From the NCBI GenBank assembly GCA_024763555.1, contig JANTFG010000001.1, forward strand, positions 1 to 55,271: DNA of 55,271 bases, written 5' to 3'. The translations under genes and the position numbers were made by a program. Numbering within the stretch: position 1 is the stretch's first letter; each line of letters begins with the position of its first letter. The DNA comes from Thermoanaerobaculales bacterium (GTDB taxonomy: Bacteria; Acidobacteriota; Thermoanaerobaculia; Thermoanaerobaculales; Sulfomarinibacteraceae). The notes beneath the pieces were generated by a model. That model saw nothing but the letters and a program-made list of their open reading frames with translations, was not told where the DNA came from and did not search any database. Below, piece by piece: positions 1 to 55,271 of this stretch.

Positions 1-1710
1 AACGCGGTCGAAGATGCAATCGGGGATGCTCCGGCCCGGGCGGAGGCCCTGCTCATCCGGGGCATCTGCCTCAGTGATCTCGGAAGACTCGACGAAACAG
101 AGGCCTCTCTGCGGGAATCAATGACCCTGGCCCGGGAAAGCGGCGCCCGCCGCACTCTCCAGCGCTGTCTCCACATCCTCTCCTCCGGTGTGTACATCCT
201 CAAGGGCGAGTTTGACCTTGCCCTGGCTTCGGACCGGGAATCGCTGGCGATGGCGGAAGAGCTTGGCCTCGATGATCAACTCTGGTTCCCCCTTGTCACG
301 ATGGCCTGGGTCTTCTGGACCCGGGGCCAAAGGAAGGAAGCCGAAGAGATGCTGATCCGGCTCCGGGAAGCCATTCGACCGTGGACCCTGGGAGAAGGCT
401 ACTATTTCTGCCTGGCAGGAGATCTCGCGCAGGAGAGTTCCACGCCGGACGAAGCGCCGGAGTGGTATGCAAAGGCCCGCTCGATCGCCGATCTCATCGG
501 GGATCCGGGCCTCGGCGCCGAGCTGAGGGTCGGTCTCTCCCGCTATCATCGGCGTTTCGGATCTACGGCGACCGCTCTGAGCTGGGCTGAAGACGCCCTG
601 CAGACGGCTTTAAGGGCACAATCCTCTCCCACCCTTGGCTGGGCTCTCATTGAAAAGGCCCGGAACCTGATGGATCTGGGAAAGCTCCGGGAGGCGGATT
701 CCTGTCTTGACGAGGCCGAAGCCCACTCCCGTCGAACCGGCGCCCGTTTCGATCTCACGAGAAGCCTGTTCCTTCACGCAGCCCTCCATCTCGAGGCCGG
801 CCGGGACGACGCCGGCAGAATCTGGATCGAGGCTGTCGAACAACTTCGCACCGGGGGCTATGGCTTTCTGCTGGAACGGGACCGCGATGTCATTCACCCC
901 CTGATCTCCGCATTCAGTACCGGAGGAAGCGAAGAGAATCAGGCTTCCCAGCGGATGCTGGAAATGCTGGGGAGACTTCCCCCACCGGCCATTCATATCC
1001 GCTGCCTGGGTGGATTCGAGGTCATCCGACAACATCATCTGCTTCCGGCCGGAAGCCTGGAGCGGAGACGTGCCGGCGAGTTGCTTCGTCTGCTCCTGAT
1101 CTCCCGAAACAGATCCCTCGACACTGACCAGGCCCTGGAGGCCCTGTGGCCCGGAAAGGACCCTTCCCGGGCAGGAGCGAGTCTCCACCAGGCAACTTCG
1201 GCCCTGCGACGTGCCCTGGAACCCGACCTCCCGGAAAAATCTCCCTCCCGCTATCTCAAGACTCAGCAGGGAAGGATGTCTCTCCAGCTGCCTCCGGGCT
1301 CAACCGTGGACTTCGAGGAATTTCAGCGGCTCTTCAAAGAAAAAAAATACCGCGACGCCCTCGATTTGTACCGCGGAGATTTGATGACGACGGCGGATTC
1401 CGGAGAGGACTTCATCATCCTCCGTGAGAGCCTCAAACAGACCGCCATGCAGGCTGCCATGAAGATTGCCTCCGAGAAATTCTCGCAGAAAGACTACGAG
1501 AAGGCCCTCGAAGCCTGCCTGGAGGCCCTTCGCCTGGAGAGCTGGCAGGAAGATGCGGTGCTGCTTGGGATGAAGAGCCTGATGGCCATGCATCAGCGCG
1601 CCGGCGCCATCCGTCTCTACCAGCGGCTGGAATCGACGCTCAAGGAGGAACTGGGGGTCGAACCGGAGCCCGAACTCCGCGGATACTACCAATCCATTCT
1701 CTCGGACTGA
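1..1710 (+). CDS. Transcriptional regulator with N-terminal TPR-like helical repeats and a C-terminal winged-helix + BTAD (SARP, AfsR/DnrI-like) module; the 5' end is cut by the window edge
   Basis: The frame of the listed 121..1710 ORF is stop-free back to base 1, so the gene begins upstream of the window. The C-terminal part reads IRCLGGFEV..RRRAGELLRLLLISRNRSL..ALEALWPG (OmpR/PhoB-type wHTH). It continues YRGDLM..LYQRLESTLKEELGVEPEPELRGYYQSIL (BTAD signature). Confidence 0.8.
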   Translation, partial: NAVEDAIGDAPARAEALLIRGICLSDLGRLDETEASLRESMTLARESGARRTLQRCLHILSSGVYILKGEFDLALASDRESLAMAEELGLDDQLWFPLVTMAWVFWTRGQRKEAEEMLIRLREAIRPWTLGEGYYFCLAGDLAQESSTPDEAPEWYAKARSIADLIGDPGLGAELRVGLSRYHRRFGSTATALSWAEDALQTALRAQSSPTLGWALIEKARNLMDLGKLREADSCLDEAEAHSRRTGARFDLTRSLFLHAALHLEAGRDDAGRIWIEAVEQLRTGGYGFLLERDRDVIHPLISAFSTGGSEENQASQRMLEMLGRLPPPAIHIRCLGGFEVIRQHHLLPAGSLERRRAGELLRLLLISRNRSLDTDQALEALWPGKDPSRAGASLHQATSALRRALEPDLPEKSPSRYLKTQQGRMSLQLPPGSTVDFEEFQRLFKEKKYRDALDLYRGDLMTTADSGEDFIILRESLKQTAMQAAMKIASEKFSQKDYEKALEACLEALRLESWQEDAVLLGMKSLMAMHQRAGAIRLYQRLESTLKEELGVEPEPELRGYYQSILSD

Positions 1711-1854
1711 ACTGCTCGAAGGGAAGGACTACTCCCTCTTCCTGCTGATCTGAGATCTCCTGACAAGGCCGCGCAGCCCCGGTGTCAGTCATCTGTCAGT
1801 CGCCTACCCCATACTGCTTTCAGATGCTGCCGAAGGCGGTGATCGGGAGGCCTG

Positions 1855-2049
1855 ATGCGAAATCTCCAGTCCTGCATTCTCCGATTGATGATCGACGAGA
1901 ATGCCCCGGGCGAACTGCACGGAAGACTCAGCCCGATCGGGGGAGGAGAGGAATCGCTCTTCAGGGACGAAGAGACCCTGCTGCGTGCCCTGCGACAACT
2001 TCAGCGAAATGCACTCGAAAAAATAAATGAGGCGGAGGAAGAACAATGA
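1855..2049 (+). CDS. Possible 64-aa small protein translationally coupled to the downstream repeat protein
   Basis: The ATG at 1855 is preceded by GGGAGG (1845-1850, 4-nt spacer). Its TGA (2047-2049) overlaps the ATG of the next gene (ATGA at 2046-2049). No family is recognised. The C-terminal half is charged and helical (LLRALRQLQRNALEKINEAEEEQ). Confidence 0.35.
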   Translation: MRNLQSCILRLMIDENAPGELHGRLSPIGGGEESLFRDEETLLRALRQLQRNALEKINEAEEEQ

Positions 2050-4016
2050 AAGGGATCATCTGCTCGGTCCTTCTGACCCTGGCTCTCGGCGCCGTCTTCA
2101 TCACGGGCCTCGCCTCAGCGGCCGATATCAGCGGTGTTGTCAGTGCCGAGGGCGGCGGGGGTCTCGAGGGCGTGCAGATTCGCGTCCTCGACAGCGGCGG
2201 CAGCATCTTCAATCAGTGTCTGAGCGATGCCACGGGCGCCTATGTTTTCACCGGACTTCCGGCCGGCAGCTACGTACTCTGGACCTCAAACGAGCAGGGC
2301 TATGTCGACGAACTCTACGACAATATTCAATGCGCCGGAGGCTGCTACTATTTTGAGGGTACGCAGGTTTCCATCAGTGCCGGAAATGATGCGAGCGGAA
2401 TCGACTTTGCGCTCACGCCGGGAGGACGGATCTCGGGAACAATCACCGCCTCGAATGGCGGCGCGTTCATCGAGGATGTCGATGTCAGGATCTACAATGA
2501 AGAGGGTGATTCCATCACGACCGCGACGACATCAGCCGACGGCTCATACCTCTCTCCCACCGGCCTGCCTTCGGGAAATTACTTTGTCCGGACGGCCAAC
2601 AGCCAGGGTTTCTTCGACGAAATCTGGGATAACCGCGCATGTACCGGCGCCTGTGACCCCACGACCGGGGACGCCGTCAGCGTGACGATCGGCGCCACGA
2701 CCTCAGATATCGATTTCAGCCTGGATTCCGGGGGAGGGATCTCAGGCCATATCACTTCATCAGGAGACGGGGCGCCGATCGATCGGGTTCGAATCGACTT
2801 CTATGATGCCGCGGGCGCCTGGGTCAGTTCGGCGACTCCGGATGCCGCGGGCGCCTACACCTCCTCAACCGGTCTGGCGCCCGGAGACTATTTTGCGAAG
2901 ACCGACAATTGGTGGGGCCATATCGACGAACTCTATGACGATATCCCCTGTGCCGCCGGATGTACGGTGACTAACGGCACACCCATCGTCGTCGCCGGGG
3001 GGATTACAACGGGTATTGATTTCGCCCTGGATCCCGGCGGCTGGATCAGCGGCACCATCACCGAAGGCACGACTTCCCTGCCGATCGAGGATGCGGGAGT
3101 CGAGGTCTTCACGGTCTCGGGACAGCGTGTGACGACCGCATTCCCGGATTCAAACGGTGTCTACTGGGCCTCCGGACTCCCGACCGGAGACTACTATCTC
3201 CGGGCCTACAGCTGGGAGAACTACCTCGCCGAACTCTACGACAATTTCCCCTGCCCCGACAGCTGCGATTTGTCAGCGGGCACCGCCGTCTCGGTGCTTC
3301 AGCCCGCCATCACCTCCGGAATCGACTTTGTTCTGGATTCGGGAGGAAACCTCCGGGGAACCGTCCACGAAAGCTCTTCGGGCGCGCCCGTCTCCGAGGC
3401 GGAGGTGCAGATCTTCGATCTCGACGGAATGCCTGTGCTCGACACCTTTGTCGACAGCTTCGGCGCCTTTGACTCCGGACCGATCCCGAGCGGCCAGTAC
3501 TATCTCTTCATCGATGCCTGGGACGAAGATCTGGTCGACGAGGTCTGGGATGATATTCAGTGCGCAGATTTCTGTGATCCGGAAGTGGGGACGCTGATCA
3601 ACCTTGACGCGGGTGAAACTGTGGATCTCCCGATCCTCCTCGGGAGCGGGGCCTCCCTCAAAATCACCGTCACCGCGGAGGACCTCACGGCCATCCCGGA
3701 CTGTGAGATCGACCTCTACGATGCCGGCGGAATTTTCACGGCCGTAGCCTTCAGCGACGAGACCGGGCTGGCGCTGGCAAAGGGGCTTCCTGAGGGTTTC
3801 TACTATGTTCGCACCCGAAACGGGGGGGATTTTGTCGATGAACTCTGGGAGGAGGTCGACTGTCCCGGCGACTGCGATCCGATGGCGGGAACTGCACTTC
3901 ATCTGCTTCCCGGTGGTACCAGCACGGAGATCGACTTCTTCCTGAATTCGGCCCGAATCTTCTCGGATGGATTTGAAAACGCGACGACAGATGAATGGTC
4001 TGGAACGCACAGCTGA
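2046..4016 (+). CDS. Secreted protein built of six tandem carboxypeptidase-regulatory-like (CarboxypepD_reg-type beta-sandwich) repeats, each with a C-x2-C pair
   Basis: The signal peptide is MKGIICSVLLTLALGAVFITGLASA, and GGAGGA lies at 2033-2038. Six units follow the pattern ISGxIt..G.PI..v.V.iYd..G......t.d..G.Y...GLP.G.YY.rt.....vDElyDn..C...C....Gt.v.v......IDF.L..GG. Confidence 0.85.
   Translation: MKGIICSVLLTLALGAVFITGLASAADISGVVSAEGGGGLEGVQIRVLDSGGSIFNQCLSDATGAYVFTGLPAGSYVLWTSNEQGYVDELYDNIQCAGGCYYFEGTQVSISAGNDASGIDFALTPGGRISGTITASNGGAFIEDVDVRIYNEEGDSITTATTSADGSYLSPTGLPSGNYFVRTANSQGFFDEIWDNRACTGACDPTTGDAVSVTIGATTSDIDFSLDSGGGISGHITSSGDGAPIDRVRIDFYDAAGAWVSSATPDAAGAYTSSTGLAPGDYFAKTDNWWGHIDELYDDIPCAAGCTVTNGTPIVVAGGITTGIDFALDPGGWISGTITEGTTSLPIEDAGVEVFTVSGQRVTTAFPDSNGVYWASGLPTGDYYLRAYSWENYLAELYDNFPCPDSCDLSAGTAVSVLQPAITSGIDFVLDSGGNLRGTVHESSSGAPVSEAEVQIFDLDGMPVLDTFVDSFGAFDSGPIPSGQYYLFIDAWDEDLVDEVWDDIQCADFCDPEVGTLINLDAGETVDLPILLGSGASLKITVTAEDLTAIPDCEIDLYDAGGIFTAVAFSDETGLALAKGLPEGFYYVRTRNGGDFVDELWEEVDCPGDCDPMAGTALHLLPGGTSTEIDFFLNSARIFSDGFENATTDEWSGTHS
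2124..3956 (+). repeat. Six in-frame tandem repeats of about 102 aa (about 306 nt) inside the 2046..4016 CDS
   Basis: The repeat starts are DISGVV, RISGTI, GISGHI, WISGTI, NLRGTV and SLKITV. Each unit ends in IDF.L..GG-like sequence and carries CAGGC / CTGAC / CAAGC / CPDSC / CADFC / CPGDC. Confidence 0.85.
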
Positions 4017-4069
4017 AAATCGTCTCGCTTTCGACGGAGATCCGGCGATAATGGCAGCCGGAGGTGCTC

Positions 4070-5323
4070 ATGGCCCGATTCCAGTTGAAGTGTACCGAAT
4101 GCCACCAGAATTTCCCGGAAAATCCGGATCTGCTGCTCTGCCCAGGTTGTTCAAGGGAATCCGGGCATCCTTCACTCTATGGTGTTCTGGAAATCGAGAT
4201 CCTTGATCCTCCTTCCAGGCTGCCCGCAGCGCCGCCCGCGGATTCCGGAAGCCTCATGGCCTTCCTGCCGATTTCCGACCCCTCCTCGCTCGCACCCCTG
4301 GCTGTCGGCGGCACCCCGCTTCTCCCGGTCCCGAGACTGAGAGAAAAGATGCAGATGTCCCGCATCTGGCTCAAGGACGACACCCGGAATCCTTCGGCCT
4401 CGACCAAGGACCGGGCCTCGCTCCTCGTGGCGGCCAAGGCCTTGGAATACGGGAAGAAGATCATCGCAACCGCCTCGACGGGGAATGCCGCTACGGCGCT
4501 CTCTGCGATCTGCGCCGCATCCGGACAACAGGCCGTCGTCTTCGTTCCCGCGGCGGCGCCCCCTGCCAAACTGATTCAGATGCAGAGCTACGGCGCACGG
4601 ATTATCGCCGTGGACGGCTCATACGATGAGGCTTTCGAGCTGTGCAACGCGGCCTGTCGGGAATTCGGCTGGTATAACCGCAACACGGCCATGAATCCCT
4701 TCACGACCGAGGGGAAGAAAACCGCGGCCCTGGAAATTGCCGCGCAATTGTCGGGCGAGATGCCCGATTTCGTCGTCGTCCCGGCGGGAGACGGCGTGAT
4801 CACCTCCGGCATCGCCAAGGGTTTCGCCGAACTGGAATCCTGGGGCCTGATTTCGAAGAACCCCCGGATTCTCATCGTTCAGCCCGAGGGTTCTTCGGCC
4901 CTCATCCGGGCGCTGGAGGACGAGAATGAGGACATTCGGCCTCAGCCGGGCGCGACAAGCGTCGCGGACTCACTGGTTGTCGAGGCGCCCCGTAATTCCC
5001 GCTGGGCGCTCAAACTGATTCGGGGGAGCCGCGGGATTGGGCTCAGTGTCAGCGAAGAGGAAATCCTTCACTCGATTCCGAAGCTGGCTTCGCTGACGGG
5101 GGTCTTCGCCGAACCCGCCGCGGCCACTGCTCTGGCGGGGCTGGAAAAGGCCATCCGGCTCGGTATTCTTTCGAGGGAGAACTCAGTTGTGCTGATGGTC
5201 ACCGGCAGCGGACTCAAGGATGTGGCGGCCGCCGGGAAGACTCTGCCGGAGATCGAGAAAATCGCCCCCGGTCAGGAGGGGCTCGACCGCCTCGTTCGTG
5301 ACTCCATCCGGATCCTGGGATAG
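4070..5323 (+). CDS. thrC: Threonine synthase-like PLP-dependent (fold type II, PALP) enzyme with an N-terminal CxxC..CxxC zinc ribbon
   Basis: LKDDTRNPSASTKDRAS contains the PLP-lysine motif (x-K-D-R). Other supporting segments are ASTGNAATALSA, a glycine-rich loop (VTGSGLKD) and the N-terminal CTECHQ..CPGC. GGAGG at 4060-4064 lies 5 nt before ATG 4070, whereas the listed ORF starts at GTG 4064. Assignment within the PALP superfamily is from memory of motif patterns only. Confidence 0.65.
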   Translation: MARFQLKCTECHQNFPENPDLLLCPGCSRESGHPSLYGVLEIEILDPPSRLPAAPPADSGSLMAFLPISDPSSLAPLAVGGTPLLPVPRLREKMQMSRIWLKDDTRNPSASTKDRASLLVAAKALEYGKKIIATASTGNAATALSAICAASGQQAVVFVPAAAPPAKLIQMQSYGARIIAVDGSYDEAFELCNAACREFGWYNRNTAMNPFTTEGKKTAALEIAAQLSGEMPDFVVVPAGDGVITSGIAKGFAELESWGLISKNPRILIVQPEGSSALIRALEDENEDIRPQPGATSVADSLVVEAPRNSRWALKLIRGSRGIGLSVSEEEILHSIPKLASLTGVFAEPAAATALAGLEKAIRLGILSRENSVVLMVTGSGLKDVAAAGKTLPEIEKIAPGQEGLDRLVRDSIRILG

Positions 5324-5360
5324 AATACTTGTGTCACTGTTCGGACAGGGAGGGAAAAAG

Positions 5361-6032
5361 ATGAAGAACACGATCGTGATGCTGATCATGCCGGTCATTG
5401 CCGCCCTGACAGTCTCAGCCGGGGAACTTCCAATACCCCGCGCGGATCCAGAGCCCTTCTTCTCCGAATACGTCGAAGGGGCTGCCTCGAAGGCGCCAGG
5501 CGACCTCGCCCTCGAGATTTTCAACCCGACGAATTTCCCGATCGAACTGGGGAATATGAGCTATGTCATCGAAATCTACGCCGACGGAGCACTGACTCCG
5601 ACCGCCGTGATCTCCCTGGTCGGGACCATTCCTCCCCAGGGAACATATGTCGTTGTCGCCTCCGGCGCCGACCCGATCCTGCTGGCCCTTGCGGATCAGG
5701 TCGAGCCCCTTCTTGTCTTTGACGGGAACGACCTCATCGTCCTCCGGGGCCTCCTGCAGGCGAAAGCTCCGGCAGACCGCCAGCTGACCATCCTCGATGC
5801 CATCGGCCAACTCGGCAACGATCCAACGCCCCCCGGCTACTGGGGCGCCTGCCCCCTTTGTACGGCCGACGTCGACCTGAGACGCGACCCGACGGTCCTG
5901 TACGGCGATATCAGTCTCAGCGATGCCTACGACGTCGCAAGCGGCTGGCTGGCCAACCCACCCGACGACTGGACGGATTTGGGCAGCCACGTACCGGTTC
6001 CCGTCGAGTTGATGTCATTCAGTATCGAGTAG
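5361..6032 (+). CDS. Secreted lamin-tail-domain (LTD)-like protein
   Basis: ATG 5361 is preceded by GGGAGGGA, and the signal peptide is MKNTIVMLIMPVIAALTVSAGE. FFSEYVEGAASKAPGDLALEIFNPTNFPIELGNMSYVIEIYADG follows the LTD pattern seen at N-termini of ExeM/NucH-type extracellular nucleases. The longer listed ORF (from 5220) would overlap thrC. Confidence 0.7.
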   Translation: MKNTIVMLIMPVIAALTVSAGELPIPRADPEPFFSEYVEGAASKAPGDLALEIFNPTNFPIELGNMSYVIEIYADGALTPTAVISLVGTIPPQGTYVVVASGADPILLALADQVEPLLVFDGNDLIVLRGLLQAKAPADRQLTILDAIGQLGNDPTPPGYWGACPLCTADVDLRRDPTVLYGDISLSDAYDVASGWLANPPDDWTDLGSHVPVPVELMSFSIE

Positions 6033-6141
6033 CGGCGGGATCAGTAATCACGGTGAAGATATGTGGGGGTCTGGGGTCGAAATCAGACTGACCCGAAGCG
6101 CGGGAGAGATCGGCGAGGGCTTCCCCTGAGAATTCCTTGGC

Positions 6142-9015
6142 TCAGCTCGAGCCAAGCTTCTTGAGCACCAGGCCGAAACCATGTTCCTCGGCGATCTTTC
6201 TGAGCCTGTCCCTCTCGCCGCGCGCCTGCTCCCGATGATCGAGTCCCTCCATGCTCTCGATCCGGATTCGTGAGATTTCCAGGCAGGCCGGTCGGAAATC
6301 CGAAGGTTCACAGAGACCCTCCGTCTCCTTGAGAGCCTCCCCCGGATGACCCCCGCTCAACTCCAGCTCTGCTCCGGCCAGGGCGATCTCCATCGCTGCC
6401 GCGGTGTTTTCGTCCCTGGGACGCAGGGCGCGGGCAAGGCCGAGTTCGGCCTCCGCTTCCGCTGTTTTTTTCTGCATCAGAAAAATCCGTGCACTCAAAG
6501 CATGGGCGCGGGCTTCCTTCTCAGCCTTCTTTTCCTTCGAAAACGCCTCCGCCGCCTTTCTCGCCTCCCGAAGAGCCTCCTGCTGCTGTCCGGCCTCCAT
6601 CAGGGCATTGGCCAGAGAGAGGCGGCTGGCAGCGACGCCGCCGGGCTCCTCAAGCTCCTCACGGATTTCCAGGGCCTTCCGATGGGTTTTGACGGCCCCT
6701 TCGACCTCTCCCTGGATGAGCTGTACATCGCCGAGGGCGTAAAGACTATGGGCATAGGAACTCCTCCGCCCCGTCTCCTTCAGGATTTCAAGGGCTTCTT
6801 CGAGGTTCTTCCTGGCCTCTCGCGGCCGCCCCAGATCACTCTGCAGGAGACCGAGATTACTGAGAGCAACCGCCTCGTAATTCCTGTTGCCCACCTCACG
6901 AAAGAGCTTGAGCGCTTCGCTATAGGCCTTCCCGGCGGCTTCGAGATCTCCCTTCTGCATCCACAGGCTTGCCAGATTTCCCTCGGCGGAAGCCTGGCAG
7001 CCTCTGTCTCCCAGGGCCTTGCAGAGATTCAGGGATTGACGGAAGAGTTCCGCGGCGCCCTCGAAATCTCCAGCCTGCCAGCGAAGAATCGCCTGGAGGT
7101 TGATCGCCTGAGCCACGCGGGCCGTATTTCCCGCACTCTGATAGAGCTTTCGGGCCAGAGCATAATCCTCTGCGGCTTCCTTCCTCCTGCCCAGGCGATG
7201 CAGCGCCTGCCCGGAGAGAATGGCCGCGCGGGCCTGCAGTTCGGGAGCCTGGATTTCCTCCGCCTTCTGCATTGCACGATGGGCCGATTCCAGTTGCTGC
7301 TCATATCGTGAGAGTCCCCCTGCAGCCCGTGCCTCCTGGATATCGATCCGGGGATCTTCGCCTTCAGGCACCGGAAAACGTCTCAGGATTTTCAGGGTCT
7401 TGAGGCCGACTTCCGGACTCGCCGCTGAAATCTCCGCAGCCGCGAGCTGCAGACCATACTCCAGATTCATCTCATCGAAGTTGAAGAGTTTCTGATAGGC
7501 CTCCACGGCCTGCGTCCACTTACCCGTTGTCTGAGCGTAGCGTGCCTCGATGAGAAGCCTCTGTTCCCTGGGGAGTACTTTTGAATTCTCAGCAATCTTC
7601 CAGGCCTTCTCGGCAGTCTCAACCGCCCGCGAGTCGTAACCCAGGGCAGACCATGCCGCGGCGAGGGCCTCCTGGACAAGCGGCGCCTCCGGGTCCATGG
7701 CAACGGCCTGTTCAAAGAGCGAGGCCGCCTTCTGGGGTTCATAGGACCTCAGCGCCTCCAATCCCTGGGCGTAGAAACGGCTTCCGGAGGCGCTCGACGG
7801 GAGGGAGGCCTCCAGGTGAATGCCTGCTTCTGGGGCTGCCGCCAGTCCCAGGCTGCTTCGAATCGCCTCACCGACCTGTGAAGCGAGATCAAAAAGCCCC
7901 TCCTCCGTGCCCCGAAACTTCTCAGAGGCCAGGATCTCGCCGCTTGAAGCATCCTGAAGGCTGGCCGTCAGACCGAACTTCGCCTGACTCCGACTCCGGA
8001 GATAGCTTCCGCTCACGAGATAGTCGGCCCCGAGGCGCCGCCGAAGCAGCTTGAGACTCTCCTCCCCCAGCGTCTGAACACTCACAATCTTCAGATCCTG
8101 GCGAGCCCGTGAGACCGCCTCTCCGGGCAGGATCCGCAGCTCCTTCGAACTGGCCAGATCGGTGTTGATCGTCTCCGAAAGCGCCGTCGAAAGCCAGTCG
8201 GCCTCCTTCAAACCCGAGAGATTGGCGAAACCGAGGACGGCGACGGTTTTGCGCGGATCCTCAGGCGCCCCCGGACGAAGAAAATGCCAAAGACTGATGG
8301 CGGCGAGGAGAAGAACCATGGCGCCGGCAGCTGCAAGGATCATTCTCCTTCGCTTCTTCTTCAACTCGGCCACCCGGAGTCCCTTCCGGGCCACCTGCCA
8401 GACCTTGGCGGAATCCGCCGGAGCGCTGAGGGCCGATTCACCCTGGATCCCGACTTCAAAAACACGAATCGGATCATCGACTCCCTTGAAAGCGTAGAGA
8501 CCATGGGCCATCCAGACGAAGGGACGGTCGGGATCTTCCGCATCGACGGCCGCACGTCGGGCAAGATCATAGGCGCCCCGGGTCATCAGGGTCTGTCGCC
8601 CGCCTGCCAGGGACATCAACCTGGCGGCCATTGGCTTTGCCAGGCCCTCAACCTCCAGTGGTTTGGCCCCTTTGGCGACGTCTTCCGGACTGTTTTCCCG
8701 GAGGAAGACTTCCCCGAGGTGAATTCCCGCACGGGCCTCCATCCGGACTCCGACCTCTTCTGAAAGCTCGGCGAGGGCCCGATGATAGTCCAGGGCATAT
8801 CCAAGCGCATCGATCGGCCTCTCGAAGAGAAAGAGAAAACCGTCGGTCTTGTCGATCTCCTTCCCGTCATAGCGGCTCAGCAGGTCCCGCGCGATTCGAT
8901 CGTGACGACCGAAGATCTCAAAGGCCCGCTGGTCGCCGAGCTGTTCGAGAAGCTTCGTGCTGTTGACCAGATCGGTCAGGAGGAGGGTCCGGAGAACTGA
9001 GCCGCCGGCAGCCAT
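6142..9015 (-). CDS. Membrane-anchored class III nucleotidyl-cyclase-homology-domain protein with a periplasmic linker and a long C-terminal TPR array
   Basis: The N-terminus carries LLLTDLVNST..IDKTDGFLFLF..RAGIHLGEV..GLAKPMAARLMSLA (cyclase homology domain). A single TM helix follows (RRMILAAAGAMVLLLAAISLW), then more than 10 TPR-like repeats (e.g. AEDYALARKLYQSAGN, AGKAYSEALKLFREVGN). Confidence 0.85.
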   Translation of the reverse strand: MAAGGSVLRTLLLTDLVNSTKLLEQLGDQRAFEIFGRHDRIARDLLSRYDGKEIDKTDGFLFLFERPIDALGYALDYHRALAELSEEVGVRMEARAGIHLGEVFLRENSPEDVAKGAKPLEVEGLAKPMAARLMSLAGGRQTLMTRGAYDLARRAAVDAEDPDRPFVWMAHGLYAFKGVDDPIRVFEVGIQGESALSAPADSAKVWQVARKGLRVAELKKKRRRMILAAAGAMVLLLAAISLWHFLRPGAPEDPRKTVAVLGFANLSGLKEADWLSTALSETINTDLASSKELRILPGEAVSRARQDLKIVSVQTLGEESLKLLRRRLGADYLVSGSYLRSRSQAKFGLTASLQDASSGEILASEKFRGTEEGLFDLASQVGEAIRSSLGLAAAPEAGIHLEASLPSSASGSRFYAQGLEALRSYEPQKAASLFEQAVAMDPEAPLVQEALAAAWSALGYDSRAVETAEKAWKIAENSKVLPREQRLLIEARYAQTTGKWTQAVEAYQKLFNFDEMNLEYGLQLAAAEISAASPEVGLKTLKILRRFPVPEGEDPRIDIQEARAAGGLSRYEQQLESAHRAMQKAEEIQAPELQARAAILSGQALHRLGRRKEAAEDYALARKLYQSAGNTARVAQAINLQAILRWQAGDFEGAAELFRQSLNLCKALGDRGCQASAEGNLASLWMQKGDLEAAGKAYSEALKLFREVGNRNYEAVALSNLGLLQSDLGRPREARKNLEEALEILKETGRRSSYAHSLYALGDVQLIQGEVEGAVKTHRKALEIREELEEPGGVAASRLSLANALMEAGQQQEALREARKAAEAFSKEKKAEKEARAHALSARIFLMQKKTAEAEAELGLARALRPRDENTAAAMEIALAGAELELSGGHPGEALKETEGLCEPSDFRPACLEISRIRIESMEGLDHREQARGERDRLRKIAEEHGFGLVLKKLGSS

Positions 9016-9400
9016 CAGAACACCCGCCTGCCCGGGGGATTCTTCTTCGACGGATCAATCGGAATCACGATTCTCCTTGTCTTCACAGCCTGAGGATACT
9101 ACAGCTCCCGCGTGGGGAGGATGTGGAGAGATTCTTCCGTTCGAATAATCTGCCCCTCTCCCCGCTGCCTTTTCAGGCTCCTGTCAGAATTTTCTCCTCT
9201 TCACGGATTCTCAAGAATCTCAAATTCGGCTTGTAAATAGCAGAAAAAATGTATGTTACCGGAATCTCAGCTTTCGGCACGGCTCTTGCGATACCTCCCG
9301 ATGTCGGCAACCGAAGAAGGGAAAGGAGGTAGAGGACGCCGGCAGGCTGATCAGAACAATCCAGAGTCCAACAATCAACCAGAACCGAAAGGAGAACGAA

Positions 9401-9736
9401 ATGAAAACAAAGATCACTCTCGTCATCGTCTTCAGCATCTTCCTTCTCGCCGGCTTTGCCGCCGCAGAGAACAGCCAGGGGGTCATCAATGTCAACAAGG
9501 CCTCCGCCGAACAGCTCCAGCTCCTGCCCAGGGTGGGTCCTTCACTCGCCGGCCGCATCCTCGAGTTCCGTCAGAAGAACGGCGACTTCCACTCCGTCGA
9601 CGAACTCCAGGCCGTTCGCGGAATTGGGGAGAAGTCCCTTGAGACCCTTCGCCCCTACCTGAGCGTCAAAGGCGAAACCACCCTGACGGAGAAGGTCAAA
9701 CTTCCGCGGAAGGCGAGCCACCAGCCGAAGAAGTAG
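9401..9736 (+). CDS. comEA: ComEA-family helix-hairpin-helix DNA-binding protein (secreted or membrane-anchored)
   Basis: AGGAG lies 6 nt upstream, and the signal/anchor is MKTKITLVIVFSIFLLAGFAAA. INVNKASAEQLQLLPRVGPSLAGRILEFRQKNGDFHSVDELQAVRGIGEKSLETLRPYL is the canonical ComEA HhH pattern. Confidence 0.85.
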   Translation: MKTKITLVIVFSIFLLAGFAAAENSQGVINVNKASAEQLQLLPRVGPSLAGRILEFRQKNGDFHSVDELQAVRGIGEKSLETLRPYLSVKGETTLTEKVKLPRKASHQPKK

Positions 9737-9872
9737 AACGCTATTCACCCGGGAGTGCCGGGGTGGAACTGAGAATTCGAGATTACTCCTCCCCGGGCTC
9801 CTCAGAATTAACTACAGCGATTTGGAGAATCAAAGAGTAGAGAACAACACACAACGCAGCGTGGATGGGATG

Positions 9873-9904
9873 GGGGGCTGCCGCGTGGCGGCCCCCTTCT
9901 CTTC
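9873..9904 (+). terminator. Candidate intrinsic terminator or attenuator between comEA and the pseudopilin gene
   Basis: GGGGGCUGCC (9873-9882) pairs with GGCGGCCCCC (9887-9896). This gives a 10-bp stem with one G.U pair and loop GCGU, followed by UUCUCUUC. Confidence 0.45.
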
Positions 9905-9925
9905 GCTGCAGAACACCGGAGATGA

Positions 9926-10516
9926 ATGATGAATCAGAAGGGACTGAGTTTTGTGGAAATCGTCGTCGCCCTCGTCCTGACCGGAATCGGAACGGCATTT
10001 GCTCTTCCCCGACTGGAGCAGGCCCATCGAAACGCAGCCTTGAACGCAGCGACCCGAATCATCCAGATGAATCTGCTCAGAGCCCGCTCCGAAGCGATGC
10101 TGACAGGTTATGCCTGCGGTCTGGTTTTCGAAAAAAAAGGCGGCCGCTGGCATTGCACCCTCGTCCGGGACGGGGATGACGACGGCATTCGGAGGGAGGA
10201 CATCGCCCGCGGCATCGACTGCCCGATTTCAAAAATCTTTGAGATCGACAGCGGAGGCGTCTCGCTGGGATTCCTGCGGGGTTGTCGAATTCCTGATCCA
10301 TCCGGGCCTGGCGCCCTCAGCGGGAACTTCGAGGACCCCGTTCGGGCGGGAGGCGCCGACATCTTGACCTATCGCCCTGAGGGAACAGCCACACCGGCCA
10401 CCCTTTACCTCTGCGATCACCAGGAAAGCATGAAAGCCATCCGCATCTTCGGCCTGACGGGACGAATCCGAGTCCTGAAATGGAGGGTGGGCACAGCCCG
10501 CTGGGAACTCGACTGA
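9926..10516 (+). CDS. GspH/FimT-like minor (pseudo)pilin with a prepilin-type N-terminal cleavage/methylation motif
   Basis: MMNQKG|LSFVEIVVALVLTGIG has Gly at -1, Glu at +5 and a hydrophobic helix. It is followed by AHRNAALNAATRIIQMNLLRARSEAM, typical of GspH/FimT family proteins. Confidence 0.7.
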   Translation: MMNQKGLSFVEIVVALVLTGIGTAFALPRLEQAHRNAALNAATRIIQMNLLRARSEAMLTGYACGLVFEKKGGRWHCTLVRDGDDDGIRREDIARGIDCPISKIFEIDSGGVSLGFLRGCRIPDPSGPGALSGNFEDPVRAGGADILTYRPEGTATPATLYLCDHQESMKAIRIFGLTGRIRVLKWRVGTARWELD

Positions 10517-10569
10517 TGAGAGGGAAACTTCCCGACCAGACTTCGAAAATTGTTCTGGATGAGCAGACC

Positions 10570-11151
10570 CTACTTCTTCTTGATCTTCTCCTGCCTGATT
10601 CTGATGAGCTTGTAGGCCAGGACCTGAAAATTCTCGACCTCGAAATTACCATCCTTGAAGCGGATTCTGGCAGCGGGGATCAGTGATCCACCGCCCCTGC
10701 CATCTTCATCCAGGTGAAGCTCGACCACACCGAAGGCATAGTCCTTTGATCGTGAGCCCCGGGCGATTTCCCCAAACTGAATCGGACGGTCGGTCAGAGC
10801 CCGGATGAGAGTGGATCCGTCTTCCGTTCTTGAAATCGTGATTACCCGGAGATAGTACCTCAAGCCGTTGGCAAAGCTCATCCAGCCGGCTGGGTCGGTT
10901 TCGGCCACCGCAGCTAAGAGGGCCTCTTCGCCGTCATGGGCGAAGATTGAATCCAGGCGACGCAGTTCATCACGGGTCGCCCAGCGGTCCACCTGGAACT
11001 TGAAGTATGCGGACTGCCCCGCCGCCGGTCCGCCGATCGCTGCGACCCGACCGCTGAAACGCTGCGGGAGATCAGCAGATCTCGTCCCGCCGGAGAGCAA
11101 AAGGGCGGGCATGATGAGGGCGATCAGAATCCACGAAAGCCGAGATTTCAT
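10570..11151 (-). CDS. Secreted hypothetical protein
   Basis: The signal peptide is MKSRLSWILIALIMPALLLSGG. The ORF is 193 aa and convergent with the pseudopilin gene. No family is recognised. Confidence 0.6.
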   Translation of the reverse strand: MKSRLSWILIALIMPALLLSGGTRSADLPQRFSGRVAAIGGPAAGQSAYFKFQVDRWATRDELRRLDSIFAHDGEEALLAAVAETDPAGWMSFANGLRYYLRVITISRTEDGSTLIRALTDRPIQFGEIARGSRSKDYAFGVVELHLDEDGRGGGSLIPAARIRFKDGNFEVENFQVLAYKLIRIRQEKIKKK

Positions 11152-11168
11152 TGAGACCTCCTTCTCGA

Positions 11169-12509
11169 TCAGGGAGAGCTTTCCTTCTGCTTCAACAATG
11201 AACCCGCGCCGGCTATTTCCTTCACCGGCACGGCCGCTGCTTCTCCCGAAGTGACTAAGGCCCGTGCCCAGAGCACCGGGCCGAGAAGCTGGTTGATAAC
11301 GACCCCGGCAACGATCAGCAGCGCGATCTTCTCACCGAATCCCGGCATCTCCCGGCCGATCCGGGCTGCAAGTCCGAGAGAAAGCCCCGCCTGGGCGACA
11401 AAACCCATCCAGGCTCTTTTCCGGACTGCCGGCTCCGCTCGGTTCAAAGCCGCCGGAACCGTCGTCAGGGTCCAGGTCAGGCCCAGGCGAAGCAGAACGA
11501 AGAAAAGGGCCGGCAGCCACATCAGGCGGAGGACAGCGAGGTTGAGATCCCCGCCGACCAGGGCGAAGAAGATGACGTAGATTGGGGGAGAGGACAGTTC
11601 CAGGGCCTCAATGAATTCCCCCGCCTCCTTCGGAAAGAGATTTCGGACGACGAATCCGGCCGCCATACAGATCAGCAGATGTTCCAGGTGCAGACCGGCG
11701 GCCATTTCCTCCGACACCAGCGCGATCGCGAGAACGACCAGCGGCAGATAGAGGCCGACCCGCCGCATGTAGATCCCGAGAAGGAGGCCCAGCAGCACCC
11801 CCATTCCAAGGGACAGGACGATCTCCATACCGACCTCTGCAAGAAGGTGAAGATTAACCGCAATCGAGTCCACCCATGCATGCGCCATGACATTGACCAG
11901 GGTAAAGAGCAGGAGAATGACCATGTCCTTGAGAATTGTCACTCCGAGCACTGTTTCAGTCAGAGGACCCTTCGCCTTCAGTTCCGTGATCACCGCAATG
12001 GTCGTCGAGGGCGACTTCGCCACTGCAATCGTCCCCAGCAGGGCCGCAGCTGCCAGCAGCTCCTGAGGCCTCAAGGGACCGAGTACCGGAAAAGTCCTGA
12101 AGAAAAGCCAGAGAGCAAGACCGGCGAGCGGCAGAATCAAGATATGGGCGCCGGTGATCCCGAAAATCAAAGCCAGGCGCTTTTTCAGGCTCGAAAGTTC
12201 CGACTCCGCCCCGGCCGTCAGGGCGATCAATCCCAGGGCAAGTTCGCCGAAGAGATGAAGAAAGGCCGCGTCGCTGAGGGTTTCAAGGCCCACCGCATAG
12301 GGACCCGCCACCAGTCCCAGCAGCAGATAACCCGTCACCCGCGGCAAGCGGAAACGCGATACGAGGTCTCCTGCAAGCATGCCGCCGAGAATGAGGCAAC
12401 CCAGGGCAAGAAGGGCTGAAGCCGCCGGGTCGCTGACGACACCTTCTCCGAGAATCCGGATCGCCCAACTCGCCCCTCCCAGGACAAGGAAGAAAAACCA
12501 CTTCATCAC
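11169..12509 (-). CDS. Cation:proton antiporter (CPA / Na+/H+-exchanger family) polytopic membrane protein
   Basis: The protein is hydrophobic throughout. LPRVTGYLLLGLVAGPYAVGL near the N-terminus is typical of the Na_H_Exchanger family. Its start overlaps the stop of the upstream paralogue (ATGA at 12506-12509). Confidence 0.75.
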   Translation of the reverse strand: MMKWFFFLVLGGASWAIRILGEGVVSDPAASALLALGCLILGGMLAGDLVSRFRLPRVTGYLLLGLVAGPYAVGLETLSDAAFLHLFGELALGLIALTAGAESELSSLKKRLALIFGITGAHILILPLAGLALWLFFRTFPVLGPLRPQELLAAAALLGTIAVAKSPSTTIAVITELKAKGPLTETVLGVTILKDMVILLLFTLVNVMAHAWVDSIAVNLHLLAEVGMEIVLSLGMGVLLGLLLGIYMRRVGLYLPLVVLAIALVSEEMAAGLHLEHLLICMAAGFVVRNLFPKEAGEFIEALELSSPPIYVIFFALVGGDLNLAVLRLMWLPALFFVLLRLGLTWTLTTVPAALNRAEPAVRKRAWMGFVAQAGLSLGLAARIGREMPGFGEKIALLIVAGVVINQLLGPVLWARALVTSGEAAAVPVKEIAGAGSLLKQKESSP

Positions 12510-13699
12510 TTCGCCTCTGTCCGTGGGAAGAGAAATTGTCGCAGCCAGATCTCACCCAGAAGCTGGTTGACAACGATGGCTGCGGCCGCCGCCTCCAGAA
12601 AGCCCCGGATGGGGTCGATGAGGCTCATCAGCGCAATGATCAGAGCGATGGAGAGGGCGCCCTGGGGGAGAAGACCGAAACCCAGCCCTTTTGTCCCCGG
12701 CGAGAGCCCCCGCCGGGCCATCAGGCGCCCAAGGAGCCAGGCCTGAGCAACAAGCGCGGCCGGCCGCAGAAATGCGAGCACAAGGAAAACCCACCACGAA
12801 AAGGCGAGACCCTTCAGCGCGGCGCCGACCAGGACCATCAATGCGATCAAGAGCGGTCGCTCAAAGAGGTGTACAGCCCTGAGAATCCGATGAGGAAAAA
12901 TACAGCGATTGATGACGATGGCGCCGGTCAGTGCGGCCGCGGGCAGAGGGCTGATTCCGATCGTCGACGTTGCCCCGGCGACCAGGGCCGCAACTCCGAT
13001 CAGAATGGTCATGATCGAAATGTGGTCGGACACTCCCCGGACCATCACCAGGATGGCATATCCCGCAACAAGCCCGATGCCGGCGACTTCGAGCAGCAGG
13101 CTGGTCCATAAAAGATCTCCCCCGACCACGGTCGAAAGGGGGGAAAACAGGACCGAGGCCACACCAAAACTCAGCACGGCGGGAATTCCGGAAAAGGCTG
13201 TCAGAAGGCGGAGAAATCGGATGGCTGCTCTGCTTGCGGGTTTTCGGGCCCGTGATAGGGCCTCCAGACTCTCCGGCGCGGAAAGCATCGCCACCGCGCC
13301 GAGACCGAAGGCCGGCAACATCTTCGAGCTGATCTTCAGGCAGACGAGGGCCACCAGCAGGCCCGTCAGCAGGGGAAAGCTTAATCCCAGCCTGCGGTGC
13401 CATGGCTCCAGGCGGCGAAGCACCCGAAACTCAACCTGCATTCCGAAGGCCAGTCCCACCCAGGCCAGGGCCAGAAGAACGACCGGGTGCAATTTCGCAA
13501 GGATGTCGGATGGCAGGAGTCCGAGCCCACGAGACCCCAGCGAAAAGCCCATGAGGATCCAGAAGACGCCTTCGACGGCAGGCAATCGAATTCCCCGAAC
13601 CTGCAGACGCCGCTGAACTTCGGTGCCCAGGAGGGAGAAACCGACAACCAGAACCAGGGCCAGAGGAGCACGCAGCATCTGAAGAGTATATCCGGGCAA
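12506..13699 (-). CDS. Second, divergent CPA-like polytopic membrane protein
   Basis: The 397-aa protein contains about 11-12 hydrophobic helices. IRLPAVEGVFWILMGFSLGSRGLGLL resembles the CPA N-terminal motif. It is translationally coupled to 11169..12509. Confidence 0.65.
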   Translation of the reverse strand: MPGYTLQMLRAPLALVLVVGFSLLGTEVQRRLQVRGIRLPAVEGVFWILMGFSLGSRGLGLLPSDILAKLHPVVLLALAWVGLAFGMQVEFRVLRRLEPWHRRLGLSFPLLTGLLVALVCLKISSKMLPAFGLGAVAMLSAPESLEALSRARKPASRAAIRFLRLLTAFSGIPAVLSFGVASVLFSPLSTVVGGDLLWTSLLLEVAGIGLVAGYAILVMVRGVSDHISIMTILIGVAALVAGATSTIGISPLPAAALTGAIVINRCIFPHRILRAVHLFERPLLIALMVLVGAALKGLAFSWWVFLVLAFLRPAALVAQAWLLGRLMARRGLSPGTKGLGFGLLPQGALSIALIIALMSLIDPIRGFLEAAAAAIVVNQLLGEIWLRQFLFPRTEAK

Positions 13700-13795
13700 A
13701 GCGGGAAGCTGCTGAGGATTTCCAGGATCAGGGAAAGGGTAGGAAAAATTCGCACTTCAACTGAAATTGAAGGAAGATGTTAAACTGGACGAGAG

Positions 13796-14041
13796 ATGTT
13801 ATTTGAATACCTGAACGCCGCGATGACCAAAGCTCACTATGAGCTGATCGAGGATGAGAAGCCCTACTTTGGCGAAATCCCTGGCCTTGACGGAGTGTGG
13901 GCCAGTGCCTCGACCCTGGAGGACTGTCGACAAGAGCTTGTATCCGCCCTTGAAGACTGGCTGCTGTTTTCCATTGCACAGCACTTGGAGATTCCCGAAA
14001 TGGACGGTAAGAGAATCACCTTGCCGGAACGAGTTGCATGA
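13796..14041 (+). CDS. hicB: HicB-family antitoxin (short form, RNase-H-like fold only)
   Basis: KAHYELIEDEKPYFGEIPGLDGVWASASTLEDCRQELVSALEDWLL follows the HicB/UPF0150 pattern. No RHH or HTH tail is visible. Its stop overlaps the hicA start (ATGA at 14038-14041). Confidence 0.75.
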   Translation: MLFEYLNAAMTKAHYELIEDEKPYFGEIPGLDGVWASASTLEDCRQELVSALEDWLLFSIAQHLEIPEMDGKRITLPERVA

Positions 14042-14256
14042 CTCGTTTGGCGCCGGTTTCAAGACCTGAGTTAATCCGGCGACTTCGGATGCTTGGTTTC
14101 GATGGTCCCTTTACGGGGGGTCGACATCAATTCATGGTACGGGAAAAACGCCGTTTGATTCTCCCTAACCCACATCGCGGCGATCTCAGCGTCAGCCTCC
14201 TTCGGAGGATACTGCGCCACGCCGGAATCGATCTCCAGGAGTGGAGCAGGCTCTGA
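14038..14256 (+). CDS. hicA: HicA-family mRNA-interferase toxin
   Basis: SRPELIRRLRMLGFDGPFTGGRHQFMVRE..LILPNPHRGDLSVSLLRRILRHAGI follows the HicA/YcfA pattern, including the conserved His in G-x-H. Confidence 0.75.
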   Translation: MTRLAPVSRPELIRRLRMLGFDGPFTGGRHQFMVREKRRLILPNPHRGDLSVSLLRRILRHAGIDLQEWSRL

Positions 14257-14304
14257 CCTTCGGAAAACGCAGGCGAAAAACCTGAGATCAGTGCTTCTGC
14301 CGGA

Positions 14305-14361
14305 CCTGTCTGCGTGCGAACACCTGCCTGCATCCCGCGGACAGGCAGGCGCACAGGCGGG
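14305..14361. repeat. 57-nt palindromic insert, copy 1, splitting the left and right arms of the repeat unit
   Basis: The sequence is CCTGTCTGCGTGCGAACACCTGCCTGCATCCCGCGGACAGGCAGGCGCACAGGCGGG. The hairpin is GTGCG(AACA)CCTGCCTG - loop - CAGGCAGGCGCAC (14314-14354). The insert is absent from the otherwise identical junction CCGGA|TGAGATG at 14440/14441 and 14841/14842. Confidence 0.85.
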
Positions 14362-14636
14362 TGAGATGTGCCAAGATCTTGATGCTGTGGTGCTTCCGAA
14401 AAACGCAGGCGAAAAACCTGAGATCGGCGCTTCTGCCGGATGAGATGTGCCGCTATTCCGAGGCTCTGAGACTCGAAAGTAAATTTCAATTGGGCCACGA
14501 GCTTCGTTTCAGAATCAGGTGGATAAACCAACACCCTCAGTCGGTGGTCACTGTGGATGAGCCGGGCCGGAGTTTCGAGGCTCCAGTGCTCGAAAAAAAC
14601 GCAGGCGAAAAACCTGAGATCGGCGCTTCTGCCGGA

Positions 14637-14693
14637 CCTGTCTGCGTGCGAACAACTGCCTGCATCCCGCGGACAGGCAGGCGCACAGGCAGG
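14637..14693. repeat. 57-nt palindromic insert, copy 2 (55/57 identical to copy 1)
   Basis: It sits at the same position relative to the arms (after ..CTGCCGGA, before TGAGATGTGCC). It differs from copy 1 at two positions (C/A and G/A). Confidence 0.85.
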
Positions 14694-14814
14694 TGAGATG
14701 TGCCGCTATTCCGGGCTCTGAGACTTCAAAAAAACGCAGGCGTAGTGGTGCTACGTCAAGGCGTTTCAGTAACATCAAGAAAAATGTTCTGAGGCCTCCA
14801 TTCATTCTCTTCTC

Positions 14815-14979
14815 AAACCTGGGATCGGCGGTTCTGCCGGATGAGATGTGCCGCTATTCCGAGGCTCCGAGACCCGAAAAAAACGTAGGCGTAGTGGTGC
14901 TACGTCGAGGCTTTTTAAGGGTTCTCAGAGCCCGGAAGAGTGGTGCAGATCGCCGGCGAGAGCCGCCGATCCCAGGTTT
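14815..14979. repeat. 165-bp MITE-like element bounded by a perfect 17-bp terminal inverted repeat
   Basis: AAACCTGGGATCGGCGG (14815-14831) is the exact reverse complement of CCGCCGATCCCAGGTTT (14963-14979). The interior contains one right-arm unit and one GTAGTGGTGCTAC unit. No target-site duplication is evident. Confidence 0.55.
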
Positions 14980-14981
14980 CC

Positions 14982-15009
14982 AAAAAAAAGAGGGCGCCGA
15001 AGCGCCCTC
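14982..15009 (-). terminator. Rho-independent terminator of the Oar-like receptor gene
   Basis: On the minus strand GAGGGCGC-UUCG-GCGCCCUC (15009-14990) is followed by U8 (14989-14982). It lies 23 nt downstream of the TAA at 15032-15034. Confidence 0.85.
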
Positions 15010-15031
15010 TGAAAATTCCGTAAAACGGAAC

Positions 15032-18025
15032 TTAGAAAACCAGACCAAAGCCGAGGCGCACGCGCCGGGGCTGCTGGAAGTGAGTGGGATCGAGGTAGTG
15101 GGGGTTGGCCGCACCGGAATCCTGGTCGGCGTACTCCTGAACCTCGGTCGGATTGGAGTTGTCAAAGATGTTGAAGACGTCCAGGCGGACGTTCATGTCG
15201 AGGCCCGCAACCTGGAAGTCATACTTCACCATACCGTCGATACCCATGATGCTCGGGGTCGTTCCCGCGGCGCCGCGAGGCACCGGCTGGCCCTGGTTGA
15301 AATAGGCCGCCGCATCGTAGAGGTAGGCCGGATTGTCGGCATCGGGATAGACACCGAGGGCATTGATGGGACGACCGCTGTGGTAATAGAAATTACCACC
15401 GATCTGCAGACCGGAATCGAAGGCATAGGCCCCGAAGATCTTCAGATTATGACGACGATCCTGCGGAAGGTTTCCGTAGGAGTTCTGCATCAGGCCCGGG
15501 AAGTCGAACATCTGGGTAAGGCCGGCATCATCCTGACCTACATCAGAATAGACTTCACCCTCGTAGTTACCCCAGAGATGCGACCATGTGTAGGAACCCT
15601 GCAACATCCAGTGATCGGCGAAGCGGCGCTTGAAGGTGAACTCCAGGGCGCCGTATTTCCGCTCCGGTTTGGGATAGTTCAACTCATCAGCGGTGAAGCT
15701 GACGGGATCGAGCACGCCGTCGCCGTCCACATCGAAATAACCCTGGAAGGAGGAGCCGGGGTTGCCGAGACGGTACTCGAAGGCACCGTAGCCGACATCC
15801 ATGCCGTAGCGCGCGATCAGGGCATCGTCGATCGTGAAGTCTTCGATGACCTTGTTGAACTCACGCCACACACCGCGCACACCGATGGACCAGTTGTCAC
15901 CGACCATCTTCTCGTAGCCGAGGATGTACTCATCCTGCGACATCGGGTCGAAATTGAAGGAAAGCACTTCTTTGGGATCCGGCACGGAACCATCGGAGTA
16001 CACCGCATAGGTCTGCAGATTGCCGACCGAACCCTGGTTGCCGCAACCTTCGAGATTCATCACGCCGCAGTTGGTCCAGCCCACAGGAGTTCCATCCGGG
16101 TTATAACCCTGGGCCGGATCCCACTCGTAGGTGGCGCTTTCATAAATCTCACCACCCGCCATGCGGATGTTGGTGTTGGAGGCGATGGGCAGATAGTACT
16201 GACCGTAGGATCCGTAGATCTTGGAACGGCCCTCACCGGAGGGATCCCAGATGACACCGAGACGAGGTGCGTACTGGTCGGAAGTCTCGATGAAGGTCTG
16301 ACCGAGAGAGTTCTTATTCTCGAACTTCTCCCAGCGCACACCGAGATTGACGGTGAGGTTGGGGGTGACGGCCCAGCTGTCCTGGATGTAGGCCGCATCG
16401 GAATTGACGTCGAAGGAGCCACCATTGAAATAGTGGCGAATGTTGACCGCTGCTCCGGTCGGGGAGGTGTTACTGTCGTAATAACCCACGCGGAAGCCGC
16501 CGGAGTAGGAGGTCAGATCCTCGGAATTGTTTTCCTCGGTGTCCACACCGGCGCGGAAGCTGTGGTTGCCCATGTAGTAGTCGGCGTCCACGCGATAGGC
16601 CTTGCGCTCGTCAAAGGCGTTTCCGCGGCTCCAGTTGACCCAGGAGCCGAGGTGAATGTAGCCGCCGCCACGGAGATCGAAGGCGTAGGGGCTGTTGTCG
16701 CCGGAGGACTTATTGGTCCGATCGAACTGGTTGTCGCCGTACTGTGCCGACAGCAGGAAGTTCTCGGTGAAAATACCGGTGTACTTGATGATGTAGTTGT
16801 CACCACCACGATTGTCAACGCCGTGGCCCGTGGTATCCGTAATATATCCGTTGGACGGATAGGGTGCCGACCGCAATGCCAAACTCAGGCAGTCAACCAT
16901 TCCCCCAGCTGGATCTGAAGGATCAGCACACATCTCACCTGTAACTCCGGGGATGTAGTAATCATAAGTCGTCACGTCGACCGCGACATCATCAGAGATA
17001 TAGGTACCTTCCAAACGATGGCTGGGGGTGATGTTCCAGTCCAGCTTGCCGCCCCAGTAGGGATCCGAAGTCTCACGACGAGTTCCCTGGCCGTAGCTGA
17101 GGCCCAGGAAATCATTGTCGGTGTAGCGGACAAAACCGAAGTAGAAGAGTTTGTCCTTGAGGATCGCGCCGCCGAGGGAAGCATTGGCTTCCATGGTTTC
17201 ACGGGTCTCATCGGAGTTGGGCGCAAGATAGGTATCCGGCTCCTGCTCCTGCAGATCTTCCGGCTCATAGTAGAGCGAGAAGTTGCCGTGGAGGGAGTTC
17301 GAACCGGACTTGGTCACCATGTTGATGACACCACCGGTCGAACGACCGAACTCGGCCTCGTAACCACCGGTCTTAACCTGCATCTCCTCGACGAATTCCA
17401 TGGGAACCATCGTGGAGCCGATTCCATTACGGAAATTGGTGATGTTCAGGCCGTTGACCTGGTAGGAGTTCTCGGCAACCGAGGCGCCCGACATCGAGAT
17501 GTTGTTCTGACCCGGGGTGTAGCCGTTGAAGGCCGTGTCGCCGGTCACGGTCGCGGGGGCAAGCAGGGCCACATAAGAGGCCTCACGCTGCACCGGCATC
17601 TTGGCGTTGAGGTCGTCGGTGGAAACCGTCAGACCCGCCACGGTGGAACTGACGTCCACGAGCGGCGCTTCGCCGGTAACCTCGATGACGTCGGTGATGG
17701 CGCCGAGCTTCATCTGGAAGTCGAAATTGGTCTCACTGCCAAGGTTGACCTGGAAGGAGCTCTTGTAGGTCTGGAAACCATCGAGAGTCGCGGTCAACTG
17801 GTAGGTGCCGGGAGGCAGGGCGCGGAAGCCGACGATGCCGCGGGCATCGGAGATTCCCGTCCGCTGCAGACCAATGTCGGGGTCGGAGATGGCGACGGTC
17901 ACGCCCGGCAGGGCGGCGCCGTCGGGATCGGTGACGACGGCACGCGCGGTACCCGTCGTCTCCTGGGCGTAGGCCGCGCCTGCGATCAGCGCGGCGAACA
18001 TAAAGAGAACCAGAACTTTCTTCAT
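15032..18025 (-). CDS. Oar-like TonB-dependent outer-membrane receptor (CarboxypepD_reg domain + plug + beta-barrel)
   Basis: The signal peptide is MKKVLVLFMFAALIAGAAYAQ. ARAVVTDPDGAALPGVTVAISD..PPGTYQLTATLDGF is a CarboxypepD_reg domain, and the long barrel ends ..RRVRLGFGLVF with a terminal Phe. The start is chosen at ATG 18025 (GGAGG 18033-18037, 7-nt spacer), though ATG 18031 is possible. The listed ORF to 18286 adds 85 aa with no signal peptide. Confidence 0.85.
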   Translation of the reverse strand: MKKVLVLFMFAALIAGAAYAQETTGTARAVVTDPDGAALPGVTVAISDPDIGLQRTGISDARGIVGFRALPPGTYQLTATLDGFQTYKSSFQVNLGSETNFDFQMKLGAITDVIEVTGEAPLVDVSSTVAGLTVSTDDLNAKMPVQREASYVALLAPATVTGDTAFNGYTPGQNNISMSGASVAENSYQVNGLNITNFRNGIGSTMVPMEFVEEMQVKTGGYEAEFGRSTGGVINMVTKSGSNSLHGNFSLYYEPEDLQEQEPDTYLAPNSDETRETMEANASLGGAILKDKLFYFGFVRYTDNDFLGLSYGQGTRRETSDPYWGGKLDWNITPSHRLEGTYISDDVAVDVTTYDYYIPGVTGEMCADPSDPAGGMVDCLSLALRSAPYPSNGYITDTTGHGVDNRGGDNYIIKYTGIFTENFLLSAQYGDNQFDRTNKSSGDNSPYAFDLRGGGYIHLGSWVNWSRGNAFDERKAYRVDADYYMGNHSFRAGVDTEENNSEDLTSYSGGFRVGYYDSNTSPTGAAVNIRHYFNGGSFDVNSDAAYIQDSWAVTPNLTVNLGVRWEKFENKNSLGQTFIETSDQYAPRLGVIWDPSGEGRSKIYGSYGQYYLPIASNTNIRMAGGEIYESATYEWDPAQGYNPDGTPVGWTNCGVMNLEGCGNQGSVGNLQTYAVYSDGSVPDPKEVLSFNFDPMSQDEYILGYEKMVGDNWSIGVRGVWREFNKVIEDFTIDDALIARYGMDVGYGAFEYRLGNPGSSFQGYFDVDGDGVLDPVSFTADELNYPKPERKYGALEFTFKRRFADHWMLQGSYTWSHLWGNYEGEVYSDVGQDDAGLTQMFDFPGLMQNSYGNLPQDRRHNLKIFGAYAFDSGLQIGGNFYYHSGRPINALGVYPDADNPAYLYDAAAYFNQGQPVPRGAAGTTPSIMGIDGMVKYDFQVAGLDMNVRLDVFNIFDNSNPTEVQEYADQDSGAANPHYLDPTHFQQPRRVRLGFGLVF

Positions 18026-18789
18026 AGACATACCTCCATATTTCCTCGTTGATAATCTCGAACAACGAAAACCACTCAAAAACAGATGTCGAGCCACCCT
18101 CCCTTCAGTCGGGCCCGGAAATCCCGGACCACCTTCGATGGCCCACCGGCTGACGACCGATGGACGCCATAGCTTAGCACAGTTAAAAGCAACCTTCATG
18201 CCAGTATTGAGGTACCGAAGGAAACAGAAGGGCCGAGGATGCATTTCGAATAGGCACTTTGCGGGCTTTTTTCTCAGACACCTCAAAGCGCTGTGAAGAC
18301 GGCATTAAGACAAAACCGGATATCTGGACCAGGCGCGCTGCCGCGTTTTCGCTTGACTCCAGCTCCGGGGAGAGCTGCAATAGCTGTCCGGATTTCCGTT
18401 CAACTCCCCGAGAGACTTGTCCGGAAAACCGGGCACAGCATCCAGGGCTGCCCCCGCGTTCGAAGCGCGAGCCGGAAGCAATTCCGGAGCCGGATGCCTC
18501 CGCGGCCTCCAAGCTCCGCCCTCAGAAACAGAGACCGAAATCATCTGTCCCGCATTCCGCTCAATGAAGTACGACCGCATCGGCTCCTGGCCCTGCTCCC
18601 TGATCCGGTTCCGGATTGCTGCTTCGGCCTATCCTCCGGCCCTCGGGTTCTGCCCCTGCATCGGCGTGCTGGCCCTGTTCCTGCTCCGGATTGAAGCGCC
18701 CACCGCCATTTGAACAACGAGATCACCGGTTGACAACCCGGAAGTCCTTGGGGGAGGCAACTCCTGATAGACTATGGGCCGGAGGAACG

Positions 18790-20526
18790 ATGCTCAAGAG
18801 ACTTTTCATTCCAGTCGTCGCCCTTTTACTCGCACTCGGTTCATCCTCGGTCATGGCCGAAAATGGCGATTCTGAGAAATCCACCGACCCCAAGACTCAA
18901 AATGAGACCTTCGAAGGCCACTATGATTTGACGGTGGTCAACGTGATCGCCTACGTCACCGATCAACACGGACATCCGGTCACCGACCTGAAAAAGGAGG
19001 ACTTCAAGGTCCTCCAGGATGGACGGGAACGTAAGATCTCGCACTTCAAACTCTACACCGAGGATGTCTATCGATCCGTGTATGAGGCGCCGGAAGCCCA
19101 GGCAGCCGCACCTGTGGAGAAAGCGGCGCCTCTGCCGAAGGAAATGGAGATCCAGCCGATCTATATCGTTCTTTATGTCGATAACGAGAATCTGCACCCG
19201 ATGGACCGCAACCGCGTTCTGTCCAAGGCGACTGAATTCGTCCGCCGGAACCTCCGCCCGCCGGTCCAGATGATGGTCGCCACCTTCGACAAGGAACTGA
19301 AGATCATTCAGCCCTTCACCGAGGATTCAACTCTGGTCGTTCAGGCCCTGCGGGCTCAGCGTATGGTGACCGGCGGCACCGTCAGCCGCGACGCCGACCG
19401 CAAGAGGATCCTGGACAAGATGCGCCGCTACAAGAATGACCCCAACTCAGGTATGGACATCAGCAAGAGAAACGTCTGGGGTCTCGTGTTGGGTGCCGCA
19501 GAAGAGGAATCAAACGATCTGCTCTTCACGCTTCAGGCGCTCCGGTCGACGGTGTCCATGATGGCCGGGCTTCCCGGAAAGAAGTCCCTCATCTATATCT
19601 CCAACGGTCTGCCCATGATTGCCGGCATGGAACTTCTCTACGCCTATGCCAATGCCTACGACGAGCCCTCGGCCCTGACCCAGTTTTCCCGTTGGGATCA
19701 GACTTCCCAGTTCAACAGCCTGGTGGCGGCGGCCAATTCACAGGATGTTTCCCTCTACACCATCGGCGCGGGCGGACTCCGGCACGCCTCCGTCGCGACT
19801 GCTGAGACTGCGATGGTCGGCGACACCATCGCCTCGAGCGTCGGCGAGGAGAACTACCTCGACAGCCTCCGCTTCATGGCCAAAGAGACCGGGGGCAAGG
19901 CTCTGGTCAACACCAACGATTTTTCACTTGCTTTCGACAAGATCAGCGCTGATGTTTTCACCTACTATTCCATCGGCTACACCCTCAACCGCAGTGGGGG
20001 AGACAAGATTCACAACATCAAAGTGGAACTCCCGACCCACCCGGAATACAATCTGAGATACCGGCGGCGCTACGTGGAGAAAAGCCTCGAAACCCGCGTC
20101 CGGGACAAGGTGATGACCGCCTTGCTCTTCCCCCTGGAGGAGAACCCCTTCCAGCTCAAGATCGAGAATTTGCCGCCGGCGCCGGCGGCCAAGGGCCGAT
20201 GGACGATGCCGGTGGCGATCTCTTTCCCGATCGATTCCATCACCCTCCTTCCGGAAGGGGAGGACTATGTTGGACACGCCGTGCTCTTCGTTGCGGCACG
20301 GGATTCGGAGGGTGGGCAGTCCGACCTCATCCGGCAGATCCACGAGATCCGCATCCCGGCCGAAGACATGGAGAATATCAAGGACAAGAAATGGACGATC
20401 AACGCCTCACTGCTGATGGAGGCCGGAAAGTACAGGCTCTCTGTCGCTTTGATGGATCAGGTCTCAAACCAGACATCCTACGTCCAGAGTTCAACCTTCA
20501 TCCGGGATCTGACGATCAAGGACTAG
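18790..20526 (+). CDS. Secreted VWA-domain protein of the acidobacterial VWFA-related type with a long C-terminal extension
   Basis: GGAGGA lies at 18781-18786, and the signal peptide is MLKRLFIPVVALLLALGSSSVMA. LTVVNVIAYVTDQHGHPVTDLKKEDFKVLQDGRERKISHF followed by IYIVLYVDNENL is the pattern I associate with the VWFA-related Acidobacterial domain family. The listed ORF start (18616) lacks a signal peptide. Confidence 0.8.
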   Translation: MLKRLFIPVVALLLALGSSSVMAENGDSEKSTDPKTQNETFEGHYDLTVVNVIAYVTDQHGHPVTDLKKEDFKVLQDGRERKISHFKLYTEDVYRSVYEAPEAQAAAPVEKAAPLPKEMEIQPIYIVLYVDNENLHPMDRNRVLSKATEFVRRNLRPPVQMMVATFDKELKIIQPFTEDSTLVVQALRAQRMVTGGTVSRDADRKRILDKMRRYKNDPNSGMDISKRNVWGLVLGAAEEESNDLLFTLQALRSTVSMMAGLPGKKSLIYISNGLPMIAGMELLYAYANAYDEPSALTQFSRWDQTSQFNSLVAAANSQDVSLYTIGAGGLRHASVATAETAMVGDTIASSVGEENYLDSLRFMAKETGGKALVNTNDFSLAFDKISADVFTYYSIGYTLNRSGGDKIHNIKVELPTHPEYNLRYRRRYVEKSLETRVRDKVMTALLFPLEENPFQLKIENLPPAPAAKGRWTMPVAISFPIDSITLLPEGEDYVGHAVLFVAARDSEGGQSDLIRQIHEIRIPAEDMENIKDKKWTINASLLMEAGKYRLSVALMDQVSNQTSYVQSSTFIRDLTIKD

Positions 20527-20630
20527 ACAGCCTCTCGGTCAGGTCCTGAGGCTTGATGACATATTCTTGAGAATCCCCTGATTGACCAGGGAGTTGGAAC
20601 AGTTGCAACGCCATGAACCAGTGACTCCGG

Positions 20631-22475
20631 CTACGACCCGGCATCCCTGGTCCCAAGCGAGCTACAGCTCGCAGCGGGCAACTGAAGCGTGAGCACGCAG
20701 AGGCGGGGGAGAATGAACCGGCGAAGAATTGCCCTGACTGATTCTTCCTGGCCCTTGAGAAAATCCGCATCACTCCAGCGAAGCCGGCGTCGGCACCGGC
20801 GACTGATCGAAAGTGCCTTCTCATAGTCACCTTCGACGACGGTCATTGCTAGGAGCTGCCTCAAAACCTGGGGATCATTCGGCGTCACGGCAAACACGGC
20901 CTCGAGTTCCTGAAAGGCCTCAGTCAGTCGCTGCAACCGCAGCAGAAGAAATGCACGTTCCTTCAATTTCGAGGCAGGCAAAGCCGGGCTGGAATTGATA
21001 GTTGACAGACGGCGGACCAAAGGTTCCGCCTCTTCACTCCTCTGGAGGTTGGTCTTGGCCGTACGCAGGGCCGATTCCCGCTCATCGTTGGAGACAACCG
21101 GAGCAAAGGCAACCAGGATTGCCGCCAGTCCAGGCGCCAGCACGTCCTTGAAGACCGTTCTCCCTGGAATTCCTCCAGTTCTCCAACCACGGATTCGATC
21201 GACGGCAAACCAAAGGCCGATCGCCCCGAGGACAGCCAAGGGCACCATTGCGGACAATCGGTAACGGGAGGTGACAAAGGTCGCCACATTCGCGGCGAGA
21301 ACTCCTCCCGTTGCCCCAACAAGGAGAAAAAGGAGATCCCATTGTGAACGGCGAACGAGGGCAATAACTCCCAGCCCCGCGCTGAAGACCAGCACACCGA
21401 AGCCGATCGGGATGGTCGCCAGTAGTCTGGACCGGCTTCGAAGTTCTTCAAGATAATAGTTCTCGTTTGGAGCATAGTCATTGAAAAACAGGAGGATCTT
21501 GCGGCCGGTTAAGCGGGCAGCTGCAGAGGGGTTGTTCCGAATGAAATCCAGGGCGGCGGTCAAATGATGGGAGTTTGCCTCGGCAAAGGTCAGCGGACGG
21601 CCCACTTCAATTTCTGCAGCCATTCTGGCGATGAAGGCGTGGCCGATCGGAGTTGGGGGGATGCCCCGAATTCCACGGTAATACCCGGAGGCGCCGGGGT
21701 GGAATCCCACCCGGGCATGGATTCCGGACTGCGGTATTCCAACGGGAGTCGGGAGTGGATTTGGGAGGTGGGGCCCCGCCACAACCCAGACCGTTGCCGA
21801 CAGGAGACAGACGGCCAGGGTCACCGCGAGGATCGTGCGACGACGCCCGTAAGGTCTGCCGCCGACCAACACAAAGGCGGTGGTCGCACCCCACATGAAT
21901 ACCGTGTTCTTCTGGGTCAGGAACAACAGGCCGCCGATATGGAAAGAGATTACGGCCATCAAGACAGCAGTTCGTGTCCGACGGGCACGGGTCGCCTCAA
22001 AGGCCGTCCAAATCAGGCTCACCCCCAGCGAAACCGTAAAGACGGATTTGATCGGAAGCGTGCTGAGATAGATCCAGGTTGGTTGTATCCCCACCAGTAA
22101 GGCCGCGGATAACGCCACACTCAATCGGCCGGAAAGCCTGAAGGCGAATCCAAAGATGAGCACCGTTACCAGCGAGCCGATTCCTGCGTACAGCAGCCGG
22201 TGGGCGACGAAGTCCTCTCCGAGGATCCTCTGGGTCAGGGAGAGAAAGGTGGCATTGGCGGGTGCGGACAAGGTACGAAGTTCGAATGCCGGTTCCGCGA
22301 TCGGGTGTTGTCGGAGGAGCCTCCCTGAATTCCAGTGCAGGTCCACATCCATCCCTGGCGGCGGCGTCCTGAAATCAGGGAAGTAGCGGCTTTCGGAGAT
22401 GAAAATCATGCGAAGGCCCAATGACATCGTCACAGCTATGAGCACGAGAAATAGGGAGCGTTTCAGGGTAGACAT
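20631..22475 (-). CDS. Polytopic GT-C-fold (ArnT/PMT, GT39-like) membrane glycosyltransferase-like protein with C-terminal TPR repeats
   Basis: There are more than 10 hydrophobic helices, an early loop with a D-x-D (PGMDVDLHW), a large loop between helices and a TPR-like soluble C-terminus (LLRLQRLTEAFQELEAVFAVTPNDPQVLRQLLAM). The start is uncertain. ATG 22475 (MSTLKRSLFLVLIAV..) is chosen because it begins with the first TM helix. The ORF is open to 22622. Confidence 0.6.
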   Translation of the reverse strand: MSTLKRSLFLVLIAVTMSLGLRMIFISESRYFPDFRTPPPGMDVDLHWNSGRLLRQHPIAEPAFELRTLSAPANATFLSLTQRILGEDFVAHRLLYAGIGSLVTVLIFGFAFRLSGRLSVALSAALLVGIQPTWIYLSTLPIKSVFTVSLGVSLIWTAFEATRARRTRTAVLMAVISFHIGGLLFLTQKNTVFMWGATTAFVLVGGRPYGRRRTILAVTLAVCLLSATVWVVAGPHLPNPLPTPVGIPQSGIHARVGFHPGASGYYRGIRGIPPTPIGHAFIARMAAEIEVGRPLTFAEANSHHLTAALDFIRNNPSAAARLTGRKILLFFNDYAPNENYYLEELRSRSRLLATIPIGFGVLVFSAGLGVIALVRRSQWDLLFLLVGATGGVLAANVATFVTSRYRLSAMVPLAVLGAIGLWFAVDRIRGWRTGGIPGRTVFKDVLAPGLAAILVAFAPVVSNDERESALRTAKTNLQRSEEAEPLVRRLSTINSSPALPASKLKERAFLLLRLQRLTEAFQELEAVFAVTPNDPQVLRQLLAMTVVEGDYEKALSISRRCRRRLRWSDADFLKGQEESVRAILRRFILPRLCVLTLQLPAASCSSLGTRDAGS

Positions 22476-22800
22476 CACGGCATGGGCAAGGCTACCACAT
22501 TCACACTCGAAGGCTTGGGAGGGGGATAGGGCACTCGCCGGCCCCCGAGCAGAAGATGCGGTCATCAACTCTCGGGACGACAGCACTCTGAGGCGCATTC
22601 TGAGAGATCGAAGATGGGACAAGGGGAAAAAGAGATGGAGTCAACAGCCTGGGAAGGTGAGCTGGATCACACGACCTGAACACTTGTTCATCGGAATAAT
22701 TTTTGCTTGTGATAGATTAGCATTGAGGTAATCGTTGATCTTTTTGGTGGGATCTCAAGATCTCGACTGCGTGTCACTGATGTTTCTCTTGGGGGCGTAG

Positions 22801-23292
22801 ATGAAGAATCGGACTTTTTCAGCGTTGATCATGGGTCTGTGGATAACTCTTCTCTTGGTCTTGGCTGCGACCGGAACCGCAGCGGGGAGGGATTTGGGAC
22901 AGCACCTTCCGGGCTGGAAGATGGCGCGTTTTTTGCCCCTCCAAGGTCGAATGGTCCTTGAACATGACGGTGAAATGCTGGTGGTTCGGAGCGGGGAGGA
23001 GATCCCCGGCCTTCCCGGCGCCATGGTGAAGACGATCGGTTCAGGAGGTGCGTTGATTGAAATTGACCAGCCGCCCGAGGGGCTCGATGCCGACCAAGAA
23101 CAGTCAAGATATTGGTTGCTGGTGAAATCAACTCGGGATGGGAAGACCGAGGTCATCGTGATCCACGCGTTGCCCGAGGAAGGACTGCTCCCCGAACAGT
23201 CGGTAGAGACCCAGGAAATTCCGGTTTCGAAGACCTCTCCCAGCTCGGTTTTGAAATCTCAGCCTGAGAACAGAGAAGGGAACAAACAGTGA
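22801..23292 (+). CDS. Small (163 aa) secreted or membrane-anchored protein, first gene of the giant-protein operon
   Basis: The signal/anchor is MKNRTFSALIMGLWITLLLVLAATGTAAG. Its TGA (23290-23292) overlaps the GTG start of the giant gene. The middle segment (LVVRSGEEIPGLPGAMVKTIGSGGALIEID) weakly recalls PilP/GspC-type beta-domains, which is a low-confidence impression. Confidence 0.7.
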   Translation: MKNRTFSALIMGLWITLLLVLAATGTAAGRDLGQHLPGWKMARFLPLQGRMVLEHDGEMLVVRSGEEIPGLPGAMVKTIGSGGALIEIDQPPEGLDADQEQSRYWLLVKSTRDGKTEVIVIHALPEEGLLPEQSVETQEIPVSKTSPSSVLKSQPENREGNKQ

Positions 23293-26200
23293 GAAGAGTT
23301 TTCTTACCGCTGTTGGTTTTCGCTCTTGTCGTCACGCCGGGCTCTCTTGCGTGGGCCGCCGGCGATTCGTGCGTCGTCAGTCCCGAGGAATTGGCGAGAT
23401 CGTACTCAAATCATCCGGAAAAGGTGACCCAATCTGGGCTGGGCAGTTGGATCGACGGCATCTATGTCCTTCCATACACCTATCCGGGCACCTACGACAA
23501 AATTGTCGGCGGCAGCTTGAATTCGGCGCCGCGACGGTGGGTTTCGCAAAGCTTCTTCGAGGACAGCCCCGATGCCTACGATTTTGTCGTCATCGTCACC
23601 AATTTCGAATGGGACGCCACCGCCGGCGTGGCAGGGTTCCATATCGGTGTTGCAAACGAAGTTCGAGGTATCGGGTTAGAGGTTTTTGATCAGAGTCAGT
23701 TGTGGGGAAGTGAAAATCTCCAGGGATACATTGATATTCGCTGGCTTTCAGCCTACATCCGGGAGGACGGGAGTCTCGACTCTGAATTCCTAAATGCGCT
23801 CCTCAATCATGAGGTCGGCCATCAGTGGCTGGCTCGAGCCCAGTTCCTCGATGGCGGTACGCCCTCGGATGCCCTCTTGGGAGTAGACGGCGTCCACTGG
23901 AGCTATCTCCTGGATTCGGAGGCATCCTACATGTATGGCTCCGAATGGACCGACAACGGAGACGGAATTTTCACCGCCACCAAGATCAGGGATCGCTACA
24001 GTCATTTGGATCTCTATCTGATGGGGATGCTGGCTCCTGAGGAGGTGCCCGATTTCACATTATTAGTCAATCCTTCGATCCCAAGCGACGGTTACCCCGG
24101 TTTGGGAGACACGATCGAAGCGACCCCTCGGTCAATCAGCGTCTTTGATGTCATCGGGGCGGAGGGCCCGAGGATTCCGGACTGGCGGCAGGCTCAACAC
24201 GAGTTCCGGGTGGGCATGATTTACCTCGTGGATCCAACTATTCCTGTCATGTCGGAAGACATTGAGCGCCTCAACGACATTCGTGCGTCGTGGGAGGAGA
24301 GCTTCTTTCGGCAGACGCGTGGGCGAGGGGTTGTCGATGTCGCGGAACCATCCGATATGCCGGTGGGCGGATCATCCGTTGACCTGACTGAGGCCGTCAA
24401 CTGGTTGGTCTCCATCGGCGCCGGGGGAGTCTGGCGCGATTCACCGACCACCTGGGTCCGGGAAACTGCGGAAGCAATTGCGGCGCTTGATCGAATTGGA
24501 GGTCACGGAGATATCGTCATCAACGGCCTCGAGAACCTGGAGAACGAAACTCCGGTCGCGACCGAGTTGGTCGCCAGGCGCCTTCTTGCCCTGACCCGGC
24601 AAACAGGCGCAGACCTTTCGACGCCGGTCGAAACGCTGGCAGCCAAAATGAAGGCGAGCGGTGGGTGGCCTGCTTTTCCGAGGTACCTTCCCGACTTCAT
24701 CACGACGGCGAGAGCCGTCCGGGCACTGGATGCGGCAGGGGCGGTTGATATCGCCTCCGAGGGCTGGTCGTGGCTGGCGTCTTTGCAAAATCCCGATGGC
24801 GGATGGGGGTGGCAGGAAGGCTTGGGGAGCACGACCCTTGCGACTGAAGAAGTCCTTCTGGCTGCTCAAAGGCTCTTCCCGGACGACTACTGGAATCTTC
24901 CGGCCGTTCAGACGGCGGTTGCATGGCTGCTGGACCACAGGGCGGATGGCGGATTTGGGGAACCCTTTCCGAATACCGAGGCGACGGCACAGTTCCTCCT
25001 CCTCAGTGAGGGGCAGGCCATCAATCAGGTGATCACTCAAGAAGCCGTTGATTTTCTCAAAGTTCGTCAGCAGCCGAACGGCAGTTGGTCGTCGAGTGCT
25101 CATTCGACCGCTCTGGCCATCAACGCATTGGCCTCCTATGCTCTTCCGGACCCGTTTGTCGATGAGGCCCGGGTCTTTGCCGATCCTGAACAGCCTTTTG
25201 ACGACGAGGAGATCGAGTTGTTAGTCGAAATTCGGAACCTCGGGCTTCCGCTCGAGGCGGGAACGCCCTTCCAGTGGGAGGCACGTCTCGCCGACAATCC
25301 CCAGGTGTTGGTCTGGCTGGAAAGCGGCGAACTTCCTGCGGTGGACGATATCGGTTTTGTCACCCTGGGAACGACGATATCCCCGAATCTTCCGGAGGGT
25401 GTCTACGAAATCCGTTTTGTCATCGATCCCAATCGGGAGGTTCCCCAACGGGAACGCTCGAACGATGTAGGGACGGTTCGCCTTGAGGTCCGTTCACATC
25501 CGGACGGTGTCGATCTTCAGCTGACGGACGCCGACCTCAGCCTGGATCCAACGGACATTTCCTCGATACCACAGCCCCTCACCGTAAACGGCATGATCCA
25601 CAATCTTGGTCTTTCCGATGCGACGGCTGTGGTTCTTCGAGTCTTCGATGGCGACCCGGCCGACGGGGTCGTTCTGGGAGAAACAACAGTCGCCGTACCG
25701 GCTCTTGGCCTGAGTGCATTTTCCGTCCCGGCGGTTGTGACCGAGGCCCGCTCGATGACGATCACCATCGTGGCCGATCCTGATCGTTTGACCGACGACA
25801 GTTTTCGCTTTAACAATACTGCTTCGCGGGTTCTACCATTGCTTCATCGGATCGATCTTGAGGTCCTTCCCGGTTCCTTGAACGCCACACCGCCGACGAT
25901 TGTGGTCGGCGAGGACCAGATGCTCGAGGCCGTTATTCGCAATGCCGGAACGGTGGCGGTATCTGATTTCCATGTCATCTTTTCGTATGAATGGGGTACG
26001 CCCGCCGCTCTGTTTCCCATTGAAGACCTGATCGTGACGGAGACATTGGCGCCTGGTGAGACCATCATGGTGTCGGTCGATTGGTCTCCCAACGTTGGCG
26101 GCGATCCGTTGCCGATCCAAGTCGATGTCGATCCCAATGGTGATACCGGTGATACGGACCTCTCGAATAATCGTGCCCGCTTGAATCTGACGGTCCCGCC

Positions 26201-29200
26201 GAGTGATTTGCCCAATTTGGTCATCGGTCCGGAGTCCTTTATTCTGACGCCCGATCCGCCGCTTCAGGGGGCACTTTGTCAGATCGGTGTTGTGATCGCG
26301 AATCCCACCATCAATGCCGCAGGACCCTTCGAGGCGCAGTTGTGGCTGGACGCTGTGGGGACCGGGATCCTCTTGGGATCCGAGTCCTTTGCCGGCATCG
26401 GCGCAGGCTCGACGGTTCAGATGAATTTGGTTTGGGATGTTGTCGAACCCGAGGATCGTCTCCTCTATGCTGTCGTCGACGTCGACGGCGTCGTCGTCGA
26501 GTTCAGGGAAGACGACAATGAGGCCTTCATCGAGCCCGATGTGCAAACCCTGCCGGATCTGGTTGTCACCGGTGGCGGGATCTCGTTTCTGCCGTCATTC
26601 CCCAAGGTTGGGGATGTGGTTCATTTCGAGGTGCTCTTGGGGAATCAGGGCGACCAGGCAAGTTCGGCAACCCTGCTTCAGCTGGTGAGTACCCAAGACA
26701 GCGTCATCGACAGCACTGCCGTCCCTGCGATGGAGGGACACACGGAGATGACTCTCGGTCTCGACTGGGAGACCGGAACCTTCATGGGCGACGCGGCCTT
26801 GACGGTCCGCGTCGATTCTTCCGAGACTGTCATTGAGCTATTCGAAGACAACAACGAAGCCGGCGTCACGGTTGGCGTTCAGGATGCGGATATCTTTTTG
26901 TCCAACCAGATCTTTTCACCCAATGGAGACGCCGTCAAGGACACCACGACGATCTTCTACCGGGCGGGCGGCGAAGTTGAAATTCAGACGGTCGAGGGCC
27001 GGTTGGTGAGAAACCTGGTTCCGGAGAATGGTGAGGAATACATCGTATGGGATGGTCTGAGCAATCGTGGCAATCCGGCGCCCGACGGGCTCTACACCGT
27101 AACCGCGGGGGAGACGTCTTCGTGGGTGGTTGTCGATACCAACCACTACGCCATTACCAACGAGTTGGAACAGCGCCTCCTCGTCGGTTTCCTCCAACCC
27201 AGGGTTCCCGGACAGGACCGTCCCTGCAGTTGGAATCCGGATTGTAATCTTGAGCGGAGCTGGTTCACCTCGATGACCGGTTCTCCGGTCTCCGAGGAGA
27301 TCTACCTGGTCGAGCGCTACCACGCCGAGGGAACCGCATTTGATGAGGATACCTATTCCCTCTGGATGTTCGCCGCCGATCAGATGGTCGAGTTGGGTGA
27401 ACTTCCGGAGAACCTGAGCCTATTTGGGGTCGATGCCTCGGGTTCCCGATTTGTTGTTTCGGGGGGGGAACCATATCGTCTACTCAGGGTTCCGGAAATG
27501 ACGCTTGAAGACATTACTTCTCAGGGTGGATGGGGATCCAGTCCCTGGATCTCACCGGACGGCCTTTGGCTCTTATGGGTATCGAGAAATGACGATACGG
27601 TGTACCTCGACAGCCTTGACAACTCTGGGGAGACCTACAGCTTCAACCCGGAAGGCGTTGACGACGGATCGATTTGCGGCTATTCAGTATTCTGGACCCC
27701 CAGAGGGGAAGCAGTCGTTTCTCTCAAGACCTGGAATAATTCGGGATATTTCTATCGCATTTCGACCACGACGGAACCACCGAGCGCATCAAGCATCCAG
27801 GCCCAGGGCTGGAACGGGAGTTGTGGTGGTGGCGGAATACCATCGACGATCGAAGATGTTCAGGCAGGGGATCCCGACCTGAACGCCAAGAGCGAGGTTG
27901 GAGGCGATGGCGAAATCTTGGAAAGTGGTCTTGATTTCGATCAGGACACGTTGACCTGGTTGACCCTCGAGGGCGGTGGATACGGAGGCTACGGCGGATA
28001 CGGGGAAGCAGGCGGCTATGGTGGCTACGGAGGCTCCGAATTGTCCGCGTCGATCTTTGCCCTTGAAGACGGCGCCGCCGGCGAGTCCGGCAGCTCAAAC
28101 CTCGGATGGTCAGAGTGGTCCGATGTCTACTATTCGCTGTCCAATGACGGTGACATGTACACCGTTTCGTGGAGCGAGGGTTATAAATCTGAAGGATCGG
28201 CTCAACCGGCTGGAGGATCCGATCTTTCGGGCGGCGCCTATATCTGGTTGGATTCGGCCCAGGAAACCGGCCGGGACCCGAAAGCCTGGTCCCCTGTTGA
28301 TCAGTACCTGACGAACTGGCGGACCGAAGAGGTTCGGGGCCTGCCCCTGCGCATGGATGACACCCTGTGGACTCCACCGGACACCTATATCGTCGGTAAC
28401 CTCAATACGGCTCAGCAGTATTACGGTGACCAACTGCCGTATTTCACGCCGGCCGCCAATCTCAAGATGCGGGTCAAGCCCCGCGTACTCTTCGGTGACG
28501 GCGGGGTCGATCTGTGGCTTTTGGCGACCGACCGCTACCTTGAGAGTTTTTTGTTGGAGTATTCCGACCTCGATGTTGATCCTGATGTCTATTTTCCGAT
28601 AGGTCTGCCGTCAAATGAGGCGCTCTATAACGAGCGGTGGGGAACTTGGCTGCCTCCGGGGAACGGCCGGTACCGCGTTCGTCTGACGGGGACCGATCGT
28701 GCCGGTAATCAGCGCTCAGACTCGCGCCGAGTGACCTGGAATGGTGACAACGACATTGCGAATCTCTACACAGAATCGCGGTATCTATCGCCGCGGTCGA
28801 GCATTGGCATCAAGGACACACTGATCTTCCATTACACGGTGTTGCGTCCGGCCAACCTGGTGTTTTTTATCGTTGATTCTGATGGTGAGACCGTCAAAGA
28901 GATCAACGTTGCCGCCGACGAAATAGGCCAGAAGACGACGACCTGGGACGGTACGGATTCGTTTGGGAACCCCGTTACTGACGGGGAGTACCTCCTGGCA
29001 TATGGCGAAGCCTCCTGGCCCGTGATCGTCGACAATGCGGCGCCGTCGGCAACCCTTCGTATTGAAGCTACAGGATACGCGAGGGAGACCAGAGAGGTCG
29101 TCGATGAATACGGACAGCCTATTCTTGATGCCGATGGAAACCCGACCTGTGTGTCATCAAGCAAGGACGAATACCTCAACGAGGTCTTCGGGGCGGTCGA

Positions 29201-32200
29201 CGACTCCAATTTGATGGATTGGGAATACCAGGTCCTGGTCGATGAAGCCGAGGATCTCTGGCAGACGCTGGCTTTAGGGACGGAACCGGTCGGCGCAGGG
29301 TCGGAGGTGCTCCGAGGACGCTACGCTGCGGATTGGTTTGTCAATCGCAGGATTCGCTATATCGCTCATGACTTGGCCGGCAACGAGACCATCACGGAAG
29401 CAAGCTATCGCAACGAGATGCTCGTCTTTACGGATTCCGAGCCCTCGTGTCGCCGGGCTCTTCATCCGTGTCTCTACCCCGACCGTCCGGAGCTTGAAAA
29501 TTTGATGGACGGTGGAGGATTGTTCGAGTCTGCCGCCCCCCTGATTCTCAACCCATTTTATGACACTCTGCTGGTACAGGATTCCGTTTGGACAGAGAGC
29601 CTCGACCTCCGGCTGGAATACCGCGAAGCCAGTCTTGCTGGTGTACCTGCCGGACCCTGGATTGAGGGTACAATCGATGTCGCTCCGGATCCCGTGGGGC
29701 GCGGATTCGAGACTCTGGGGTGGCCCTTTGACCTGGAATGCCCCGATACGGAGAGGGTTCCGAATGCCGGGCTGACGGTCCTGTACTGGGACCATCCGAC
29801 CCTGCCCCAGATGCCGGTTGAGGTGAGGCTGTCGGCGACCAATGACGACGGTCAAGAGATCGTCAGCCCGACCCGCCTCTTCTATCCGGAGATGCCTCTG
29901 ACGCTTCAGCATATCGATGTGGACTCTCGGGGCGATATCCTCCTTTTGACCAACGTCAGTGATGGGGTCGTGCGGAATCCCGTTCTCCAGATTCGAAGGA
30001 TCGAGTTGACAAGCAACGGAATCATCATCCGCTGGGAGACCCTGATGTCCATCGTTGATCGCCTCGGCCCTGGTGAAATAGCCGAGTTTTCGACCGGATG
30101 TCTCTTGGTCGAGGAGAGCGAAGAAATCCTCAGAGCGGCCGGAACGGGAGGCTTTGGAGGTGAGGCTCTCTCAACCCTGGCGCAGGTGCCGTTCAGGGAA
30201 GGCTACAGCACACTGGGTTCAGCTTTTGGGTTTGTGTCCGGCTCGTGCCCCTCGGGTTCGGGGTCGGGTAGTGGCCTTTTCGACAACTCCTGTGGTGACG
30301 GACCTTGGGTTCAGGGCTGGGTCAACAACGGGACATCGGCGGTGGCTCAAGGCCATGTCGCACTGGATCCCGTTGGTGTGTCTTTCTTGAGTTATGAGCT
30401 GCTCGTCGATGGGCAACCCTTCCTGAGTGTTCCAGGACCTCTTCAGTCGGCCGATTTCACCGACGAATTGGATCTTTCTCGGTTATCCGAAGGTCAGCAT
30501 GCTGTGACCGAGCGCTACACCTACCCCGGTGAGGCCGGCCTGCTTGGACAGTGTGAACGGAGCTTCCCGTTGACGATCGATAGACTTCCGCCCGTGCTTG
30601 GGATCACCGAGCCTTATGACGGTGCATTGATCTGTCCCGATGACGCCACGATGGCCGTGACCTTGGCCGACCAGGACGCAACCCCCGGTCGTCTGCAGAA
30701 GGTGTTCCTGGACGGTGGTCTCAGGAAGTCTTCGGGCGTTGGATGTCCGGGATTCAACGGAGGGGACGGGGCGACCTACACCATCGATGGACTCTACCAG
30801 TTGCAGCCGGGCTGGCACGAGATCGGCGCACAATCGATCGACAGGGCGGGTTTCGCCTCCTGTGCGACACCCATCAATGTCTATGTTCCGGATCTTCCAC
30901 ATATCGTGGCGACACAACTACCGTGGTTCGGCTATCCACGCCATAAGTCCGTATTCTCTCCCTTGAATACGATGGACCGAGCACTGGTTGAGACAATCGA
31001 CTTCACGACCAACACCCCCGGAACCTGGTCGGTCTCTATTGAAAGAGCCGGTGTTGTTTATCAGAGTACTTCCGGCGAGCTTTCGGCCCCCGACGAGTTG
31101 GTCGAGATCATTTGGGACGGAACGGATCCTTCAGGCGCCCTGGCCGAGAATGGATTCTATTTCGCCCACATCACAGCCAGATCCCCCTGCGGCGCCGAAG
31201 ACACGGCCCGTGTGAATTTTGAGTTGGATGCAACCCCGCCGACTCTGGTCGTCAACGAACCCCTGAGTGGTCTCGAGGCCGGGGCGGTCGTCGAGGTCAT
31301 CGGTGAGGTTTGGGACAGTCAGGGGAATTTCCAGCATGCCGCAGTTGAGATCATGTACCTCGACGGCGGCTTGGGGGAATGGGAAGTCGTCGATGGTCTG
31401 GATCGTGAAATCAAGGGGGAACCGGGAGTCATCGGAACATGGTCGCCACGCACACGCGAAGCCGGGAACTACCTCTTGAGAGTGAGGGCCTGGGATCTGC
31501 CGGGCAATGTCACGATCTCTCCTTCGATCGACATCTTGGTTCCCGAGGTTGATCCGCTGATCGAGTTTGTCGATCGCGAACCGGGACTCTTCTCGCCCAA
31601 TTCCGACGGCATATTGGATACGACCGAGATTACTTTTGGTCTTTTCCAGGAAGCCGTCGTCACATTGCAGATCGTCGACCCGGACGCCGGAGTCGTTCGT
31701 ACGCTGATCGATCAGCAGACCCTTCCGGTGGATACCCTTCTCTCGACTCAAGTGTGGTCCGGCGAAGGTGACTCAGGTGTGACCGTCCCCGACGGCCAAT
31801 ACCATGTCGTCGTGTCGGCCGGAGATCCGGCAATTCCGCCGGTCATTCCTCCTGAACAAGAGCGACTGACGGTGGTGGTTGATACCATCCCTCCGGTCAT
31901 CGAATTGACCTCTCCGGCCGAGGGCGCCCTGGTGCCCTTACCCCTGGAGTTGATCGGCAGCCAGGTCGAAATTCATCCGGAACTGTGGACATTAACTCTG
32001 ACGGGTCCCGAGGTTGACGGGCTCGTCATCGCAACGGGATCGGGCGCTTATGATTCCCGAATTCTGACGATTATCGAGGATGGCGATGTCGTCGATGGCG
32101 ACTATGTCCTCGTATTTGATGCGATTGATGCCGCAGGGAATCAGGCCTCGTTGGTTCGGCGTTTCACGATCGACAATACCCTGCCCGTGGCGGAGATCCT

Positions 32201-35200
32201 GTTGCCCGAGGTCGGCACGGTGGTCAATACCCTCAATGAGCCGCTCAGTTTGCACGGTGAGGTCTTTGACGAGCATCTTCGGGACTGGACATGGGCCTAT
32301 GCTCCGGGGCTGACCCCGGATTTCTCGGACTTCGACTTCTTCCGTTCGGGAACTCCCACCGAAGTTGGCGGCGCCGTAGATCTCTTTGCCTGGGATGCTT
32401 CGAATCTCCCGGACGGTGACTACACTCTGCGCTTTTCCGGCACCGATGTTTTGAACCAGGAGGGTGAAGCCCGCAGTCCGTTCATCGTCGACAATACGCC
32501 CCCGGAGGTGGCGATTACTCAGCCGGCGCCGGGCGCCGTCATCGCCGATCCTCTGGAAATTCTGGGTTCAGTCGCAGATGAACGTTTGAAGAACTGGACT
32601 CTGAGCCTGATTCCGGGCCAGGACATTCCGATGCAGGTTGGCAGCGCCCCCGCCAACGGCGTACTGACCGAGTGGATTCTCCTGCCGCCGGACGGCGCCT
32701 ACACCCTGCTCCTTGAAGCCGAGGACATGGCAGGAAACCGCTCCGAGGTCAGTGTCGATGTACAAATCCAGGTGATGCCTCCATCACCGCCGGTGATTGT
32801 CAGCGCGGACGTCACCGACAGGACCGACGTGGCCCTGGCCTGGGTGCCCGGCCCGGGTCCTGAACCCGAGGCCTACAATGTCTACCGCGACGGTGTATTG
32901 ATAACGCCGGTTGCAATTGACGAGACCAATTGGCTTGATGCCAGCCTGGGTACCGGAACCTACGTCTATACCGTCAGGGCTCTGTCCCAAGCGGGCGTGG
33001 AGACCGAGGATTCCAACCCGGCAGAGGTTGAGATCGACCTGCGGCCTCCTCTGGCCAATATTGTCTTACCGGTGGACGGCGCCAGGGTCGCCGATTTGGT
33101 TTCCATTTTCGGAACGGCCTCTCGTGATACAGCCTTCGGAGGCTGGCGTCTGTGGGCAACCTTCATGCCTTCGGGCGCGCCGGTCCTGCTCGGCGGAGGC
33201 AGTGCCCCGGTCGTGACCGATCTGTTGACTGTCTGGGATACGTCCCAGCCTGCCTGGGTTGAAGGGCCCTATGAACTCCGACTCGAAGCGTGGGATATTT
33301 TCGGCAATACGGCGGTTGATGTCATCAATGTTGAGGTCGACAATACGCCGCCGACGGTTCCTGTCTTGACTGTGGCATTTTCTCAGGCACTCGATCCCGA
33401 CATGACTGTCGACGACATTCATGTCGAGTGGACCCTCACCCCGACACCTCCGGATCTGGCAGGTTTCTACCTCTATCGGAACGGCCAACTGGCCAATGCT
33501 CCGGGACCGGTTCTTGGCAGTCCGGCGCCGTTCTTGATCACCGAGACCAACTATGACGATCGGGATTTGCCCGACGGCACTTACATCTACTTTGTCACTG
33601 CAGCAGACACTGCAGAAAACGAGTCCGGCGCTTCCAACGAGTCTGATCCGATCGTTATCGACACCCGTCGTCCTCACGCAGTGATTACCGATCCTGCAGA
33701 TGGATCGGAGTTCGAACACTCGACGCCCGTGACGGCCGAGTGTGAGGATCTCGATGTTGAGAGTGTGGTCTTCGAGTACATGCCCGAGGGTGGATCCGTG
33801 TGGACGCCCATCGGATCGCCGCTGACAAGTCCATCCCCCTGGACGATCGACTTCGAGCCGGGCGCCTCCGGGCTCTATCATATTCGTGCGGTGGCATCCG
33901 ATGCCCTCGGGGCCGATCCGGCGCCCGAATCGGTCGCCTTGACCGAGACCGATCTTCCTCCTGAGCGGCCGGAGGACCTGTCCCTGGCGATCGACGGTGG
34001 GGATATCCACCTGGAGTGGAGCCCGGTTGCCGACCCCTTTGGAGACCTCGCCGGATACCGCGTGTATCGAGACGGTACCTTGTTGACGCCGACGCTCTTG
34101 CCGACGGACCAGTTGGAGTTCGACGACCCAGGTCTGACTGATGCCTACTACAACTACCGGGTTGCCGCCGTCGACGATGCGGATCATGAGGGGCCACAGG
34201 CCTCGGTAGGGGGATGGGTGAGAACGCCCCAGTTCGACTGGGTCTTCCCGGTGACCCCGGCAAACACCATGGTCCTCGAGGCCCGTTCGGATACCTATTT
34301 CAACCAAGTGGAGTTTGAGAGACTTGCGGACGTCGGCGATTGGGAACAGATGGCATCCTTGCCCTTTGACGGGCCGCTGGTAGCATACCCATCGGCCTCT
34401 CCGGCCTATGGTTTCAATATCTACCGAATGCGTGGATCGGACCAGGACGGGAATCGGAGTCATTGGTCGACGCCGTTGATTATCGTTCGGCACGATCCTC
34501 CGATCGAGCCTACCAACGTTGGTGCAACGGCGGCCGGAAACGACGTCCAGGTGGATTGGGATGCTTCGGTTGACCCGGATCTGTCTGGATATTTGGTCGG
34601 ACGGGACGGGGCACTGATCAGCGATAGCCCAACCGCATTCCCCTATAACGCCGGAACTCAGCAGTTGATCGCCTCGGGCGGAGCTCTTGCCGATTGGGAA
34701 ATGGTTGTTGATGGCAACGATGCCACAGCATGGTATCCCGACGCTGAGACCGCCGGGGCTGGTCCCTCCTGGCAATGGACCTGGAACGATTCTGTTGCCC
34801 TGGAGACTGTGCGCGTCGCCTGGATGGGTGGCGCCTATGCCAGACGTTTCTCCGTTGAAGTCGAGATCGACGGCCACTGGTTGTGGTGGTATTACGCCGA
34901 GAACAACTGGTCGACCGAAACTCTGGTCGATCTTGGGATCGAAGCGACAGGGGTGCGTCTCAGTGTGCCTCCCGGGACATACTGTTCTTCATGTGCCTTG
35001 GCCGAGATCACTCTTGCGGGCGTTGATCATCTGCAGACCAACCAGTACACCGATCCGGACCTTCCGGGTCAGGCTTATGAGTACGGCGTCCGTAATCTCA
35101 ATCGTTGGGGTCAGGAATCTCCGGAGGCTTCAGTTTCAGTTCAAATTGGTGGAACCGCATTGGCGCCGCCCGAGAACCTTCAGGCGAGTCCGGCATCGTG

Positions 35201-38200
35201 CGGGGAAATCAGCCTGACGTGGGCCGCTCCGACGCCACCTCCCGACAACCCGGAAAGTTATCGTCTCTATCGGGCGACCGGGATCGGGGAGTTTTCACTC
35301 TTAGTCCAGGTTCCTGCGGATCGTCTTGAATGGCTGGACACCGGACTTGAGGAAGGTCTGACCTATCGGTACCGTGCCACGAGCCTCGCCTGGATTGATG
35401 GTGTACTCGTGGAAAGTGATGCTTCTGCCGAGGCATCCGCCGTTGTTGAATGCTCCACTGTGCCTCCACCGGTACTCTTGGTACCGACGGTAGCCGGTGA
35501 GCCGATTGACTGGCCTTCGGACTCAGCCGACATCGGTGGGCGGGCATGGCCCGGTTCGGATGTCACGCTTCTTCAGGACGGTTCCCCTGTCGCTTTTGTG
35601 TCGATTGATCAGAACCTTCCCGACGAAACTCATCCACTTCCGGGCTATGGGGATTCCGGTCCGATTCTGGCGCTCAGCCAGGACGGTCGGGTGGCCGCAT
35701 ATTCTGTGTATGACGGCGACAGCAAACTGATGATTCGGGATCTGGAGAGTGGGAAGACCACGACGATTGTCAGACCTGATCCGGGCTTCATCGATGTGGC
35801 TGCGGACGGTCATACTGTTGCTTTCATCGACCGTGTGTCCGGTCAAGAAGACGTCTTCGTTGCCGACGTGGCAACCGGTGAGGTCAGCCGTTTGACCGAC
35901 GACGGAGAGAGCAAAGAAGGCCTTGCCTACTCGCCCGATGGTGGTTGGGTCGCCTACATAGAGCGCGGTTCTCAGCGGCGTCTCCTACTCGTGGAGACGG
36001 CGACGGGTTCGGTCAGAGAAATCTACTCGACCAACTCTTGGAATGACCTTGGTTGGCCGGTCTTCAGCCCGGATGGGGATCTGTTGGCCGTCAAAGGTGA
36101 CTGGCAGATCATTGTCTTCGACCTTTCGACTGGCGAAAACCAATATATCTGGACCGATTGGAGTGCGGCCATGACCCGCCAACCGTTCTCCGCGGATGGT
36201 CGGTATCTCTGTTGGACGGAATATCCGAATTCTATCCCGGAGACGGCGATCATTAAGGTCTACGATCTGATCGAAGATGCTTCTATCGATATTCTCTCTG
36301 GCCAAGAGGGTGTGTTTGCCGGCGCTTTCGTCGATCAGAACACACTGGCATTTCTCAGGTTCCTGCCCACCAAAGCGGGCAGCATCAACGGTGGCGACGT
36401 CGAGGTAGTCTACTTGTCGTTGCTGGACGGTTCAGAAGATGTTTTGACCGCGAGGGTTGCTCTGGATGCCCTTGCCGGAACCGGATTAGACGGCGAATGG
36501 AGCCTGATCGCGACCGCCGATGGGTCGCTATGGATTCCGCAACAAGAAGAGACTCTCATGCTATTCCGGCCGACCGGGCTCTTCACCGTGGCGGAGGTTC
36601 CACTGCATCCGGGCGCCAACGAGTTCATCGCGCGCCAACTCTTCGACGGCATATCGATGGACTCCACGTCAATCGAAATCAACGTGGCGCCGGACCTCTT
36701 CGGTGACGCCGATGTTCTGGCCGTCGGGGCGACGCCGGCATTCCCCTTGACCGGGGACTCGGTTCTGATCGACGGCGTCGTTCAGAATGTCGGAAATGCT
36801 TCGATGAATCATCTCGTCGTGACCCTCAATCGAGTCGATAAGAACGGTCTCTCTCATTCGGTTGAAGTCGATATCGTGGATCTGGCGCCAGGCGCCTACC
36901 ATAGGGTTCGCTCAACCTGGGATACAACCGGGTTGACGGGCGACAATACCTGGATCCTGTCAGCCGATCCGATCGACGCCATTCCAGAACTCGACGAAGA
37001 GAACAACAGCGCTTCAGTCCTGGTTCCCCTCCGAGAGGATCTCGGACTCGAGGCGTCTATTTCGACGCCTCAGGCTGAATATCAGCTCGGCGGACTTGTT
37101 GGGTTCGAGATCACTGTTTCAGCCAACGGAGGGCCCCAAGAAACCCGGGTCGTGACTCAGGTGGAAACCGCGAACGGTGACTTGGTGGCAGTCCTCGATG
37201 ATCGGACCTTGAATGACTTTGGTCATTCGACCGAGACCTGGGGCCTCTCGTGGCCCTCGGACCAGGTCTATCCCGGTGATTACAGGGCGCGCGTGATCGT
37301 CACAGCCGCCGACGGCGACAACGCCGAAGCGGATGTGGACTTCTCGTTGTTCGTCCTTACCGAGGTTGAGGCCGCAGGCTCGGCCGATCGAGCCTCGTAT
37401 CACCGTGGCGATCGGGCAATATTCGAGGCTGAGGTGCGCAATACCGGCCAGGCATTGGTCTCAGGCGCCGTCGTTGAAATGGCTGTTGAGCCGCTTGGCG
37501 GGGGTAGCACGATCGCTGTCGAGACACGAGATCTCGTGACCCTGCCCGGGGGCGCCGATACGGTGTTGTCCTGGAGTTGGGACACTGTTGGAGCACCCTT
37601 GGGTGCACTTCAATTCGTGAATCGGGTCCTCGCCGAAGATGGAGACATCCTGGCCGTTTCGGCGCCCTATCCCTTCGTCATTGAGAGTGTTGGAGCGGCA
37701 TTGAGTGGTTCTGTCTTCGCAGATCCCGGCCGCTTAGAACCAGGTGAAACCATGTCGATCACCGGGGAGGTTGCCAACCTTGGGGATCAAGGTCTCTTCG
37801 CACTCGAAGTTGCGGCCGAGATTATTGATCTCGAAAATGGTCTTGTCATCGACCGGTTGACCGATATCGTCGACCTGGGAGTCGGTGGGACAGCGTCGTT
37901 GTCGTGGGCCTATACCCCGACGATGACGCGGCTGGATTCTTATGTCGTTCTCTTGTCGGCAAACCGGCAGGATGTCACGCCTCCAAGGATTGAGCCGCTG
38001 GCATCGGCGACCTTTACCCTTGTGGACCTGACGCCACCGGATCTTGTCTTGCTGGATCCGGATGCAGGGCCGGTCTGCGATATCGTCGATATTCGTGCCC
38101 GGGCGACGGATGCTTTGACCAGCGTCGTTCGAGTGACCTATCTCCTCGATGAGCGTACGCCCGCTGTGGCTCTGGATCTGGAGTCGCTGGAAGACACCGT

Positions 38201-40352
38201 CTTTGCTTCGAGGTGGTATGTGCAGCCGGGACAGACCGGGTTGCATACGATCTCGGTCTTTGCCGAGGACGAGGCAGGCAATGTTGCCGGCCCGGTCTCG
38301 GTCGAAGTCTCCGTCATCGACGACTTGACCCCACCTGAACTCAATATCGTTGGGCCGGTGGACGGCAGTTGCGTTCCCGGTCCGGCAACCGTGGTCTTCG
38401 ATGCAATCGACGACAATCTCGAGAGCGTCATGGCGACCCTGGATGGTGAAGCCTACAACTCGGGCGATCCTATTCCCGATGGTCCCCACATGGTTGTGGT
38501 GAGCGCTGTTGACGTCTGCGGGCACGAAGTACAGGATCTGCGGACCTTCCTCGTCGATTCACTGGCGCCGGAGATCGTGGTCACAGGTGTCGAAGATGGC
38601 GTGACCTATCTTCCGCCCCTGGACATTAACTGGAATATTACGGACACCAATCTGGAAATCTACTCGTCCACGTTGAATGGGACACCCGTGCTAAGTCCCC
38701 TGATTGTCGATCAGGAGGGGAGCTACGTCCTGGAGGTCAGCGCTACGGATTGCGCCGGCAATCAAAGCTCAGTGGTAATTGGATTCGGAATCGGGTCCGG
38801 CGCCGTCACCCTGGTATCCGACCTCGATGTCCAACCGTTTTCTGTCGAACCTCCCCTGGAGGTCGTCGCGGCAGGGACCGTTGCCAACGCGGGAGAGTCG
38901 GATCTGCAACAGGTGACGATCGGGCTTCGCCTGGTTGATCCCTCGACGGGAGAAACCGTGGACATCAGGACGCGGGAGGATGATATCGATGTCGGGGCTT
39001 CGGTAGAGGTCCGCGAGGCATTCGATACATCCGGTCTCAGCCGACAGCTCTATCGGATTCGGCTTGAGGCTTCCGGAACGTCCGGCGGTGGGGCCTTCAA
39101 TCAAGTTCTGGCGACCCGGGACTTCGAAGTGGTTGATTTGACGCCACCAGAGGTCACGGTGAATTCACCTGCAACGGGCCCGGCCTGCGATCCGGTTCCC
39201 GTCCGACTTGAGGTCCTGGACAGCTTCAGCGGCGTGGATTCCGTTTGGGCCAGAATCGACGGTAATCCCGATCTTCTCGAACTCGACTTCCTGCCGGGAG
39301 ATCCGGATCCCGGGAATCTCTGGGGGACGGACCTCGTCTTCGGACCAAATGCGGGAGGCATTCACCAGCTGGAGTTTCTTGCCGGTGATATTGCGACAAA
39401 TGTCTCGTCACCGATCGGAGTCGAGGTTGACGTCGATGTTGAACCACCGGTTCTGAATCTTGACGCTCCGGTCGACGGAGCATGTCTCAGAGATCCGGTA
39501 ACCATCACCTTCGATGCGGTTGATTCCAATCTGGCGCTGCTTGAGGCGGTACTCAACGGGAATGTGATGACCTCCGGGTTCGTTGTGAGCCAAGACGGTT
39601 CATACGAGCTCATTGTGACCGCTCAGGATGCCTGTGGCCTCGAAACTGCTTCCCAGACGACCTTCATCATCGACAGCGCGGCGCCGGTGATTACCGTTAC
39701 CGGGGTCGCCGATGGAGGCGTTTTCGACAGCGGCGTGATCGCCGACTGGTTTGCCGAGGACGCCAATCTGTCGGAGATGACCGCAACACTTGACGGGGCT
39801 CTGGTAACGCCGCCCTTGACCATCGACGAGGAAGGACAATATACCCTGGCCGTGTCGGCATCGGACTGTGCAGGGAATTCAGCCGACCAAACCCTGATCT
39901 TTGCCGTCGAGGGGCAGGCGCCTCTGGAGCTGTCCGGAAGTGTCACACTCGGGGCCGCCATCGTCGATCTTGGAGATACCTTGGAGATTTCAGCCGAGGT
40001 ATTCAACGACGGTGGCGCAGCGGTCAACGGCGTTTTGGCCCAGGTCAGGGTGGTCAAAATGTCGACCGGCCATCAGGTCGGCGGCGCGGAGGCTGGAATG
40101 GACCTTGGAGTTGGGATGAGCGACACACTGGTCGACTTCTTCGACACCGCCTCGCTTTCCGGTGGAATGTACCGAGTTGAACTGTGGGTTTCCGGCGACT
40201 ACGCCGGAGAACCCTATGAAGAGCTTCTGGATCAGAAGCAGTTTGAACTCCTGGCGCCGGCGCCGATCCCCGACCTCGGGACATTCGGACGCCTGCTCCT
40301 GTTGCTGCTGCTGATTGGGGCCGCCTCTGCCGTATTGCGGAGGGTCGCATGA
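23289..40352 (+). CDS. Giant (5,687 aa) secreted multidomain protein with an HExxH zincin head, many adhesion-type modules and a C-terminal sorting-signal-like tail
   Basis: The reading frame is uninterrupted for 17 kb. The start is GTG with signal peptide MRRVFLPLLVFALVVTPGSLAWA. NHEVGHQW lies at aa 172-179. Repeats QNPDGGWGW / DHRADGGFGE / QQPNGSWSS mark the alpha/alpha-toroid (prenyltransferase-like) region. CARDB-like units occur with EDNNEA / SNNRA motifs. FSPNGDAVKDTTTIFY / FSPNSDGILDTTEITF mark the four FlgD-Ig-like modules. FN3-like Y(N/R)(V/L)YRDG motifs occur about five times. SPDGGWVAYIE-type propeller blades (TolB-like) and a discoidin-like module are also present. The tail is PIPDLGTFGRLLLLLLLIGAASAVLRRVA. 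Confidence 0.9.
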   Translation: MRRVFLPLLVFALVVTPGSLAWAAGDSCVVSPEELARSYSNHPEKVTQSGLGSWIDGIYVLPYTYPGTYDKIVGGSLNSAPRRWVSQSFFEDSPDAYDFVVIVTNFEWDATAGVAGFHIGVANEVRGIGLEVFDQSQLWGSENLQGYIDIRWLSAYIREDGSLDSEFLNALLNHEVGHQWLARAQFLDGGTPSDALLGVDGVHWSYLLDSEASYMYGSEWTDNGDGIFTATKIRDRYSHLDLYLMGMLAPEEVPDFTLLVNPSIPSDGYPGLGDTIEATPRSISVFDVIGAEGPRIPDWRQAQHEFRVGMIYLVDPTIPVMSEDIERLNDIRASWEESFFRQTRGRGVVDVAEPSDMPVGGSSVDLTEAVNWLVSIGAGGVWRDSPTTWVRETAEAIAALDRIGGHGDIVINGLENLENETPVATELVARRLLALTRQTGADLSTPVETLAAKMKASGGWPAFPRYLPDFITTARAVRALDAAGAVDIASEGWSWLASLQNPDGGWGWQEGLGSTTLATEEVLLAAQRLFPDDYWNLPAVQTAVAWLLDHRADGGFGEPFPNTEATAQFLLLSEGQAINQVITQEAVDFLKVRQQPNGSWSSSAHSTALAINALASYALPDPFVDEARVFADPEQPFDDEEIELLVEIRNLGLPLEAGTPFQWEARLADNPQVLVWLESGELPAVDDIGFVTLGTTISPNLPEGVYEIRFVIDPNREVPQRERSNDVGTVRLEVRSHPDGVDLQLTDADLSLDPTDISSIPQPLTVNGMIHNLGLSDATAVVLRVFDGDPADGVVLGETTVAVPALGLSAFSVPAVVTEARSMTITIVADPDRLTDDSFRFNNTASRVLPLLHRIDLEVLPGSLNATPPTIVVGEDQMLEAVIRNAGTVAVSDFHVIFSYEWGTPAALFPIEDLIVTETLAPGETIMVSVDWSPNVGGDPLPIQVDVDPNGDTGDTDLSNNRARLNLTVPPSDLPNLVIGPESFILTPDPPLQGALCQIGVVIANPTINAAGPFEAQLWLDAVGTGILLGSESFAGIGAGSTVQMNLVWDVVEPEDRLLYAVVDVDGVVVEFREDDNEAFIEPDVQTLPDLVVTGGGISFLPSFPKVGDVVHFEVLLGNQGDQASSATLLQLVSTQDSVIDSTAVPAMEGHTEMTLGLDWETGTFMGDAALTVRVDSSETVIELFEDNNEAGVTVGVQDADIFLSNQIFSPNGDAVKDTTTIFYRAGGEVEIQTVEGRLVRNLVPENGEEYIVWDGLSNRGNPAPDGLYTVTAGETSSWVVVDTNHYAITNELEQRLLVGFLQPRVPGQDRPCSWNPDCNLERSWFTSMTGSPVSEEIYLVERYHAEGTAFDEDTYSLWMFAADQMVELGELPENLSLFGVDASGSRFVVSGGEPYRLLRVPEMTLEDITSQGGWGSSPWISPDGLWLLWVSRNDDTVYLDSLDNSGETYSFNPEGVDDGSICGYSVFWTPRGEAVVSLKTWNNSGYFYRISTTTEPPSASSIQAQGWNGSCGGGGIPSTIEDVQAGDPDLNAKSEVGGDGEILESGLDFDQDTLTWLTLEGGGYGGYGGYGEAGGYGGYGGSELSASIFALEDGAAGESGSSNLGWSEWSDVYYSLSNDGDMYTVSWSEGYKSEGSAQPAGGSDLSGGAYIWLDSAQETGRDPKAWSPVDQYLTNWRTEEVRGLPLRMDDTLWTPPDTYIVGNLNTAQQYYGDQLPYFTPAANLKMRVKPRVLFGDGGVDLWLLATDRYLESFLLEYSDLDVDPDVYFPIGLPSNEALYNERWGTWLPPGNGRYRVRLTGTDRAGNQRSDSRRVTWNGDNDIANLYTESRYLSPRSSIGIKDTLIFHYTVLRPANLVFFIVDSDGETVKEINVAADEIGQKTTTWDGTDSFGNPVTDGEYLLAYGEASWPVIVDNAAPSATLRIEATGYARETREVVDEYGQPILDADGNPTCVSSSKDEYLNEVFGAVDDSNLMDWEYQVLVDEAEDLWQTLALGTEPVGAGSEVLRGRYAADWFVNRRIRYIAHDLAGNETITEASYRNEMLVFTDSEPSCRRALHPCLYPDRPELENLMDGGGLFESAAPLILNPFYDTLLVQDSVWTESLDLRLEYREASLAGVPAGPWIEGTIDVAPDPVGRGFETLGWPFDLECPDTERVPNAGLTVLYWDHPTLPQMPVEVRLSATNDDGQEIVSPTRLFYPEMPLTLQHIDVDSRGDILLLTNVSDGVVRNPVLQIRRIELTSNGIIIRWETLMSIVDRLGPGEIAEFSTGCLLVEESEEILRAAGTGGFGGEALSTLAQVPFREGYSTLGSAFGFVSGSCPSGSGSGSGLFDNSCGDGPWVQGWVNNGTSAVAQGHVALDPVGVSFLSYELLVDGQPFLSVPGPLQSADFTDELDLSRLSEGQHAVTERYTYPGEAGLLGQCERSFPLTIDRLPPVLGITEPYDGALICPDDATMAVTLADQDATPGRLQKVFLDGGLRKSSGVGCPGFNGGDGATYTIDGLYQLQPGWHEIGAQSIDRAGFASCATPINVYVPDLPHIVATQLPWFGYPRHKSVFSPLNTMDRALVETIDFTTNTPGTWSVSIERAGVVYQSTSGELSAPDELVEIIWDGTDPSGALAENGFYFAHITARSPCGAEDTARVNFELDATPPTLVVNEPLSGLEAGAVVEVIGEVWDSQGNFQHAAVEIMYLDGGLGEWEVVDGLDREIKGEPGVIGTWSPRTREAGNYLLRVRAWDLPGNVTISPSIDILVPEVDPLIEFVDREPGLFSPNSDGILDTTEITFGLFQEAVVTLQIVDPDAGVVRTLIDQQTLPVDTLLSTQVWSGEGDSGVTVPDGQYHVVVSAGDPAIPPVIPPEQERLTVVVDTIPPVIELTSPAEGALVPLPLELIGSQVEIHPELWTLTLTGPEVDGLVIATGSGAYDSRILTIIEDGDVVDGDYVLVFDAIDAAGNQASLVRRFTIDNTLPVAEILLPEVGTVVNTLNEPLSLHGEVFDEHLRDWTWAYAPGLTPDFSDFDFFRSGTPTEVGGAVDLFAWDASNLPDGDYTLRFSGTDVLNQEGEARSPFIVDNTPPEVAITQPAPGAVIADPLEILGSVADERLKNWTLSLIPGQDIPMQVGSAPANGVLTEWILLPPDGAYTLLLEAEDMAGNRSEVSVDVQIQVMPPSPPVIVSADVTDRTDVALAWVPGPGPEPEAYNVYRDGVLITPVAIDETNWLDASLGTGTYVYTVRALSQAGVETEDSNPAEVEIDLRPPLANIVLPVDGARVADLVSIFGTASRDTAFGGWRLWATFMPSGAPVLLGGGSAPVVTDLLTVWDTSQPAWVEGPYELRLEAWDIFGNTAVDVINVEVDNTPPTVPVLTVAFSQALDPDMTVDDIHVEWTLTPTPPDLAGFYLYRNGQLANAPGPVLGSPAPFLITETNYDDRDLPDGTYIYFVTAADTAENESGASNESDPIVIDTRRPHAVITDPADGSEFEHSTPVTAECEDLDVESVVFEYMPEGGSVWTPIGSPLTSPSPWTIDFEPGASGLYHIRAVASDALGADPAPESVALTETDLPPERPEDLSLAIDGGDIHLEWSPVADPFGDLAGYRVYRDGTLLTPTLLPTDQLEFDDPGLTDAYYNYRVAAVDDADHEGPQASVGGWVRTPQFDWVFPVTPANTMVLEARSDTYFNQVEFERLADVGDWEQMASLPFDGPLVAYPSASPAYGFNIYRMRGSDQDGNRSHWSTPLIIVRHDPPIEPTNVGATAAGNDVQVDWDASVDPDLSGYLVGRDGALISDSPTAFPYNAGTQQLIASGGALADWEMVVDGNDATAWYPDAETAGAGPSWQWTWNDSVALETVRVAWMGGAYARRFSVEVEIDGHWLWWYYAENNWSTETLVDLGIEATGVRLSVPPGTYCSSCALAEITLAGVDHLQTNQYTDPDLPGQAYEYGVRNLNRWGQESPEASVSVQIGGTALAPPENLQASPASCGEISLTWAAPTPPPDNPESYRLYRATGIGEFSLLVQVPADRLEWLDTGLEEGLTYRYRATSLAWIDGVLVESDASAEASAVVECSTVPPPVLLVPTVAGEPIDWPSDSADIGGRAWPGSDVTLLQDGSPVAFVSIDQNLPDETHPLPGYGDSGPILALSQDGRVAAYSVYDGDSKLMIRDLESGKTTTIVRPDPGFIDVAADGHTVAFIDRVSGQEDVFVADVATGEVSRLTDDGESKEGLAYSPDGGWVAYIERGSQRRLLLVETATGSVREIYSTNSWNDLGWPVFSPDGDLLAVKGDWQIIVFDLSTGENQYIWTDWSAAMTRQPFSADGRYLCWTEYPNSIPETAIIKVYDLIEDASIDILSGQEGVFAGAFVDQNTLAFLRFLPTKAGSINGGDVEVVYLSLLDGSEDVLTARVALDALAGTGLDGEWSLIATADGSLWIPQQEETLMLFRPTGLFTVAEVPLHPGANEFIARQLFDGISMDSTSIEINVAPDLFGDADVLAVGATPAFPLTGDSVLIDGVVQNVGNASMNHLVVTLNRVDKNGLSHSVEVDIVDLAPGAYHRVRSTWDTTGLTGDNTWILSADPIDAIPELDEENNSASVLVPLREDLGLEASISTPQAEYQLGGLVGFEITVSANGGPQETRVVTQVETANGDLVAVLDDRTLNDFGHSTETWGLSWPSDQVYPGDYRARVIVTAADGDNAEADVDFSLFVLTEVEAAGSADRASYHRGDRAIFEAEVRNTGQALVSGAVVEMAVEPLGGGSTIAVETRDLVTLPGGADTVLSWSWDTVGAPLGALQFVNRVLAEDGDILAVSAPYPFVIESVGAALSGSVFADPGRLEPGETMSITGEVANLGDQGLFALEVAAEIIDLENGLVIDRLTDIVDLGVGGTASLSWAYTPTMTRLDSYVVLLSANRQDVTPPRIEPLASATFTLVDLTPPDLVLLDPDAGPVCDIVDIRARATDALTSVVRVTYLLDERTPAVALDLESLEDTVFASRWYVQPGQTGLHTISVFAEDEAGNVAGPVSVEVSVIDDLTPPELNIVGPVDGSCVPGPATVVFDAIDDNLESVMATLDGEAYNSGDPIPDGPHMVVVSAVDVCGHEVQDLRTFLVDSLAPEIVVTGVEDGVTYLPPLDINWNITDTNLEIYSSTLNGTPVLSPLIVDQEGSYVLEVSATDCAGNQSSVVIGFGIGSGAVTLVSDLDVQPFSVEPPLEVVAAGTVANAGESDLQQVTIGLRLVDPSTGETVDIRTREDDIDVGASVEVREAFDTSGLSRQLYRIRLEASGTSGGGAFNQVLATRDFEVVDLTPPEVTVNSPATGPACDPVPVRLEVLDSFSGVDSVWARIDGNPDLLELDFLPGDPDPGNLWGTDLVFGPNAGGIHQLEFLAGDIATNVSSPIGVEVDVDVEPPVLNLDAPVDGACLRDPVTITFDAVDSNLALLEAVLNGNVMTSGFVVSQDGSYELIVTAQDACGLETASQTTFIIDSAAPVITVTGVADGGVFDSGVIADWFAEDANLSEMTATLDGALVTPPLTIDEEGQYTLAVSASDCAGNSADQTLIFAVEGQAPLELSGSVTLGAAIVDLGDTLEISAEVFNDGGAAVNGVLAQVRVVKMSTGHQVGGAEAGMDLGVGMSDTLVDFFDTASLSGGMYRVELWVSGDYAGEPYEELLDQKQFELLAPAPIPDLGTFGRLLLLLLLIGAASAVLRRVA
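23808..23822 (+). other. HExxH zinc-binding motif (HEVGH, aa 174-178) of the giant protein
   Basis: The codons cat gag gtc ggc cat are in frame. The context is LLNHEVGHQWLARAQ..DGVHWSYLLDSEASYMYGSEW..SHLDLYLMGML. Confidence 0.7.
38022..40250 (+). repeat. Tandem duplication of an about 370-aa super-module ([3 Ig-like units + 1 CARDB-like unit] x2) at the C-terminal end of the giant protein
   Basis: Copy 1 starts VDLTPPDLVLLDPDAGPVCD (38022) and copy 2 starts VDLTPPEVTVNSPATGPACD (39132). They are collinear throughout. Matching pairs include DDLTPPELNIVGPVDGSCV / VEPPVLNLDAPVDGACL, DSLAPEIVVTGVEDG / DSAAPVITVTGVADG and SATDCAGNQSS / SASDCAGNSAD. Confidence 0.85.
40254..40349 (+). other. C-terminal sorting-signal-like tail (IPTL-CTERM-like: motif + hydrophobic helix + basic end)
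   Basis: APAPIPDLGTFGRLLLLLLLIGAASAVLRRVA is compared with the I-P-T-L-x-x-W-G / hydrophobic / Arg-rich layout of IPTL-CTERM (recalled from TIGRFAMs descriptions). Confidence 0.5.
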
Positions 40353-43300
40353 AACGGCTTTGGAGAGAGACTATGAATCGACGCTTCGGTTTTGCTATTG
40401 CGGGGACACTCGTATTCTTGTTCCTGATCATTCCCGGAATTGGTATCGCAGATGACATCGGCGCTTGCGTAGAGCACTTTCCGTTGTTGCAGAGGTCCCT
40501 GACCTCAAAGGGACAGGGTCTGAACATTGACTCCGAAGACTTGCTTCGAGAGCTCAAGATCGAGCGGGCCCTGTGGCTCGATGAAGTCGAACACCAGCGA
40601 AAGGTCCTCAATGCAGCCGGAGCCCCGCAGGATCGTCTTCTCGCTGCCGACAGTGTCATGAGGCGTCGTTTTGGCGAGATTGCGGCACTGATCCACGATG
40701 GATCACCCCTTTCGGTTGAGGCTCAAGAAGCCCTTCAATCATGTGGCGAAGCCCGGCGATCCTTTCCTTCGGGTCCCCTTTCGACGGCTTCGGTTCTGCC
40801 TGAGTTTCGACACAGGACGCCGGCTCTGCCCGACCCCTTATTTCCCGAGGCTTATCGGGATACGCCCTCGGAGTCGATGCGGGAGGCGGTTAAGAAAACC
40901 CGATCTCATGAGAAGTCCGGATTCGAACCCGAAGGTCCCGATCTGATTGCGGCCAAGGCATCCGAGTTGGGCGACGACCCGATGGCATTGTATGCCTTTG
41001 TGTTGAATGAGATCAGGCCCACCCTTTCGGTCGGGGCCATGAGGGATGAGGTTTCTGTTCTTCGAACCGGCGAGGGCAACGATGCCGAACAGGCCGGGCT
41101 CTTAGCGGCGCTTTTTCGCGAAACCGGATATCCGGCCCGGTTGGCCTGGGGCATTCAGGAAATCGGTGTCGAAAAGCTACTGGACCACTTTGGCGCCGGA
41201 GATTTCCGTGCGCTCGAAAGAACCCTTACAGCGGCCGGTATTGCGTGGGAACCCGTACTTGTCGGCGGTTCTCCCGCCGCCTACCGGCTGGAGCGGGTCT
41301 GGTGTGAAGTTTGGCTTCCCTTTGGAAATTTCAGAGGTGTGGTTCTCGATGCGACAGGCGCTACGTGGGTGACCCTGGATCCGTATCTGAAGAACTTCGA
41401 GGAGCAAGAAACCCCTGCGGTTTTGGACAACATGAACTTCGACGAGGGACCCTGGATCGATGCCTATCTGGCCGGCGCCGATTGCACGGCCCCTCTTTCC
41501 GAGGCCGGCGCTTGCCCGGCCCCCAGGGATTTGCTCATTGACGAGGTTGCTGCCTTTTTGGAGGGTTCTGTAACCACAGTTGAAGAGGCGGTGACGCCGC
41601 CACCAATTCGAAGCCACTCCGAGCCGATCTTGCCGACGGCAATGGGCGGCAAGATCGTCGCCGTCTCCGGCGTTGATGTTGAACTTCCCGAGGCATTGCG
41701 GCACCGAATCCGTATGGTGGCCAAAGACGGTGTGCTGACACTTTTTGACGGCGAGTTTTCGGCAAGTGACCTCGTTGGCAAGGAGGCCGTCATCTGGTTC
41801 GTTCCAGCGACCTTTGACGACGAAGCAATCCTGGCAGCCTACGGTGGCGAACTGTGGCGTGTGCCGCCCTATCTGATCAACCTCACCCCTGAGTTGCGCA
41901 TCGACGGCGAGGCAGTGCAGCGTGGCGTGGAAGGCATCGGGATGGGCCGTGCTTTCGAGTGGGAATTCGTGTTGAGTGCTCCTGGTGGGAATTCAACCGG
42001 CTTCGTCAACACCGCGTTGGCCGGGGTTCCGACCGGATTTGGTCTGGCGCCCGGCTTCTCGGGCTACGAGCCGGTCTTCGGCGAGCCGAGTAATACGCTC
42101 GAAGTTCTGGCATCCCTTGCCGGGTCATGGCTTGATGGTGTTGGCACATTCGAAAAGGAGATGGCCGCATTGGCCGGCGGGGCTGTCATACACCCCTTCC
42201 CCAACATGGTATCGGTCGCCAGTGTGATGCGGGTCGAGAGTTCCCTCGGCCTGATTGAAGGGCTGGAATGGTTGGGCGTCTCGGTTGATGCCGACGTGCA
42301 TGCCTCCCGTCTTGTCGGGGAGGCTGAGGCGCAGCGTCAGTGGTTGGAAATGGTCGAACTTGATGCTTCTGCCAGGGAACGCCTGTTGTTTGAGACGGGG
42401 TACGCAACTCCCTCGATCAGTGCCGACAAGGCTCTGATGCTCGGGGCGACGACTGGTGTGACTATTCATCACATCGATACGGCTAATCTTGGGGCTATCT
42501 TGCCGACCTTGCCGTTTGACGCCGACGTTCTTGATGAGATCGAAGGCTGGGTGCTCGCCGGGGGCGAAGCATGGGTGCCTGCTGAAGAAATCCAGACGCT
42601 GGAATGGACCGGAGTGGGTTATCGATTGTGGGACCCCGATACCGGCGAAAATCGTTACCAGTTGGCGGGCCGTCTTTCAGGCGGCATGACCGCGGCGCCG
42701 CCGTTCGAGGTGGTCGAAGGCCTGAGGGATCCTCTGCAATATCCCTCACCCGAGTACGTCAACTCGGACCCGACGGCTGCGGTCTATATTGAGATCTTCG
42801 ACGGCAACCTCCAGATCGGTACGGCCGGCGACGAACTGTCACTGCAAAATAACGCCATCCCACTGAGGGCCCGGGTCTTCGACGTCAGCGGGCGACCGGT
42901 CAAGGATGCGCCGGTTGAGTTTCAGGTTCTGGGGGGTGGAGGCGGCTTCGGCGGGCCGGGAATCGGCACGATCTCGGCGACCAGCAATGCCGTTGGTATT
43001 GCCGAGACCGTTCTGACCCTTGGGGAGCACACCTCAGACAATCCCTACTATCTATTGTTTCCCGATGATGAACATTCGACCCGATGCGGCTTGACGGTCG
43101 TGACGGCAAGCGTCAACGGGTTTGGAATGCCTGACGTCTTCTGGGAGATGGCGGAACCCGGAGACCTCGATCAGCTGCTGACCCCCCGGGGGACCTCGGT
43201 CGAGGCACTTCCACACTTGAGTGCCGGCAGCCTCGTAGCCGTGCCCGCCGATCAATACGAGAACCCGATCTCCAATGTGGAGGTCACCTACGTGCTCAAC

Positions 43301-46300
43301 GGGAGCACCTCGTCCGAGCCCGATGAAGGGCCCGAACTGCTCAGTCGCGATGAAAAGGAGCAGTGCCGTCCCGGGCTGGTCATGGCCGGAGAATGTCCCG
43401 GGGGCAGTGGATCGAAGACCGATACTGGCGGTGTGACCGGAACGTGGGTCTATTTGATCATCGGTGACGAAGACATTACCGTAACGGCGACAGGAACTGA
43501 TGATTCGGGATCGGCCGATGTGACGTTCTCCGGGCATTCCAGGACCCAGAGCGTTCCTGGCGATTGGGCCGTTGGATGGCCGGTCATTCTGGTCAGCAAA
43601 AGGGGACAACCGGTCAATCAGGACGGTGAGATCCTTGAGGCCTATCCGCCGGGAGAACAGTCTCTGGCGCTCCAGGTCTCGTTGTTCATCGTGCGTGAGG
43701 ATTTCTCTGTCCATGAGTGTGACAACGACAACAGGTATTGCACCGTTCCTCTTGGGACCTATCGGACGAAACGCCTTGGGCAAGACGAAGCTTCCGGCTG
43801 TCAGCCTGAGAGTTGCGGGGGGGGAACGCTGAATGAACGGGGACAGGTTCATTTTTCGGGCGCCGGGGCCGACGCGACGATCAGCACCCAGGACGCTGAC
43901 GGCAACTACACCCATCAGGTCACCATGCCAACTTCTCCTGGGCGTTATGAAATCACAGCCTCCCCGACAGTCTGGATCGCCGTTCCGAAGATTCCTGACG
44001 ACCCGGACTACGTGAATGAAGTCGTACCGTGTCCCTCAGGAGATGATCCGTGTGGCGCCAGGATGGAGCTTGACGAAGTCTCCGACGCGAACTGGGAGAC
44101 CAATTTTGTGCTCTGGTCCGTTCAGGCCCAGGTGACCGAACCGCCCCCAATCGTCAAGTTGGGTCACAAGAACCGGCACGAAGAGGTTACCGAGTTTCCT
44201 TTCACCATTGAGCCCTCAAACTATCCGGCAATGAATACAGTCGTGTACTTTTTGGAAGACGGCCAGATTCGTCTGACAGCCTTGGCCGAGGGTCAACAGG
44301 CGGCAGATCCCAAAGCGCTCGTCCCACCAGGTGAGATCTTCGCTCACCCGGAAGGTGACCACAAGGTAGGAATCTACCTCAACTATGGCTGGGTCTGGCA
44401 GCCCTATCCCGGTGAGCCGGTGTCCATGGTGATGGAGGGTGAGCAGGTTGATTTCAGGGTTGTGATGAGTGACCTTGACGTTGACTCGAACAACAACGAC
44501 GGGATTGGTGAACTTGAGCGGGACGACCTGGAAGATTCCCTGGAAGCAGGCGGTGGAGATTCTCGCGCTGCGGAAGTTGATGCCCAGGTGCCTCGGGGCA
44601 AGATCGTCTTCGTCAATCACAATGACGATGATAATGATGGCGTACCGGACTTTGCTGATCTTGAGATGAATGGGGGACACCAGGAGCGGAGCATGGTTCC
44701 AATCGTTATTGAAGTACGACCAGAGGGTGGCGACTATGAGGACGTATGGATCACCTTCCATTACGATGGCCAGACCGAGGGTCAGATCGATGCTCTCGAG
44801 GCGGCCTATAACGTGAATTTCCCGGACCCAGAAATGAAAATTGGTGGTCTGAAAAAGCTGCAAGACCCAGAAACCTGGGGCTACCCAGATGGAGATGGGG
44901 AGGGCTATCAATACAAGAATTTCTCCCAATACAAAACCGGCCAGTTTCGGATCTGGAACGTCGAGGATCCCTCGGATCCTCGAGGAAGCTATGAGTTGGT
45001 TGAATCGGGTGATGAATATCCGGTGACTTGGTTGGGTTTTGACAGTGATCATCAAGAGAAGACCTTCTGGGTCGAGGCGATCAACGGAATTCGTGTCGGC
45101 GATCCCTGGGAACCGGCGGAAATCCGTGTTGAAGTCTCTCTTGAATCCGGTGACGTTGCGCAGGCAGTTGAGGATACGATCGTGCTCTATCCGGTTGAGG
45201 GCAACCTCGGGGTCAATAACGGCAATAACAAAAATAACGATACTATTTTGCGTCCCGGTGTCCCGGATGAGACATTCACCATCGATGAATATGACGAAAT
45301 GGTGGAGGATCAGGGTGATGGATTCAGGTTCTGGCGATCAGAGAGAAGTTACTTTTCGGTTGAAAACATTGAAGATTTGGCGCCACTGATTCTCGAAGTC
45401 CACCAGGAGCTGCTGGATGCCGGTTTTGAGTTGGCATTGTCCCTTGATATTGATGGGGGCGGTGATGATTCGGAGAGCTTGAGGCTGGGTCGGATGCCGG
45501 AGGGAACCACTCGCCTCAGTCATCTCAGGCTGATAGGTACGGCTAATAAGTTGGTCTACGGGGACAATGAAGAATTGCCGTGGAGTGAGGTCGTCAAGAC
45601 GGGCGATCCTCCGAATCGTCTGCCGGAGCTATCCAAAGCCAAGAGCGAGCTAGTGTTCTCTGTGAAACCAGGCGATGGCGGGATTGTAAGGGCTACGATT
45701 CGAATGTTCGCTGCGCGGAAGGAGCATTGGTACCAAAGTTTCACAGATGATAGAGATTGGCAGGCTGTTGATTCGGTTCGGTTGACCATAGCGCCAATCG
45801 AGAGTTTTTTCTCAGCCTATACTGTCCGCAAGTTTGATTCTGAAAACAAAGAAGAATTCACCGAACCCGACAACGTATTCGAGTACCCCACCGAGGTCGT
45901 CGATGATGATCCCAAGACCATCTTTGGAATGCGCTTCCCTTTGGCACGCCATGTCGATGATTCATTCGGAAACGGTATCCCCAAAACCGGAACCCCCAAC
46001 CCCGATATCAAGCCTTCTCTGGTGTGGCTACACGGTTACAATGTCTCTTTTGATGCCGCCATCGACTGGGCACGGGTCGCCTACAAGAGACTCTACTGGG
46101 TGGGTTATCGCGGAAACCTCATCCTGTTCACCTGGAGGGGTAACCCACAGGGGGCAACTGGTTTCGCCCACTTCGGATTGGCAAACCAGTGGGGCCTCCA
46201 AACATCCGAAAGCCTACGGATTTTCTTGCGGGATGAGATGAATGTTCCTCCCGAGAAGATCCACGTTTTGGGTCACAGTCTGGGGAATCTGGTTGTTTAT

Positions 46301-47047
46301 GATGCGATGCGTTTGGACAGGGCAAAGGGGAACTCAGGGAAGCTCTTCCACAATTTCATTTCGACCGAGGCAGCGATCTGGGGAGAGACCTTGTGGCCCC
46401 AAGCGCCGGTCGAGTATTGTCCTGATGGCGGCGGGCTCTTCTGCAACCCGATCACTTACAGCATTCGGGAACTCCAGTGCTCGTCATGGACATTCTGGTT
46501 CAACCAACAGGGCCGTGAGGCGTGGAAAGCAGTCGATAGGATCTATCACTCCTACAGTCCTGACGACAATGTATTGACCCTCATTATGAGGGAAAGTGAT
46601 CGTTTTCTTCGACAAGCTCCGGCCCAGAACCCTCACTACTACCGACCGGAATGCTCTGATGATGACGATTTTAGAGTTCCCTGGACGCCGAGGCACGCAA
46701 ACGGAGACATCGATATGAGTTTGCACCTCAATCCCCAGCTTTGTTTTGGAGACAGTTTTCATCCGGGTTGCCCGGCGCTGCTGGATCCTGACGACAGGAG
46801 ATTTCTACCTTATACCCATCTGGCCCTCGAATTGCCGGCTGGTGCGGCATCCAATCCGATGGTTGGAACTTCTCACGGGAATTTGACGTTGAACGATGTC
46901 AATGCCCGGGACCTCGGTTGGAACGATTCATTTTCGCCGACGGGAGGCCATAGCAACCTCAAGGGGGAGACTTTCCCCGATATTTTCCACTGGTGGGAAG
47001 CACTGGTATCGGACAATGGCGCCTTGCCCAAGGGAAGGGAATTCTAG
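40349..47047 (+). CDS. Giant (2,232 aa) secreted or anchored protein with a degenerate transglutaminase-like core, Big_1-like Ig modules, acidic Ca-binding-like loops and a C-terminal alpha/beta-hydrolase
   Basis: The ATG overlaps the stop of the 5,687-aa gene (ATGA), with GGAGG 5 nt upstream. The N-terminal hydrophobic segment is FGFAIAGTLVFLFLIIPGIGIA. The domain evidence is given in the sub-features and findings. Confidence 0.9.
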   Translation: MKRLWRETMNRRFGFAIAGTLVFLFLIIPGIGIADDIGACVEHFPLLQRSLTSKGQGLNIDSEDLLRELKIERALWLDEVEHQRKVLNAAGAPQDRLLAADSVMRRRFGEIAALIHDGSPLSVEAQEALQSCGEARRSFPSGPLSTASVLPEFRHRTPALPDPLFPEAYRDTPSESMREAVKKTRSHEKSGFEPEGPDLIAAKASELGDDPMALYAFVLNEIRPTLSVGAMRDEVSVLRTGEGNDAEQAGLLAALFRETGYPARLAWGIQEIGVEKLLDHFGAGDFRALERTLTAAGIAWEPVLVGGSPAAYRLERVWCEVWLPFGNFRGVVLDATGATWVTLDPYLKNFEEQETPAVLDNMNFDEGPWIDAYLAGADCTAPLSEAGACPAPRDLLIDEVAAFLEGSVTTVEEAVTPPPIRSHSEPILPTAMGGKIVAVSGVDVELPEALRHRIRMVAKDGVLTLFDGEFSASDLVGKEAVIWFVPATFDDEAILAAYGGELWRVPPYLINLTPELRIDGEAVQRGVEGIGMGRAFEWEFVLSAPGGNSTGFVNTALAGVPTGFGLAPGFSGYEPVFGEPSNTLEVLASLAGSWLDGVGTFEKEMAALAGGAVIHPFPNMVSVASVMRVESSLGLIEGLEWLGVSVDADVHASRLVGEAEAQRQWLEMVELDASARERLLFETGYATPSISADKALMLGATTGVTIHHIDTANLGAILPTLPFDADVLDEIEGWVLAGGEAWVPAEEIQTLEWTGVGYRLWDPDTGENRYQLAGRLSGGMTAAPPFEVVEGLRDPLQYPSPEYVNSDPTAAVYIEIFDGNLQIGTAGDELSLQNNAIPLRARVFDVSGRPVKDAPVEFQVLGGGGGFGGPGIGTISATSNAVGIAETVLTLGEHTSDNPYYLLFPDDEHSTRCGLTVVTASVNGFGMPDVFWEMAEPGDLDQLLTPRGTSVEALPHLSAGSLVAVPADQYENPISNVEVTYVLNGSTSSEPDEGPELLSRDEKEQCRPGLVMAGECPGGSGSKTDTGGVTGTWVYLIIGDEDITVTATGTDDSGSADVTFSGHSRTQSVPGDWAVGWPVILVSKRGQPVNQDGEILEAYPPGEQSLALQVSLFIVREDFSVHECDNDNRYCTVPLGTYRTKRLGQDEASGCQPESCGGGTLNERGQVHFSGAGADATISTQDADGNYTHQVTMPTSPGRYEITASPTVWIAVPKIPDDPDYVNEVVPCPSGDDPCGARMELDEVSDANWETNFVLWSVQAQVTEPPPIVKLGHKNRHEEVTEFPFTIEPSNYPAMNTVVYFLEDGQIRLTALAEGQQAADPKALVPPGEIFAHPEGDHKVGIYLNYGWVWQPYPGEPVSMVMEGEQVDFRVVMSDLDVDSNNNDGIGELERDDLEDSLEAGGGDSRAAEVDAQVPRGKIVFVNHNDDDNDGVPDFADLEMNGGHQERSMVPIVIEVRPEGGDYEDVWITFHYDGQTEGQIDALEAAYNVNFPDPEMKIGGLKKLQDPETWGYPDGDGEGYQYKNFSQYKTGQFRIWNVEDPSDPRGSYELVESGDEYPVTWLGFDSDHQEKTFWVEAINGIRVGDPWEPAEIRVEVSLESGDVAQAVEDTIVLYPVEGNLGVNNGNNKNNDTILRPGVPDETFTIDEYDEMVEDQGDGFRFWRSERSYFSVENIEDLAPLILEVHQELLDAGFELALSLDIDGGGDDSESLRLGRMPEGTTRLSHLRLIGTANKLVYGDNEELPWSEVVKTGDPPNRLPELSKAKSELVFSVKPGDGGIVRATIRMFAARKEHWYQSFTDDRDWQAVDSVRLTIAPIESFFSAYTVRKFDSENKEEFTEPDNVFEYPTEVVDDDPKTIFGMRFPLARHVDDSFGNGIPKTGTPNPDIKPSLVWLHGYNVSFDAAIDWARVAYKRLYWVGYRGNLILFTWRGNPQGATGFAHFGLANQWGLQTSESLRIFLRDEMNVPPEKIHVLGHSLGNLVVYDAMRLDRAKGNSGKLFHNFISTEAAIWGETLWPQAPVEYCPDGGGLFCNPITYSIRELQCSSWTFWFNQQGREAWKAVDRIYHSYSPDDNVLTLIMRESDRFLRQAPAQNPHYYRPECSDDDDFRVPWTPRHANGDIDMSLHLNPQLCFGDSFHPGCPALLDPDDRRFLPYTHLALELPAGAASNPMVGTSHGNLTLNDVNARDLGWNDSFSPTGGHSNLKGETFPDIFHWWEALVSDNGALPKGREF
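41000..41370 (+). other. Transglutaminase-like core with the catalytic Cys and His positions substituted
   Basis: GEGNDAEQAGLLAALFRETGYPARLAWG aligns to the G-x-C-x-x-F-A-x-L-x-x-A-L-x-R-x-x-G-I-P-A-R motif with Asp245 (gat 41081-41083) at the Cys position. ERVWCEVWLP aligns to H-A-W-x-E-V with Arg316 (cgg 41294-41296) at the His position. The Asp of the triad is retained (VVLDATG, gat 41348-41350). Confidence 0.55.
46016..46560 (+). other. C-terminal alpha/beta-hydrolase (DUF900-like esterase/lipase) domain with a GxSxG nucleophile elbow
   Basis: SLVWLHGYNVSFDAAIDWARVAYKRLYWVGYRGNLILFTWRGN is followed by IHVLGHSLGNLVVYDAM. GHSLG is at 46271-46285 and the Ser1977 codon agt at 46277-46279. 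Candidate acid and base residues lie in YSPDDNVL and SPTGGHSN. Confidence 0.6.
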
Positions 47048-48046
47048 ATGTCTGGATTTCGGAGTTGTTCATTCAATACGGGAGTGGGTTGTTTTTTTGT
47101 CGGTCTGAGCCTCCTTGTTTTGACTGGCGTTTGCCCAGCGGATGGCCTTTCTTCCTTTCGAACCGTTCCCATCAGTGTCTCCGGAACGGTCATCGATGCC
47201 CAGGGCCGCCCTGTTCGGGAAGTCCAGATGACGATTCTGGAGGGGCGGCCTCAGGGCAATTCGTTTGAGATCTCCTGGAGTCGTCGACACCGAACCATTG
47301 ACGGTGGGTTCGAGGTTCGATGTGAGGATTGCGCCGACCTTCGTCTTCGGTTTCAAGCCGAGGGATTCTATCCGAAGGAAATCGGTTTCAAGCTGACCGA
47401 TGCCGAGGCCAAGAGGTTGTTAACGGGCCAAGACGGCGATGGTTTTTCCTTGGTTCGCCAGGGACTGATCGTTGAGCTTGAGCCCAGTGTCAATCCCGTG
47501 AACCTCGACTGGACTTCGGTGGTCCTTGACGTGCTGGAAGATGGGCCGATGAGGGTTCTGGCCGCAGAGAAGGGGCGGGTGAGAGGGACGATCGAACGGA
47601 CGGTTTTCTCAAAAAGGCAGAAGGCCGGCGGGGGGGGCGGAGGCCCGGCGATGGTGGCTCTCAAGGCCGCCCCAGGGCAGTTCGAAGCTCTCGTGCGAAA
47701 GACGACCGGTTATGAGGCCGAGGCGGCACCGAACGCCGTCTTTCTTGAGTTTTCCGGGGGAATGACCGGCGTTATCCCCATTGATTCTCCCGAAGGAAAC
47801 TACAAGACCGTGTATCGGAGCATGATCGAGGCGCCGGAAGAGGGTTATGTCGATCACCTGGTGATCGACCCTAATAGTGATCGGAGGCAGTATTTCTACT
47901 GCCGGATTGGAGATCTCTTCGGGAAAGGAAGCGTATCCTCTTTGAGGGCCGCTTACGGGCGTGATTCCATTCGAATCCTCGAAGTAGGCATCGAGGTCTA
48001 CCTCAATCGAGACGGCAGCAGGAACCTGGATTCACTCGAATACTGA
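47048..48046 (+). CDS. Secreted 332-aa protein with an N-terminal CarboxypepD_reg-like domain, last gene of the operon
   Basis: The ATG immediately follows the TAG of the upstream gene (47045-47050). The hydrophobic N-terminus is GVGCFFVGLSLLVLTGVCPA. ISVSGTVIDAQGRPVREVQMTILEG..FEVRCEDCADLRLRFQAEGFYPKE is beta-sandwich-like. A Gly6 tract is present. Confidence 0.75.
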   Translation: MSGFRSCSFNTGVGCFFVGLSLLVLTGVCPADGLSSFRTVPISVSGTVIDAQGRPVREVQMTILEGRPQGNSFEISWSRRHRTIDGGFEVRCEDCADLRLRFQAEGFYPKEIGFKLTDAEAKRLLTGQDGDGFSLVRQGLIVELEPSVNPVNLDWTSVVLDVLEDGPMRVLAAEKGRVRGTIERTVFSKRQKAGGGGGGPAMVALKAAPGQFEALVRKTTGYEAEAAPNAVFLEFSGGMTGVIPIDSPEGNYKTVYRSMIEAPEEGYVDHLVIDPNSDRRQYFYCRIGDLFGKGSVSSLRAAYGRDSIRILEVGIEVYLNRDGSRNLDSLEY

Positions 48047-48409
48047 GGGTCTCACTGGGTCCGGTACCAACAGTTTTTCCCGTCCTTCGTCCACCAAGGG
48101 ATCGGTTGATTGGGAAAACCAGCCGAGAATAGGGGAAAAAAACACTGAGAGACGTATTTTCGACGGCGTAGTCCCCGTGATACTCCTCCTTCTTCTCGCG
48201 CTGACGCCGGTGGCCATTGCCGGAGAGGCCCAGATCCTGTTCGACGTCGGCGCTGGGGGACGCCGAAAATCAAAGTAACGCCTCGTCCTTGTACTCTGGG
48301 CAGAATGGGAAGTTCCTTCCGTGTTCTTTCCTGTGCCCTCGCTCCTCTCCGGGTCCCTCCGACACTCTTGAGAAGAGTGCGCGAAATCAATTCTGTTTGC
48401 TCCCGGCGC

Positions 48410-50941
48410 CTACCACCTCCAGAGCAATGACACTCGCAGCTCAGGCGGCGCCTGGTATCTCAGGGCCTCTCCGAAACTGCCCGGCGTATACTGCTCCTCC
48501 GGGCTCACGCCTGGATCCGCCGGCGACCCCCACACGCTCCAGCGCTGGTCGATCTCTGATGGCTTCTGCTGAAAAAAGAGATTGAGGATTTCCACCCTGA
48601 GATCGGGCGCCCGCCCCCCCAGGGGCAGAAGAAGATTGAGATCCAGCTGCCATGTCGAGGGCCCCCGACCCGCCGAGCCCCGCGGTGCGACGAAGCGAGT
48701 GTCGAGACCATAGCCGGGATCCATGGCGCCCCGGAGGGAAAGCGGGGCGCCCATCCGCCAGAACAAACGCGCTCCCAGGCCGAAACCCGAATCCCGAAAC
48801 CAGGATCCCTCAAGATCCGCGAAGAAACGCCGGTCGCCGTCAAGCGGACCACGGGCATTGTTCAGTGAGCCCCGGGTCAGAACATCTGAAGAAAACTCGA
48901 CATCAGGGTCTGTCAGATTGATGACCGGATTCCGATCCCAGGTACCCGACTGCCCGATCCATCCGACATTCAGAAGAGCCTGCCAGCCCGAGGAAGGAGT
49001 CTTCCGGACCCAGAGCGAGGCCGTCGTCGTATCCCTTTCGAGCGCGTCGTCCCACAGGGGACCCGACTGAGGCGCGGCCAGCAGAAAACCGGAGCGATCC
49101 CCCGGCTGGAGCACGGCCACTCCCTTTCGGAAGCCTTCGAAAGAGACCGCGGCCCCCATCCTCAGATGGGCCAGAAGCTCGCGCTCCATCCCGAGGCTGA
49201 AAAGATCGACCCGCGGGGGTTCCAGCCCCGCCGCCACCTCAATGGCCGGAACAGGGAGATCAAATCCCGGGTCCGGCGACTCAGTGTTCGAGGTCGAGAT
49301 CATGGAGCCGGCCAGCCGGAGTCTGATATTCTCCGCAAGTCGCGGCCTGTTCCGTTCCCACGAGACCCAGGCCCGACTTTTTCCCTCCCCGGCAAAATCC
49401 CAGATCAGAGCGATCTCCGGCGACAGCGTCTCTGCAAAATCGAAGTGGAAGCCCTCGCGCCCGAGTCCGGCGTCAAAATCCCGCTCTTCGGCCTCCAGTC
49501 CAAGTCGAAGACTGATCCGCGCCGAGATGCGCCGAATCTCCGAGAGAGAAATACCTGAGATGCTGGAGATGCCACGTCCTCCCTCGGCCGGAAGGAGCAT
49601 GTCGATGAACGCTCCCGAGCCGCTTTGAAGTCTCCATCGAGCCGAGACCCATGGAGAGGAAGCCTTCGGCGCAAAACCACGCCGGCGCCTCGAGTAATCC
49701 AGGCGAAAATCAAGCATGTCCCGGGCTGAGGGCGAGTACATCAGAGCGGCAGAAGCGCTGATCTCCTCCTCGTGATCCCGGATCGCCGGAACGCCCCCTG
49801 CATCCTCTCCGAGAAAAACGCCCCGCCCGAATCCCGAGCTGATCACGCCCTCATCCGAGAGATCCTGGCTGATCGAGTCCCCCGATCCGGGCTCAAGATC
49901 CCAATGTCTCGACTCCCAGCCGAGAAATCCCGAAAGCTCCAGGTTTTCGGCGAGCATCCACCGGACGCGGGCGAATCCATCGACACTCCTCCGTCGACTG
50001 TCAAAGCGGGGGATTTCACCGACGGTATAGAGGGTCGCGGCTTCATCGTCGTCATCGAGAAGGCCAAAACTCCCTCCCAGTGCGAAGGCCGAGCGTCGGC
50101 CGGAAGGAGACTCGAGGTCAAGCGCAATCCTCCCGAGTTTTCTCCGGCTTCGATTCCTGAGAACCGGTCCCTCCCAGTCCGGGGCCAGACCGCTTCTCTC
50201 CTGCACTCTCGAATATCCCGCAGTAGCGAAAAAGGAGAGCCGATGTCCCTCGGCGAGAGGGAAAACCCAGTCGAAAACCGGGTTCAGATCCAAATCCAGG
50301 CTCGTCGAACGACCCCGGCTCCGCACGAGTTTCCCTCCTGCGCCGCCCGCGAGGCCGAATTCAAAGCTCCCGCTCCCTGCCCTTCGCCGGGGCCAGGTCC
50401 GAAGCGGGACAGCCTTTTCCCCGATCGGAAGATCCCGTACGATGAAGGATCCCGGTTCTTCCGACTCGCCGACCACCCCGGGAACATCGGCCCTGGTCAG
50501 AGCCCCCTCGCGCGGCAGGCTCGGATCGGGCAACTTGAAAATAACACGGGTCCGGGTCGAATTCGTGTCGATCTCAGGCGCATCGCCAAGGGACAAACCC
50601 TCGTCGGCCGTGGTCGGTCTCAGGCGGATCTGCAGACGCAGGAGATTGCCCGGAGCACAGCGGAGCTGAGAGAGGGAAAACCACTCATAGCCTTCCGGAA
50701 CAGCCTCGGCCCGCCATGCGCCGCTTTCGAGATCAAAGACGAGCGCACGCCCGTCGGGACCCGAAAAAATCTCACGACGCAGACCAAGCTCCGGGTTTTC
50801 GAGCCGCAGCTCCACGCCCTTGATCGCTTCCTGGGTCGAGGCATCGACAAAGCTCAGTTCGAGCCTGCAGAAATCCTCCACGGCACAGAGACACGGCGCC
50901 GACAGCAGGCTCAGAAGGATCAGCACCGTAGCGCGGCGCAC
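48410..50941 (-). CDS. Outer-membrane beta-barrel protein with an N-terminal CarboxypepD_reg-like domain (TonB-dependent-receptor-like / Oar-like)
   Basis: The start is GTG at 50941, and the signal peptide is MRRATVLILLSLLSAPCLCA. LELSFVDASTQEAIKGVELRLENPELGLRREIFSGPDGRALVFDLESGAWRAEAVPEGYE is a beta-sandwich. The long region alternates hydrophobic residues and ends ..LRVSLLWRW with an aromatic C-terminus. Confidence 0.7.
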   Translation of the reverse strand: MRRATVLILLSLLSAPCLCAVEDFCRLELSFVDASTQEAIKGVELRLENPELGLRREIFSGPDGRALVFDLESGAWRAEAVPEGYEWFSLSQLRCAPGNLLRLQIRLRPTTADEGLSLGDAPEIDTNSTRTRVIFKLPDPSLPREGALTRADVPGVVGESEEPGSFIVRDLPIGEKAVPLRTWPRRRAGSGSFEFGLAGGAGGKLVRSRGRSTSLDLDLNPVFDWVFPLAEGHRLSFFATAGYSRVQERSGLAPDWEGPVLRNRSRRKLGRIALDLESPSGRRSAFALGGSFGLLDDDDEAATLYTVGEIPRFDSRRRSVDGFARVRWMLAENLELSGFLGWESRHWDLEPGSGDSISQDLSDEGVISSGFGRGVFLGEDAGGVPAIRDHEEEISASAALMYSPSARDMLDFRLDYSRRRRGFAPKASSPWVSARWRLQSGSGAFIDMLLPAEGGRGISSISGISLSEIRRISARISLRLGLEAEERDFDAGLGREGFHFDFAETLSPEIALIWDFAGEGKSRAWVSWERNRPRLAENIRLRLAGSMISTSNTESPDPGFDLPVPAIEVAAGLEPPRVDLFSLGMERELLAHLRMGAAVSFEGFRKGVAVLQPGDRSGFLLAAPQSGPLWDDALERDTTTASLWVRKTPSSGWQALLNVGWIGQSGTWDRNPVINLTDPDVEFSSDVLTRGSLNNARGPLDGDRRFFADLEGSWFRDSGFGLGARLFWRMGAPLSLRGAMDPGYGLDTRFVAPRGSAGRGPSTWQLDLNLLLPLGGRAPDLRVEILNLFFQQKPSEIDQRWSVWGSPADPGVSPEEQYTPGSFGEALRYQAPPELRVSLLWRW

Positions 50942-50946
50942 CCGGA

Positions 50947-51456
50947 TCAGTCTCCTTCAAGCCGAACCAGAACCGCTCCTCCGGCTACGACATCCCCGGC
51001 TTCCACCTCGACCGAGGCGACCCGGCCCGAACGTTCGGCCACCAGCTCATTCTCCATCTTCATCGCTTCCAGCACAACGACGGCCCGGCCCGCTTCGACG
51101 ACATCGCCCTCGGCAACATGGACCGCCACGACCTTCCCGGGAATCGGCGCCCGGATCACATCCGCGCCGGCCCCCGCACTGCCGGCCGAGGCGACGACGG
51201 CCTCGACAGGGGTTTGGACCTTGAAGGAAAACTCCCTTTCCAGAGCAGCCACTCGGTACTCCCGGCGGCCCTCCCGCTGAAAGGTGATGAAGAAGGAGCG
51301 CCCGTCATCACGATAGCGCAGAGATGCGATAGCTCCGTCAAGCATAATGAAATCCACGTCCCGCTTTTCTCCGTCGAGACTGATCTCAAAACGATCCTGG
51401 TGACGGGAAATCTCCACCTCGTGTTCCGAAGACGCAGCCTGGATGATCCATTTCAT
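50947..51456 (-). CDS. accB: Biotin carboxyl carrier protein (biotinyl/lipoyl domain) of an acyl-CoA carboxylase
   Basis: VVLEAMKMENELVAERSGRV carries the E-A-M-K-M biotinyl-lysine motif. The start is chosen at ATG 51456 (MKWIIQ..), which overlaps the accC stop (ATGA 51453-51456). The listed ORF extends to 51501. Confidence 0.8.
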   Translation of the reverse strand: MKWIIQAASSEHEVEISRHQDRFEISLDGEKRDVDFIMLDGAIASLRYRDDGRSFFITFQREGRREYRVAALEREFSFKVQTPVEAVVASAGSAGAGADVIRAPIPGKVVAVHVAEGDVVEAGRAVVVLEAMKMENELVAERSGRVASVEVEAGDVVAGGAVLVRLEGD

Positions 51457-52970
51457 CGTGGGAACCTCCCGTGCAGCTGCCGCAGACCCTCGGCATGCCA
51501 CTCACTCTCGTCTCCGTGGGCGAAGAGATCCCCGGGCAGGCGACTGGAGTCCATCATGGCCAGGCAGGCTGCCGCTATCAGCGCCGCCTCCCCGGCCTCC
51601 GGGTCCTGGGCGCCCTGGAGTTTTTCGAGATTCTCCCCGGCCAGAAAACCGTCCAGGAAAGCCGTGTGGAAGGCCGCCTCTTCAAAGGCCTCGGTCTCAG
51701 CCAGAGTACGGAAAAGGGGCAGGGTCGTCCGGATTCCCCGGATCTGGTACTCGCCCAGCGCCCGGCGAAGGCGGCTGACGGCCTCCGCACGGTCCTTTCC
51801 CCAGACAATGAGCTTGGAGAGCATCGGGTCATAATCCAGGGGCACTTCGGTCCCTTCGAAAACACCGGAATCGATGCGCACACCCGGCCCGGACGGCGCC
51901 CGGAGATGGGAAATCAACCCGGGCGAGGGGGCAAAATTCCTCAGGGGATCCTCAGCATAGACGCGGCACTCGATGGCGTGGCCCCGCGGCTTGAGGTCCT
52001 CCTGGGCGAAGCTGAGTTCCTGACCCAGGGCGATCCGGATCTGCTCACGGGCAAGATCGACGCCGTAGACCTCTTCGCTGACGGGATGCTCGACCTGGAG
52101 GCGCGTATTCATCTCGAGGAAGTAGTAGCGCCCATCCGGCGCCAGGAGAAATTCGATGGTCCCGACGGAGGTGTAGCCGGACTCCCGGACGATCGAAAGA
52201 GCCGTTTCGCCCATTCTGCGCCTGAGATCCTCGCCGACCACCGGCGAGGGACATTCCTCGATGACCTTCTGGTGTCGCCTCTGGATGGAGCACTCCCGTT
52301 CACCGACGAACACGGCATTTCCGTGGGTATCGGCCGCCACCTGAATCTCGATATGACGGGCCTCACTCACCAGGCGTTCCACGTAAACCCGCTCATCACC
52401 GAAATAGGCCTTCCCCTCGGATCGCGCCCGATCAAAGGCCGGCGCCAGCTCCGAGGCCTCGTGGACCGCCCGCATACCCTTGCCGCCGCCCCCGGCCACG
52501 GCCTTGAGCAGCACCGGAAGACCGTGTTCCGCAACAAAGGCCTTAAGTTCTCCGAGATCCTCAAGAGGATCCATCATCCCGGGAACCAGAGGCGCCCCGG
52601 CGGCAACCGCAATATGACGACTCTCGGTCTTGGAGCCCATCCGCCGGATGGCATCGACCGGAGGTCCGACCCAGATGAGCCCGGAGGCCTGCACCGCCTC
52701 GGCGAACTCGGCGTTCTCCGCCAGAAAACCGTAGCCGGGATGCACCAGCTCGGCGCCCGAGCGTTGGGCAGCCGAGAGGATACGGTCGACTCTGAGATAT
52801 GAATCGCGGGCAGGAGCCGGGCCGATCTCCCAGGCCTCGTCCGCCATCAGCACGTGGGGCGAGAGACGATCTGCCTCGGAATAGACCGCCACCGTGCGGA
52901 TCCCCATCTCCCGACATGCACGGATGATCCTGACGGCAATTTCACCACGATTGGCAATGAGCAGCTTCAT
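51453..52970 (-). CDS. accC: Biotin carboxylase subunit (ATP-grasp) of acetyl/propionyl-CoA carboxylase
   Basis: The N-terminus is [35 protein letters not shown]. Other supporting segments are [23 protein letters not shown] and [14 protein letters not shown]. The start overlaps the pccB stop (ATGA 52967-52970). Confidence 0.9.
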
Positions 52971-54514
52971 AGCGGAATATTCCCGTGCTTCTTCGTCGGC
53001 ATCCAGTCCCTCTTGGTCGCCAGCAGCGCAAATCCCGCGGCCAGCTTCCTCCGGAGCATCCGAGGCTGGATGACCTCGTCGATGTAGCCCCGCTCCGCCG
53101 CAACGAAGGGGTTCGCAAAGAGATCCTGGTACTCTTCGACAAAGGCTGTGTGGGCGGCAACCGGATCCTCGGCTTCGGCAATTTCCCGCCGATAGAGGAT
53201 GTTGACGGCGCCCTGGGAACCCATGACCGCGATCTCCGCCGTCGGGAAGGCCAGATTGATATCGGTTCGAATGTGCTTGGAGCCCATGACGCAGTAGGCG
53301 CCTCCATAGGCCTTCCGGGTAATCACCGTCAATTTCGGCACCGTCGCCTCGGCCAGCGCATAGAGCAGCTTGGCGCCGTTACGGATGATTCCGCCCCACT
53401 CCTGGGCCGTCCCCGGGAGGAAGCCGGGCACATCCTCGATGATCCAGAGTGGAATGTTGAAGGCATCGCAGAAGCGCACGAAACGTGCGCCCTTGGTCGA
53501 GGAGTCAATGTCGAGCACACCGGCGAGATGGGCCGGCTGGTTGGCAATGACACCGACGGATCGACCACCGATCCTGATGAAGCCGACAACAATGTTCTTC
53601 GCGAAGTGCTCCTGGACCTCCATGAAATCGCCGTCATCGGCCGCCCAGCGAATCAACTTCTTGATATCGTATGCCTTGTTGGAATCCGAAGGAACGAAAT
53701 CATCGAGGTCCGGGATCTCCCGGGAGAGGGGGTCATCCGTTTCGACCACCGGCGGCTGCTCGGCGTTGTTGGAAGGAAGGAAGGAGAGCAGACGGCGGAT
53801 CTGGGCCAGGCACTGGGTATCGGAGGCCGAGGCGAAATGGGCGACGCCCGAGACCGAGTTGTGGGTCATCGCCCCCCCGAGTTTTTCCTTCGTCACCTCC
53901 TCATGGGTCACGGTCCTGATGACATCCGGACCCGTGACGAACATGTAGGAACTCTCCTCGACCATAAAGACGAAATCCGTGATCGCGGGCGAGTAGACCG
54001 CTCCGCCTGCGCAGGGGCCCATGATCGCCGAGATCTGGGGAACGACCCCGGAAGAGAGGGTGTTCCGGAGGAAAATATCGGCATAGCCCGCCAGCGAGGC
54101 AACACCCTCCTGGATCCTGGCGCCCCCCGAATCATTGAGACCAATGACGGGAGCGCCGACCTTGAGTGCGAGATCCATGATCTTGCAGATCTTGGCGGCA
54201 TTGCTTTCCGACAGCGAACCCCCGAAGACCGTGAAATCCTGGGCAAAGACGAAGACGGGACGACCGGCGACCCGCCCGTGACCGGTCACAAAACCGTCTC
54301 CCGGGGTCTTCTTCTTCTCCATCCCGAAATCGGTGCACTGATGCTCGACCAGGGCGTCCATCTCTTCGAAACTTCCCTCGTCAAGGAGAAACTCGATTCG
54401 CTCCCGTGCCGTCAACTTCCCCTGTTCGTGTTGCTTTTCGCGACGGGCCGCCCCACCGCCTTCGCGGTTCGCTTCCAGACGACGGCGCAGTTCCTCCGAT
54501 ACATCCCTCACCAT
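52967..54514 (-). CDS. pccB: Acyl-CoA carboxylase carboxyltransferase (beta) subunit, of propionyl-CoA carboxylase / methylmalonyl-CoA carboxyltransferase type
   Basis: [83 protein letters not shown] follows the carboxyl_trans family pattern. AGGGAG lies 5 nt upstream of ATG 54514. Confidence 0.9.
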
Positions 54515-54662
54515 AAAAACTCCCTTTTCAAACCCTTCGACGCCGCCGGCTTCGGGATCATCTCAAGATCATTCTCTTTTCCCGCGCAGGCATACGCCCG
54601 ACACATTGTAGCCTTTCCATGGCTTCTCCGCGAATGAAGCGAAGAAAGGCTATGATGTCTCC

Positions 54663-55271
54663 ATGCGGGGAGTTGAGACCACCGGTTTTTTTGACATCGA
54701 CTGGATGCACTTCCTTGCCTCCGCTCTCCAGCAGGATCGAGAAGCCGCCATGCTGGACCTCTACCTGGAGCGCCGCCTGGACATCAAGCTGGAGATCCGG
54801 GACGGGATCCTGCAGATCGAGGAAGGCCGGAGCGAGGGCGCGGCCCTGCGCACGGCGACTCCGAAGCTTCGGAGCCTGCGCGCCTCCACCGGCATCTCTC
54901 CACGCTCCATTTCGTCGCTCCTGCCGACATCGGAGACCGGCCGCAATATCGCCCGCTACGCACCCCGTATCGCTCCACCCCTGGAGGGGCCCGCCCAGTG
55001 GAGGGAAAAACTCGATGACTTTCTGGCTCCCTTCGAGGAGATGGATCTCCGGCTCCGAATCCTGATTCGCCATGGGGCGGTAATCCGCGAGGGCGGTTGT
55101 GAAATCATCAGCTGCCCACAGCTCCTCCGCCTGGAGTTCGAGGCGCCCCATCGGGGACGCTTGCTCTCGGTCTGGGATCATCCCGATCTGGAATCATGGA
55201 GGGGCCGGCTGCTCGAGTCGCCTCCCCGGAAGAGGTGGCGGCCCCCATCCGGAGAGAGCTTCCCGATTCTG
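54663..55271 (+). CDS. TldD/PmbA-family (putative metalloprotease/modulator) protein, 5' part; runs off the window end
   Basis: This ORF is not in the supplied track because it has no stop. The frame is open from the TAG at 54609-54611 to base 55271, with the first ATG at 54663 and an alternative at 54705. The translation ..EAAMLDLYLERRLDIKLEIRDGILQIEEGRSEGAALR.. matches the TldD/PmbA N-terminal pattern (DLY.e......l.l.dg.i......eGvgvR). The competing minus-strand ORF 54558..55181 looks like antisense noise. Confidence 0.5.
   Translation, partial: MRGVETTGFFDIDWMHFLASALQQDREAAMLDLYLERRLDIKLEIRDGILQIEEGRSEGAALRTATPKLRSLRASTGISPRSISSLLPTSETGRNIARYAPRIAPPLEGPAQWREKLDDFLAPFEEMDLRLRILIRHGAVIREGGCEIISCPQLLRLEFEAPHRGRLLSVWDHPDLESWRGRLLESPPRKRWRPPSGESFPIL

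Follow-up and report, generated by a model that had tools for sequence, protein, structure and literature searches.

The 55,271-nt stretch of Thermoanaerobaculales contig JANTFG010000001.1 that we analyzed (the window) carries an operon, g1 to g4, that is apparently one copy of a widespread four-part cassette whose linkage is undescribed in the searchable literature. We consider that it is probably a cassette for delivering polymorphic toxins, scaffolded by the giant and dependent on a secretin. This reading rests on homologies, domain composition, conserved linkage and covariation, and from it we infer toxicity, immunity, docking, a secretin route and contact-dependent delivery. In such a cassette g3 would be a Sec-exported polymorphic toxin bearing a lipase-like Ser-His alpha/beta hydrolase as payload where most relatives bear Rhs-encapsulated toxins, and g4 a periplasmic immunity protein shielding the producer and its kin from that hydrolase. 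The giant g2 would act at the surface as the scaffold or vehicle for delivery, offering a docking site to the dead transglutaminase module of g3 and being held in this clade by an IPTL-CTERM-like helix next to the N-terminal anchor helix of the toxin, while g1 would link the giant with an outer-membrane secretin whose gene lies elsewhere in the genome. The cassette may thereby show a route by which polymorphic toxins get to neighboring cells.

Operon Organization and Integrity

The four same-strand ORFs lie exactly as an earlier note, made from the sequence alone, had described them (Table 1), with a GTGA overlap of the g1 stop over the g2 start (CAGTGAGA), an ATGA overlap between g2 and g3 (GCATGAAA), and a TAG followed directly by ATG between g3 and g4 (TCTAGATG). 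A purine-rich run resembling a Shine-Dalgarno sequence lies ahead of every start (GGGGGCG for g1, GAAGGGAA for g2, GCGGAGGG for g3, and GGGAAGGGAA for g4). The suggestion that there is no room for internal promoters holds at the junctions only, as promoters may lie inside the coding sequence; a simple scan that included the region upstream of g1 returned no sigma-70-like site. The signal-like N-termini proposed for all four products were borne out by a Kyte-Doolittle scan, which placed one N-terminal hydrophobic segment in each (g1 residues 4-28, g2 3-24, g3 12-41, g4 11-31) and a second, C-terminal segment in g2 (residues 5663-5687).

The contig is metagenome-derived and giant ORFs are a known hazard, such that a chimeric contig or ORFs joined by frameshift might be suspected, but we regard an assembly or annotation artefact as very improbable. 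Chance does not produce an open frame of 5,687 codons. Residues 20-5666 of g2 align in a single HSP (49% identity) with a 5,667-aa relative, a 2,231-aa relative matches g3 over the full length (73% identity), and there are no tandem or direct DNA repeats within the operon, which together make mis-assembly and hidden frameshifts very unlikely. The end-to-end collinearity with independent relatives of near-equal length (5,667, 5,696, and 2,231 aa) and the identical junction overlaps in relatives also argue against an artefact.

Table 1. Features of the operon and its divergent neighbor (positions in the window; residues of the respective protein).
Feature	Residues	Position (nt)	Strand	Description
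663-aa protein		20631-22622	-	Polytopic membrane protein with C-terminal TPR, divergent from g1
g1		22801-23292	+	163 aa, ATG start
g2		23289-40352	+	5,687 aa, GTG start
g2 head domain	25-385	23361-24443	+	Invariant HExxH and H203-W204
g2 alpha/alpha-toroid region	~390-640	24456-25208	+	Prenyltransferase / squalene-cyclase / TED-like repeats
g2 CARDB array	~650-1270	25236-27098	+	Pfam CARDB, E 1e-36
g2 beta-propeller, PD40/TolB-type	~4139-4315	35703-36233	+	NCBIfam propeller_TolB, E 7e-13; Pfam PD40, DPPIV_N
g2 C-terminal tail		40236-40352	+	IPxLG motif, TM helix (5663-5687), basic end; ends PAPIPDLGTFGRLLLLLLLIGAASAVLRRVA before the stop
g3		40349-47047	+	2,232 aa, ATG start
g3 N-module	191-785	40919-42703	+	Transglutaminase core, then ~440 aa of unassigned fold
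g3 Transglut_core	209-345	40973-41383	+	Pfam, E 4.3e-7
g3 variable payload region	~1417-2232	44597-47044	+	Lower G+C
g3 DUF900 hydrolase	~1880-2232	45986-47044	+	Lipase-like alpha/beta hydrolase; E 1.5e-6, 28.3 bits (cut-off 20.5)
g4		47048-48046	+	332 aa, ATG start

The Toxin-Type Protein g3 and Its Downstream Partner

Judged by sequence, g3 is a member of a class known since 2012, the Sec-exported polymorphic toxins with an N-terminal inactive transglutaminase domain described by Zhang, de Souza, Anantharaman, Iyer and Aravind (2012, Biol Direct 7:18; PMC3482391). It consists of a signal-anchor, a conserved trunk (residues ~40-1375) and a replaceable C-terminal payload. Over its N-terminal ~985 residues g3 shows homology to the start of Rhs/YD polymorphic toxins, which contradicts the earlier view that the operon is unrelated to known giant-protein or toxin systems and places g3 and g4, in part, within a characterized one. 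Homologs are alike over residues ~40-985 and unlike downstream, where they have either an Rhs shell with Tox-GHH or LHH, or DUF900. RHS_repeat, TEN_YD-shell and DUF6531 were found in eight of 13 homologs with the g3 N-terminal part, two of the eight ending in Tox-GHH (PF15636) or LHH (PF14411) tips, and most g3 relatives have Rhs/YD shells and hypervariable toxin tips. When 44 g3-like genes (two of them open at the locus edge) were examined, YD motifs were present in the ~3,500-aa class; the genes downstream of this class are all singletons in an all-vs-all BLAST, one of them being a SUKH/SMI1-KNR4 immunity protein (E 4e-20).

The domain calls of the earlier note for g3, namely a degenerate transglutaminase core, Big_1 modules and a GxSxG hydrolase, proved correct. 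The transglutaminase core is predicted to be inactive: Asn244 (GND, nt 41075-41083) takes the place of the catalytic Cys and the sequence G-N-D-x-x-Q-A is invariant in 43 sequences, a replacement that agrees with the description in the available text of PMC3482391. In the model of the N-module (pLDDT 87.6, pTM 0.87) folds of the transglutaminase or cysteine-protease type are matched by the first ~150 residues alone (3isr, prob 0.99); the residues beyond them match no fold. At 44.6-47.0 kb the G+C content drops from ~0.59 to 0.51-0.535, across the payload and g4, and within g3 the fall sits where homology to a shorter relative (L007) stops (residue 1375). The GHSLG nucleophile elbow of the hydrolase (nt 46271-46285) is intact, HSLGN is invariant in 12 relatives, and the surroundings of the nucleophile give an alignment of the pancreatic-lipase type. 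Neither an Rhs shell nor a recognized pre-toxin or cleavage motif was found in g3 itself.

Sequence comparisons indicate that g4 is most likely the immunity protein of the hydrolase payload. Where paired, its homologs are found solely downstream of hydrolase-type g3 genes; stand-alone copies also exist, orphan relatives having no g3 nearby, and in L062 three tandem paralogs lie beside an orphan trunk fragment. A second g4 cluster, from Desulfobacterota, is tied to g4 by hhalign (96.8%, E 2.3e-10). All of 12 g4 homologs have a hydrophobic segment at the N-terminus, vs. 4/27 genes downstream of the Rhs class, a contrast consistent with a lipase that acts in the envelope and toxins that act in the cytoplasm. 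The earlier description of g1 and g4 as two small accessory proteins is therefore revised, as g4 is payload-specific, not generic, and g1 is a putative GspC/PilP-type domain protein (see below).

A possible though rather unlikely alternative is that the operon encodes a surface-tethered multi-enzyme mega-adhesin for attachment and extracellular polymer or lipid breakdown, in which g2 would be an adhesin-protease, g3 a surface esterase/lipase, g1 an export helper and g4 a hydrolase helper, e.g., a steric chaperone like the lipase-specific foldases. Such foldases are membrane-anchored proteins of ~340 aa whose genes directly follow that of the lipase. An anchor is present at the N-terminus of g4, the head of g2 has an invariant HExxH and g3 an intact elbow, and adhesion-type modules are plentiful. 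The hydrolase-g4 pair is moreover conserved across phyla (Acidobacteriota, Desulfobacterota), unlike the hypervariable tips of typical toxins, and such conservation might also be expected of a housekeeping exo-enzyme that has a helper of its own. However, a nutritional role does not explain why the same trunk and giant partner are accompanied by Rhs shells, by nuclease-type tips in most relatives, and by SUKH immunity. Orphan and triple-tandem g4 relatives are typical of immunity genes, not foldases, and g4 gave a weak CarboxypepD_reg beta-sandwich signal, with no match to Lipase_chap or to a named immunity family. The mega-adhesin complex proposed in the earlier note is consequently less well supported than toxin delivery.

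The Giant g2 and the GspC/PilP-Type Protein g1

The g2 product is a giant exported protein of the roughly 6,000-aa class and belongs to a large family, as a search with its head returned 3,346 representative proteins (clusters) at E<=1e-3, and 90 of the best 150 of these 3,346 matches exceed 4,500 aa. It is collinear along its whole length with the nine relatives compared. The HExxH head, the numerous beta-sandwich modules and the tail resembling a sorting signal that had been noted previously were all recovered, but the designation of the head as a zincin was not upheld. The HExxH (residues 174-178, nt 23808-23822) is invariant in 19 diverse relatives, as is H203-W204, yet the confident AlphaFold2 model (pLDDT 86.9, pTM 0.87) matches neither a zincin nor any other fold in the PDB (best Foldseek E 0.75). 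The head sequence had no match in Pfam, NCBIfam or the PDB, and Reprolysin-like matches were weak and came from few members of the head family.

The toroid region matches SQHop_cyclase_C (E 6.6e-7), has weak matches to Prenyltrans and TED_complement, and in a profile search matches the cyclase 8paj; the CxEQ thioester motif is absent from it. Downstream of the CARDB array, Pfam tiling identified FlgD_ig, Big_3_3, Big_13, Big_7, RGI_lyase-beta, F5/8-C, fn3, PKD, and further CARDB modules to residue ~5600. Orthologous tails scored 21.8 (L014), 19.4 (L013), and 19.1 bits (P0027) against TIGR04174 IPTL_CTERM (cut-off 20.5) and also match midcut_by_XrtH; the tail in the window matched no HMM. The C-termini of the giants are widely variable and the TM tail is absent in most giants of other lineages, indicating that a membrane pairing of g2 and g3 is not general.

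The beta-propeller and many Ig-like receptor-type modules of the giant, and the succession in most relatives of a large multi-domain protein and an Rhs-cocoon toxin, recall the Tc (ABC) toxins, with the giant as a TcA-like receptor-binding translocator and the g3-type protein as a TcB-TcC cocoon that would dock on it and be injected into eukaryotic or bacterial targets. We find this analogy highly unlikely, as no scan showed sequence or fold similarity to TcA, TcB or SpvB, the g3 of the window lacks a cocoon, the immunity-like genes imply bacterial targets, and no phage-lysis-type release genes lie nearby.

Based on family profiles with modest E-values, g1 is a small GspC/PilP-type domain protein, of the kind that binds secretins. 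Family alignments and profile searches describe it as a bitopic or secreted protein with a beta domain like the GspC/PilP homology region. PDB matches of the family profile include GspC 7oio (E 1.1e-4), PilP 3jc8 (E 4.2e-4) and further PilP, GspC-HR and OutC chains; GspC, PilP and OutC chains occupy the top six places and 8/14 of those listed. In Pfam, T2SSC is the dominant match (27/51 family members), with PilP in 10/51, and the g1 sequence alone has no match. A 113-aa NCBI product on a contig of the same 55,271-bp length is identical (100%) to g1 across 69% of its length, and the gene was apparently called there in a shorter form that lacks the signal segment; four relatives retain the full 163 aa and a conserved N-terminus, which favors the long form. 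There is no secretin or T2SS cluster in the window. The sole T2SS-related gene within it is a lone GspH-like pseudopilin, 13 kb off.

Conservation of the Cassette

Homologs of all four genes were found together elsewhere, in conserved order. Of 51 GTDB species-representative loci with enough flank, 39 have the giant gene next to the toxin gene, in one of two orders: a giant-family sequence is directly upstream of g3 on the same strand in 34, five more are ordered g3, g4, g1-like, giant, and 12 have no giant within the available sequence. This linkage was also recovered when starting from the giants, and the giant-g3 adjacency occurs in Acidobacteriota, Gammaproteobacteria, Betaproteobacteria, Desulfobacterota, Acidimicrobiia, and others. 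On visual inspection of 12 loci, every giant's head was found to have a g1-family ORF immediately before it; among 75 metagenome loci, 48 have a g1 relative ahead of the giant and 27 have none that could be detected. Cultured carriers include Dokdonella fugitiva A3 and Andreprevotia chitinilytica DSM 18519. In two independent MAGs the giant and g3 are a single ORF, joined through an IPTL motif, a TM helix, a basic linker and a second TM helix.

It could be argued that these genes are functionally independent neighbors, with large surface-protein genes that are strongly expressed being favored sites for polymorphic toxin cassettes to insert on their downstream side, and the giant having an unrelated role of its own (e.g., adhesion, an S-layer-like coat, or predation). 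The 12 loci with no giant nearby would be consistent with this, as would the low-GC payload, which points to recombination, the wide variation in the giants' C-termini, and the IS200-like transposase genes located between g4 and g1 in L048 and L077. We nevertheless consider it quite unlikely given the adjacency across many phyla and classes in two gene orders, the frequent stop/start overlaps, the two in-frame fusions, and the occurrence of the g3 N-module only in this arrangement among the contexts inspected.

Both of the closest relatives (L005, L003) keep the gene for the 663-aa membrane protein beside g1 (71% and 63% identity), while their outer genes differ, and distant cassettes lack it; it may be a neighbor particular to this clade and does not belong to the conserved core.

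Our literature search found no paper on the giant family, the g1 partner, or their link to the toxin class. The proposal of an undescribed cell-envelope system hence stands for these three, which appear unreported, and fails for the class of g3, which is known.

Comparison With Known Systems

The toxins of PMC3482391, as described in its available text, share with g3 a signal/TM segment followed by a transglutaminase fold without catalytic residues, a conserved trunk with a variable C-terminal toxin and a matching gene immediately downstream, sometimes adjacent bacterial Ig domains, and Sec-dependent export with no T5, T6 or T7 marker; the g3 homologs are exactly Rhs toxins of this type. By comparison with that description, g3 has no RHS repeats and its DUF900 payload follows a ~900-aa non-Rhs middle region. 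An upstream ~6,000-aa giant, a GspC/PilP-like gene and the ~440-aa unassigned module behind the transglutaminase core are not mentioned in the same portion of the paper.

Lipase-like hydrolases are recognized payloads of polymorphic toxins. The pairs of T6SS lipase effector and periplasmic immunity protein (Tle/Tli) and the Tox-ABhydrolase toxins resemble g3-g4 in having a GxSxG alpha/beta-hydrolase payload followed by the gene for a signal-peptide-bearing partner. The T6SS context is absent here and g4 lacks a match to named immunity families; the g3 hydrolase is DUF900-type, with a possible relation to Tox-ABhydrolase-1, -2, and -3.

Like the GspC/PilP proteins of the T2SS and type IV pilus (PDB 3OSS, 7OIO, 2LC4, 3JC8), g1 has an N-terminal membrane anchor and then a ~90-aa beta domain. 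It differs in having no PDZ or coiled-coil part, in lying outside any T2SS or pilus operon with no secretin gene nearby, and in being translationally coupled to a giant substrate-like protein; its binding to a secretin N0 domain is putative. The g2 tail resembles the IPTL-CTERM/PEP-CTERM sorting signals (TIGR04174; exosortase-family substrates) in its motif (IPDLG in g2, IPTLG or IPTLH in relatives), TM helix and basic cluster at the extreme C-terminus. Unlike those signals, it falls below every HMM threshold, the window has no exosortase-like gene, the signal is internal in two MAGs with g3 in frame after it, and most giants of the family have no such tail.

The giants of Omnitrophota (West-Roberts et al., 2023, bioRxiv 10.1101/2023.11.21.568195), according to the available part of that report, are other proteins from a different phylum, often >25,000 aa and with SecA-like domains, that sit by full T2SS-like loci of >10 genes, with no mention there of a transglutaminase-type toxin partner. 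Like g2, they are exported multi-domain proteins of very large size with a genomic association to type II-like secretion components, and they too have been proposed to act on other cells.

Reality and Setting of the Operon

We found the four ORFs that the earlier note had joined into an operon (g1 to g4) exactly where it had placed them, all on the forward strand. The g1/g2 and g2/g3 junctions are overlaps of GTGA and ATGA, respectively, and the TAG of g3 is followed without a gap by the ATG of g4, with a purine-rich, Shine-Dalgarno-like run 5′ of all four starts. Simple promoter and terminator scans of the operon ends returned nothing informative. A hydropathy scan identified one N-terminal hydrophobic segment in each of the four products and a second one in g2 at its extreme C-terminus.

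That the operon is an assembly artefact is very unlikely, as residues 20–5666 of g2 align in a single piece with an independent 5,667-aa protein (49% identity), g3 and a 2,231-aa protein align over their full lengths (73% identity), and there are no tandem or dispersed DNA repeats within the operon. We therefore consider the ORFs to be real and reject mis-assembly. A 113-aa NCBI product from a contig as long as the window (55,271 bp) is 100% identical to g1 over 69% of its length, and a shorter g1 was therefore seemingly called there; the full 163-aa length, including the signal-like segment, is kept in relatives.

Table. Genes of the operon and other features of the window.
Feature	Position	Strand	Length	Description
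Secreted protein	2046-4016	+		Four CarboxypepD_reg/SdrD_B-type repeats
Pseudopilin	9926-10516	+		GspH type (N_methyl + GspH)
Outer-membrane protein	15032-18286	-		TonB-dependent-receptor-like; CarboxypepD_reg domain at N-terminus
Membrane protein	20631-22622	-	663 aa	Polytopic; C-terminal TPR region; divergent from g1
g1	22801-23292	+	163 aa	
g2	23289-40352	+	5,687 aa	GTG start
g3	40349-47047	+	2,232 aa	
g4	47048-48046	+	332 aa	
Signal-peptide protein	48410-50941	-	843 aa	Convergent with g4; 364-nt gap

Among the flanking genes are those for a GspH-like pseudopilin and for an outer-membrane protein of the TonB-dependent-receptor-like kind, which shows that the organism possesses an outer membrane. 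The 663-aa membrane protein is conserved at this site in both of the closest relatives (71% identity in locus L005 and 63% in L003), in which the outer genes differ, and might be an additional component specific to the clade, for example a modifying enzyme. The 843-aa protein has no Pfam match and ends in the aromatic sequence ...LRVSLLWRW, a kind of C-terminus that is typical for outer-membrane beta-barrels.

The Giant Protein g2 and Its Family

The signal peptide of g2, whose last residues are AWA, is followed by a head of ~360 aa, a prenyltransferase/squalene-cyclase-like alpha/alpha toroid and a CARDB array, with further modules of the FlgD_ig, Big_3_3, Big_13, Big_7, RGI-lyase-beta, F5/8-C, fn3, PKD, and PD40/TolB-type propeller kinds. 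An alpha-2-macroglobulin-like reading of the toroid was discarded, the CxEQ thioester motif being absent. CHU_C fell below its cut-off (26.7 vs. 27, at aa 1206–1270, which is not C-terminal), and none of the Rhs/YD, RTX, TpsA/TpsB, autotransporter, or T9SS-CTD families reached threshold in g2 or g3 in the Pfam and NCBIfam scans.

With residues 1–400 of g2 as the query, a full HMMER search against 1.84 billion representatives (clusters at 50% identity) retrieved 3,346 proteins at E ≤ 1e-3, of which 633 reached E ≤ 1e-30. Among the best 150 matches the head is N-terminal in almost all, and 90 are longer than 4,500 aa. Collinearity with g2 extends through most of the length of nine relatives that share 28–57% identity in the head; this is an orthologous architecture rather than an arbitrary chain of Ig repeats. 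That g2 is a repeat-only adhesin was ruled out on this collinearity with distant relatives and on the absence of DNA repeats.

The head has no Pfam, NCBIfam, or PDB sequence match. It contains HEVGH at residues 174–178, the H, E, and H of which are invariant across 19 relatives (35–57% identity), as are His-Trp at residues 203–204 and ~30 other positions. A structural model of the head from 19 sequences was confident (pLDDT 86.9, pTM 0.87), and its comparison with the PDB by Foldseek identified no neighbor (best match E 0.75, TM 0.12; an M61 peptidase was at rank 11, E 4.5). Reprolysin_3, Reprolysin_5, and Reprolysin_2 were matched by three, two, and one of the 19 head members, respectively, with E no better than 0.0045. 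The zincin head proposed earlier therefore stands as a guess at the level of the HExxH motif, which is present, and not as a zincin fold recognizable against solved structures.

The tail of g2, PAPIPDLGTFGRLLLLLLLIGAASAVLRRVA, contains in order IPDLG, an L-rich helix (aa 5663–5684), and RRVA, corresponding to a motif, a TM helix, and a basic cluster. The tail in the window did not match the TIGR04174 (IPTL-CTERM) model at E ≤ 10 and does not reach its curated cut-off. The cut-off being 20.5 bits, orthologous tails scored 21.8 (locus L014), 19.4, 19.1, and 17.8, and they also matched the sorting-signal part of “midcut-by-XrtH.” Because orthologous tails match TIGR04174 at or just below the cut-off, we consider the sorting-signal-like tail suggested in the earlier note to be a reasonable reading; no exosortase-like Pfam match was found within the 55-kb window. 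Most giants in the wider family have helical, beta-rich, or poly-Asp/Ser C-termini instead, so the IPTL-like anchor is clade-specific. At least four unrelated C-termini were observed among the giants P0027–P0176, e.g., the IPxLG-TM-RR tail, helical ends with an LLRTYQxxW-like motif, beta-rich ends with a VKFDRAAV...PF.A.D motif, and ends with acidic Asp/Ser-rich runs or an LDAYN..C motif. This variety suggests that lineages may employ different anchoring or partner modules.

g1 Resembles the Secretin-Binding Domain of GspC and PilP

A small ORF encoding a signal/anchor segment and a beta-rich domain of ~90 aa lies directly 5′ of the giant wherever the start of the giant is visible, often overlapping it (the window and loci L003–L005, L011, L092, in which the ORF is uncalled, L093, L048, L062, L075, L077, and L035). 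A metagenome scan with the head alignment added at least 543 further loci. Of the loci kept, 75 had 700 nt or more upstream, and in 48 of these the g1-family HMM identified a member directly 5′ of the giant.

By itself the g1 sequence has no Pfam or NCBIfam match. A profile of 12 family members searched against the PDB placed GspC first and second and also listed PilP. With the 51-sequence family alignment (177,635 PDB sequences), the matches were GspC 7oio (E 1.1e-4), PilP 3jc8 (4.2e-4), PilP 2lc4 (0.017) and 2y4x (0.02), the GspC homology region 3oss (0.047), OutC 6hcg (0.06), and two more PilP chains, so that GspC, PilP, and OutC account for the top six and for 8 of the 14 matches listed. 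Searched individually, 27 of the 51 members matched Pfam T2SSC (best E 4.4e-7) and 10 matched PilP. At the level of family profile similarity, g1 carries a GspC/PilP-type HR domain. In type II secretion and type IV pilus machines, the GspC/PilP homology region binds the N0 domain of the outer-membrane secretin.

Unlike GspC and PilP proteins, g1 is not encoded inside a T2SS or type IV pilus cluster with a secretin. There is no secretin, GspE, or GspF gene within the window, nor was any of these seen in the annotated gene lists that we inspected for related loci. Secretion machinery is represented in the window solely by the GspH-type pseudopilin, whose gene stands alone, without further type II secretion or pilus genes as neighbors.

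g3 Has a Conserved Trunk and a Replaceable Payload

The hydrophobic segment of g3 (aa 12–41) is separated by a helical/disordered linker of ~170 aa from a Transglut_core domain (aa 209–345, E 4.3e-7), which hence does not stand strictly immediately after the signal segment. The position of the catalytic Cys is occupied by Asn244 in the motif G-N-D-x-x-Q-A, invariant across 43 sequences, and that of the triad His by Arg (ERVWCEVW) in g3 and its near relatives. A Big_1 match is weak, and the C-terminus is a DUF900/lipase-like alpha/beta hydrolase (PF05990, 28.3 bits for the isolated C-terminus vs. a cut-off of 20.5) with GHSLG at residues 1975–1979; HSLGN is invariant in 12 relatives, together with a near-invariant C-terminal His. 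Pfam and NCBIfam scans of most g3 segments gave no match, and a PDB sequence search returned nothing beyond a marginal pancreatic-lipase alignment.

We predicted the structure of the trunk, the conserved N-terminal part of g3, from an 11-sequence alignment. The model (aa 191–785) was confident (pLDDT 87.6), and its first ~150 residues match transglutaminase/cysteine-protease folds (3isr, probability 0.99); for the remaining ~440 aa Foldseek found no PDB match. Two large domains, these ~440 aa and the HExxH head of the giant, hence have confident models and no match among solved structures.

In the 13 proteins retrieved by homology search with g3, the N-terminal part is common to all and the C-terminal parts, or payloads, differ. 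A DUF900 hydrolase C-terminus is present in P0014 (g3 itself), P0015, and P0016, and also in a gene of L011 that came from a context look-up outside this set. Eight of the 13 have DUF6531, RHS_repeat, and TEN_YD-shell matches, two of these ending in Tox-GHH or LHH nuclease-type domains. Relatives of ~3,500 aa have 3–23 YD motifs with RHS_repeat and TEN_YD-shell, while g3 has no Y.YD motif and no RHS Pfam match. In pairwise alignments the shared part of g3 ends at about residue 985 against Rhs-type relatives and at residue 1375 against a 1,790-aa relative (L007), and only hydrolase-type relatives align to its C-terminal end. g3 thus consists of a conserved trunk and a variable C-terminal domain, as in transglutaminase polymorphic toxins, and it very probably belongs to that class.

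G+C content falls to 0.51–0.535 at 44.6–47.0 kb, from ~0.59 in the rest of the operon, and is 0.56 in g4 and 0.62–0.63 in the downstream genes. The fall starts where trunk homology stops. Its extent matches exactly that of the variable payload of g3, with a weaker drop in g4, which suggests that the payload module was acquired by recombination.

g4 Tracks the Hydrolase Payload

To the extent that the earlier note had taken g4 for a generic small accessory protein, its view was not borne out. We compared 44 g3-like genes, two of which run off the locus edge. For those of the Rhs class (~3,500 aa, YD motifs present), the downstream genes are small (64–319 aa), and every one was a singleton in an all-against-all BLAST; those of the hydrolase class (1,950–2,330 aa, with two longer ORFs besides) are without YD motifs, and 12 are followed by a g4-type gene of 314–359 aa. 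The hydrolase-class downstream proteins form two BLAST clusters, one from Acidobacteriota (including g4) and one from Desulfobacterota, which were joined by profile-profile comparison (96.8% probability, E 2.3e-10, 246 columns). When homology of C-termini was set against homology of downstream genes, 30 pairs had both and none had the downstream homology only (Fisher p ~1e-35, indicative only, the pairs being non-independent). On this covariation we reject the idea that g4 is a generic accessory.

A hydrophobic segment is present at the N-terminus of 12 of 12 g4-type proteins vs. 4 of 27 Rhs-class downstream proteins (p 5e-7), a compartment logic that would be expected if the lipase-like payload hits the envelope and nuclease-type payloads hit the cytoplasm. 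One Rhs-class downstream gene encodes a SUKH/SMI1-KNR4 protein (E 4e-20), a prototypical immunity family. On its own g4 gives only a weak CarboxypepD_reg signal; both it and its relatives start with a weakly CarboxypepD_reg-like beta-sandwich.

Stand-alone homologs of g4 (44–48% identity) have an extra N-terminal DUF4124. One of these, P0005 (L001, 10001–11101), is encoded in a 4.77-Mb genome just 3′ of genes of the TamB and BamA families, and within 10 kb of it neither a giant nor a g3 is present. At L062 three tandem g4-like paralogs accompany an orphan trunk fragment of 472 aa. Together, the covariation, the hydrophobic segments, the orphans, the tandem copies, and the G+C drop amount to the sequence signature of an exchangeable toxin-immunity module made up of payload and g4. 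We consider g4 to be a putative and on balance probable immunity protein, the main alternative being a foldase-like helper.

These data also bear on whether the operon might encode a mega-adhesin that serves nutrition and has a helper for its lipase. Such a role would fit a hydrolase and g4 pair that is conserved across phyla, but not the Rhs-type relatives of g3.

The Giant and the Toxin Are Linked Across Genomes

Look-ups from g3 homologs identified a giant directly 5′ wherever upstream sequence was available (6,191, 6,408, and at least 2,976 aa), and look-ups from giants identified a transglutaminase-type gene directly 3′ in every case. Scanning the GTDB species-representative genomes with the trunk alignment produced 269 loci, in Acidobacteriota, Lysobacterales, Andreprevotia, Geobacteraceae, Desulfobulbaceae, Multivoradales, Acidimicrobiia, Nitrospirae, and Elusimicrobia, with the closest relatives in Thermoanaerobaculia (Acidobacteriota, 51%). 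Of the loci kept, 51 have 8 kb or more upstream, and at 34 of these, 2–9.4 kb of giant-family sequence lies directly 5′ on the same strand. Five further loci, from Geobacteraceae and one Acidimicrobiia MAG, are permuted to the order g3, g4-like, in some an IS200-like gene, g1-like, and giant; those of Geobacteraceae include L062 (15445–20254), L048 (16272–16943), and L077 (16855–17517), with the IS200/REP-tyrosine-transposase-like gene between g4 and g1 in L048 and L077.

In two independent Acidobacteriota-type MAGs (L013, at ~9000–9700, and L014, which is the same as L006, at ~2300–2700), the giant and g3 are not separated by a stop codon. The frame reads through ...EIPTLG, a TM helix, RRR with ~40 basic residues, the g3 signal-anchor, and the g3 trunk, and the fused segment is predicted to be a topologically consistent helical hairpin. 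We regard these predicted fusions as strong “Rosetta-stone” evidence for two proteins that work side by side. The internal IPTL motif and TM helix in L013 and L014 recall “midcut” exosortase substrates, and a sequencing error is possible. At L061 (4975–19915) of the cultured Tahibacter aquaticus DSM 21667, the g3-type gene encodes 4,979 aa, with ~1,675 aa of giant-like Ig sequence before the transglutaminase trunk, an Rhs region after it, and a separate 983-aa ORF upstream; this is possibly another giant-toxin fusion.

The cassette of g1-type gene, giant, g3-type toxin, and downstream partner is conserved, and the linkage of its giant and toxin goes as far as fusion. That two unrelated functions are merely co-located is contradicted by the occurrence of two gene orders and by the fusions.

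A Model for Toxin Delivery

We propose that all four proteins would be exported by Sec, that g1 would couple the giant, and perhaps also the toxin, to a secretin encoded elsewhere, and that the giant would build a long structure at the cell surface; in this clade its IPTL-like helix, next to the anchor helix of g3, would hold it at first. The dead transglutaminase module may dock the toxin on the giant, the lipase-like payload would then attack the envelope of a neighboring cell on contact, and g4 would protect the producer and its kin. That the giant serves as a delivery scaffold is plausible, if somewhat short of probable. That the giant and its GspC/PilP-like partner constitute a new, dedicated delivery route or apparatus for Sec-exported polymorphic toxins is put forward more tentatively still; the cassette would then represent a contact-dependent antagonism pathway across many diderm phyla, in which the dead transglutaminase would be a docking adaptor and the payload, Rhs cocoon or lipase, would be exchangeable. 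The rival reading of the cassette as a Tc-toxin analog has no homology in its support.

If our model is true, it would describe a new interbacterial toxin delivery route and provide a function for one of the commonest bacterial giant-protein families. The cassette is present in cultured Dokdonella fugitiva A3, T. aquaticus DSM 21667, and Andreprevotia chitinilytica DSM 18519, so the model is open to genetic testing.

Comparison With Known Systems

Our literature search covered 7.7 million open papers and the bioRxiv preprints, and none that we found describes the giant family, the GspC/PilP-like partner, or a linkage of the two to these toxins. A preprint on bacterial teneurin-like proteins concerns other proteins than these, as does a preprint on giant genes of Omnitrophota. 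The class to which we assign g3 has been known since 2011–2012. Like the polymorphic toxins with an inactive transglutaminase (Zhang et al., 2012; PMC3482391), g3 has an N-terminal hydrophobic segment and a transglutaminase core with lost triad residues; unlike them, it has no RHS/YD array after the transglutaminase domain. Bacterial Ig domains sometimes adjoin in this toxin class, and an anchoring role is suggested in that paper. The view in the earlier note that the operon has no hallmark of a known system is accurate for the sequence in the window and fails for the family, given the Rhs-type homologs of g3.

In 2012, polymorphic toxins with a Sec signal alone were classed as “T2SS/Sec-dependent.” To our knowledge, there has been no explanation of how such toxins get across the outer membrane and to a target cell. 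The cassette points to concrete partners for them, a conserved giant and an adjoining secretin-adaptor-like protein.

Follow-up and report, generated by a model that had tools for sequence, protein, structure and literature searches.

Does a transglutaminase-like domain that has lost its nucleophilic Cys still act as an enzyme, or does it serve another purpose at the head of a large exported protein? This question is raised by a 2232-amino-acid open reading frame, P0001, encoded on the 55,271 nucleotides of a Thermoanaerobaculales contig that were analysed here (the window). A sequence-only reading of this stretch had proposed a transglutaminase-like core with Asp at the position of the catalytic Cys and Arg at that of the catalytic His, and had placed it at the N-terminal end of a protein whose C-terminal hydrolase looks active. 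P0001 consists of a putative Sec-type signal peptide, a helical linker, a leader with a presumably inactive transglutaminase fold, an Ig-like and beta-rich middle part and a lipase-like alpha/beta-hydrolase at the C-terminus, in this order (Table 1).

Table 1. Features of the P0001 locus, with positions in the window
Feature	Position	Strand	Source or remark
163-aa ORF with signal peptide	22801..23292	+	ORF list; 4-nt overlap with the start of the giant gene
Giant secreted protein, 5687 aa, CARDB/Ig-rich, C-terminal sorting-signal-like tail	23289..40352	+	
P0001, putative toxin, 2232 aa	40349..47047	+	ORF translation, Pfam, BLASTP
Signal-peptide-like segment, aa 1-35	40349..40453	+	Translation judged by eye
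Leader of about 600 aa, aa 186-800	40904..42748	+	157-representative alignment
Transglutaminase-fold core, aa 209-345	40973..41383	+	PF01841, hhalign, Foldseek
Asp245 (GAT), catalytic Cys column, N-terminus of long helix	41081..41083	+	Profile, MAFFT, hhalign, AF2 model
Arg316 (CGG), catalytic His column	41294..41296	+	Profile, MAFFT
12-residue insert, aa 325-336	41321..41356	+	MAFFT; missing from canonical transglutaminase cores
Asp334 (GAT, LDAT), within the insert	41348..41350	+	
Asp344 (GAT, WVTLDP; WxxLDP), catalytic Asp column	41378..41380	+	Profile, MAFFT
Big_1 (bacterial Ig-like), aa 835-890	42851..43018	+	Weak match, under Pfam cut-off
Alpha/beta-hydrolase, aa about 1840-2232, DUF900/pancreatic-lipase-like, GHSLG elbow	45866..47044	+	PF05990, PDB 2ppl_A
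332-aa protein with signal peptide	47048..48046	+	Starts 1 nt past the P0001 stop

Fold and catalytic columns of the N-terminal domain

The assignment of residues 209 to 345 to the transglutaminase fold is beyond chance. The Pfam model Transglut_core (PF01841) matches this segment with 30.6 bits (E 4.3e-7; profile positions 16-108 of 108), above its curated gathering cut-off of 23 bits, and hhalign aligned the family with three Cys-bearing transglutaminase-like paralogues of the same genome at a probability of 97.1% (E 6.5e-11), with GNDAEQ opposite GSCSEY. A phmmer search of the PDB with the single sequence of residues 181-400 gave no match and a family profile was needed to align 3isr_A (E 1.2e-4), with G-V-C-R-D-F-A opposite G-N-D-v-D-Q-A; 6g49 was also aligned by this profile. 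The AlphaFold2 model of the core region reached a pLDDT of 84.5, and its best Foldseek matches were transglutaminase-fold proteins only, including 3isr (probability 1.00, TM 0.44). For the larger part of the core, the predicted pLDDT exceeds 90. The proposed transglutaminase-like core is confirmed by these results.

P0001 contains GEGNDAEQAGLLAALFRETGYPARLAWG at residues 241-268 and ERVWCEVWLP at residues 315-324. The 3isr profile alignment, MAFFT with the Cys-bearing paralogues and hhalign all place Asp245 on the column of the nucleophilic Cys, and a helix of the AlphaFold2 model begins exactly at this residue (model residue 60). Arg316, two residues ahead of a conserved Trp, occupies the His column according to both the 3isr profile and MAFFT, and is located in the strand formed by model residues 123-139. 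Both assignments agree with the sequence-only reading, which had also stated that the third triad residue is kept. This latter point survives, because the triad Asp is retained, but the residue is Asp344, just beyond the range considered there and at the end of the strand 153-158 of the model. Asp334, which had been named instead, was rejected because it falls into the insert FGNFRGVVLDAT, absent from canonical domains in the MAFFT alignment. This insert is modelled with low confidence in both AlphaFold2 models (pLDDT 53-59), and a helical insertion of residues 270-305 further sets the P0001 core apart from Cys-bearing domains. Thus, P0001 carries Asp245, Arg316 and Asp344 in the columns of the Cys-His-Asp triad, and neither the profile nor the multiple alignments bring Cys319 or any other Cys together with a His to the catalytic positions.

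A family-wide replacement in a constant leader

The family to which this domain belongs comprises at least 1852 cluster representatives at E<=1e-3, with carriers in Acidobacteriota, Gamma- and Betaproteobacteria, Nitrospirae and others; a narrower, word-indexed homologue search with residues 200-360 retrieved 6 proteins only. Dokdonella fugitiva, Pseudoduganella violaceinigra DSM 15887 and Undibacterium flavidum are among the cultivable, non-pathogenic carriers. Inspecting the triad columns in an alignment of homologues, as the sequence-only reading had advised, revealed no Cys in 157 family representatives, the best-matching part of the at least 1852, and variable His and Asp columns. The Cys column contains D in 137, A in 12 and S in 3 representatives, the His column H in 85 (54%), R in 49 (31%) and Q in 13 (8%), and the Asp column D in 98 (62%), A in 32 (20%) and M in 11 (7%). 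A complete Asp-His-Asp set is kept in 37 of the 157. Cys319 was considered as a hidden nucleophile and rejected because its column is mostly Val (120 of 157; Cys in 20).

Several residues around the former active site are strongly conserved. N244, D/E247, Q248, R257, R329 and G330 are each found in at least 90% of the members, those beside Asp245 (N244, D/E247 and Q248) in 90-99%, and GND-x-D-Q constitutes a family-wide motif at the Cys column. The insert residues Asn327, Arg329, Gly330 and Asp334 are nearly invariant. Between P0001 and its homologue P0002, the transglutaminase domain is 80% identical and the whole protein 73%. The Cys-to-Asp state is ancestral to the family and not a degeneration of P0001 alone.

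The core is part of a leader that also includes a beta-sandwich and helical domains for which Pfam has no model, and that is spanned by 125 of the 157 representatives. The AlphaFold2 model of the leader (615 residues) has a pLDDT of 90.8 and a pTM of 0.90; in a Foldseek search with this model the core dominated (animal transglutaminases, TM about 0.15), and no identity was obtained for residues 365-800. As determined by BLASTP, P0001 shares its N-terminus with RHS proteins up to about residue 981 and with P0004 up to about residue 1383, and the C-termini beyond these breakpoints are unrelated. This combination of a constant N-terminus with unrelated, swappable C-termini is that of polymorphic toxins. 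Relatives with the same leader carry DUF6531, RHS and Big_1 domains (Pfam), and among the long members 53 of 82 have C-termini with RHS and 11 with the lipase-like hydrolase of P0001. In P0001 itself, Pfam detected no RHS and only the sub-threshold Big_1 match, and an NCBIfam search returned no model. Its linker of about 170 residues between signal peptide and core is kept in close relatives. The C-terminus matches PF05990 with 24.4 bits (cut-off 20.5) and PDB 2ppl_A with an E-value of 0.006 in an alignment that runs through GHSLG; the hydrolase indeed looks active, and is the presumed effector tip of the toxin.

Gene neighbourhood

P0001 is encoded in a conserved operon. The stop of the giant gene and the start of the P0001 gene share 4 nt, and the arrangement of giant, toxin and a secreted protein of about 340 amino acids recurs in two other loci, with the giant preceding the toxin in the P0002 and P0003 loci. 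The counterpart of the 332-aa protein in the P0003 locus is 31% identical. No immunity family matched the 332-aa protein and its match to CarboxypepD_reg was weak; as a guess, it could be an immunity or accessory protein. Loci of the RHS type have Ig-rich or adhesin-like genes upstream. Among 61 related loci, the upstream flank is filled by a large same-strand ORF in at least 20 and adhesin-like genes are found in others; the adjacency of giant and toxin is not universal. For P0013 (5139 aa) and P0021 (7614 aa), gene calling gives one product that combines giant and toxin. We rejected them as true fusions: the C-terminal hydrophobic tail of the giant and the signal peptide of the toxin are both present at the junction, and they are therefore probably adjacent genes. 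TssC was not found in the source genome, which is 78% complete.

Known systems and the role of the leader

Inactive transglutaminase domains have been described in polymorphic toxins of the Sec/T2SS class (Zhang, de Souza, Anantharaman, Iyer and Aravind 2012, Biol Direct 7:18, Fig. 5D; PMC3482391), and a non-catalytic anchoring role was predicted for this class of toxin heads. The P0001 domain belongs to this class, for which the same inference had been published. In both, an N-terminal transglutaminase fold has lost at least one of the Cys, His and Asp residues; it follows a signal peptide or transmembrane helix in the class and, at a distance, a signal-peptide-like segment in P0001. The class shares adjoining bacterial Ig domains and varied C-terminal toxins on a constant N-terminus with the P0001 family, and DUF6531 and RHS with the close relatives of P0001. 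In contrast to the class, in which an RHS array follows, occasionally with bacterial Ig domains, P0001 itself has no RHS array and terminates in a lipase-like DUF900 hydrolase tip. In addition, the domain was described as located 'immediately' past the signal peptide, whereas in P0001 the helical linker lies in between. In the passages of the article considered here we found no mention of an Asp in the Cys column throughout the family, the GND-x-D-Q motif, the leader extension of about 450 residues, the RHS-less hydrolase architecture or a conserved operon that includes an Ig-rich partner of 5687 aa and a secreted protein of 332 aa. Searching the literature for transglutaminase together with DUF6531, Rhs or Rhs toxins yielded no paper.

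In both structure and profile, the core is matched best by bacterial transglutaminase-like cysteine proteases, such as 3ISR from Cytophaga hutchinsonii, TgpA (6G49), LapG and CPR-C4, which have the same fold and the helix motif G-x-[C]-x-D-x-A...R..G.PAR. These proteases keep Cys-His-Asp, in contrast to Asp-Arg-Asp and the helical and 12-residue loop insertions of P0001. In erythrocyte protein 4.2, Rad4/XPC, yeast Cyk3 and RloB, the fold has lost its nucleophile and constitutes a binding module, and Foldseek matches of the P0001 models include protein 4.2 and Rad4. In protein 4.2, the Cys is replaced by Ala instead of Asp. Cyk3 and RloB, the latter an inactive transglutaminase with seven transmembrane helices in Pseudomonas aeruginosa, are documented as functional without an active site. 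However, these proteins represent unrelated lineages acting in the cytoskeleton, DNA repair, cytokinesis and the inner membrane, and none is a toxin leader; the papers on RloB and HM2192 as 'inactive transglutaminase' were considered for the P0001 family and set aside, as they concern a different, 7-TM family. A lipase-like alpha/beta-hydrolase as C-terminal toxin cargo is also found in Tox-ABhydrolase and T6SS Tle-type lipase effectors, which likewise have a secreted or periplasmic protein, possibly an immunity factor, encoded just downstream. P0001 differs from them by a putative Sec signal and a transglutaminase leader at the N-terminus instead of PAAR/VgrG and by the lack of a detectable TssC in its genome.

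The domain is probably best explained as a Cys-less, non-thiol binding leader of Sec-exported polymorphic toxins. With Asp245 in place of the nucleophile, Arg316 in place of the His and Asp344 kept, it would be unable to perform thiol chemistry, and the lack of a conserved triad in the family supports the non-catalytic N-terminal module, i.e. a pseudoenzyme, that the sequence-only reading had suggested. The domain heads a leader of about 600 residues that is retained with different C-terminal cargoes, the lipase-like hydrolase in P0001 and, in most relatives, an RHS cage tipped with a toxin. The old active-site cleft, with its nearly invariant G-N-D-x-D-Q, R257, N327-x-R329-G330 and D334, may form a non-catalytic binding site that keeps the toxin attached, once it has been exported by Sec, to the cell envelope or the giant partner, and an Asp245-Arg316 salt bridge may stand in structurally for the Cys-His ion pair. 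The hydrolase tip would exert the toxic activity, with the downstream secreted protein as a possible immunity factor. The missing RHS and the distance of about 170 residues between signal peptide and core count against this explanation. So does the strong conservation of Asp245, Asn244, Asp247 and Gln248, which would also fit an unrecognised catalytic site. The corresponding proposal, an active enzyme with non-thiol chemistry, would use Asp245 as nucleophile or general base together with His/Arg316 and Asp344 or Asp334, either for autoproteolytic processing of the toxin or for cleaving or cross-linking an envelope substrate. The strong conservation of Asp245 and its neighbours together with the near invariance of R329, G330 and D334 exceeds the needs of a mere scaffold, and an Asp-His-Asp arrangement exists in about a quarter of the representatives (37 of 157). 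Nevertheless, such an enzyme is quite unlikely, as there is no fixed catalytic set in the variable His and Asp columns, Ala occupies the nucleophile column in 12 members and P0001 itself has Arg at the base position. Among transglutaminase-fold enzymes, the literature search found none that uses Asp as its nucleophile, and we know of none.

The replacement of two of the three triad residues in P0001 could also indicate that the domain has decayed recently, in this protein only, and is a remnant without function. This reading is extremely improbable: it is contradicted by the conservation of the same replacement throughout a family that spans several phyla, by the comparison of P0001 with P0002, in which the domain is better conserved than the remainder, and by the well-packed fold predicted by AlphaFold2. 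A different function is implied if the leader is a docking or export adaptor of a two-partner device, in which the cleft recognises a segment of the giant, and not a surface anchor. The gene overlap and gene order, the single products called for P0013 and P0021, the large or adhesin-like upstream genes of related loci and the missing TssC are all in line with such an adaptor, but P0013 and P0021 probably represent adjacent genes and the adjacency is not universal, which makes this alternative unlikely. A broader proposal, which we regard as doubtful, is that the Cys-less cleft and the N-x-R-G...D loop form a specific recognition site or non-thiol catalytic site that couples the toxin to the giant, and that the four genes together, i.e. 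those for the small secreted protein, the giant, the transglutaminase-leader toxin and the secreted accessory protein, encode an uncharacterised Sec-dependent toxin-deployment device of bacteria without a T6SS.

For the inactivity predicted in 2012, no experimental test was found in the literature searched. What seemed to be a one-off pseudoenzyme becomes a member of a large family, and the Pfam label 'transglutaminase' on its members should not be equated with enzyme activity. The columns of Asp245, Arg316 and Asp344, the conserved loop and the modelled leader are now to hand for studying the retention and deployment of RHS and lipase toxins that are exported by Sec, and cultivable carriers of the family exist in Dokdonella, Pseudoduganella, Undibacterium and Tahibacter.

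The transglutaminase-like domain and its triad columns

The presumed toxin P0001, whose residue numbers are used throughout, starts with a Sec signal peptide or transmembrane helix, as read from its translation (MKRLWRETMNRRFG-FAIAGTLVFLFLIIPGIGI-ADD). Two of its Pfam domains exceed the curated cut-offs, Transglut_core and DUF900, and a search of the protein against NCBIfam returned no model. The sequence-only reading had proposed a transglutaminase-like core with Asp and Arg in place of the catalytic Cys and His. Both peptide strings on which it relied are present in the translation, and the Transglut_core alignment that it suggested placed the domain above threshold.

Three independent profile comparisons (PDB profile, hhalign and MAFFT) agree that Asp245 occupies the catalytic Cys column. 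A profile built from 34 family members aligned G-N-D-v-D-Q-A with G-V-C-R-D-F-A of 3isr_A (E 1.2e-4) and with G-F-C-A-H-Y-A of TgpA (6g49). Three canonical transglutaminase-like genes of the same genome, which retain the catalytic Cys, served as internal controls; in hhalign of the family profile with these controls, GNDAEQ fell on GSCSEY (probability 97.1%, E 6.5e-11), and a MAFFT alignment of the family with these paralogues again placed Asp245 in the Cys column. Arg316 was likewise read correctly as the His-column residue, being located two residues ahead of the conserved Trp318, at the His of the paralogues and TgpA (F-H-R-W, H-A-W). The assignment that did not hold is that of the third triad residue, which is Asp344 and not Asp334: T-W-V-T-L-D-P aligns with G-W-I-P-V-D and G-W-V-P-T-D-P, in agreement with a Pfam match that reaches the last profile position at residue 345. 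Asp334 is ruled out by the alignment because it is part of a stretch of 12 inserted residues, FGNFRGVVLDAT, absent from canonical domains. Cys319, named beforehand as a residue that would refute the reading if it fell on a catalytic position, is no hidden nucleophile: it lies three residues past the His column, at a position occupied by Val in 120 and by Cys in 20 of 157 aligned representatives. A thiol nucleophile is absent.

The AlphaFold2 model of residues 186-365 (mean pLDDT 84.5) has the topology expected for a papain/transglutaminase triad: a long helix starts exactly at model residue 60, which is Asp245; of the other two residues, Arg316 is part of strand 123-139, and Asp344 is found where strand 153-158 ends. 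The best Foldseek PDB matches of this model were transglutaminase-fold proteins only, including 3ISR (probability 1.00, TM 0.44), 3KD4, PeiP, TG2, CPR-C4, red sea bream transglutaminase, Rad4, LapG, factor XIII and PNGase. Their E-values are modest (about 0.02), and the fold assignment therefore rests on sequence profiles and structure combined. The family-specific insert is modelled with low confidence (pLDDT 53-59) in both this and the longer leader model; its N327, R329, G330 and D334 are nearly invariant, and the N-x-R-G...D loop may be a flexible functional loop.

Features of P0001, its neighbours and the Cys-bearing control genes (C-numbers are contigs of the same genome)
Feature	Position	Strand	Remarks
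163-aa ORF	precedes giant, 4-nt overlap	+	signal peptide
Giant, 5687 aa	23289-40352	+	CARDB/Ig/PD40-rich; stop overlaps P0001 start by 4 nt
P0001 ORF, 2232 aa	40349-47047	+	encloses the bases of the sequence-only reading
Transglut_core	aa 209-345		Pfam, 30.6 bits (cut-off 23), E 4.3e-7, profile positions 16-108 of 108
Asp245, GAT	41081-83	+	Cys column
Arg316, CGG	41294-96	+	His column
Insert	41321-41356, aa 325-336		12 residues
Asp334, GAT	41348-50	+	within insert
Asp344, GAT	41378-80	+	Asp column
Conserved leader region	41444-42748, aa 366-800		about 435 residues
Big_1 Ig-like	aa 835-890		Pfam, sub-threshold
C-terminal hydrolase	45866-47044		similar to pancreatic lipase-related proteins across GHSLG
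DUF900 alpha/beta-hydrolase	aa 1891-1988		Pfam, 24.4 bits (cut-off 20.5)
332-aa secreted ORF	starts one base past P0001 stop	+	
Control gene	C77:12533-12841		GSCSEY
Control gene	C41:6636-6902		GRCSGV
Control gene	C93:1971-2273		GDCKDT

Conservation across the family and predicted function

An exhaustive search with residues 161-420 retrieved 1852 cluster representatives at E<=1e-3 (929 at E<=1e-10), and the best 157 of the 1852 were aligned for a column census. Among these 157, the Cys column contains Asp in 137, Ala in 12, Ser in 3, Gly in 2, Asn in one and Cys in none. The His column holds His in 85, Arg in 49 and Gln in 13, and the Asp column Asp in 98, Ala in 32 and Met in 11. No triad is conserved across these representatives, the combined states being D-R-D (44, the clade of P0001), D-H-D (37), D-H-A (17) and A-H-D (11). 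Judged from these columns, the Cys-less state is ancestral to the family and not a recent decay. Nearly invariant are G243, N244, D/E247, Q248, A249, R257, R264, G268, W318, P324, N327, R329, G330, D334, W340 and L343. The domain shows 80% identity between the orthologues P0001 and P0002, compared with 73% for the proteins, which indicates that the domain is under constraint.

The domain fits the inactive-transglutaminase class of PMC3482391, which that paper describes as N-terminal transglutaminase domains with at least one of C/H/D lost, sometimes adjoined by bacterial Ig domains, and which its export-route table places under the Sec/T2SS class. In contrast to the class as described there, P0001 is devoid of an RHS array, has a linker of ~170 residues ahead of the core and ends in a lipase-like hydrolase. 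TssC (PF05943) was not detected in the 78%-complete assembly of the same genome, consistent with a T6SS-independent route for P0001. No paper later than PMC3482391 that tests the function of the domain was found; recent 'inactive transglutaminase' papers concern another family (7-TM, RloB and HM2192).

The domain belongs to a known class, with a function that is predicted. The pseudoenzyme reading is supported and agrees with the prediction published in PMC3482391. It is conceivable that the conserved Asp/Asn/Gln cluster has a non-thiol catalytic role, but the His and Asp columns are variable and position 245 is Ala in 12 members. In the pseudoenzyme reading, an Asp245-Arg316 salt bridge would replace the Cys-His ion pair, the former active-site groove would be retained as a binding site that holds or docks the exported toxin, and the hydrolase would supply the toxic tip.

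A constant leader with exchangeable C-termini

The core opens a leader of ~600 residues (residues 186-800) that is covered in the alignment by 125 of the 157 representatives. In its AlphaFold2 model, calculated with a 52-row alignment (pLDDT 90.8, pTM 0.90), beta-sandwich and helical domains come after the transglutaminase core. Foldseek matched the leader to animal transglutaminases and protein 4.2 with a low TM of about 0.15; this reflects the core and a similar order of beta-domains, not a rigid match. Residues 365-800 match no Pfam model, and residues 366-800 had no sequence match in Pfam, NCBIfam or PDB. The latter region is family-conserved, is modelled with a pLDDT above 90 and contains the invariant residues D491, D647, S674, E677, S691, W753, G755, G774 and G779.

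The N-terminus is common to about residue 981 with the DUF6531 and RHS proteins P0005, P0006, P0018 and P0022, and to about residue 1383 with P0004, whose C-terminus is unrelated; P0002, P0003, P0013 and P0021 are similar over the full length. Of the 82 representatives with 1500 or more residues, 53 have RHS, 11 the hydrolase and 18 something else. The family thus shows the pattern of polymorphic toxins, a constant head with a swappable tip. The P0001 hydrolase, a putative toxic tip, aligns weakly with 2ppl_A (E 0.006) across the GHSLG nucleophile elbow. Since the same hydrolase occurs in 11 of 82, including the distant P0009 (26% identity), which shares both leader and hydrolase, the RHS-less transglutaminase-plus-lipase architecture is old and recurrent.

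Named genome records place the domain, among other groups, in Thermoanaerobaculia, Holophagales and other Acidobacteriota, in Lysobacterales (Dokdonella, Tahibacter, Xanthomonas sp.), in Burkholderiales (Massilia, Duganella, Pseudoduganella, Undibacterium, Paucibacter), and in Thiohalomonadaceae, an Olavius symbiont, Deltaproteobacteria and Nitrospirae. 'Candidatus Multivoradales' has several copies per genome. One of the close relatives, P0005 (44% identical over residues 150-650), is annotated as Candidatus Sulfomarinibacteraceae, Thermoanaerobaculia. The genome encoding P0001 (3.9-Mb assembly, 78% complete) contains one family copy and the three canonical Cys-bearing genes.

Partner genes

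Four same-strand genes, each overlapping or abutting the next, occupy 22801-48046. At the C-terminus of the giant upstream of P0001, IPDLGTFG, a hydrophobic helix and then RRVA make up a tail that resembles a sorting signal. The order of giant (about 5670 aa, CARDB/Ig/PD40), toxin and secreted protein of ~340 residues is kept in two metagenomic loci besides the window (L086 and L087), those of P0002 and P0003; in the P0003 locus, the toxin is 38% and the downstream protein 31% identical (E 3e-35). P0013 (5139 aa) and P0021 (7614 aa) are each called as a single product of giant and transglutaminase-leader hydrolase. True fusions were rejected because the junctions (residues ~2900-3060 and ~5380-5560, respectively) retain both the hydrophobic C-terminal tail of the giant and the signal peptide of the toxin. 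Each is probably a pair of neighbouring genes in the same frame, or else gene calls that were merged.

RHS-type loci have genes for Ig-rich or pAdhesive_15/Calx-beta surface proteins upstream. pAdhesive_15 ('putative ice-binding-like adhesive') lies directly upstream of RHS-type members at L045:1372-2232 and L006:41-2341, and is fused to Calx-beta repeats in one of the two. One same-strand ORF takes up all of the 2.2-kb upstream flank at no fewer than 20 of 61 loci, a lower bound obtained with a crude script. As a lead, the conserved leader together with its partner genes holds more promise than the domain by itself.

Follow-up and report, generated by a model that had tools for sequence, protein, structure and literature searches.

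The C-terminal domain of a 2,232-residue exported protein encoded in the window (the whole analysed stretch of 55,271 nucleotides) is predicted to be an active serine hydrolase of a divergent DUF900-like subfamily, and together with the product of the gene directly downstream it looks like an undescribed toxin-and-antidote pair. With a probability of roughly one half, we favour a toxin tip with lipase or phospholipase activity that is exported by Sec and paired with an exported, immunity-like protein. This reading is carried by the fold of the domain, the conservation of its triad, its strictly C-terminal position, the linkage of the two genes, and a head that the protein has in common with RHS toxins.

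Lipase tips on secreted toxins are already known. What sets this subfamily apart is that half of the domain lacks a counterpart in any model or solved structure, that the strictly linked partner gene falls outside known families, and that the domain sits on giant adhesin-type proteins of poorly studied, mostly uncultured phyla. As a two-gene cassette with a clear catalytic serine, the system is directly testable, and it could be used to annotate hundreds of C-terminal regions that are presently 'hypothetical'.

Hydrolase domain, catalytic residues and relatives

The open reading frame of the 2,232-residue protein spans positions 40349..47047 on the + strand, as do all features described below, and a GGAGG is located 6 nt 5' of its ATG. 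The hydrolase domain covers aa 1881-2232 (45989..47044). An earlier sequence-only reading had placed an alpha/beta hydrolase here, beginning at 46016; the domain is real, but its start at about aa 1881 (45989) lies slightly upstream of that position. The nucleophile elbow GHSLG (aa 1975-1979, 46271..46285, with Ser1977 at 46277-46279) was checked directly in the codons, as were the other catalytic residues and the HG pair named below, and the peptide quoted in that reading was found unchanged. Conservation was determined in an alignment of 73 sequences from independent loci of several phyla with an overall identity of 17-40%. Within the elbow, the His and the second Gly were kept in all 73 sequences and Ser1977 in 72; one relative (L034) has a Gly in place of the catalytic Ser. 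The Asp and His that had been named as candidates were each found in 73 of 73 sequences, namely Asp2073, the putative catalytic acid and second D of YSPDDNVL (46565..46567), and His2201, the putative catalytic base in SPTGGHSN (46949..46951). The presumed oxyanion-hole pair His1895-Gly1896 (46031..46036), which follows strand beta3 (strand 21-25 of the model described below), was kept in 71-72 of the 73. Such conservation of Ser, Asp, His and HG across phyla at 17-40% identity is not expected without catalysis, and the GHSLG motif is not a chance occurrence.

The AlphaFold2 model of the domain reached a pLDDT of 85.6 and a pTM of 0.90. Ser108 of the model (equal to Ser1977) is situated between strand 102-107 and helix 110-123, Asp2073 follows strand 193-200 ahead of helix 205-218, and His2201 lies in a loop after strand 311-316, ahead of the last helices. 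The catalytic residues are thus predicted to occupy the canonical topological positions of the alpha/beta-hydrolase superfamily of Pfam clan CL0028 in the order nucleophile-acid-His, with the elbow between strand beta5 and helix C, the acid behind beta7 and the His behind beta8, so that the fold and the triad held up in both checks that the sequence-only reading had proposed. All 25 Foldseek matches in the PDB at E<=1e-3 were alpha/beta hydrolases; lipases and esterases predominated, and thioesterases and some peptidases also occurred. Nearly all named matches in a viral library belonged to the same fold. The TM-scores of 0.2-0.28 for the PDB matches show that the core alone is in common and that there is no close structural match, and with so little resemblance to solved lipases, the substrate class cannot be assigned securely. 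Superposition on 1eth gave an rmsd of 3.2 A over 127 columns. No structural or sequence counterpart was found by Foldseek or hhalign for the C-terminal 225 residues of the domain, which include two large inserts (aa ~2007-2061 and 2088-2179) that are likely to determine how the substrate pocket is shaped. From model and alignment, aa 1881-2232 can be described as a predicted catalytically competent serine hydrolase with the triad Ser1977-Asp2073-His2201 and HG1895-1896 as the likely oxyanion hole.

With regard to family assignment, the DUF900 layout given in the sequence-only reading was confirmed above the Pfam cut-off, but with the match confined to the model's N-terminal half. DUF900 (PF05990, gathering cut-off 20.5 bits) scored 24.4 bits with the whole protein and 27.6 bits with the isolated domain, and it was also matched in 33 of 46 full-length relatives. 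The match was limited to profile positions 22-113 of 232 here and to about 13-131 in the relatives, and the hhalign alignment with a canonical DUF900 protein from the same genome (97% probability) ended at column 136 of 354. A whole-length match including the Asp and His regions was absent here and in all relatives tested, where the alignable part amounts to roughly positions 17-125. Because the score exceeds the cut-off for the N-terminal half only, the domain is best regarded as a divergent DUF900-like subfamily. Weaker Pfam matches were obtained to Lipase, LCAT and DUF676, of which Lipase (PF00151) scored 17-20 bits, under its cut-off of 27. No DUF2235 or other Tle-type Pfam match was found in the protein, and NCBIfam gave no match for the whole protein, the hydrolase domain, the partner or the region preceding the domain. 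In a sequence search of the PDB, the sole matches of the window domain were lipases of the pancreatic lipase-related type, with 2ppl, 1bu8, 1gpl and 1eth as the best at marginal E-values of 0.006-0.3, and the family profile yielded marginal matches to bacterial lipases, e.g. Lip_vut1 and Bacillus LipA; hence, there is no close relative with a solved structure. Overall, the hydrolase appears closest to lipases and phospholipases A1.

Among 1.84 billion representatives, which were scanned exhaustively with HMMER, 840 relatives reached E<=1e-3, and 138 of these reached E<=1e-10. A word-indexed protein search found a single match with the isolated domain and 25 with a 17-sequence profile. The domain forms the protein end in essentially all of approximately 150 relatives: in 155 relatives, the match was followed by the unaligned remainder of the domain alone (0-263 aa, or 0-23 aa in the 41 matched full-length), and at 96 loci the frame stopped ~300-460 aa past the domain start wherever it was complete. 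The N-terminal regions, by comparison, vary and include HAF repeats, RCC1, Big_1 and RHS, with giants reaching 7,614 aa; in one relative (P0034), RHS repeats are joined directly to the hydrolase domain. The cassette occurs in Planctomycetota, Verrucomicrobiota, Lentisphaeria, Nitrospinota, Hydrogenedentes and Sulfomarinibacteraceae, and its distribution is patchy, with 5 of 201 genomes of the phylum. At one locus (L008), an IS200-type transposase adjoins the cassette.

Architecture of the protein and its neighbouring genes

The protein begins with a signal peptide or membrane anchor (aa 1-35, 40349..40453), composed of a basic n-region and a 20-residue hydrophobic run. The following head region (aa ~197-800, 40937..42748) contains a Transglut_core domain at aa 209-345 (Pfam, 30.6 bits) and shows homology to RHS-toxin heads. 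GxC is the expected catalytic motif of the transglutaminase family; GND stands at this place, both here and in the aligned head of an RHS toxin, and the transglutaminase-like head is, as far as the sequence indicates, an inactive pseudoenzyme. BLASTP aligned the head with an RHS protein of genome G174 at E=5e-20 (aa 197-526) and E=2e-9 (aa 664-777). The homologues in G174 and in G059, another genome of the same phylum, combine Transglut_core with DUF6531 and RHS repeats, so that similar N-terminal scaffolds carry different C-terminal parts in different genomes. A hydrolase match at E<=1e-20 was absent from both genomes, the C-terminus of the G059 protein lying off the contig end. Downstream of the head, a Big_1-like Ig domain (aa 835-890, 42851..43018) was recognized as part of an Ig-like stalk by a weak match of 20.7 bits, below the cut-off.

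Between stalk and hydrolase lies a conserved pre-domain (aa ~1380-1880, 44486..45988), which was delimited by the coverage profile of the 155 relatives and gave no Pfam, NCBIfam or PDB match. The consensus of the 46 full-length relatives features an acidic NDDDNDGVPDFAD loop and the motif NLGVN...EDQ..GF.FW. According to the same coverage profile, the pre-domain travels with the hydrolase, and both form a conserved cassette of ~850 residues.

Upstream, a giant gene of 5,687 aa (23289..40352) ends with a stop codon that overlaps the start of the hydrolase gene (ATGA). Its product comprises a signal peptide, an HEVGH head, CARDB/FlgD_ig/Big/fn3/PD40 modules and a sorting-signal-like C-terminal TM tail. 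The sequence-only reading had combined the hydrolase with a zincin head on this giant into one operon. The linkage was corroborated, as the same gene order is found at locus L016 and both genes form one open frame in P0026 and P0017; the giant protein is collinear with the first 5,160 aa of P0026 at 42% identity, and P0026 then continues into a homologue of the hydrolase protein. The zincin assignment, in contrast, found no family match in Pfam, NCBIfam or the PDB, even though the HExxH of the head is conserved in P0026.

On the downstream side, the ATG of the partner gene (332 aa, 47048..48046) abuts the TAG stop of the hydrolase gene. The partner has a signal peptide, a transthyretin-like beta-sandwich and, in addition, another beta-rich domain without assigned family; its predicted model is almost wholly made of beta strands. 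A full-length partner of ~330 residues is encoded directly downstream at 55 of 69 distinct loci and at 31 of 32 within the close subfamily, and 34 of 37 partners carry a signal peptide. Several loci contain partner copies in tandem, genomes G116 and G151 have partner-sized, strongly diverged genes at the equivalent position, and the partner at locus L006 bears an additional surface Ig-like domain. No orphan partner genes were detected in the 201 genomes. The Pfam scan of the partner yielded CarboxypepD_reg and TTR-like matches only, no known immunity family was matched in Pfam or NCBIfam, and Foldseek returned generic TTR-like sandwiches of teneurin, intradiol dioxygenases and the SusC N-terminal extension without a functional lead. 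Lif-type chaperones are all-helical and membrane-anchored; a Lif-type foldase was rejected for the partner on account of its beta-rich model and of a Pfam scan free of lipase-chaperone families.

Toxin tip or degradative enzyme

In the favoured reading, the hydrolase would be the active part of a polymorphic-toxin-like protein that is exported by Sec and leads from the signal peptide via the inactive transglutaminase head, the Ig-like stalk and the ~500-residue pre-domain to the hydrolase tip. It would be made beside the giant adhesin-like protein, with which it probably works, and its tip would be directed against lipids in the membranes of adjacent cells. The 332-residue protein would be its cognate partner and would most likely bind and neutralise the hydrolase in the envelope of the producer, by analogy with the periplasmic Tli proteins of Tle lipases. 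Tle effectors with such periplasmic immunity proteins were reportedly described by Russell et al. in 2013. For the present system, we infer that the substrate is a lipid, that the tip is toxic and that the partner confers immunity. The sequence-only reading had considered the domain a possible effector, an idea that is supported by the exported partner downstream, the RHS-toxin-type head, the RHS fusion in P0034 and the patchy distribution. Moreover, the head in common with RHS toxins and the signal peptide fit the inactive-transglutaminase class of Sec-exported polymorphic toxins, in which bacterial Ig domains are adjacent (Zhang et al. 2012, PMC3482391).

Some observations count against a toxin. 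The partner belongs to no known immunity family, its TTR-like sandwich being the sole recognisable piece, and the extra surface Ig-like domain of the L006 partner is unusual for an immunity protein. The conserved unit measures ~850 residues, and no dedicated delivery machinery is found nearby. Orphan immunity genes are common in classical toxin systems, and the lack of orphan partners in the 201 genomes counts in the same direction.

The strongest alternative, which we consider unlikely but deserving of attention, is a surface-bound or secreted degradative esterase or lipase for nutrients or matrix remodelling, displayed on adhesin-like scaffolds and assisted by the partner as an accessory adaptor, anchor or folding helper. 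The scaffolds are of the adhesin type, with Ig, HAF, Calx-beta-linked or RCC1 modules, and the strict linkage of the partner without orphans as well as the surface Ig-like domain at L006 would suit an accessory protein. TTR-like domains such as that of the partner feature in the literature on T6SS effectors, and VgrG binds the lipase Tle1 through its TTR extension. Lipase domains on large surface proteins may also serve to remodel extracellular polymers (Zhang et al., PMC3482391). However, the head is common to bona fide RHS toxins, and P0034 connects RHS repeats with the hydrolase itself. The partner duplicates in tandem and diverges fast, as immunity genes rather than helpers typically do; the beta-rich protein matches no lipase-chaperone family in Pfam, and a conflict module would account for the very patchy distribution more readily than a metabolic enzyme.

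A different question is whether an active triad, in a toxin or a digestive enzyme, would act on something other than a membrane lipid, e.g. an O-acetyl group of peptidoglycan or polysaccharide, a polyester, a thioester or a peptide bond. This is improbable in our estimation. Foldseek also returned thioesterases, ferulic acid esterases, PETase and peptidases at E-values like those of the lipases, and the C-terminal 225 residues with their two inserts are without counterpart. Yet all sequence matches outside the family are to families that act on lipids, namely DUF900, PF00151, LCAT, DUF676 and the pancreatic and Bacillus LipA-type lipases, and the sole characterised enzyme of the DUF900 family is a phospholipase (bioRxiv 10.64898/2026.06.10.730825). 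That the domain is a non-catalytic relic or a binding or structural module, as the pseudoenzyme head of the same protein and the Gly for Ser in L034 might suggest, is hardly credible in view of Ser in 72/73, Asp and His in 73/73 and HG in 71-72/73 sequences at 17-40% identity.

Returning to the toxin tip, a broader proposal is put forward tentatively, at somewhat less than even odds: the pre-domain, the DUF900-like lipase and the TTR-like partner may constitute a widespread, undescribed Sec-dependent lipase toxin-immunity system, placed on or coupled to giant adhesins that would hold the lipase against neighbouring cells, and acting as a contact-dependent weapon without T5SS, T6SS or T7SS machinery, in which the partner would found a new exported immunity family.

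Comparison with known systems

The one characterised DUF900-family enzyme is cinquedea, an archaeal protein that was experimentally found to be a secreted bactericidal phospholipase (bioRxiv 10.64898/2026.06.10.730825). The layout HG-[YF]-N ... W ... x-H-S-L-G of DUF900 is found in the window protein, the elbow of cinquedea also reads H-S-L-G, and both proteins are exported. In contrast to DUF900, Asp and His are located here in a distinct 225-residue region with two inserts, and whereas cinquedea is a single-gene unit, the present domain makes up the C-terminal end of very large proteins and is accompanied by a dedicated partner gene. The arrangement from beta3-HG through beta5-GHSLG is also that of pancreatic lipase/phospholipase A1 (PF00151), but with marginal E-values of 0.006-0.3, a TM-score of ~0.25 and a Lipase score below the cut-off, this is a resemblance and not a membership.

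Among toxins, lipase-type domains were described as Tox-ABhydrolase-1/2/3 in polymorphic toxins, with SUKH, Imm66 and Imm69 listed as immunity families for Tox-ABhydrolase-2/3 (Zhang et al. 2012, PMC3482391). Tox-ABhydrolase and Tle proteins resemble the present system in the GxSxG hydrolase tip on a modular exported protein, the dedicated exported partner next to it and the patchy distribution. Compared by description only, Tox-ABhydrolase-2/3 differ in the partner, which here is a new TTR-like beta protein and not SUKH, Imm66 or Imm69. No secretion-system family matches occurred among the neighbouring genes scanned in the window, L006 and L008, and VipB/TssC had no match in the genome, which is 78% complete. 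T6SS cargo or a Tle effector was rejected, given no TssC in the 78%-complete genome and no T6SS context.

Another comparison is that with the inactive-transglutaminase RHS toxins. Here, the signal peptide is likewise followed directly by a Transglut_core without the catalytic Cys, Ig domains are adjacent, and the head is homologous over ~600 residues to that of RHS toxins of the same phylum. The shell of RHS/YD repeats, however, is replaced by an Ig-like filament and then a family-specific pre-domain, and unlike in classical polymorphic toxins, the conserved unit is the ~850-residue cassette and not the tip alone. A further difference is that translation of the gene is coupled to that of the adhesin-like gene of 5,687 aa, with which it is fused in two relatives, and this in-frame fusion of adhesin and toxin suggests a route by which the enzyme is brought to its target.

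Relation to the DUF900 family

The hydrolase protein is encoded by an open reading frame at 40349..47047 (+ strand, 2,232 aa), whose translation contains the peptide quoted in the sequence-only reading exactly as given. Direct checking of the codons placed the nucleophile elbow GHSLG at 46271-46285 with Ser1977 at 46277-46279, the HG pair of the oxyanion hole (His1895/Gly1896) at 46031-46036, Asp2073 at 46565-46567 and His2201 at 46949-46951, all on the + strand. Against a gathering cut-off of 20.5 bits, the Pfam family DUF900 (PF05990) scored 24.4 bits on the full-length protein and 27.6 bits on the piece cut out of it, and sub-threshold matches to Lipase, Abhydrolase_6, DUF676 and LCAT were obtained as well. 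With DUF900 above its cut-off and the codons checked, the GHSLG hydrolase is therefore a real observation, far beyond chance.

The window's genome holds a second DUF900 protein (G000:C204, L001:1294-2268), which is stand-alone and canonical (324 aa, 61.9 bits) and for which no gene like the partner described below was detected. The DUF900-like label proposed earlier for the C-terminal domain holds for its N-terminal part: the score exceeds the Pfam cut-off, but the match spans only model positions 22-113 of 232, leaving those beyond 113 unmatched. In eight relatives, the match was likewise partial (positions ~13-131), and a profile comparison with the C204 protein gave a probability of 97% with an alignment ending just past the nucleophile elbow. 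As both matches are limited to the N-terminal part, the domain forms a divergent DUF900-like subfamily whose C-terminal half is its own.

The conserved cassette and its neighbours

With aa 1840-2232 as the query, 1.84 billion representative proteins were scanned exhaustively by HMMER; 840 relatives passed E<=1e-3, of which 138 also reached E<=1e-10. When the whole protein was searched iteratively, aa ~1380-2232 were common to 50-145 of 155 relatives, and aa 1-1350 to only approximately 7. The conserved unit thus exceeds the hydrolase alone: a pre-domain of ~500 residues (44486-45988) is conserved together with it in 50-100 relatives. Many relatives comprise ~900-950 aa and little beyond this cassette. 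The consensus of 46 full-length relatives contains an acidic, Ca-binding-like N..D.D.DG.PDYAD loop and the motif NLGVN...EDQ..GF.FW in the pre-domain, which had no Pfam, NCBIfam or PDB match. Among the 41 relatives matched full-length, the matched domain is followed by no more than 23 residues, and in all 155 only the unaligned remainder of the hydrolase domain lies beyond the match. Genome and metagenome scans yielded 93 loci, to which the orthologue locus L016 was added; in nearly every one with a complete frame, the reading frame stops ~300-460 residues past the domain start.

The distribution is patchy: of 201 genomes from the phylum, 5 carry the family. Other bins carrying it are labelled Planctomycetia, Tepidisphaerales, Pirellulales, Verrucomicrobiota, Lentisphaeria, Nitrospinota, Hydrogenedentes, Sulfomarinibacteraceae and, once, Alteromonadaceae. 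The window's genome has a single hydrolase of this subfamily and a single partner. Locus L109 (G116:C94:2500-9045) looks like an array of cassettes: two hydrolase genes stand in tandem on the same strand, and the partner position between them is occupied by a gene of 404 aa with scarcely any similarity to the partner profile.

The partner gene (47048-48046, + strand, 332 aa) begins at the base after the stop codon of the hydrolase gene. By tblastn and iterative HMM search of all ORFs in the collected loci, 67 of the 79 loci with at least 900 nt of room were found to have a homologue immediately downstream in the same orientation. A stricter count of distinct loci, requiring at least 1,200 nt and a full-length match, gave 55/69 overall and 31/32 in the close subfamily. 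Tandem partner pairs occur at L018, L033, L042, L060, L081, L085 and G022:C89, partner-sized genes barely recognisable as partners occupy the same position in genomes G116 and G151, and no orphan partner was found in the 201 genomes, where the gene occurs only beside the hydrolase. A signal-peptide-like segment opens 34 of 37 partners, and in most cases no more than 9 residues separate the end of the protein from the domain. The AlphaFold2 model of the partner (pLDDT 82.3) is nearly all beta strand; its N-terminal transthyretin/CarboxypepD_reg-like sandwich is the sole part recognised by Pfam and Foldseek. The partner matched no known immunity family, and one homologue carries a surface Ig domain. 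In a Sulfomarinibacteraceae locus (L008:10214-11209), an IS200-type (Y1_Tnp) transposase gene follows right after the partner gene, which hints at cassette mobility.

Upstream, gene 2 (23289..40352, + strand), encoding a giant adhesin-like protein, overlaps the hydrolase gene by ATGA, with GGAGG 6 nt ahead of the hydrolase start. The orthologous contig L016 has the identical three-gene order, again with separate genes and the ATGA overlap. In the relatives P0026 and P0017, both proteins lie in one uninterrupted open frame: P0026 (7,614 aa) is collinear first with gene 2 (42% identity, 5,160 residues) and then with the hydrolase protein (40%, 2,180 residues), and P0017 behaves alike. This synteny and these fusions support the functional linkage of gene 2 and hydrolase suggested by the sequence-only reading. 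The junction (window 40254-40453; aa ~5445-5510 of P0026 and ~2880-2960 of P0017) retains a hydrophobic sorting-signal-like tail and then a new signal peptide in both fusions, and therefore the products may still be separated, or there may merely be no stop codon between the two genes. In the head of gene 2 (23289-24550), HEVGH and the blocks on its flanks, HWSYLLDS and DLYLMGM, are conserved in P0026 (~45% identity); this HExxH head, a possible peptidase, had no Pfam, NCBIfam or PDB family match.

Scaffold swapping and the probable role

The N-terminal 1,350 aa of the hydrolase protein matched four other genomes among the 201, in none of which this hydrolase was found. The complete homologue in G174 (2,298 aa) consists of Transglut_core, DUF6531 and 17 RHS repeats, and that in G059 has the same architecture. 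In BLASTP alignments, aa 197-526 and 664-777 of the window protein correspond to the G174 head, and both show GND in place of GxC, the catalytic motif expected at a transglutaminase-like core. Zhang et al. (2012, PMC3482391) described inactive-transglutaminase heads that come directly after a signal peptide and precede RHS repeats and, in some cases, bacterial Ig domains. In P0034, RHS repeats are joined straight onto this hydrolase; taken with the G174 and G059 proteins, one head thus bears different tips and one tip sits on different scaffolds. The window's genome (78% complete), in which no T6SS sheath gene was found, also contains a fragment homologous to aa 730-1105 of the hydrolase protein (G000:C422:3-1139, on a 2.6-kb contig) and an RHS-repeat protein (G000:C166:4140-4790, 1,960-aa open frame), which together may represent a toxin paralogue whose head is the same but whose tip differs.

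With a probability of about 0.5, we infer that the protein is a secreted toxin of lipase or phospholipase type and that its partner would guard the producer's envelope, as Tli proteins protect it from Tle lipases. We favour this role because the head is typical of Sec-exported polymorphic toxins, tips and scaffolds are swapped, an RHS fusion exists, the downstream gene is strictly linked, diverges fast, occurs in duplicate at some loci and encodes an exported product, and the distribution is patchy, with a transposase adjoining one cassette. Counting against a toxin are the position of the partner outside known immunity families, the surface Ig domain, the lack of orphan partners among 201 genomes, the unusually large conserved cassette and the absence of dedicated delivery machinery for the tip nearby. 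The main alternative, a degradative esterase at the surface with an accessory or adaptor protein, is possible, and we hold it as the less probable of the two.

Fold, active site and known systems

AlphaFold2 was run on A3, an alignment of 73 sequences translated from the collected loci (17-66% identity to the query), and gave a model with a mean pLDDT of 85.6 and a pTM of 0.90. Its element order is that of an alpha/beta hydrolase beginning at strand beta3: in model numbering, strand 21-25 leads to HG, strand 102-107 to Ser108 and helix 110-123, strand 193-200 to Asp204 and helix 205-218, and strand 311-316 to a loop with His332 and the terminal helices. One insert follows beta6 (model 138-192, aa ~2007-2061), and a second, long insert of partly low confidence follows helix E (model 219-310, aa ~2088-2179). 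All Foldseek matches in the PDB at E<=1e-3 were alpha/beta hydrolases, albeit with TM-scores of only 0.2-0.28, and the viral library gave the same outcome; model and matches thus agree with the fold proposed from the sequence. PDB sequence searches gave marginal matches, to pancreatic lipases only for the window domain and also to bacterial LipA-type lipases for the family profile, and neither sequence nor Foldseek searches of the PDB found a close solved relative. The Foldseek matches include thermophilic, monoacylglycerol, pancreatic and lipoprotein lipases beside YjfP, TesA and esterases. The chemistry is probably lipolytic, and a non-lipid substrate is considered unlikely.

In A3, His1895 and Gly1896 are kept in 71/73 and 72/73 sequences, and His1976, Gly1979, Asp2073 and His2201 in all 73. 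Ser1977, the proposed nucleophile, is conserved in 72/73, and a separate 42-sequence alignment showed the same active-site conservation. The domain is an intact, strongly constrained Ser-Asp-His enzyme of lipase-like type, the enzyme part being secure, and a pseudoenzyme is highly improbable. The sole relative with Gly replacing the catalytic Ser (AHGLG; L034:2268-4282) has a partner gene broken into two ORF pieces, so that hydrolase and partner may both be in decay there.

DUF900 is sparsely characterised, being mentioned in only five papers of the literature searched: its function was called unknown in a 2024 survey (PMC11878206), and a 2026 preprint shows that cinquedea, a secreted archaeal enzyme with the elbow S-H-S-L-G, is a phospholipase that kills bacteria; most homologues of cinquedea carry DUF900 (bioRxiv 10.64898/2026.06.10.730825). 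No description of this subfamily, the pre-domain, the partner family or the coupling to a giant adhesin was found in the literature searched, nor was a TTR-like immunity partner of a lipase, the titles there concerning type VI and type VII secretion only. Lipase tips on toxins, for their part, are already known, for example as Tox-ABhydrolase-1 to -3 and the Tle effectors.
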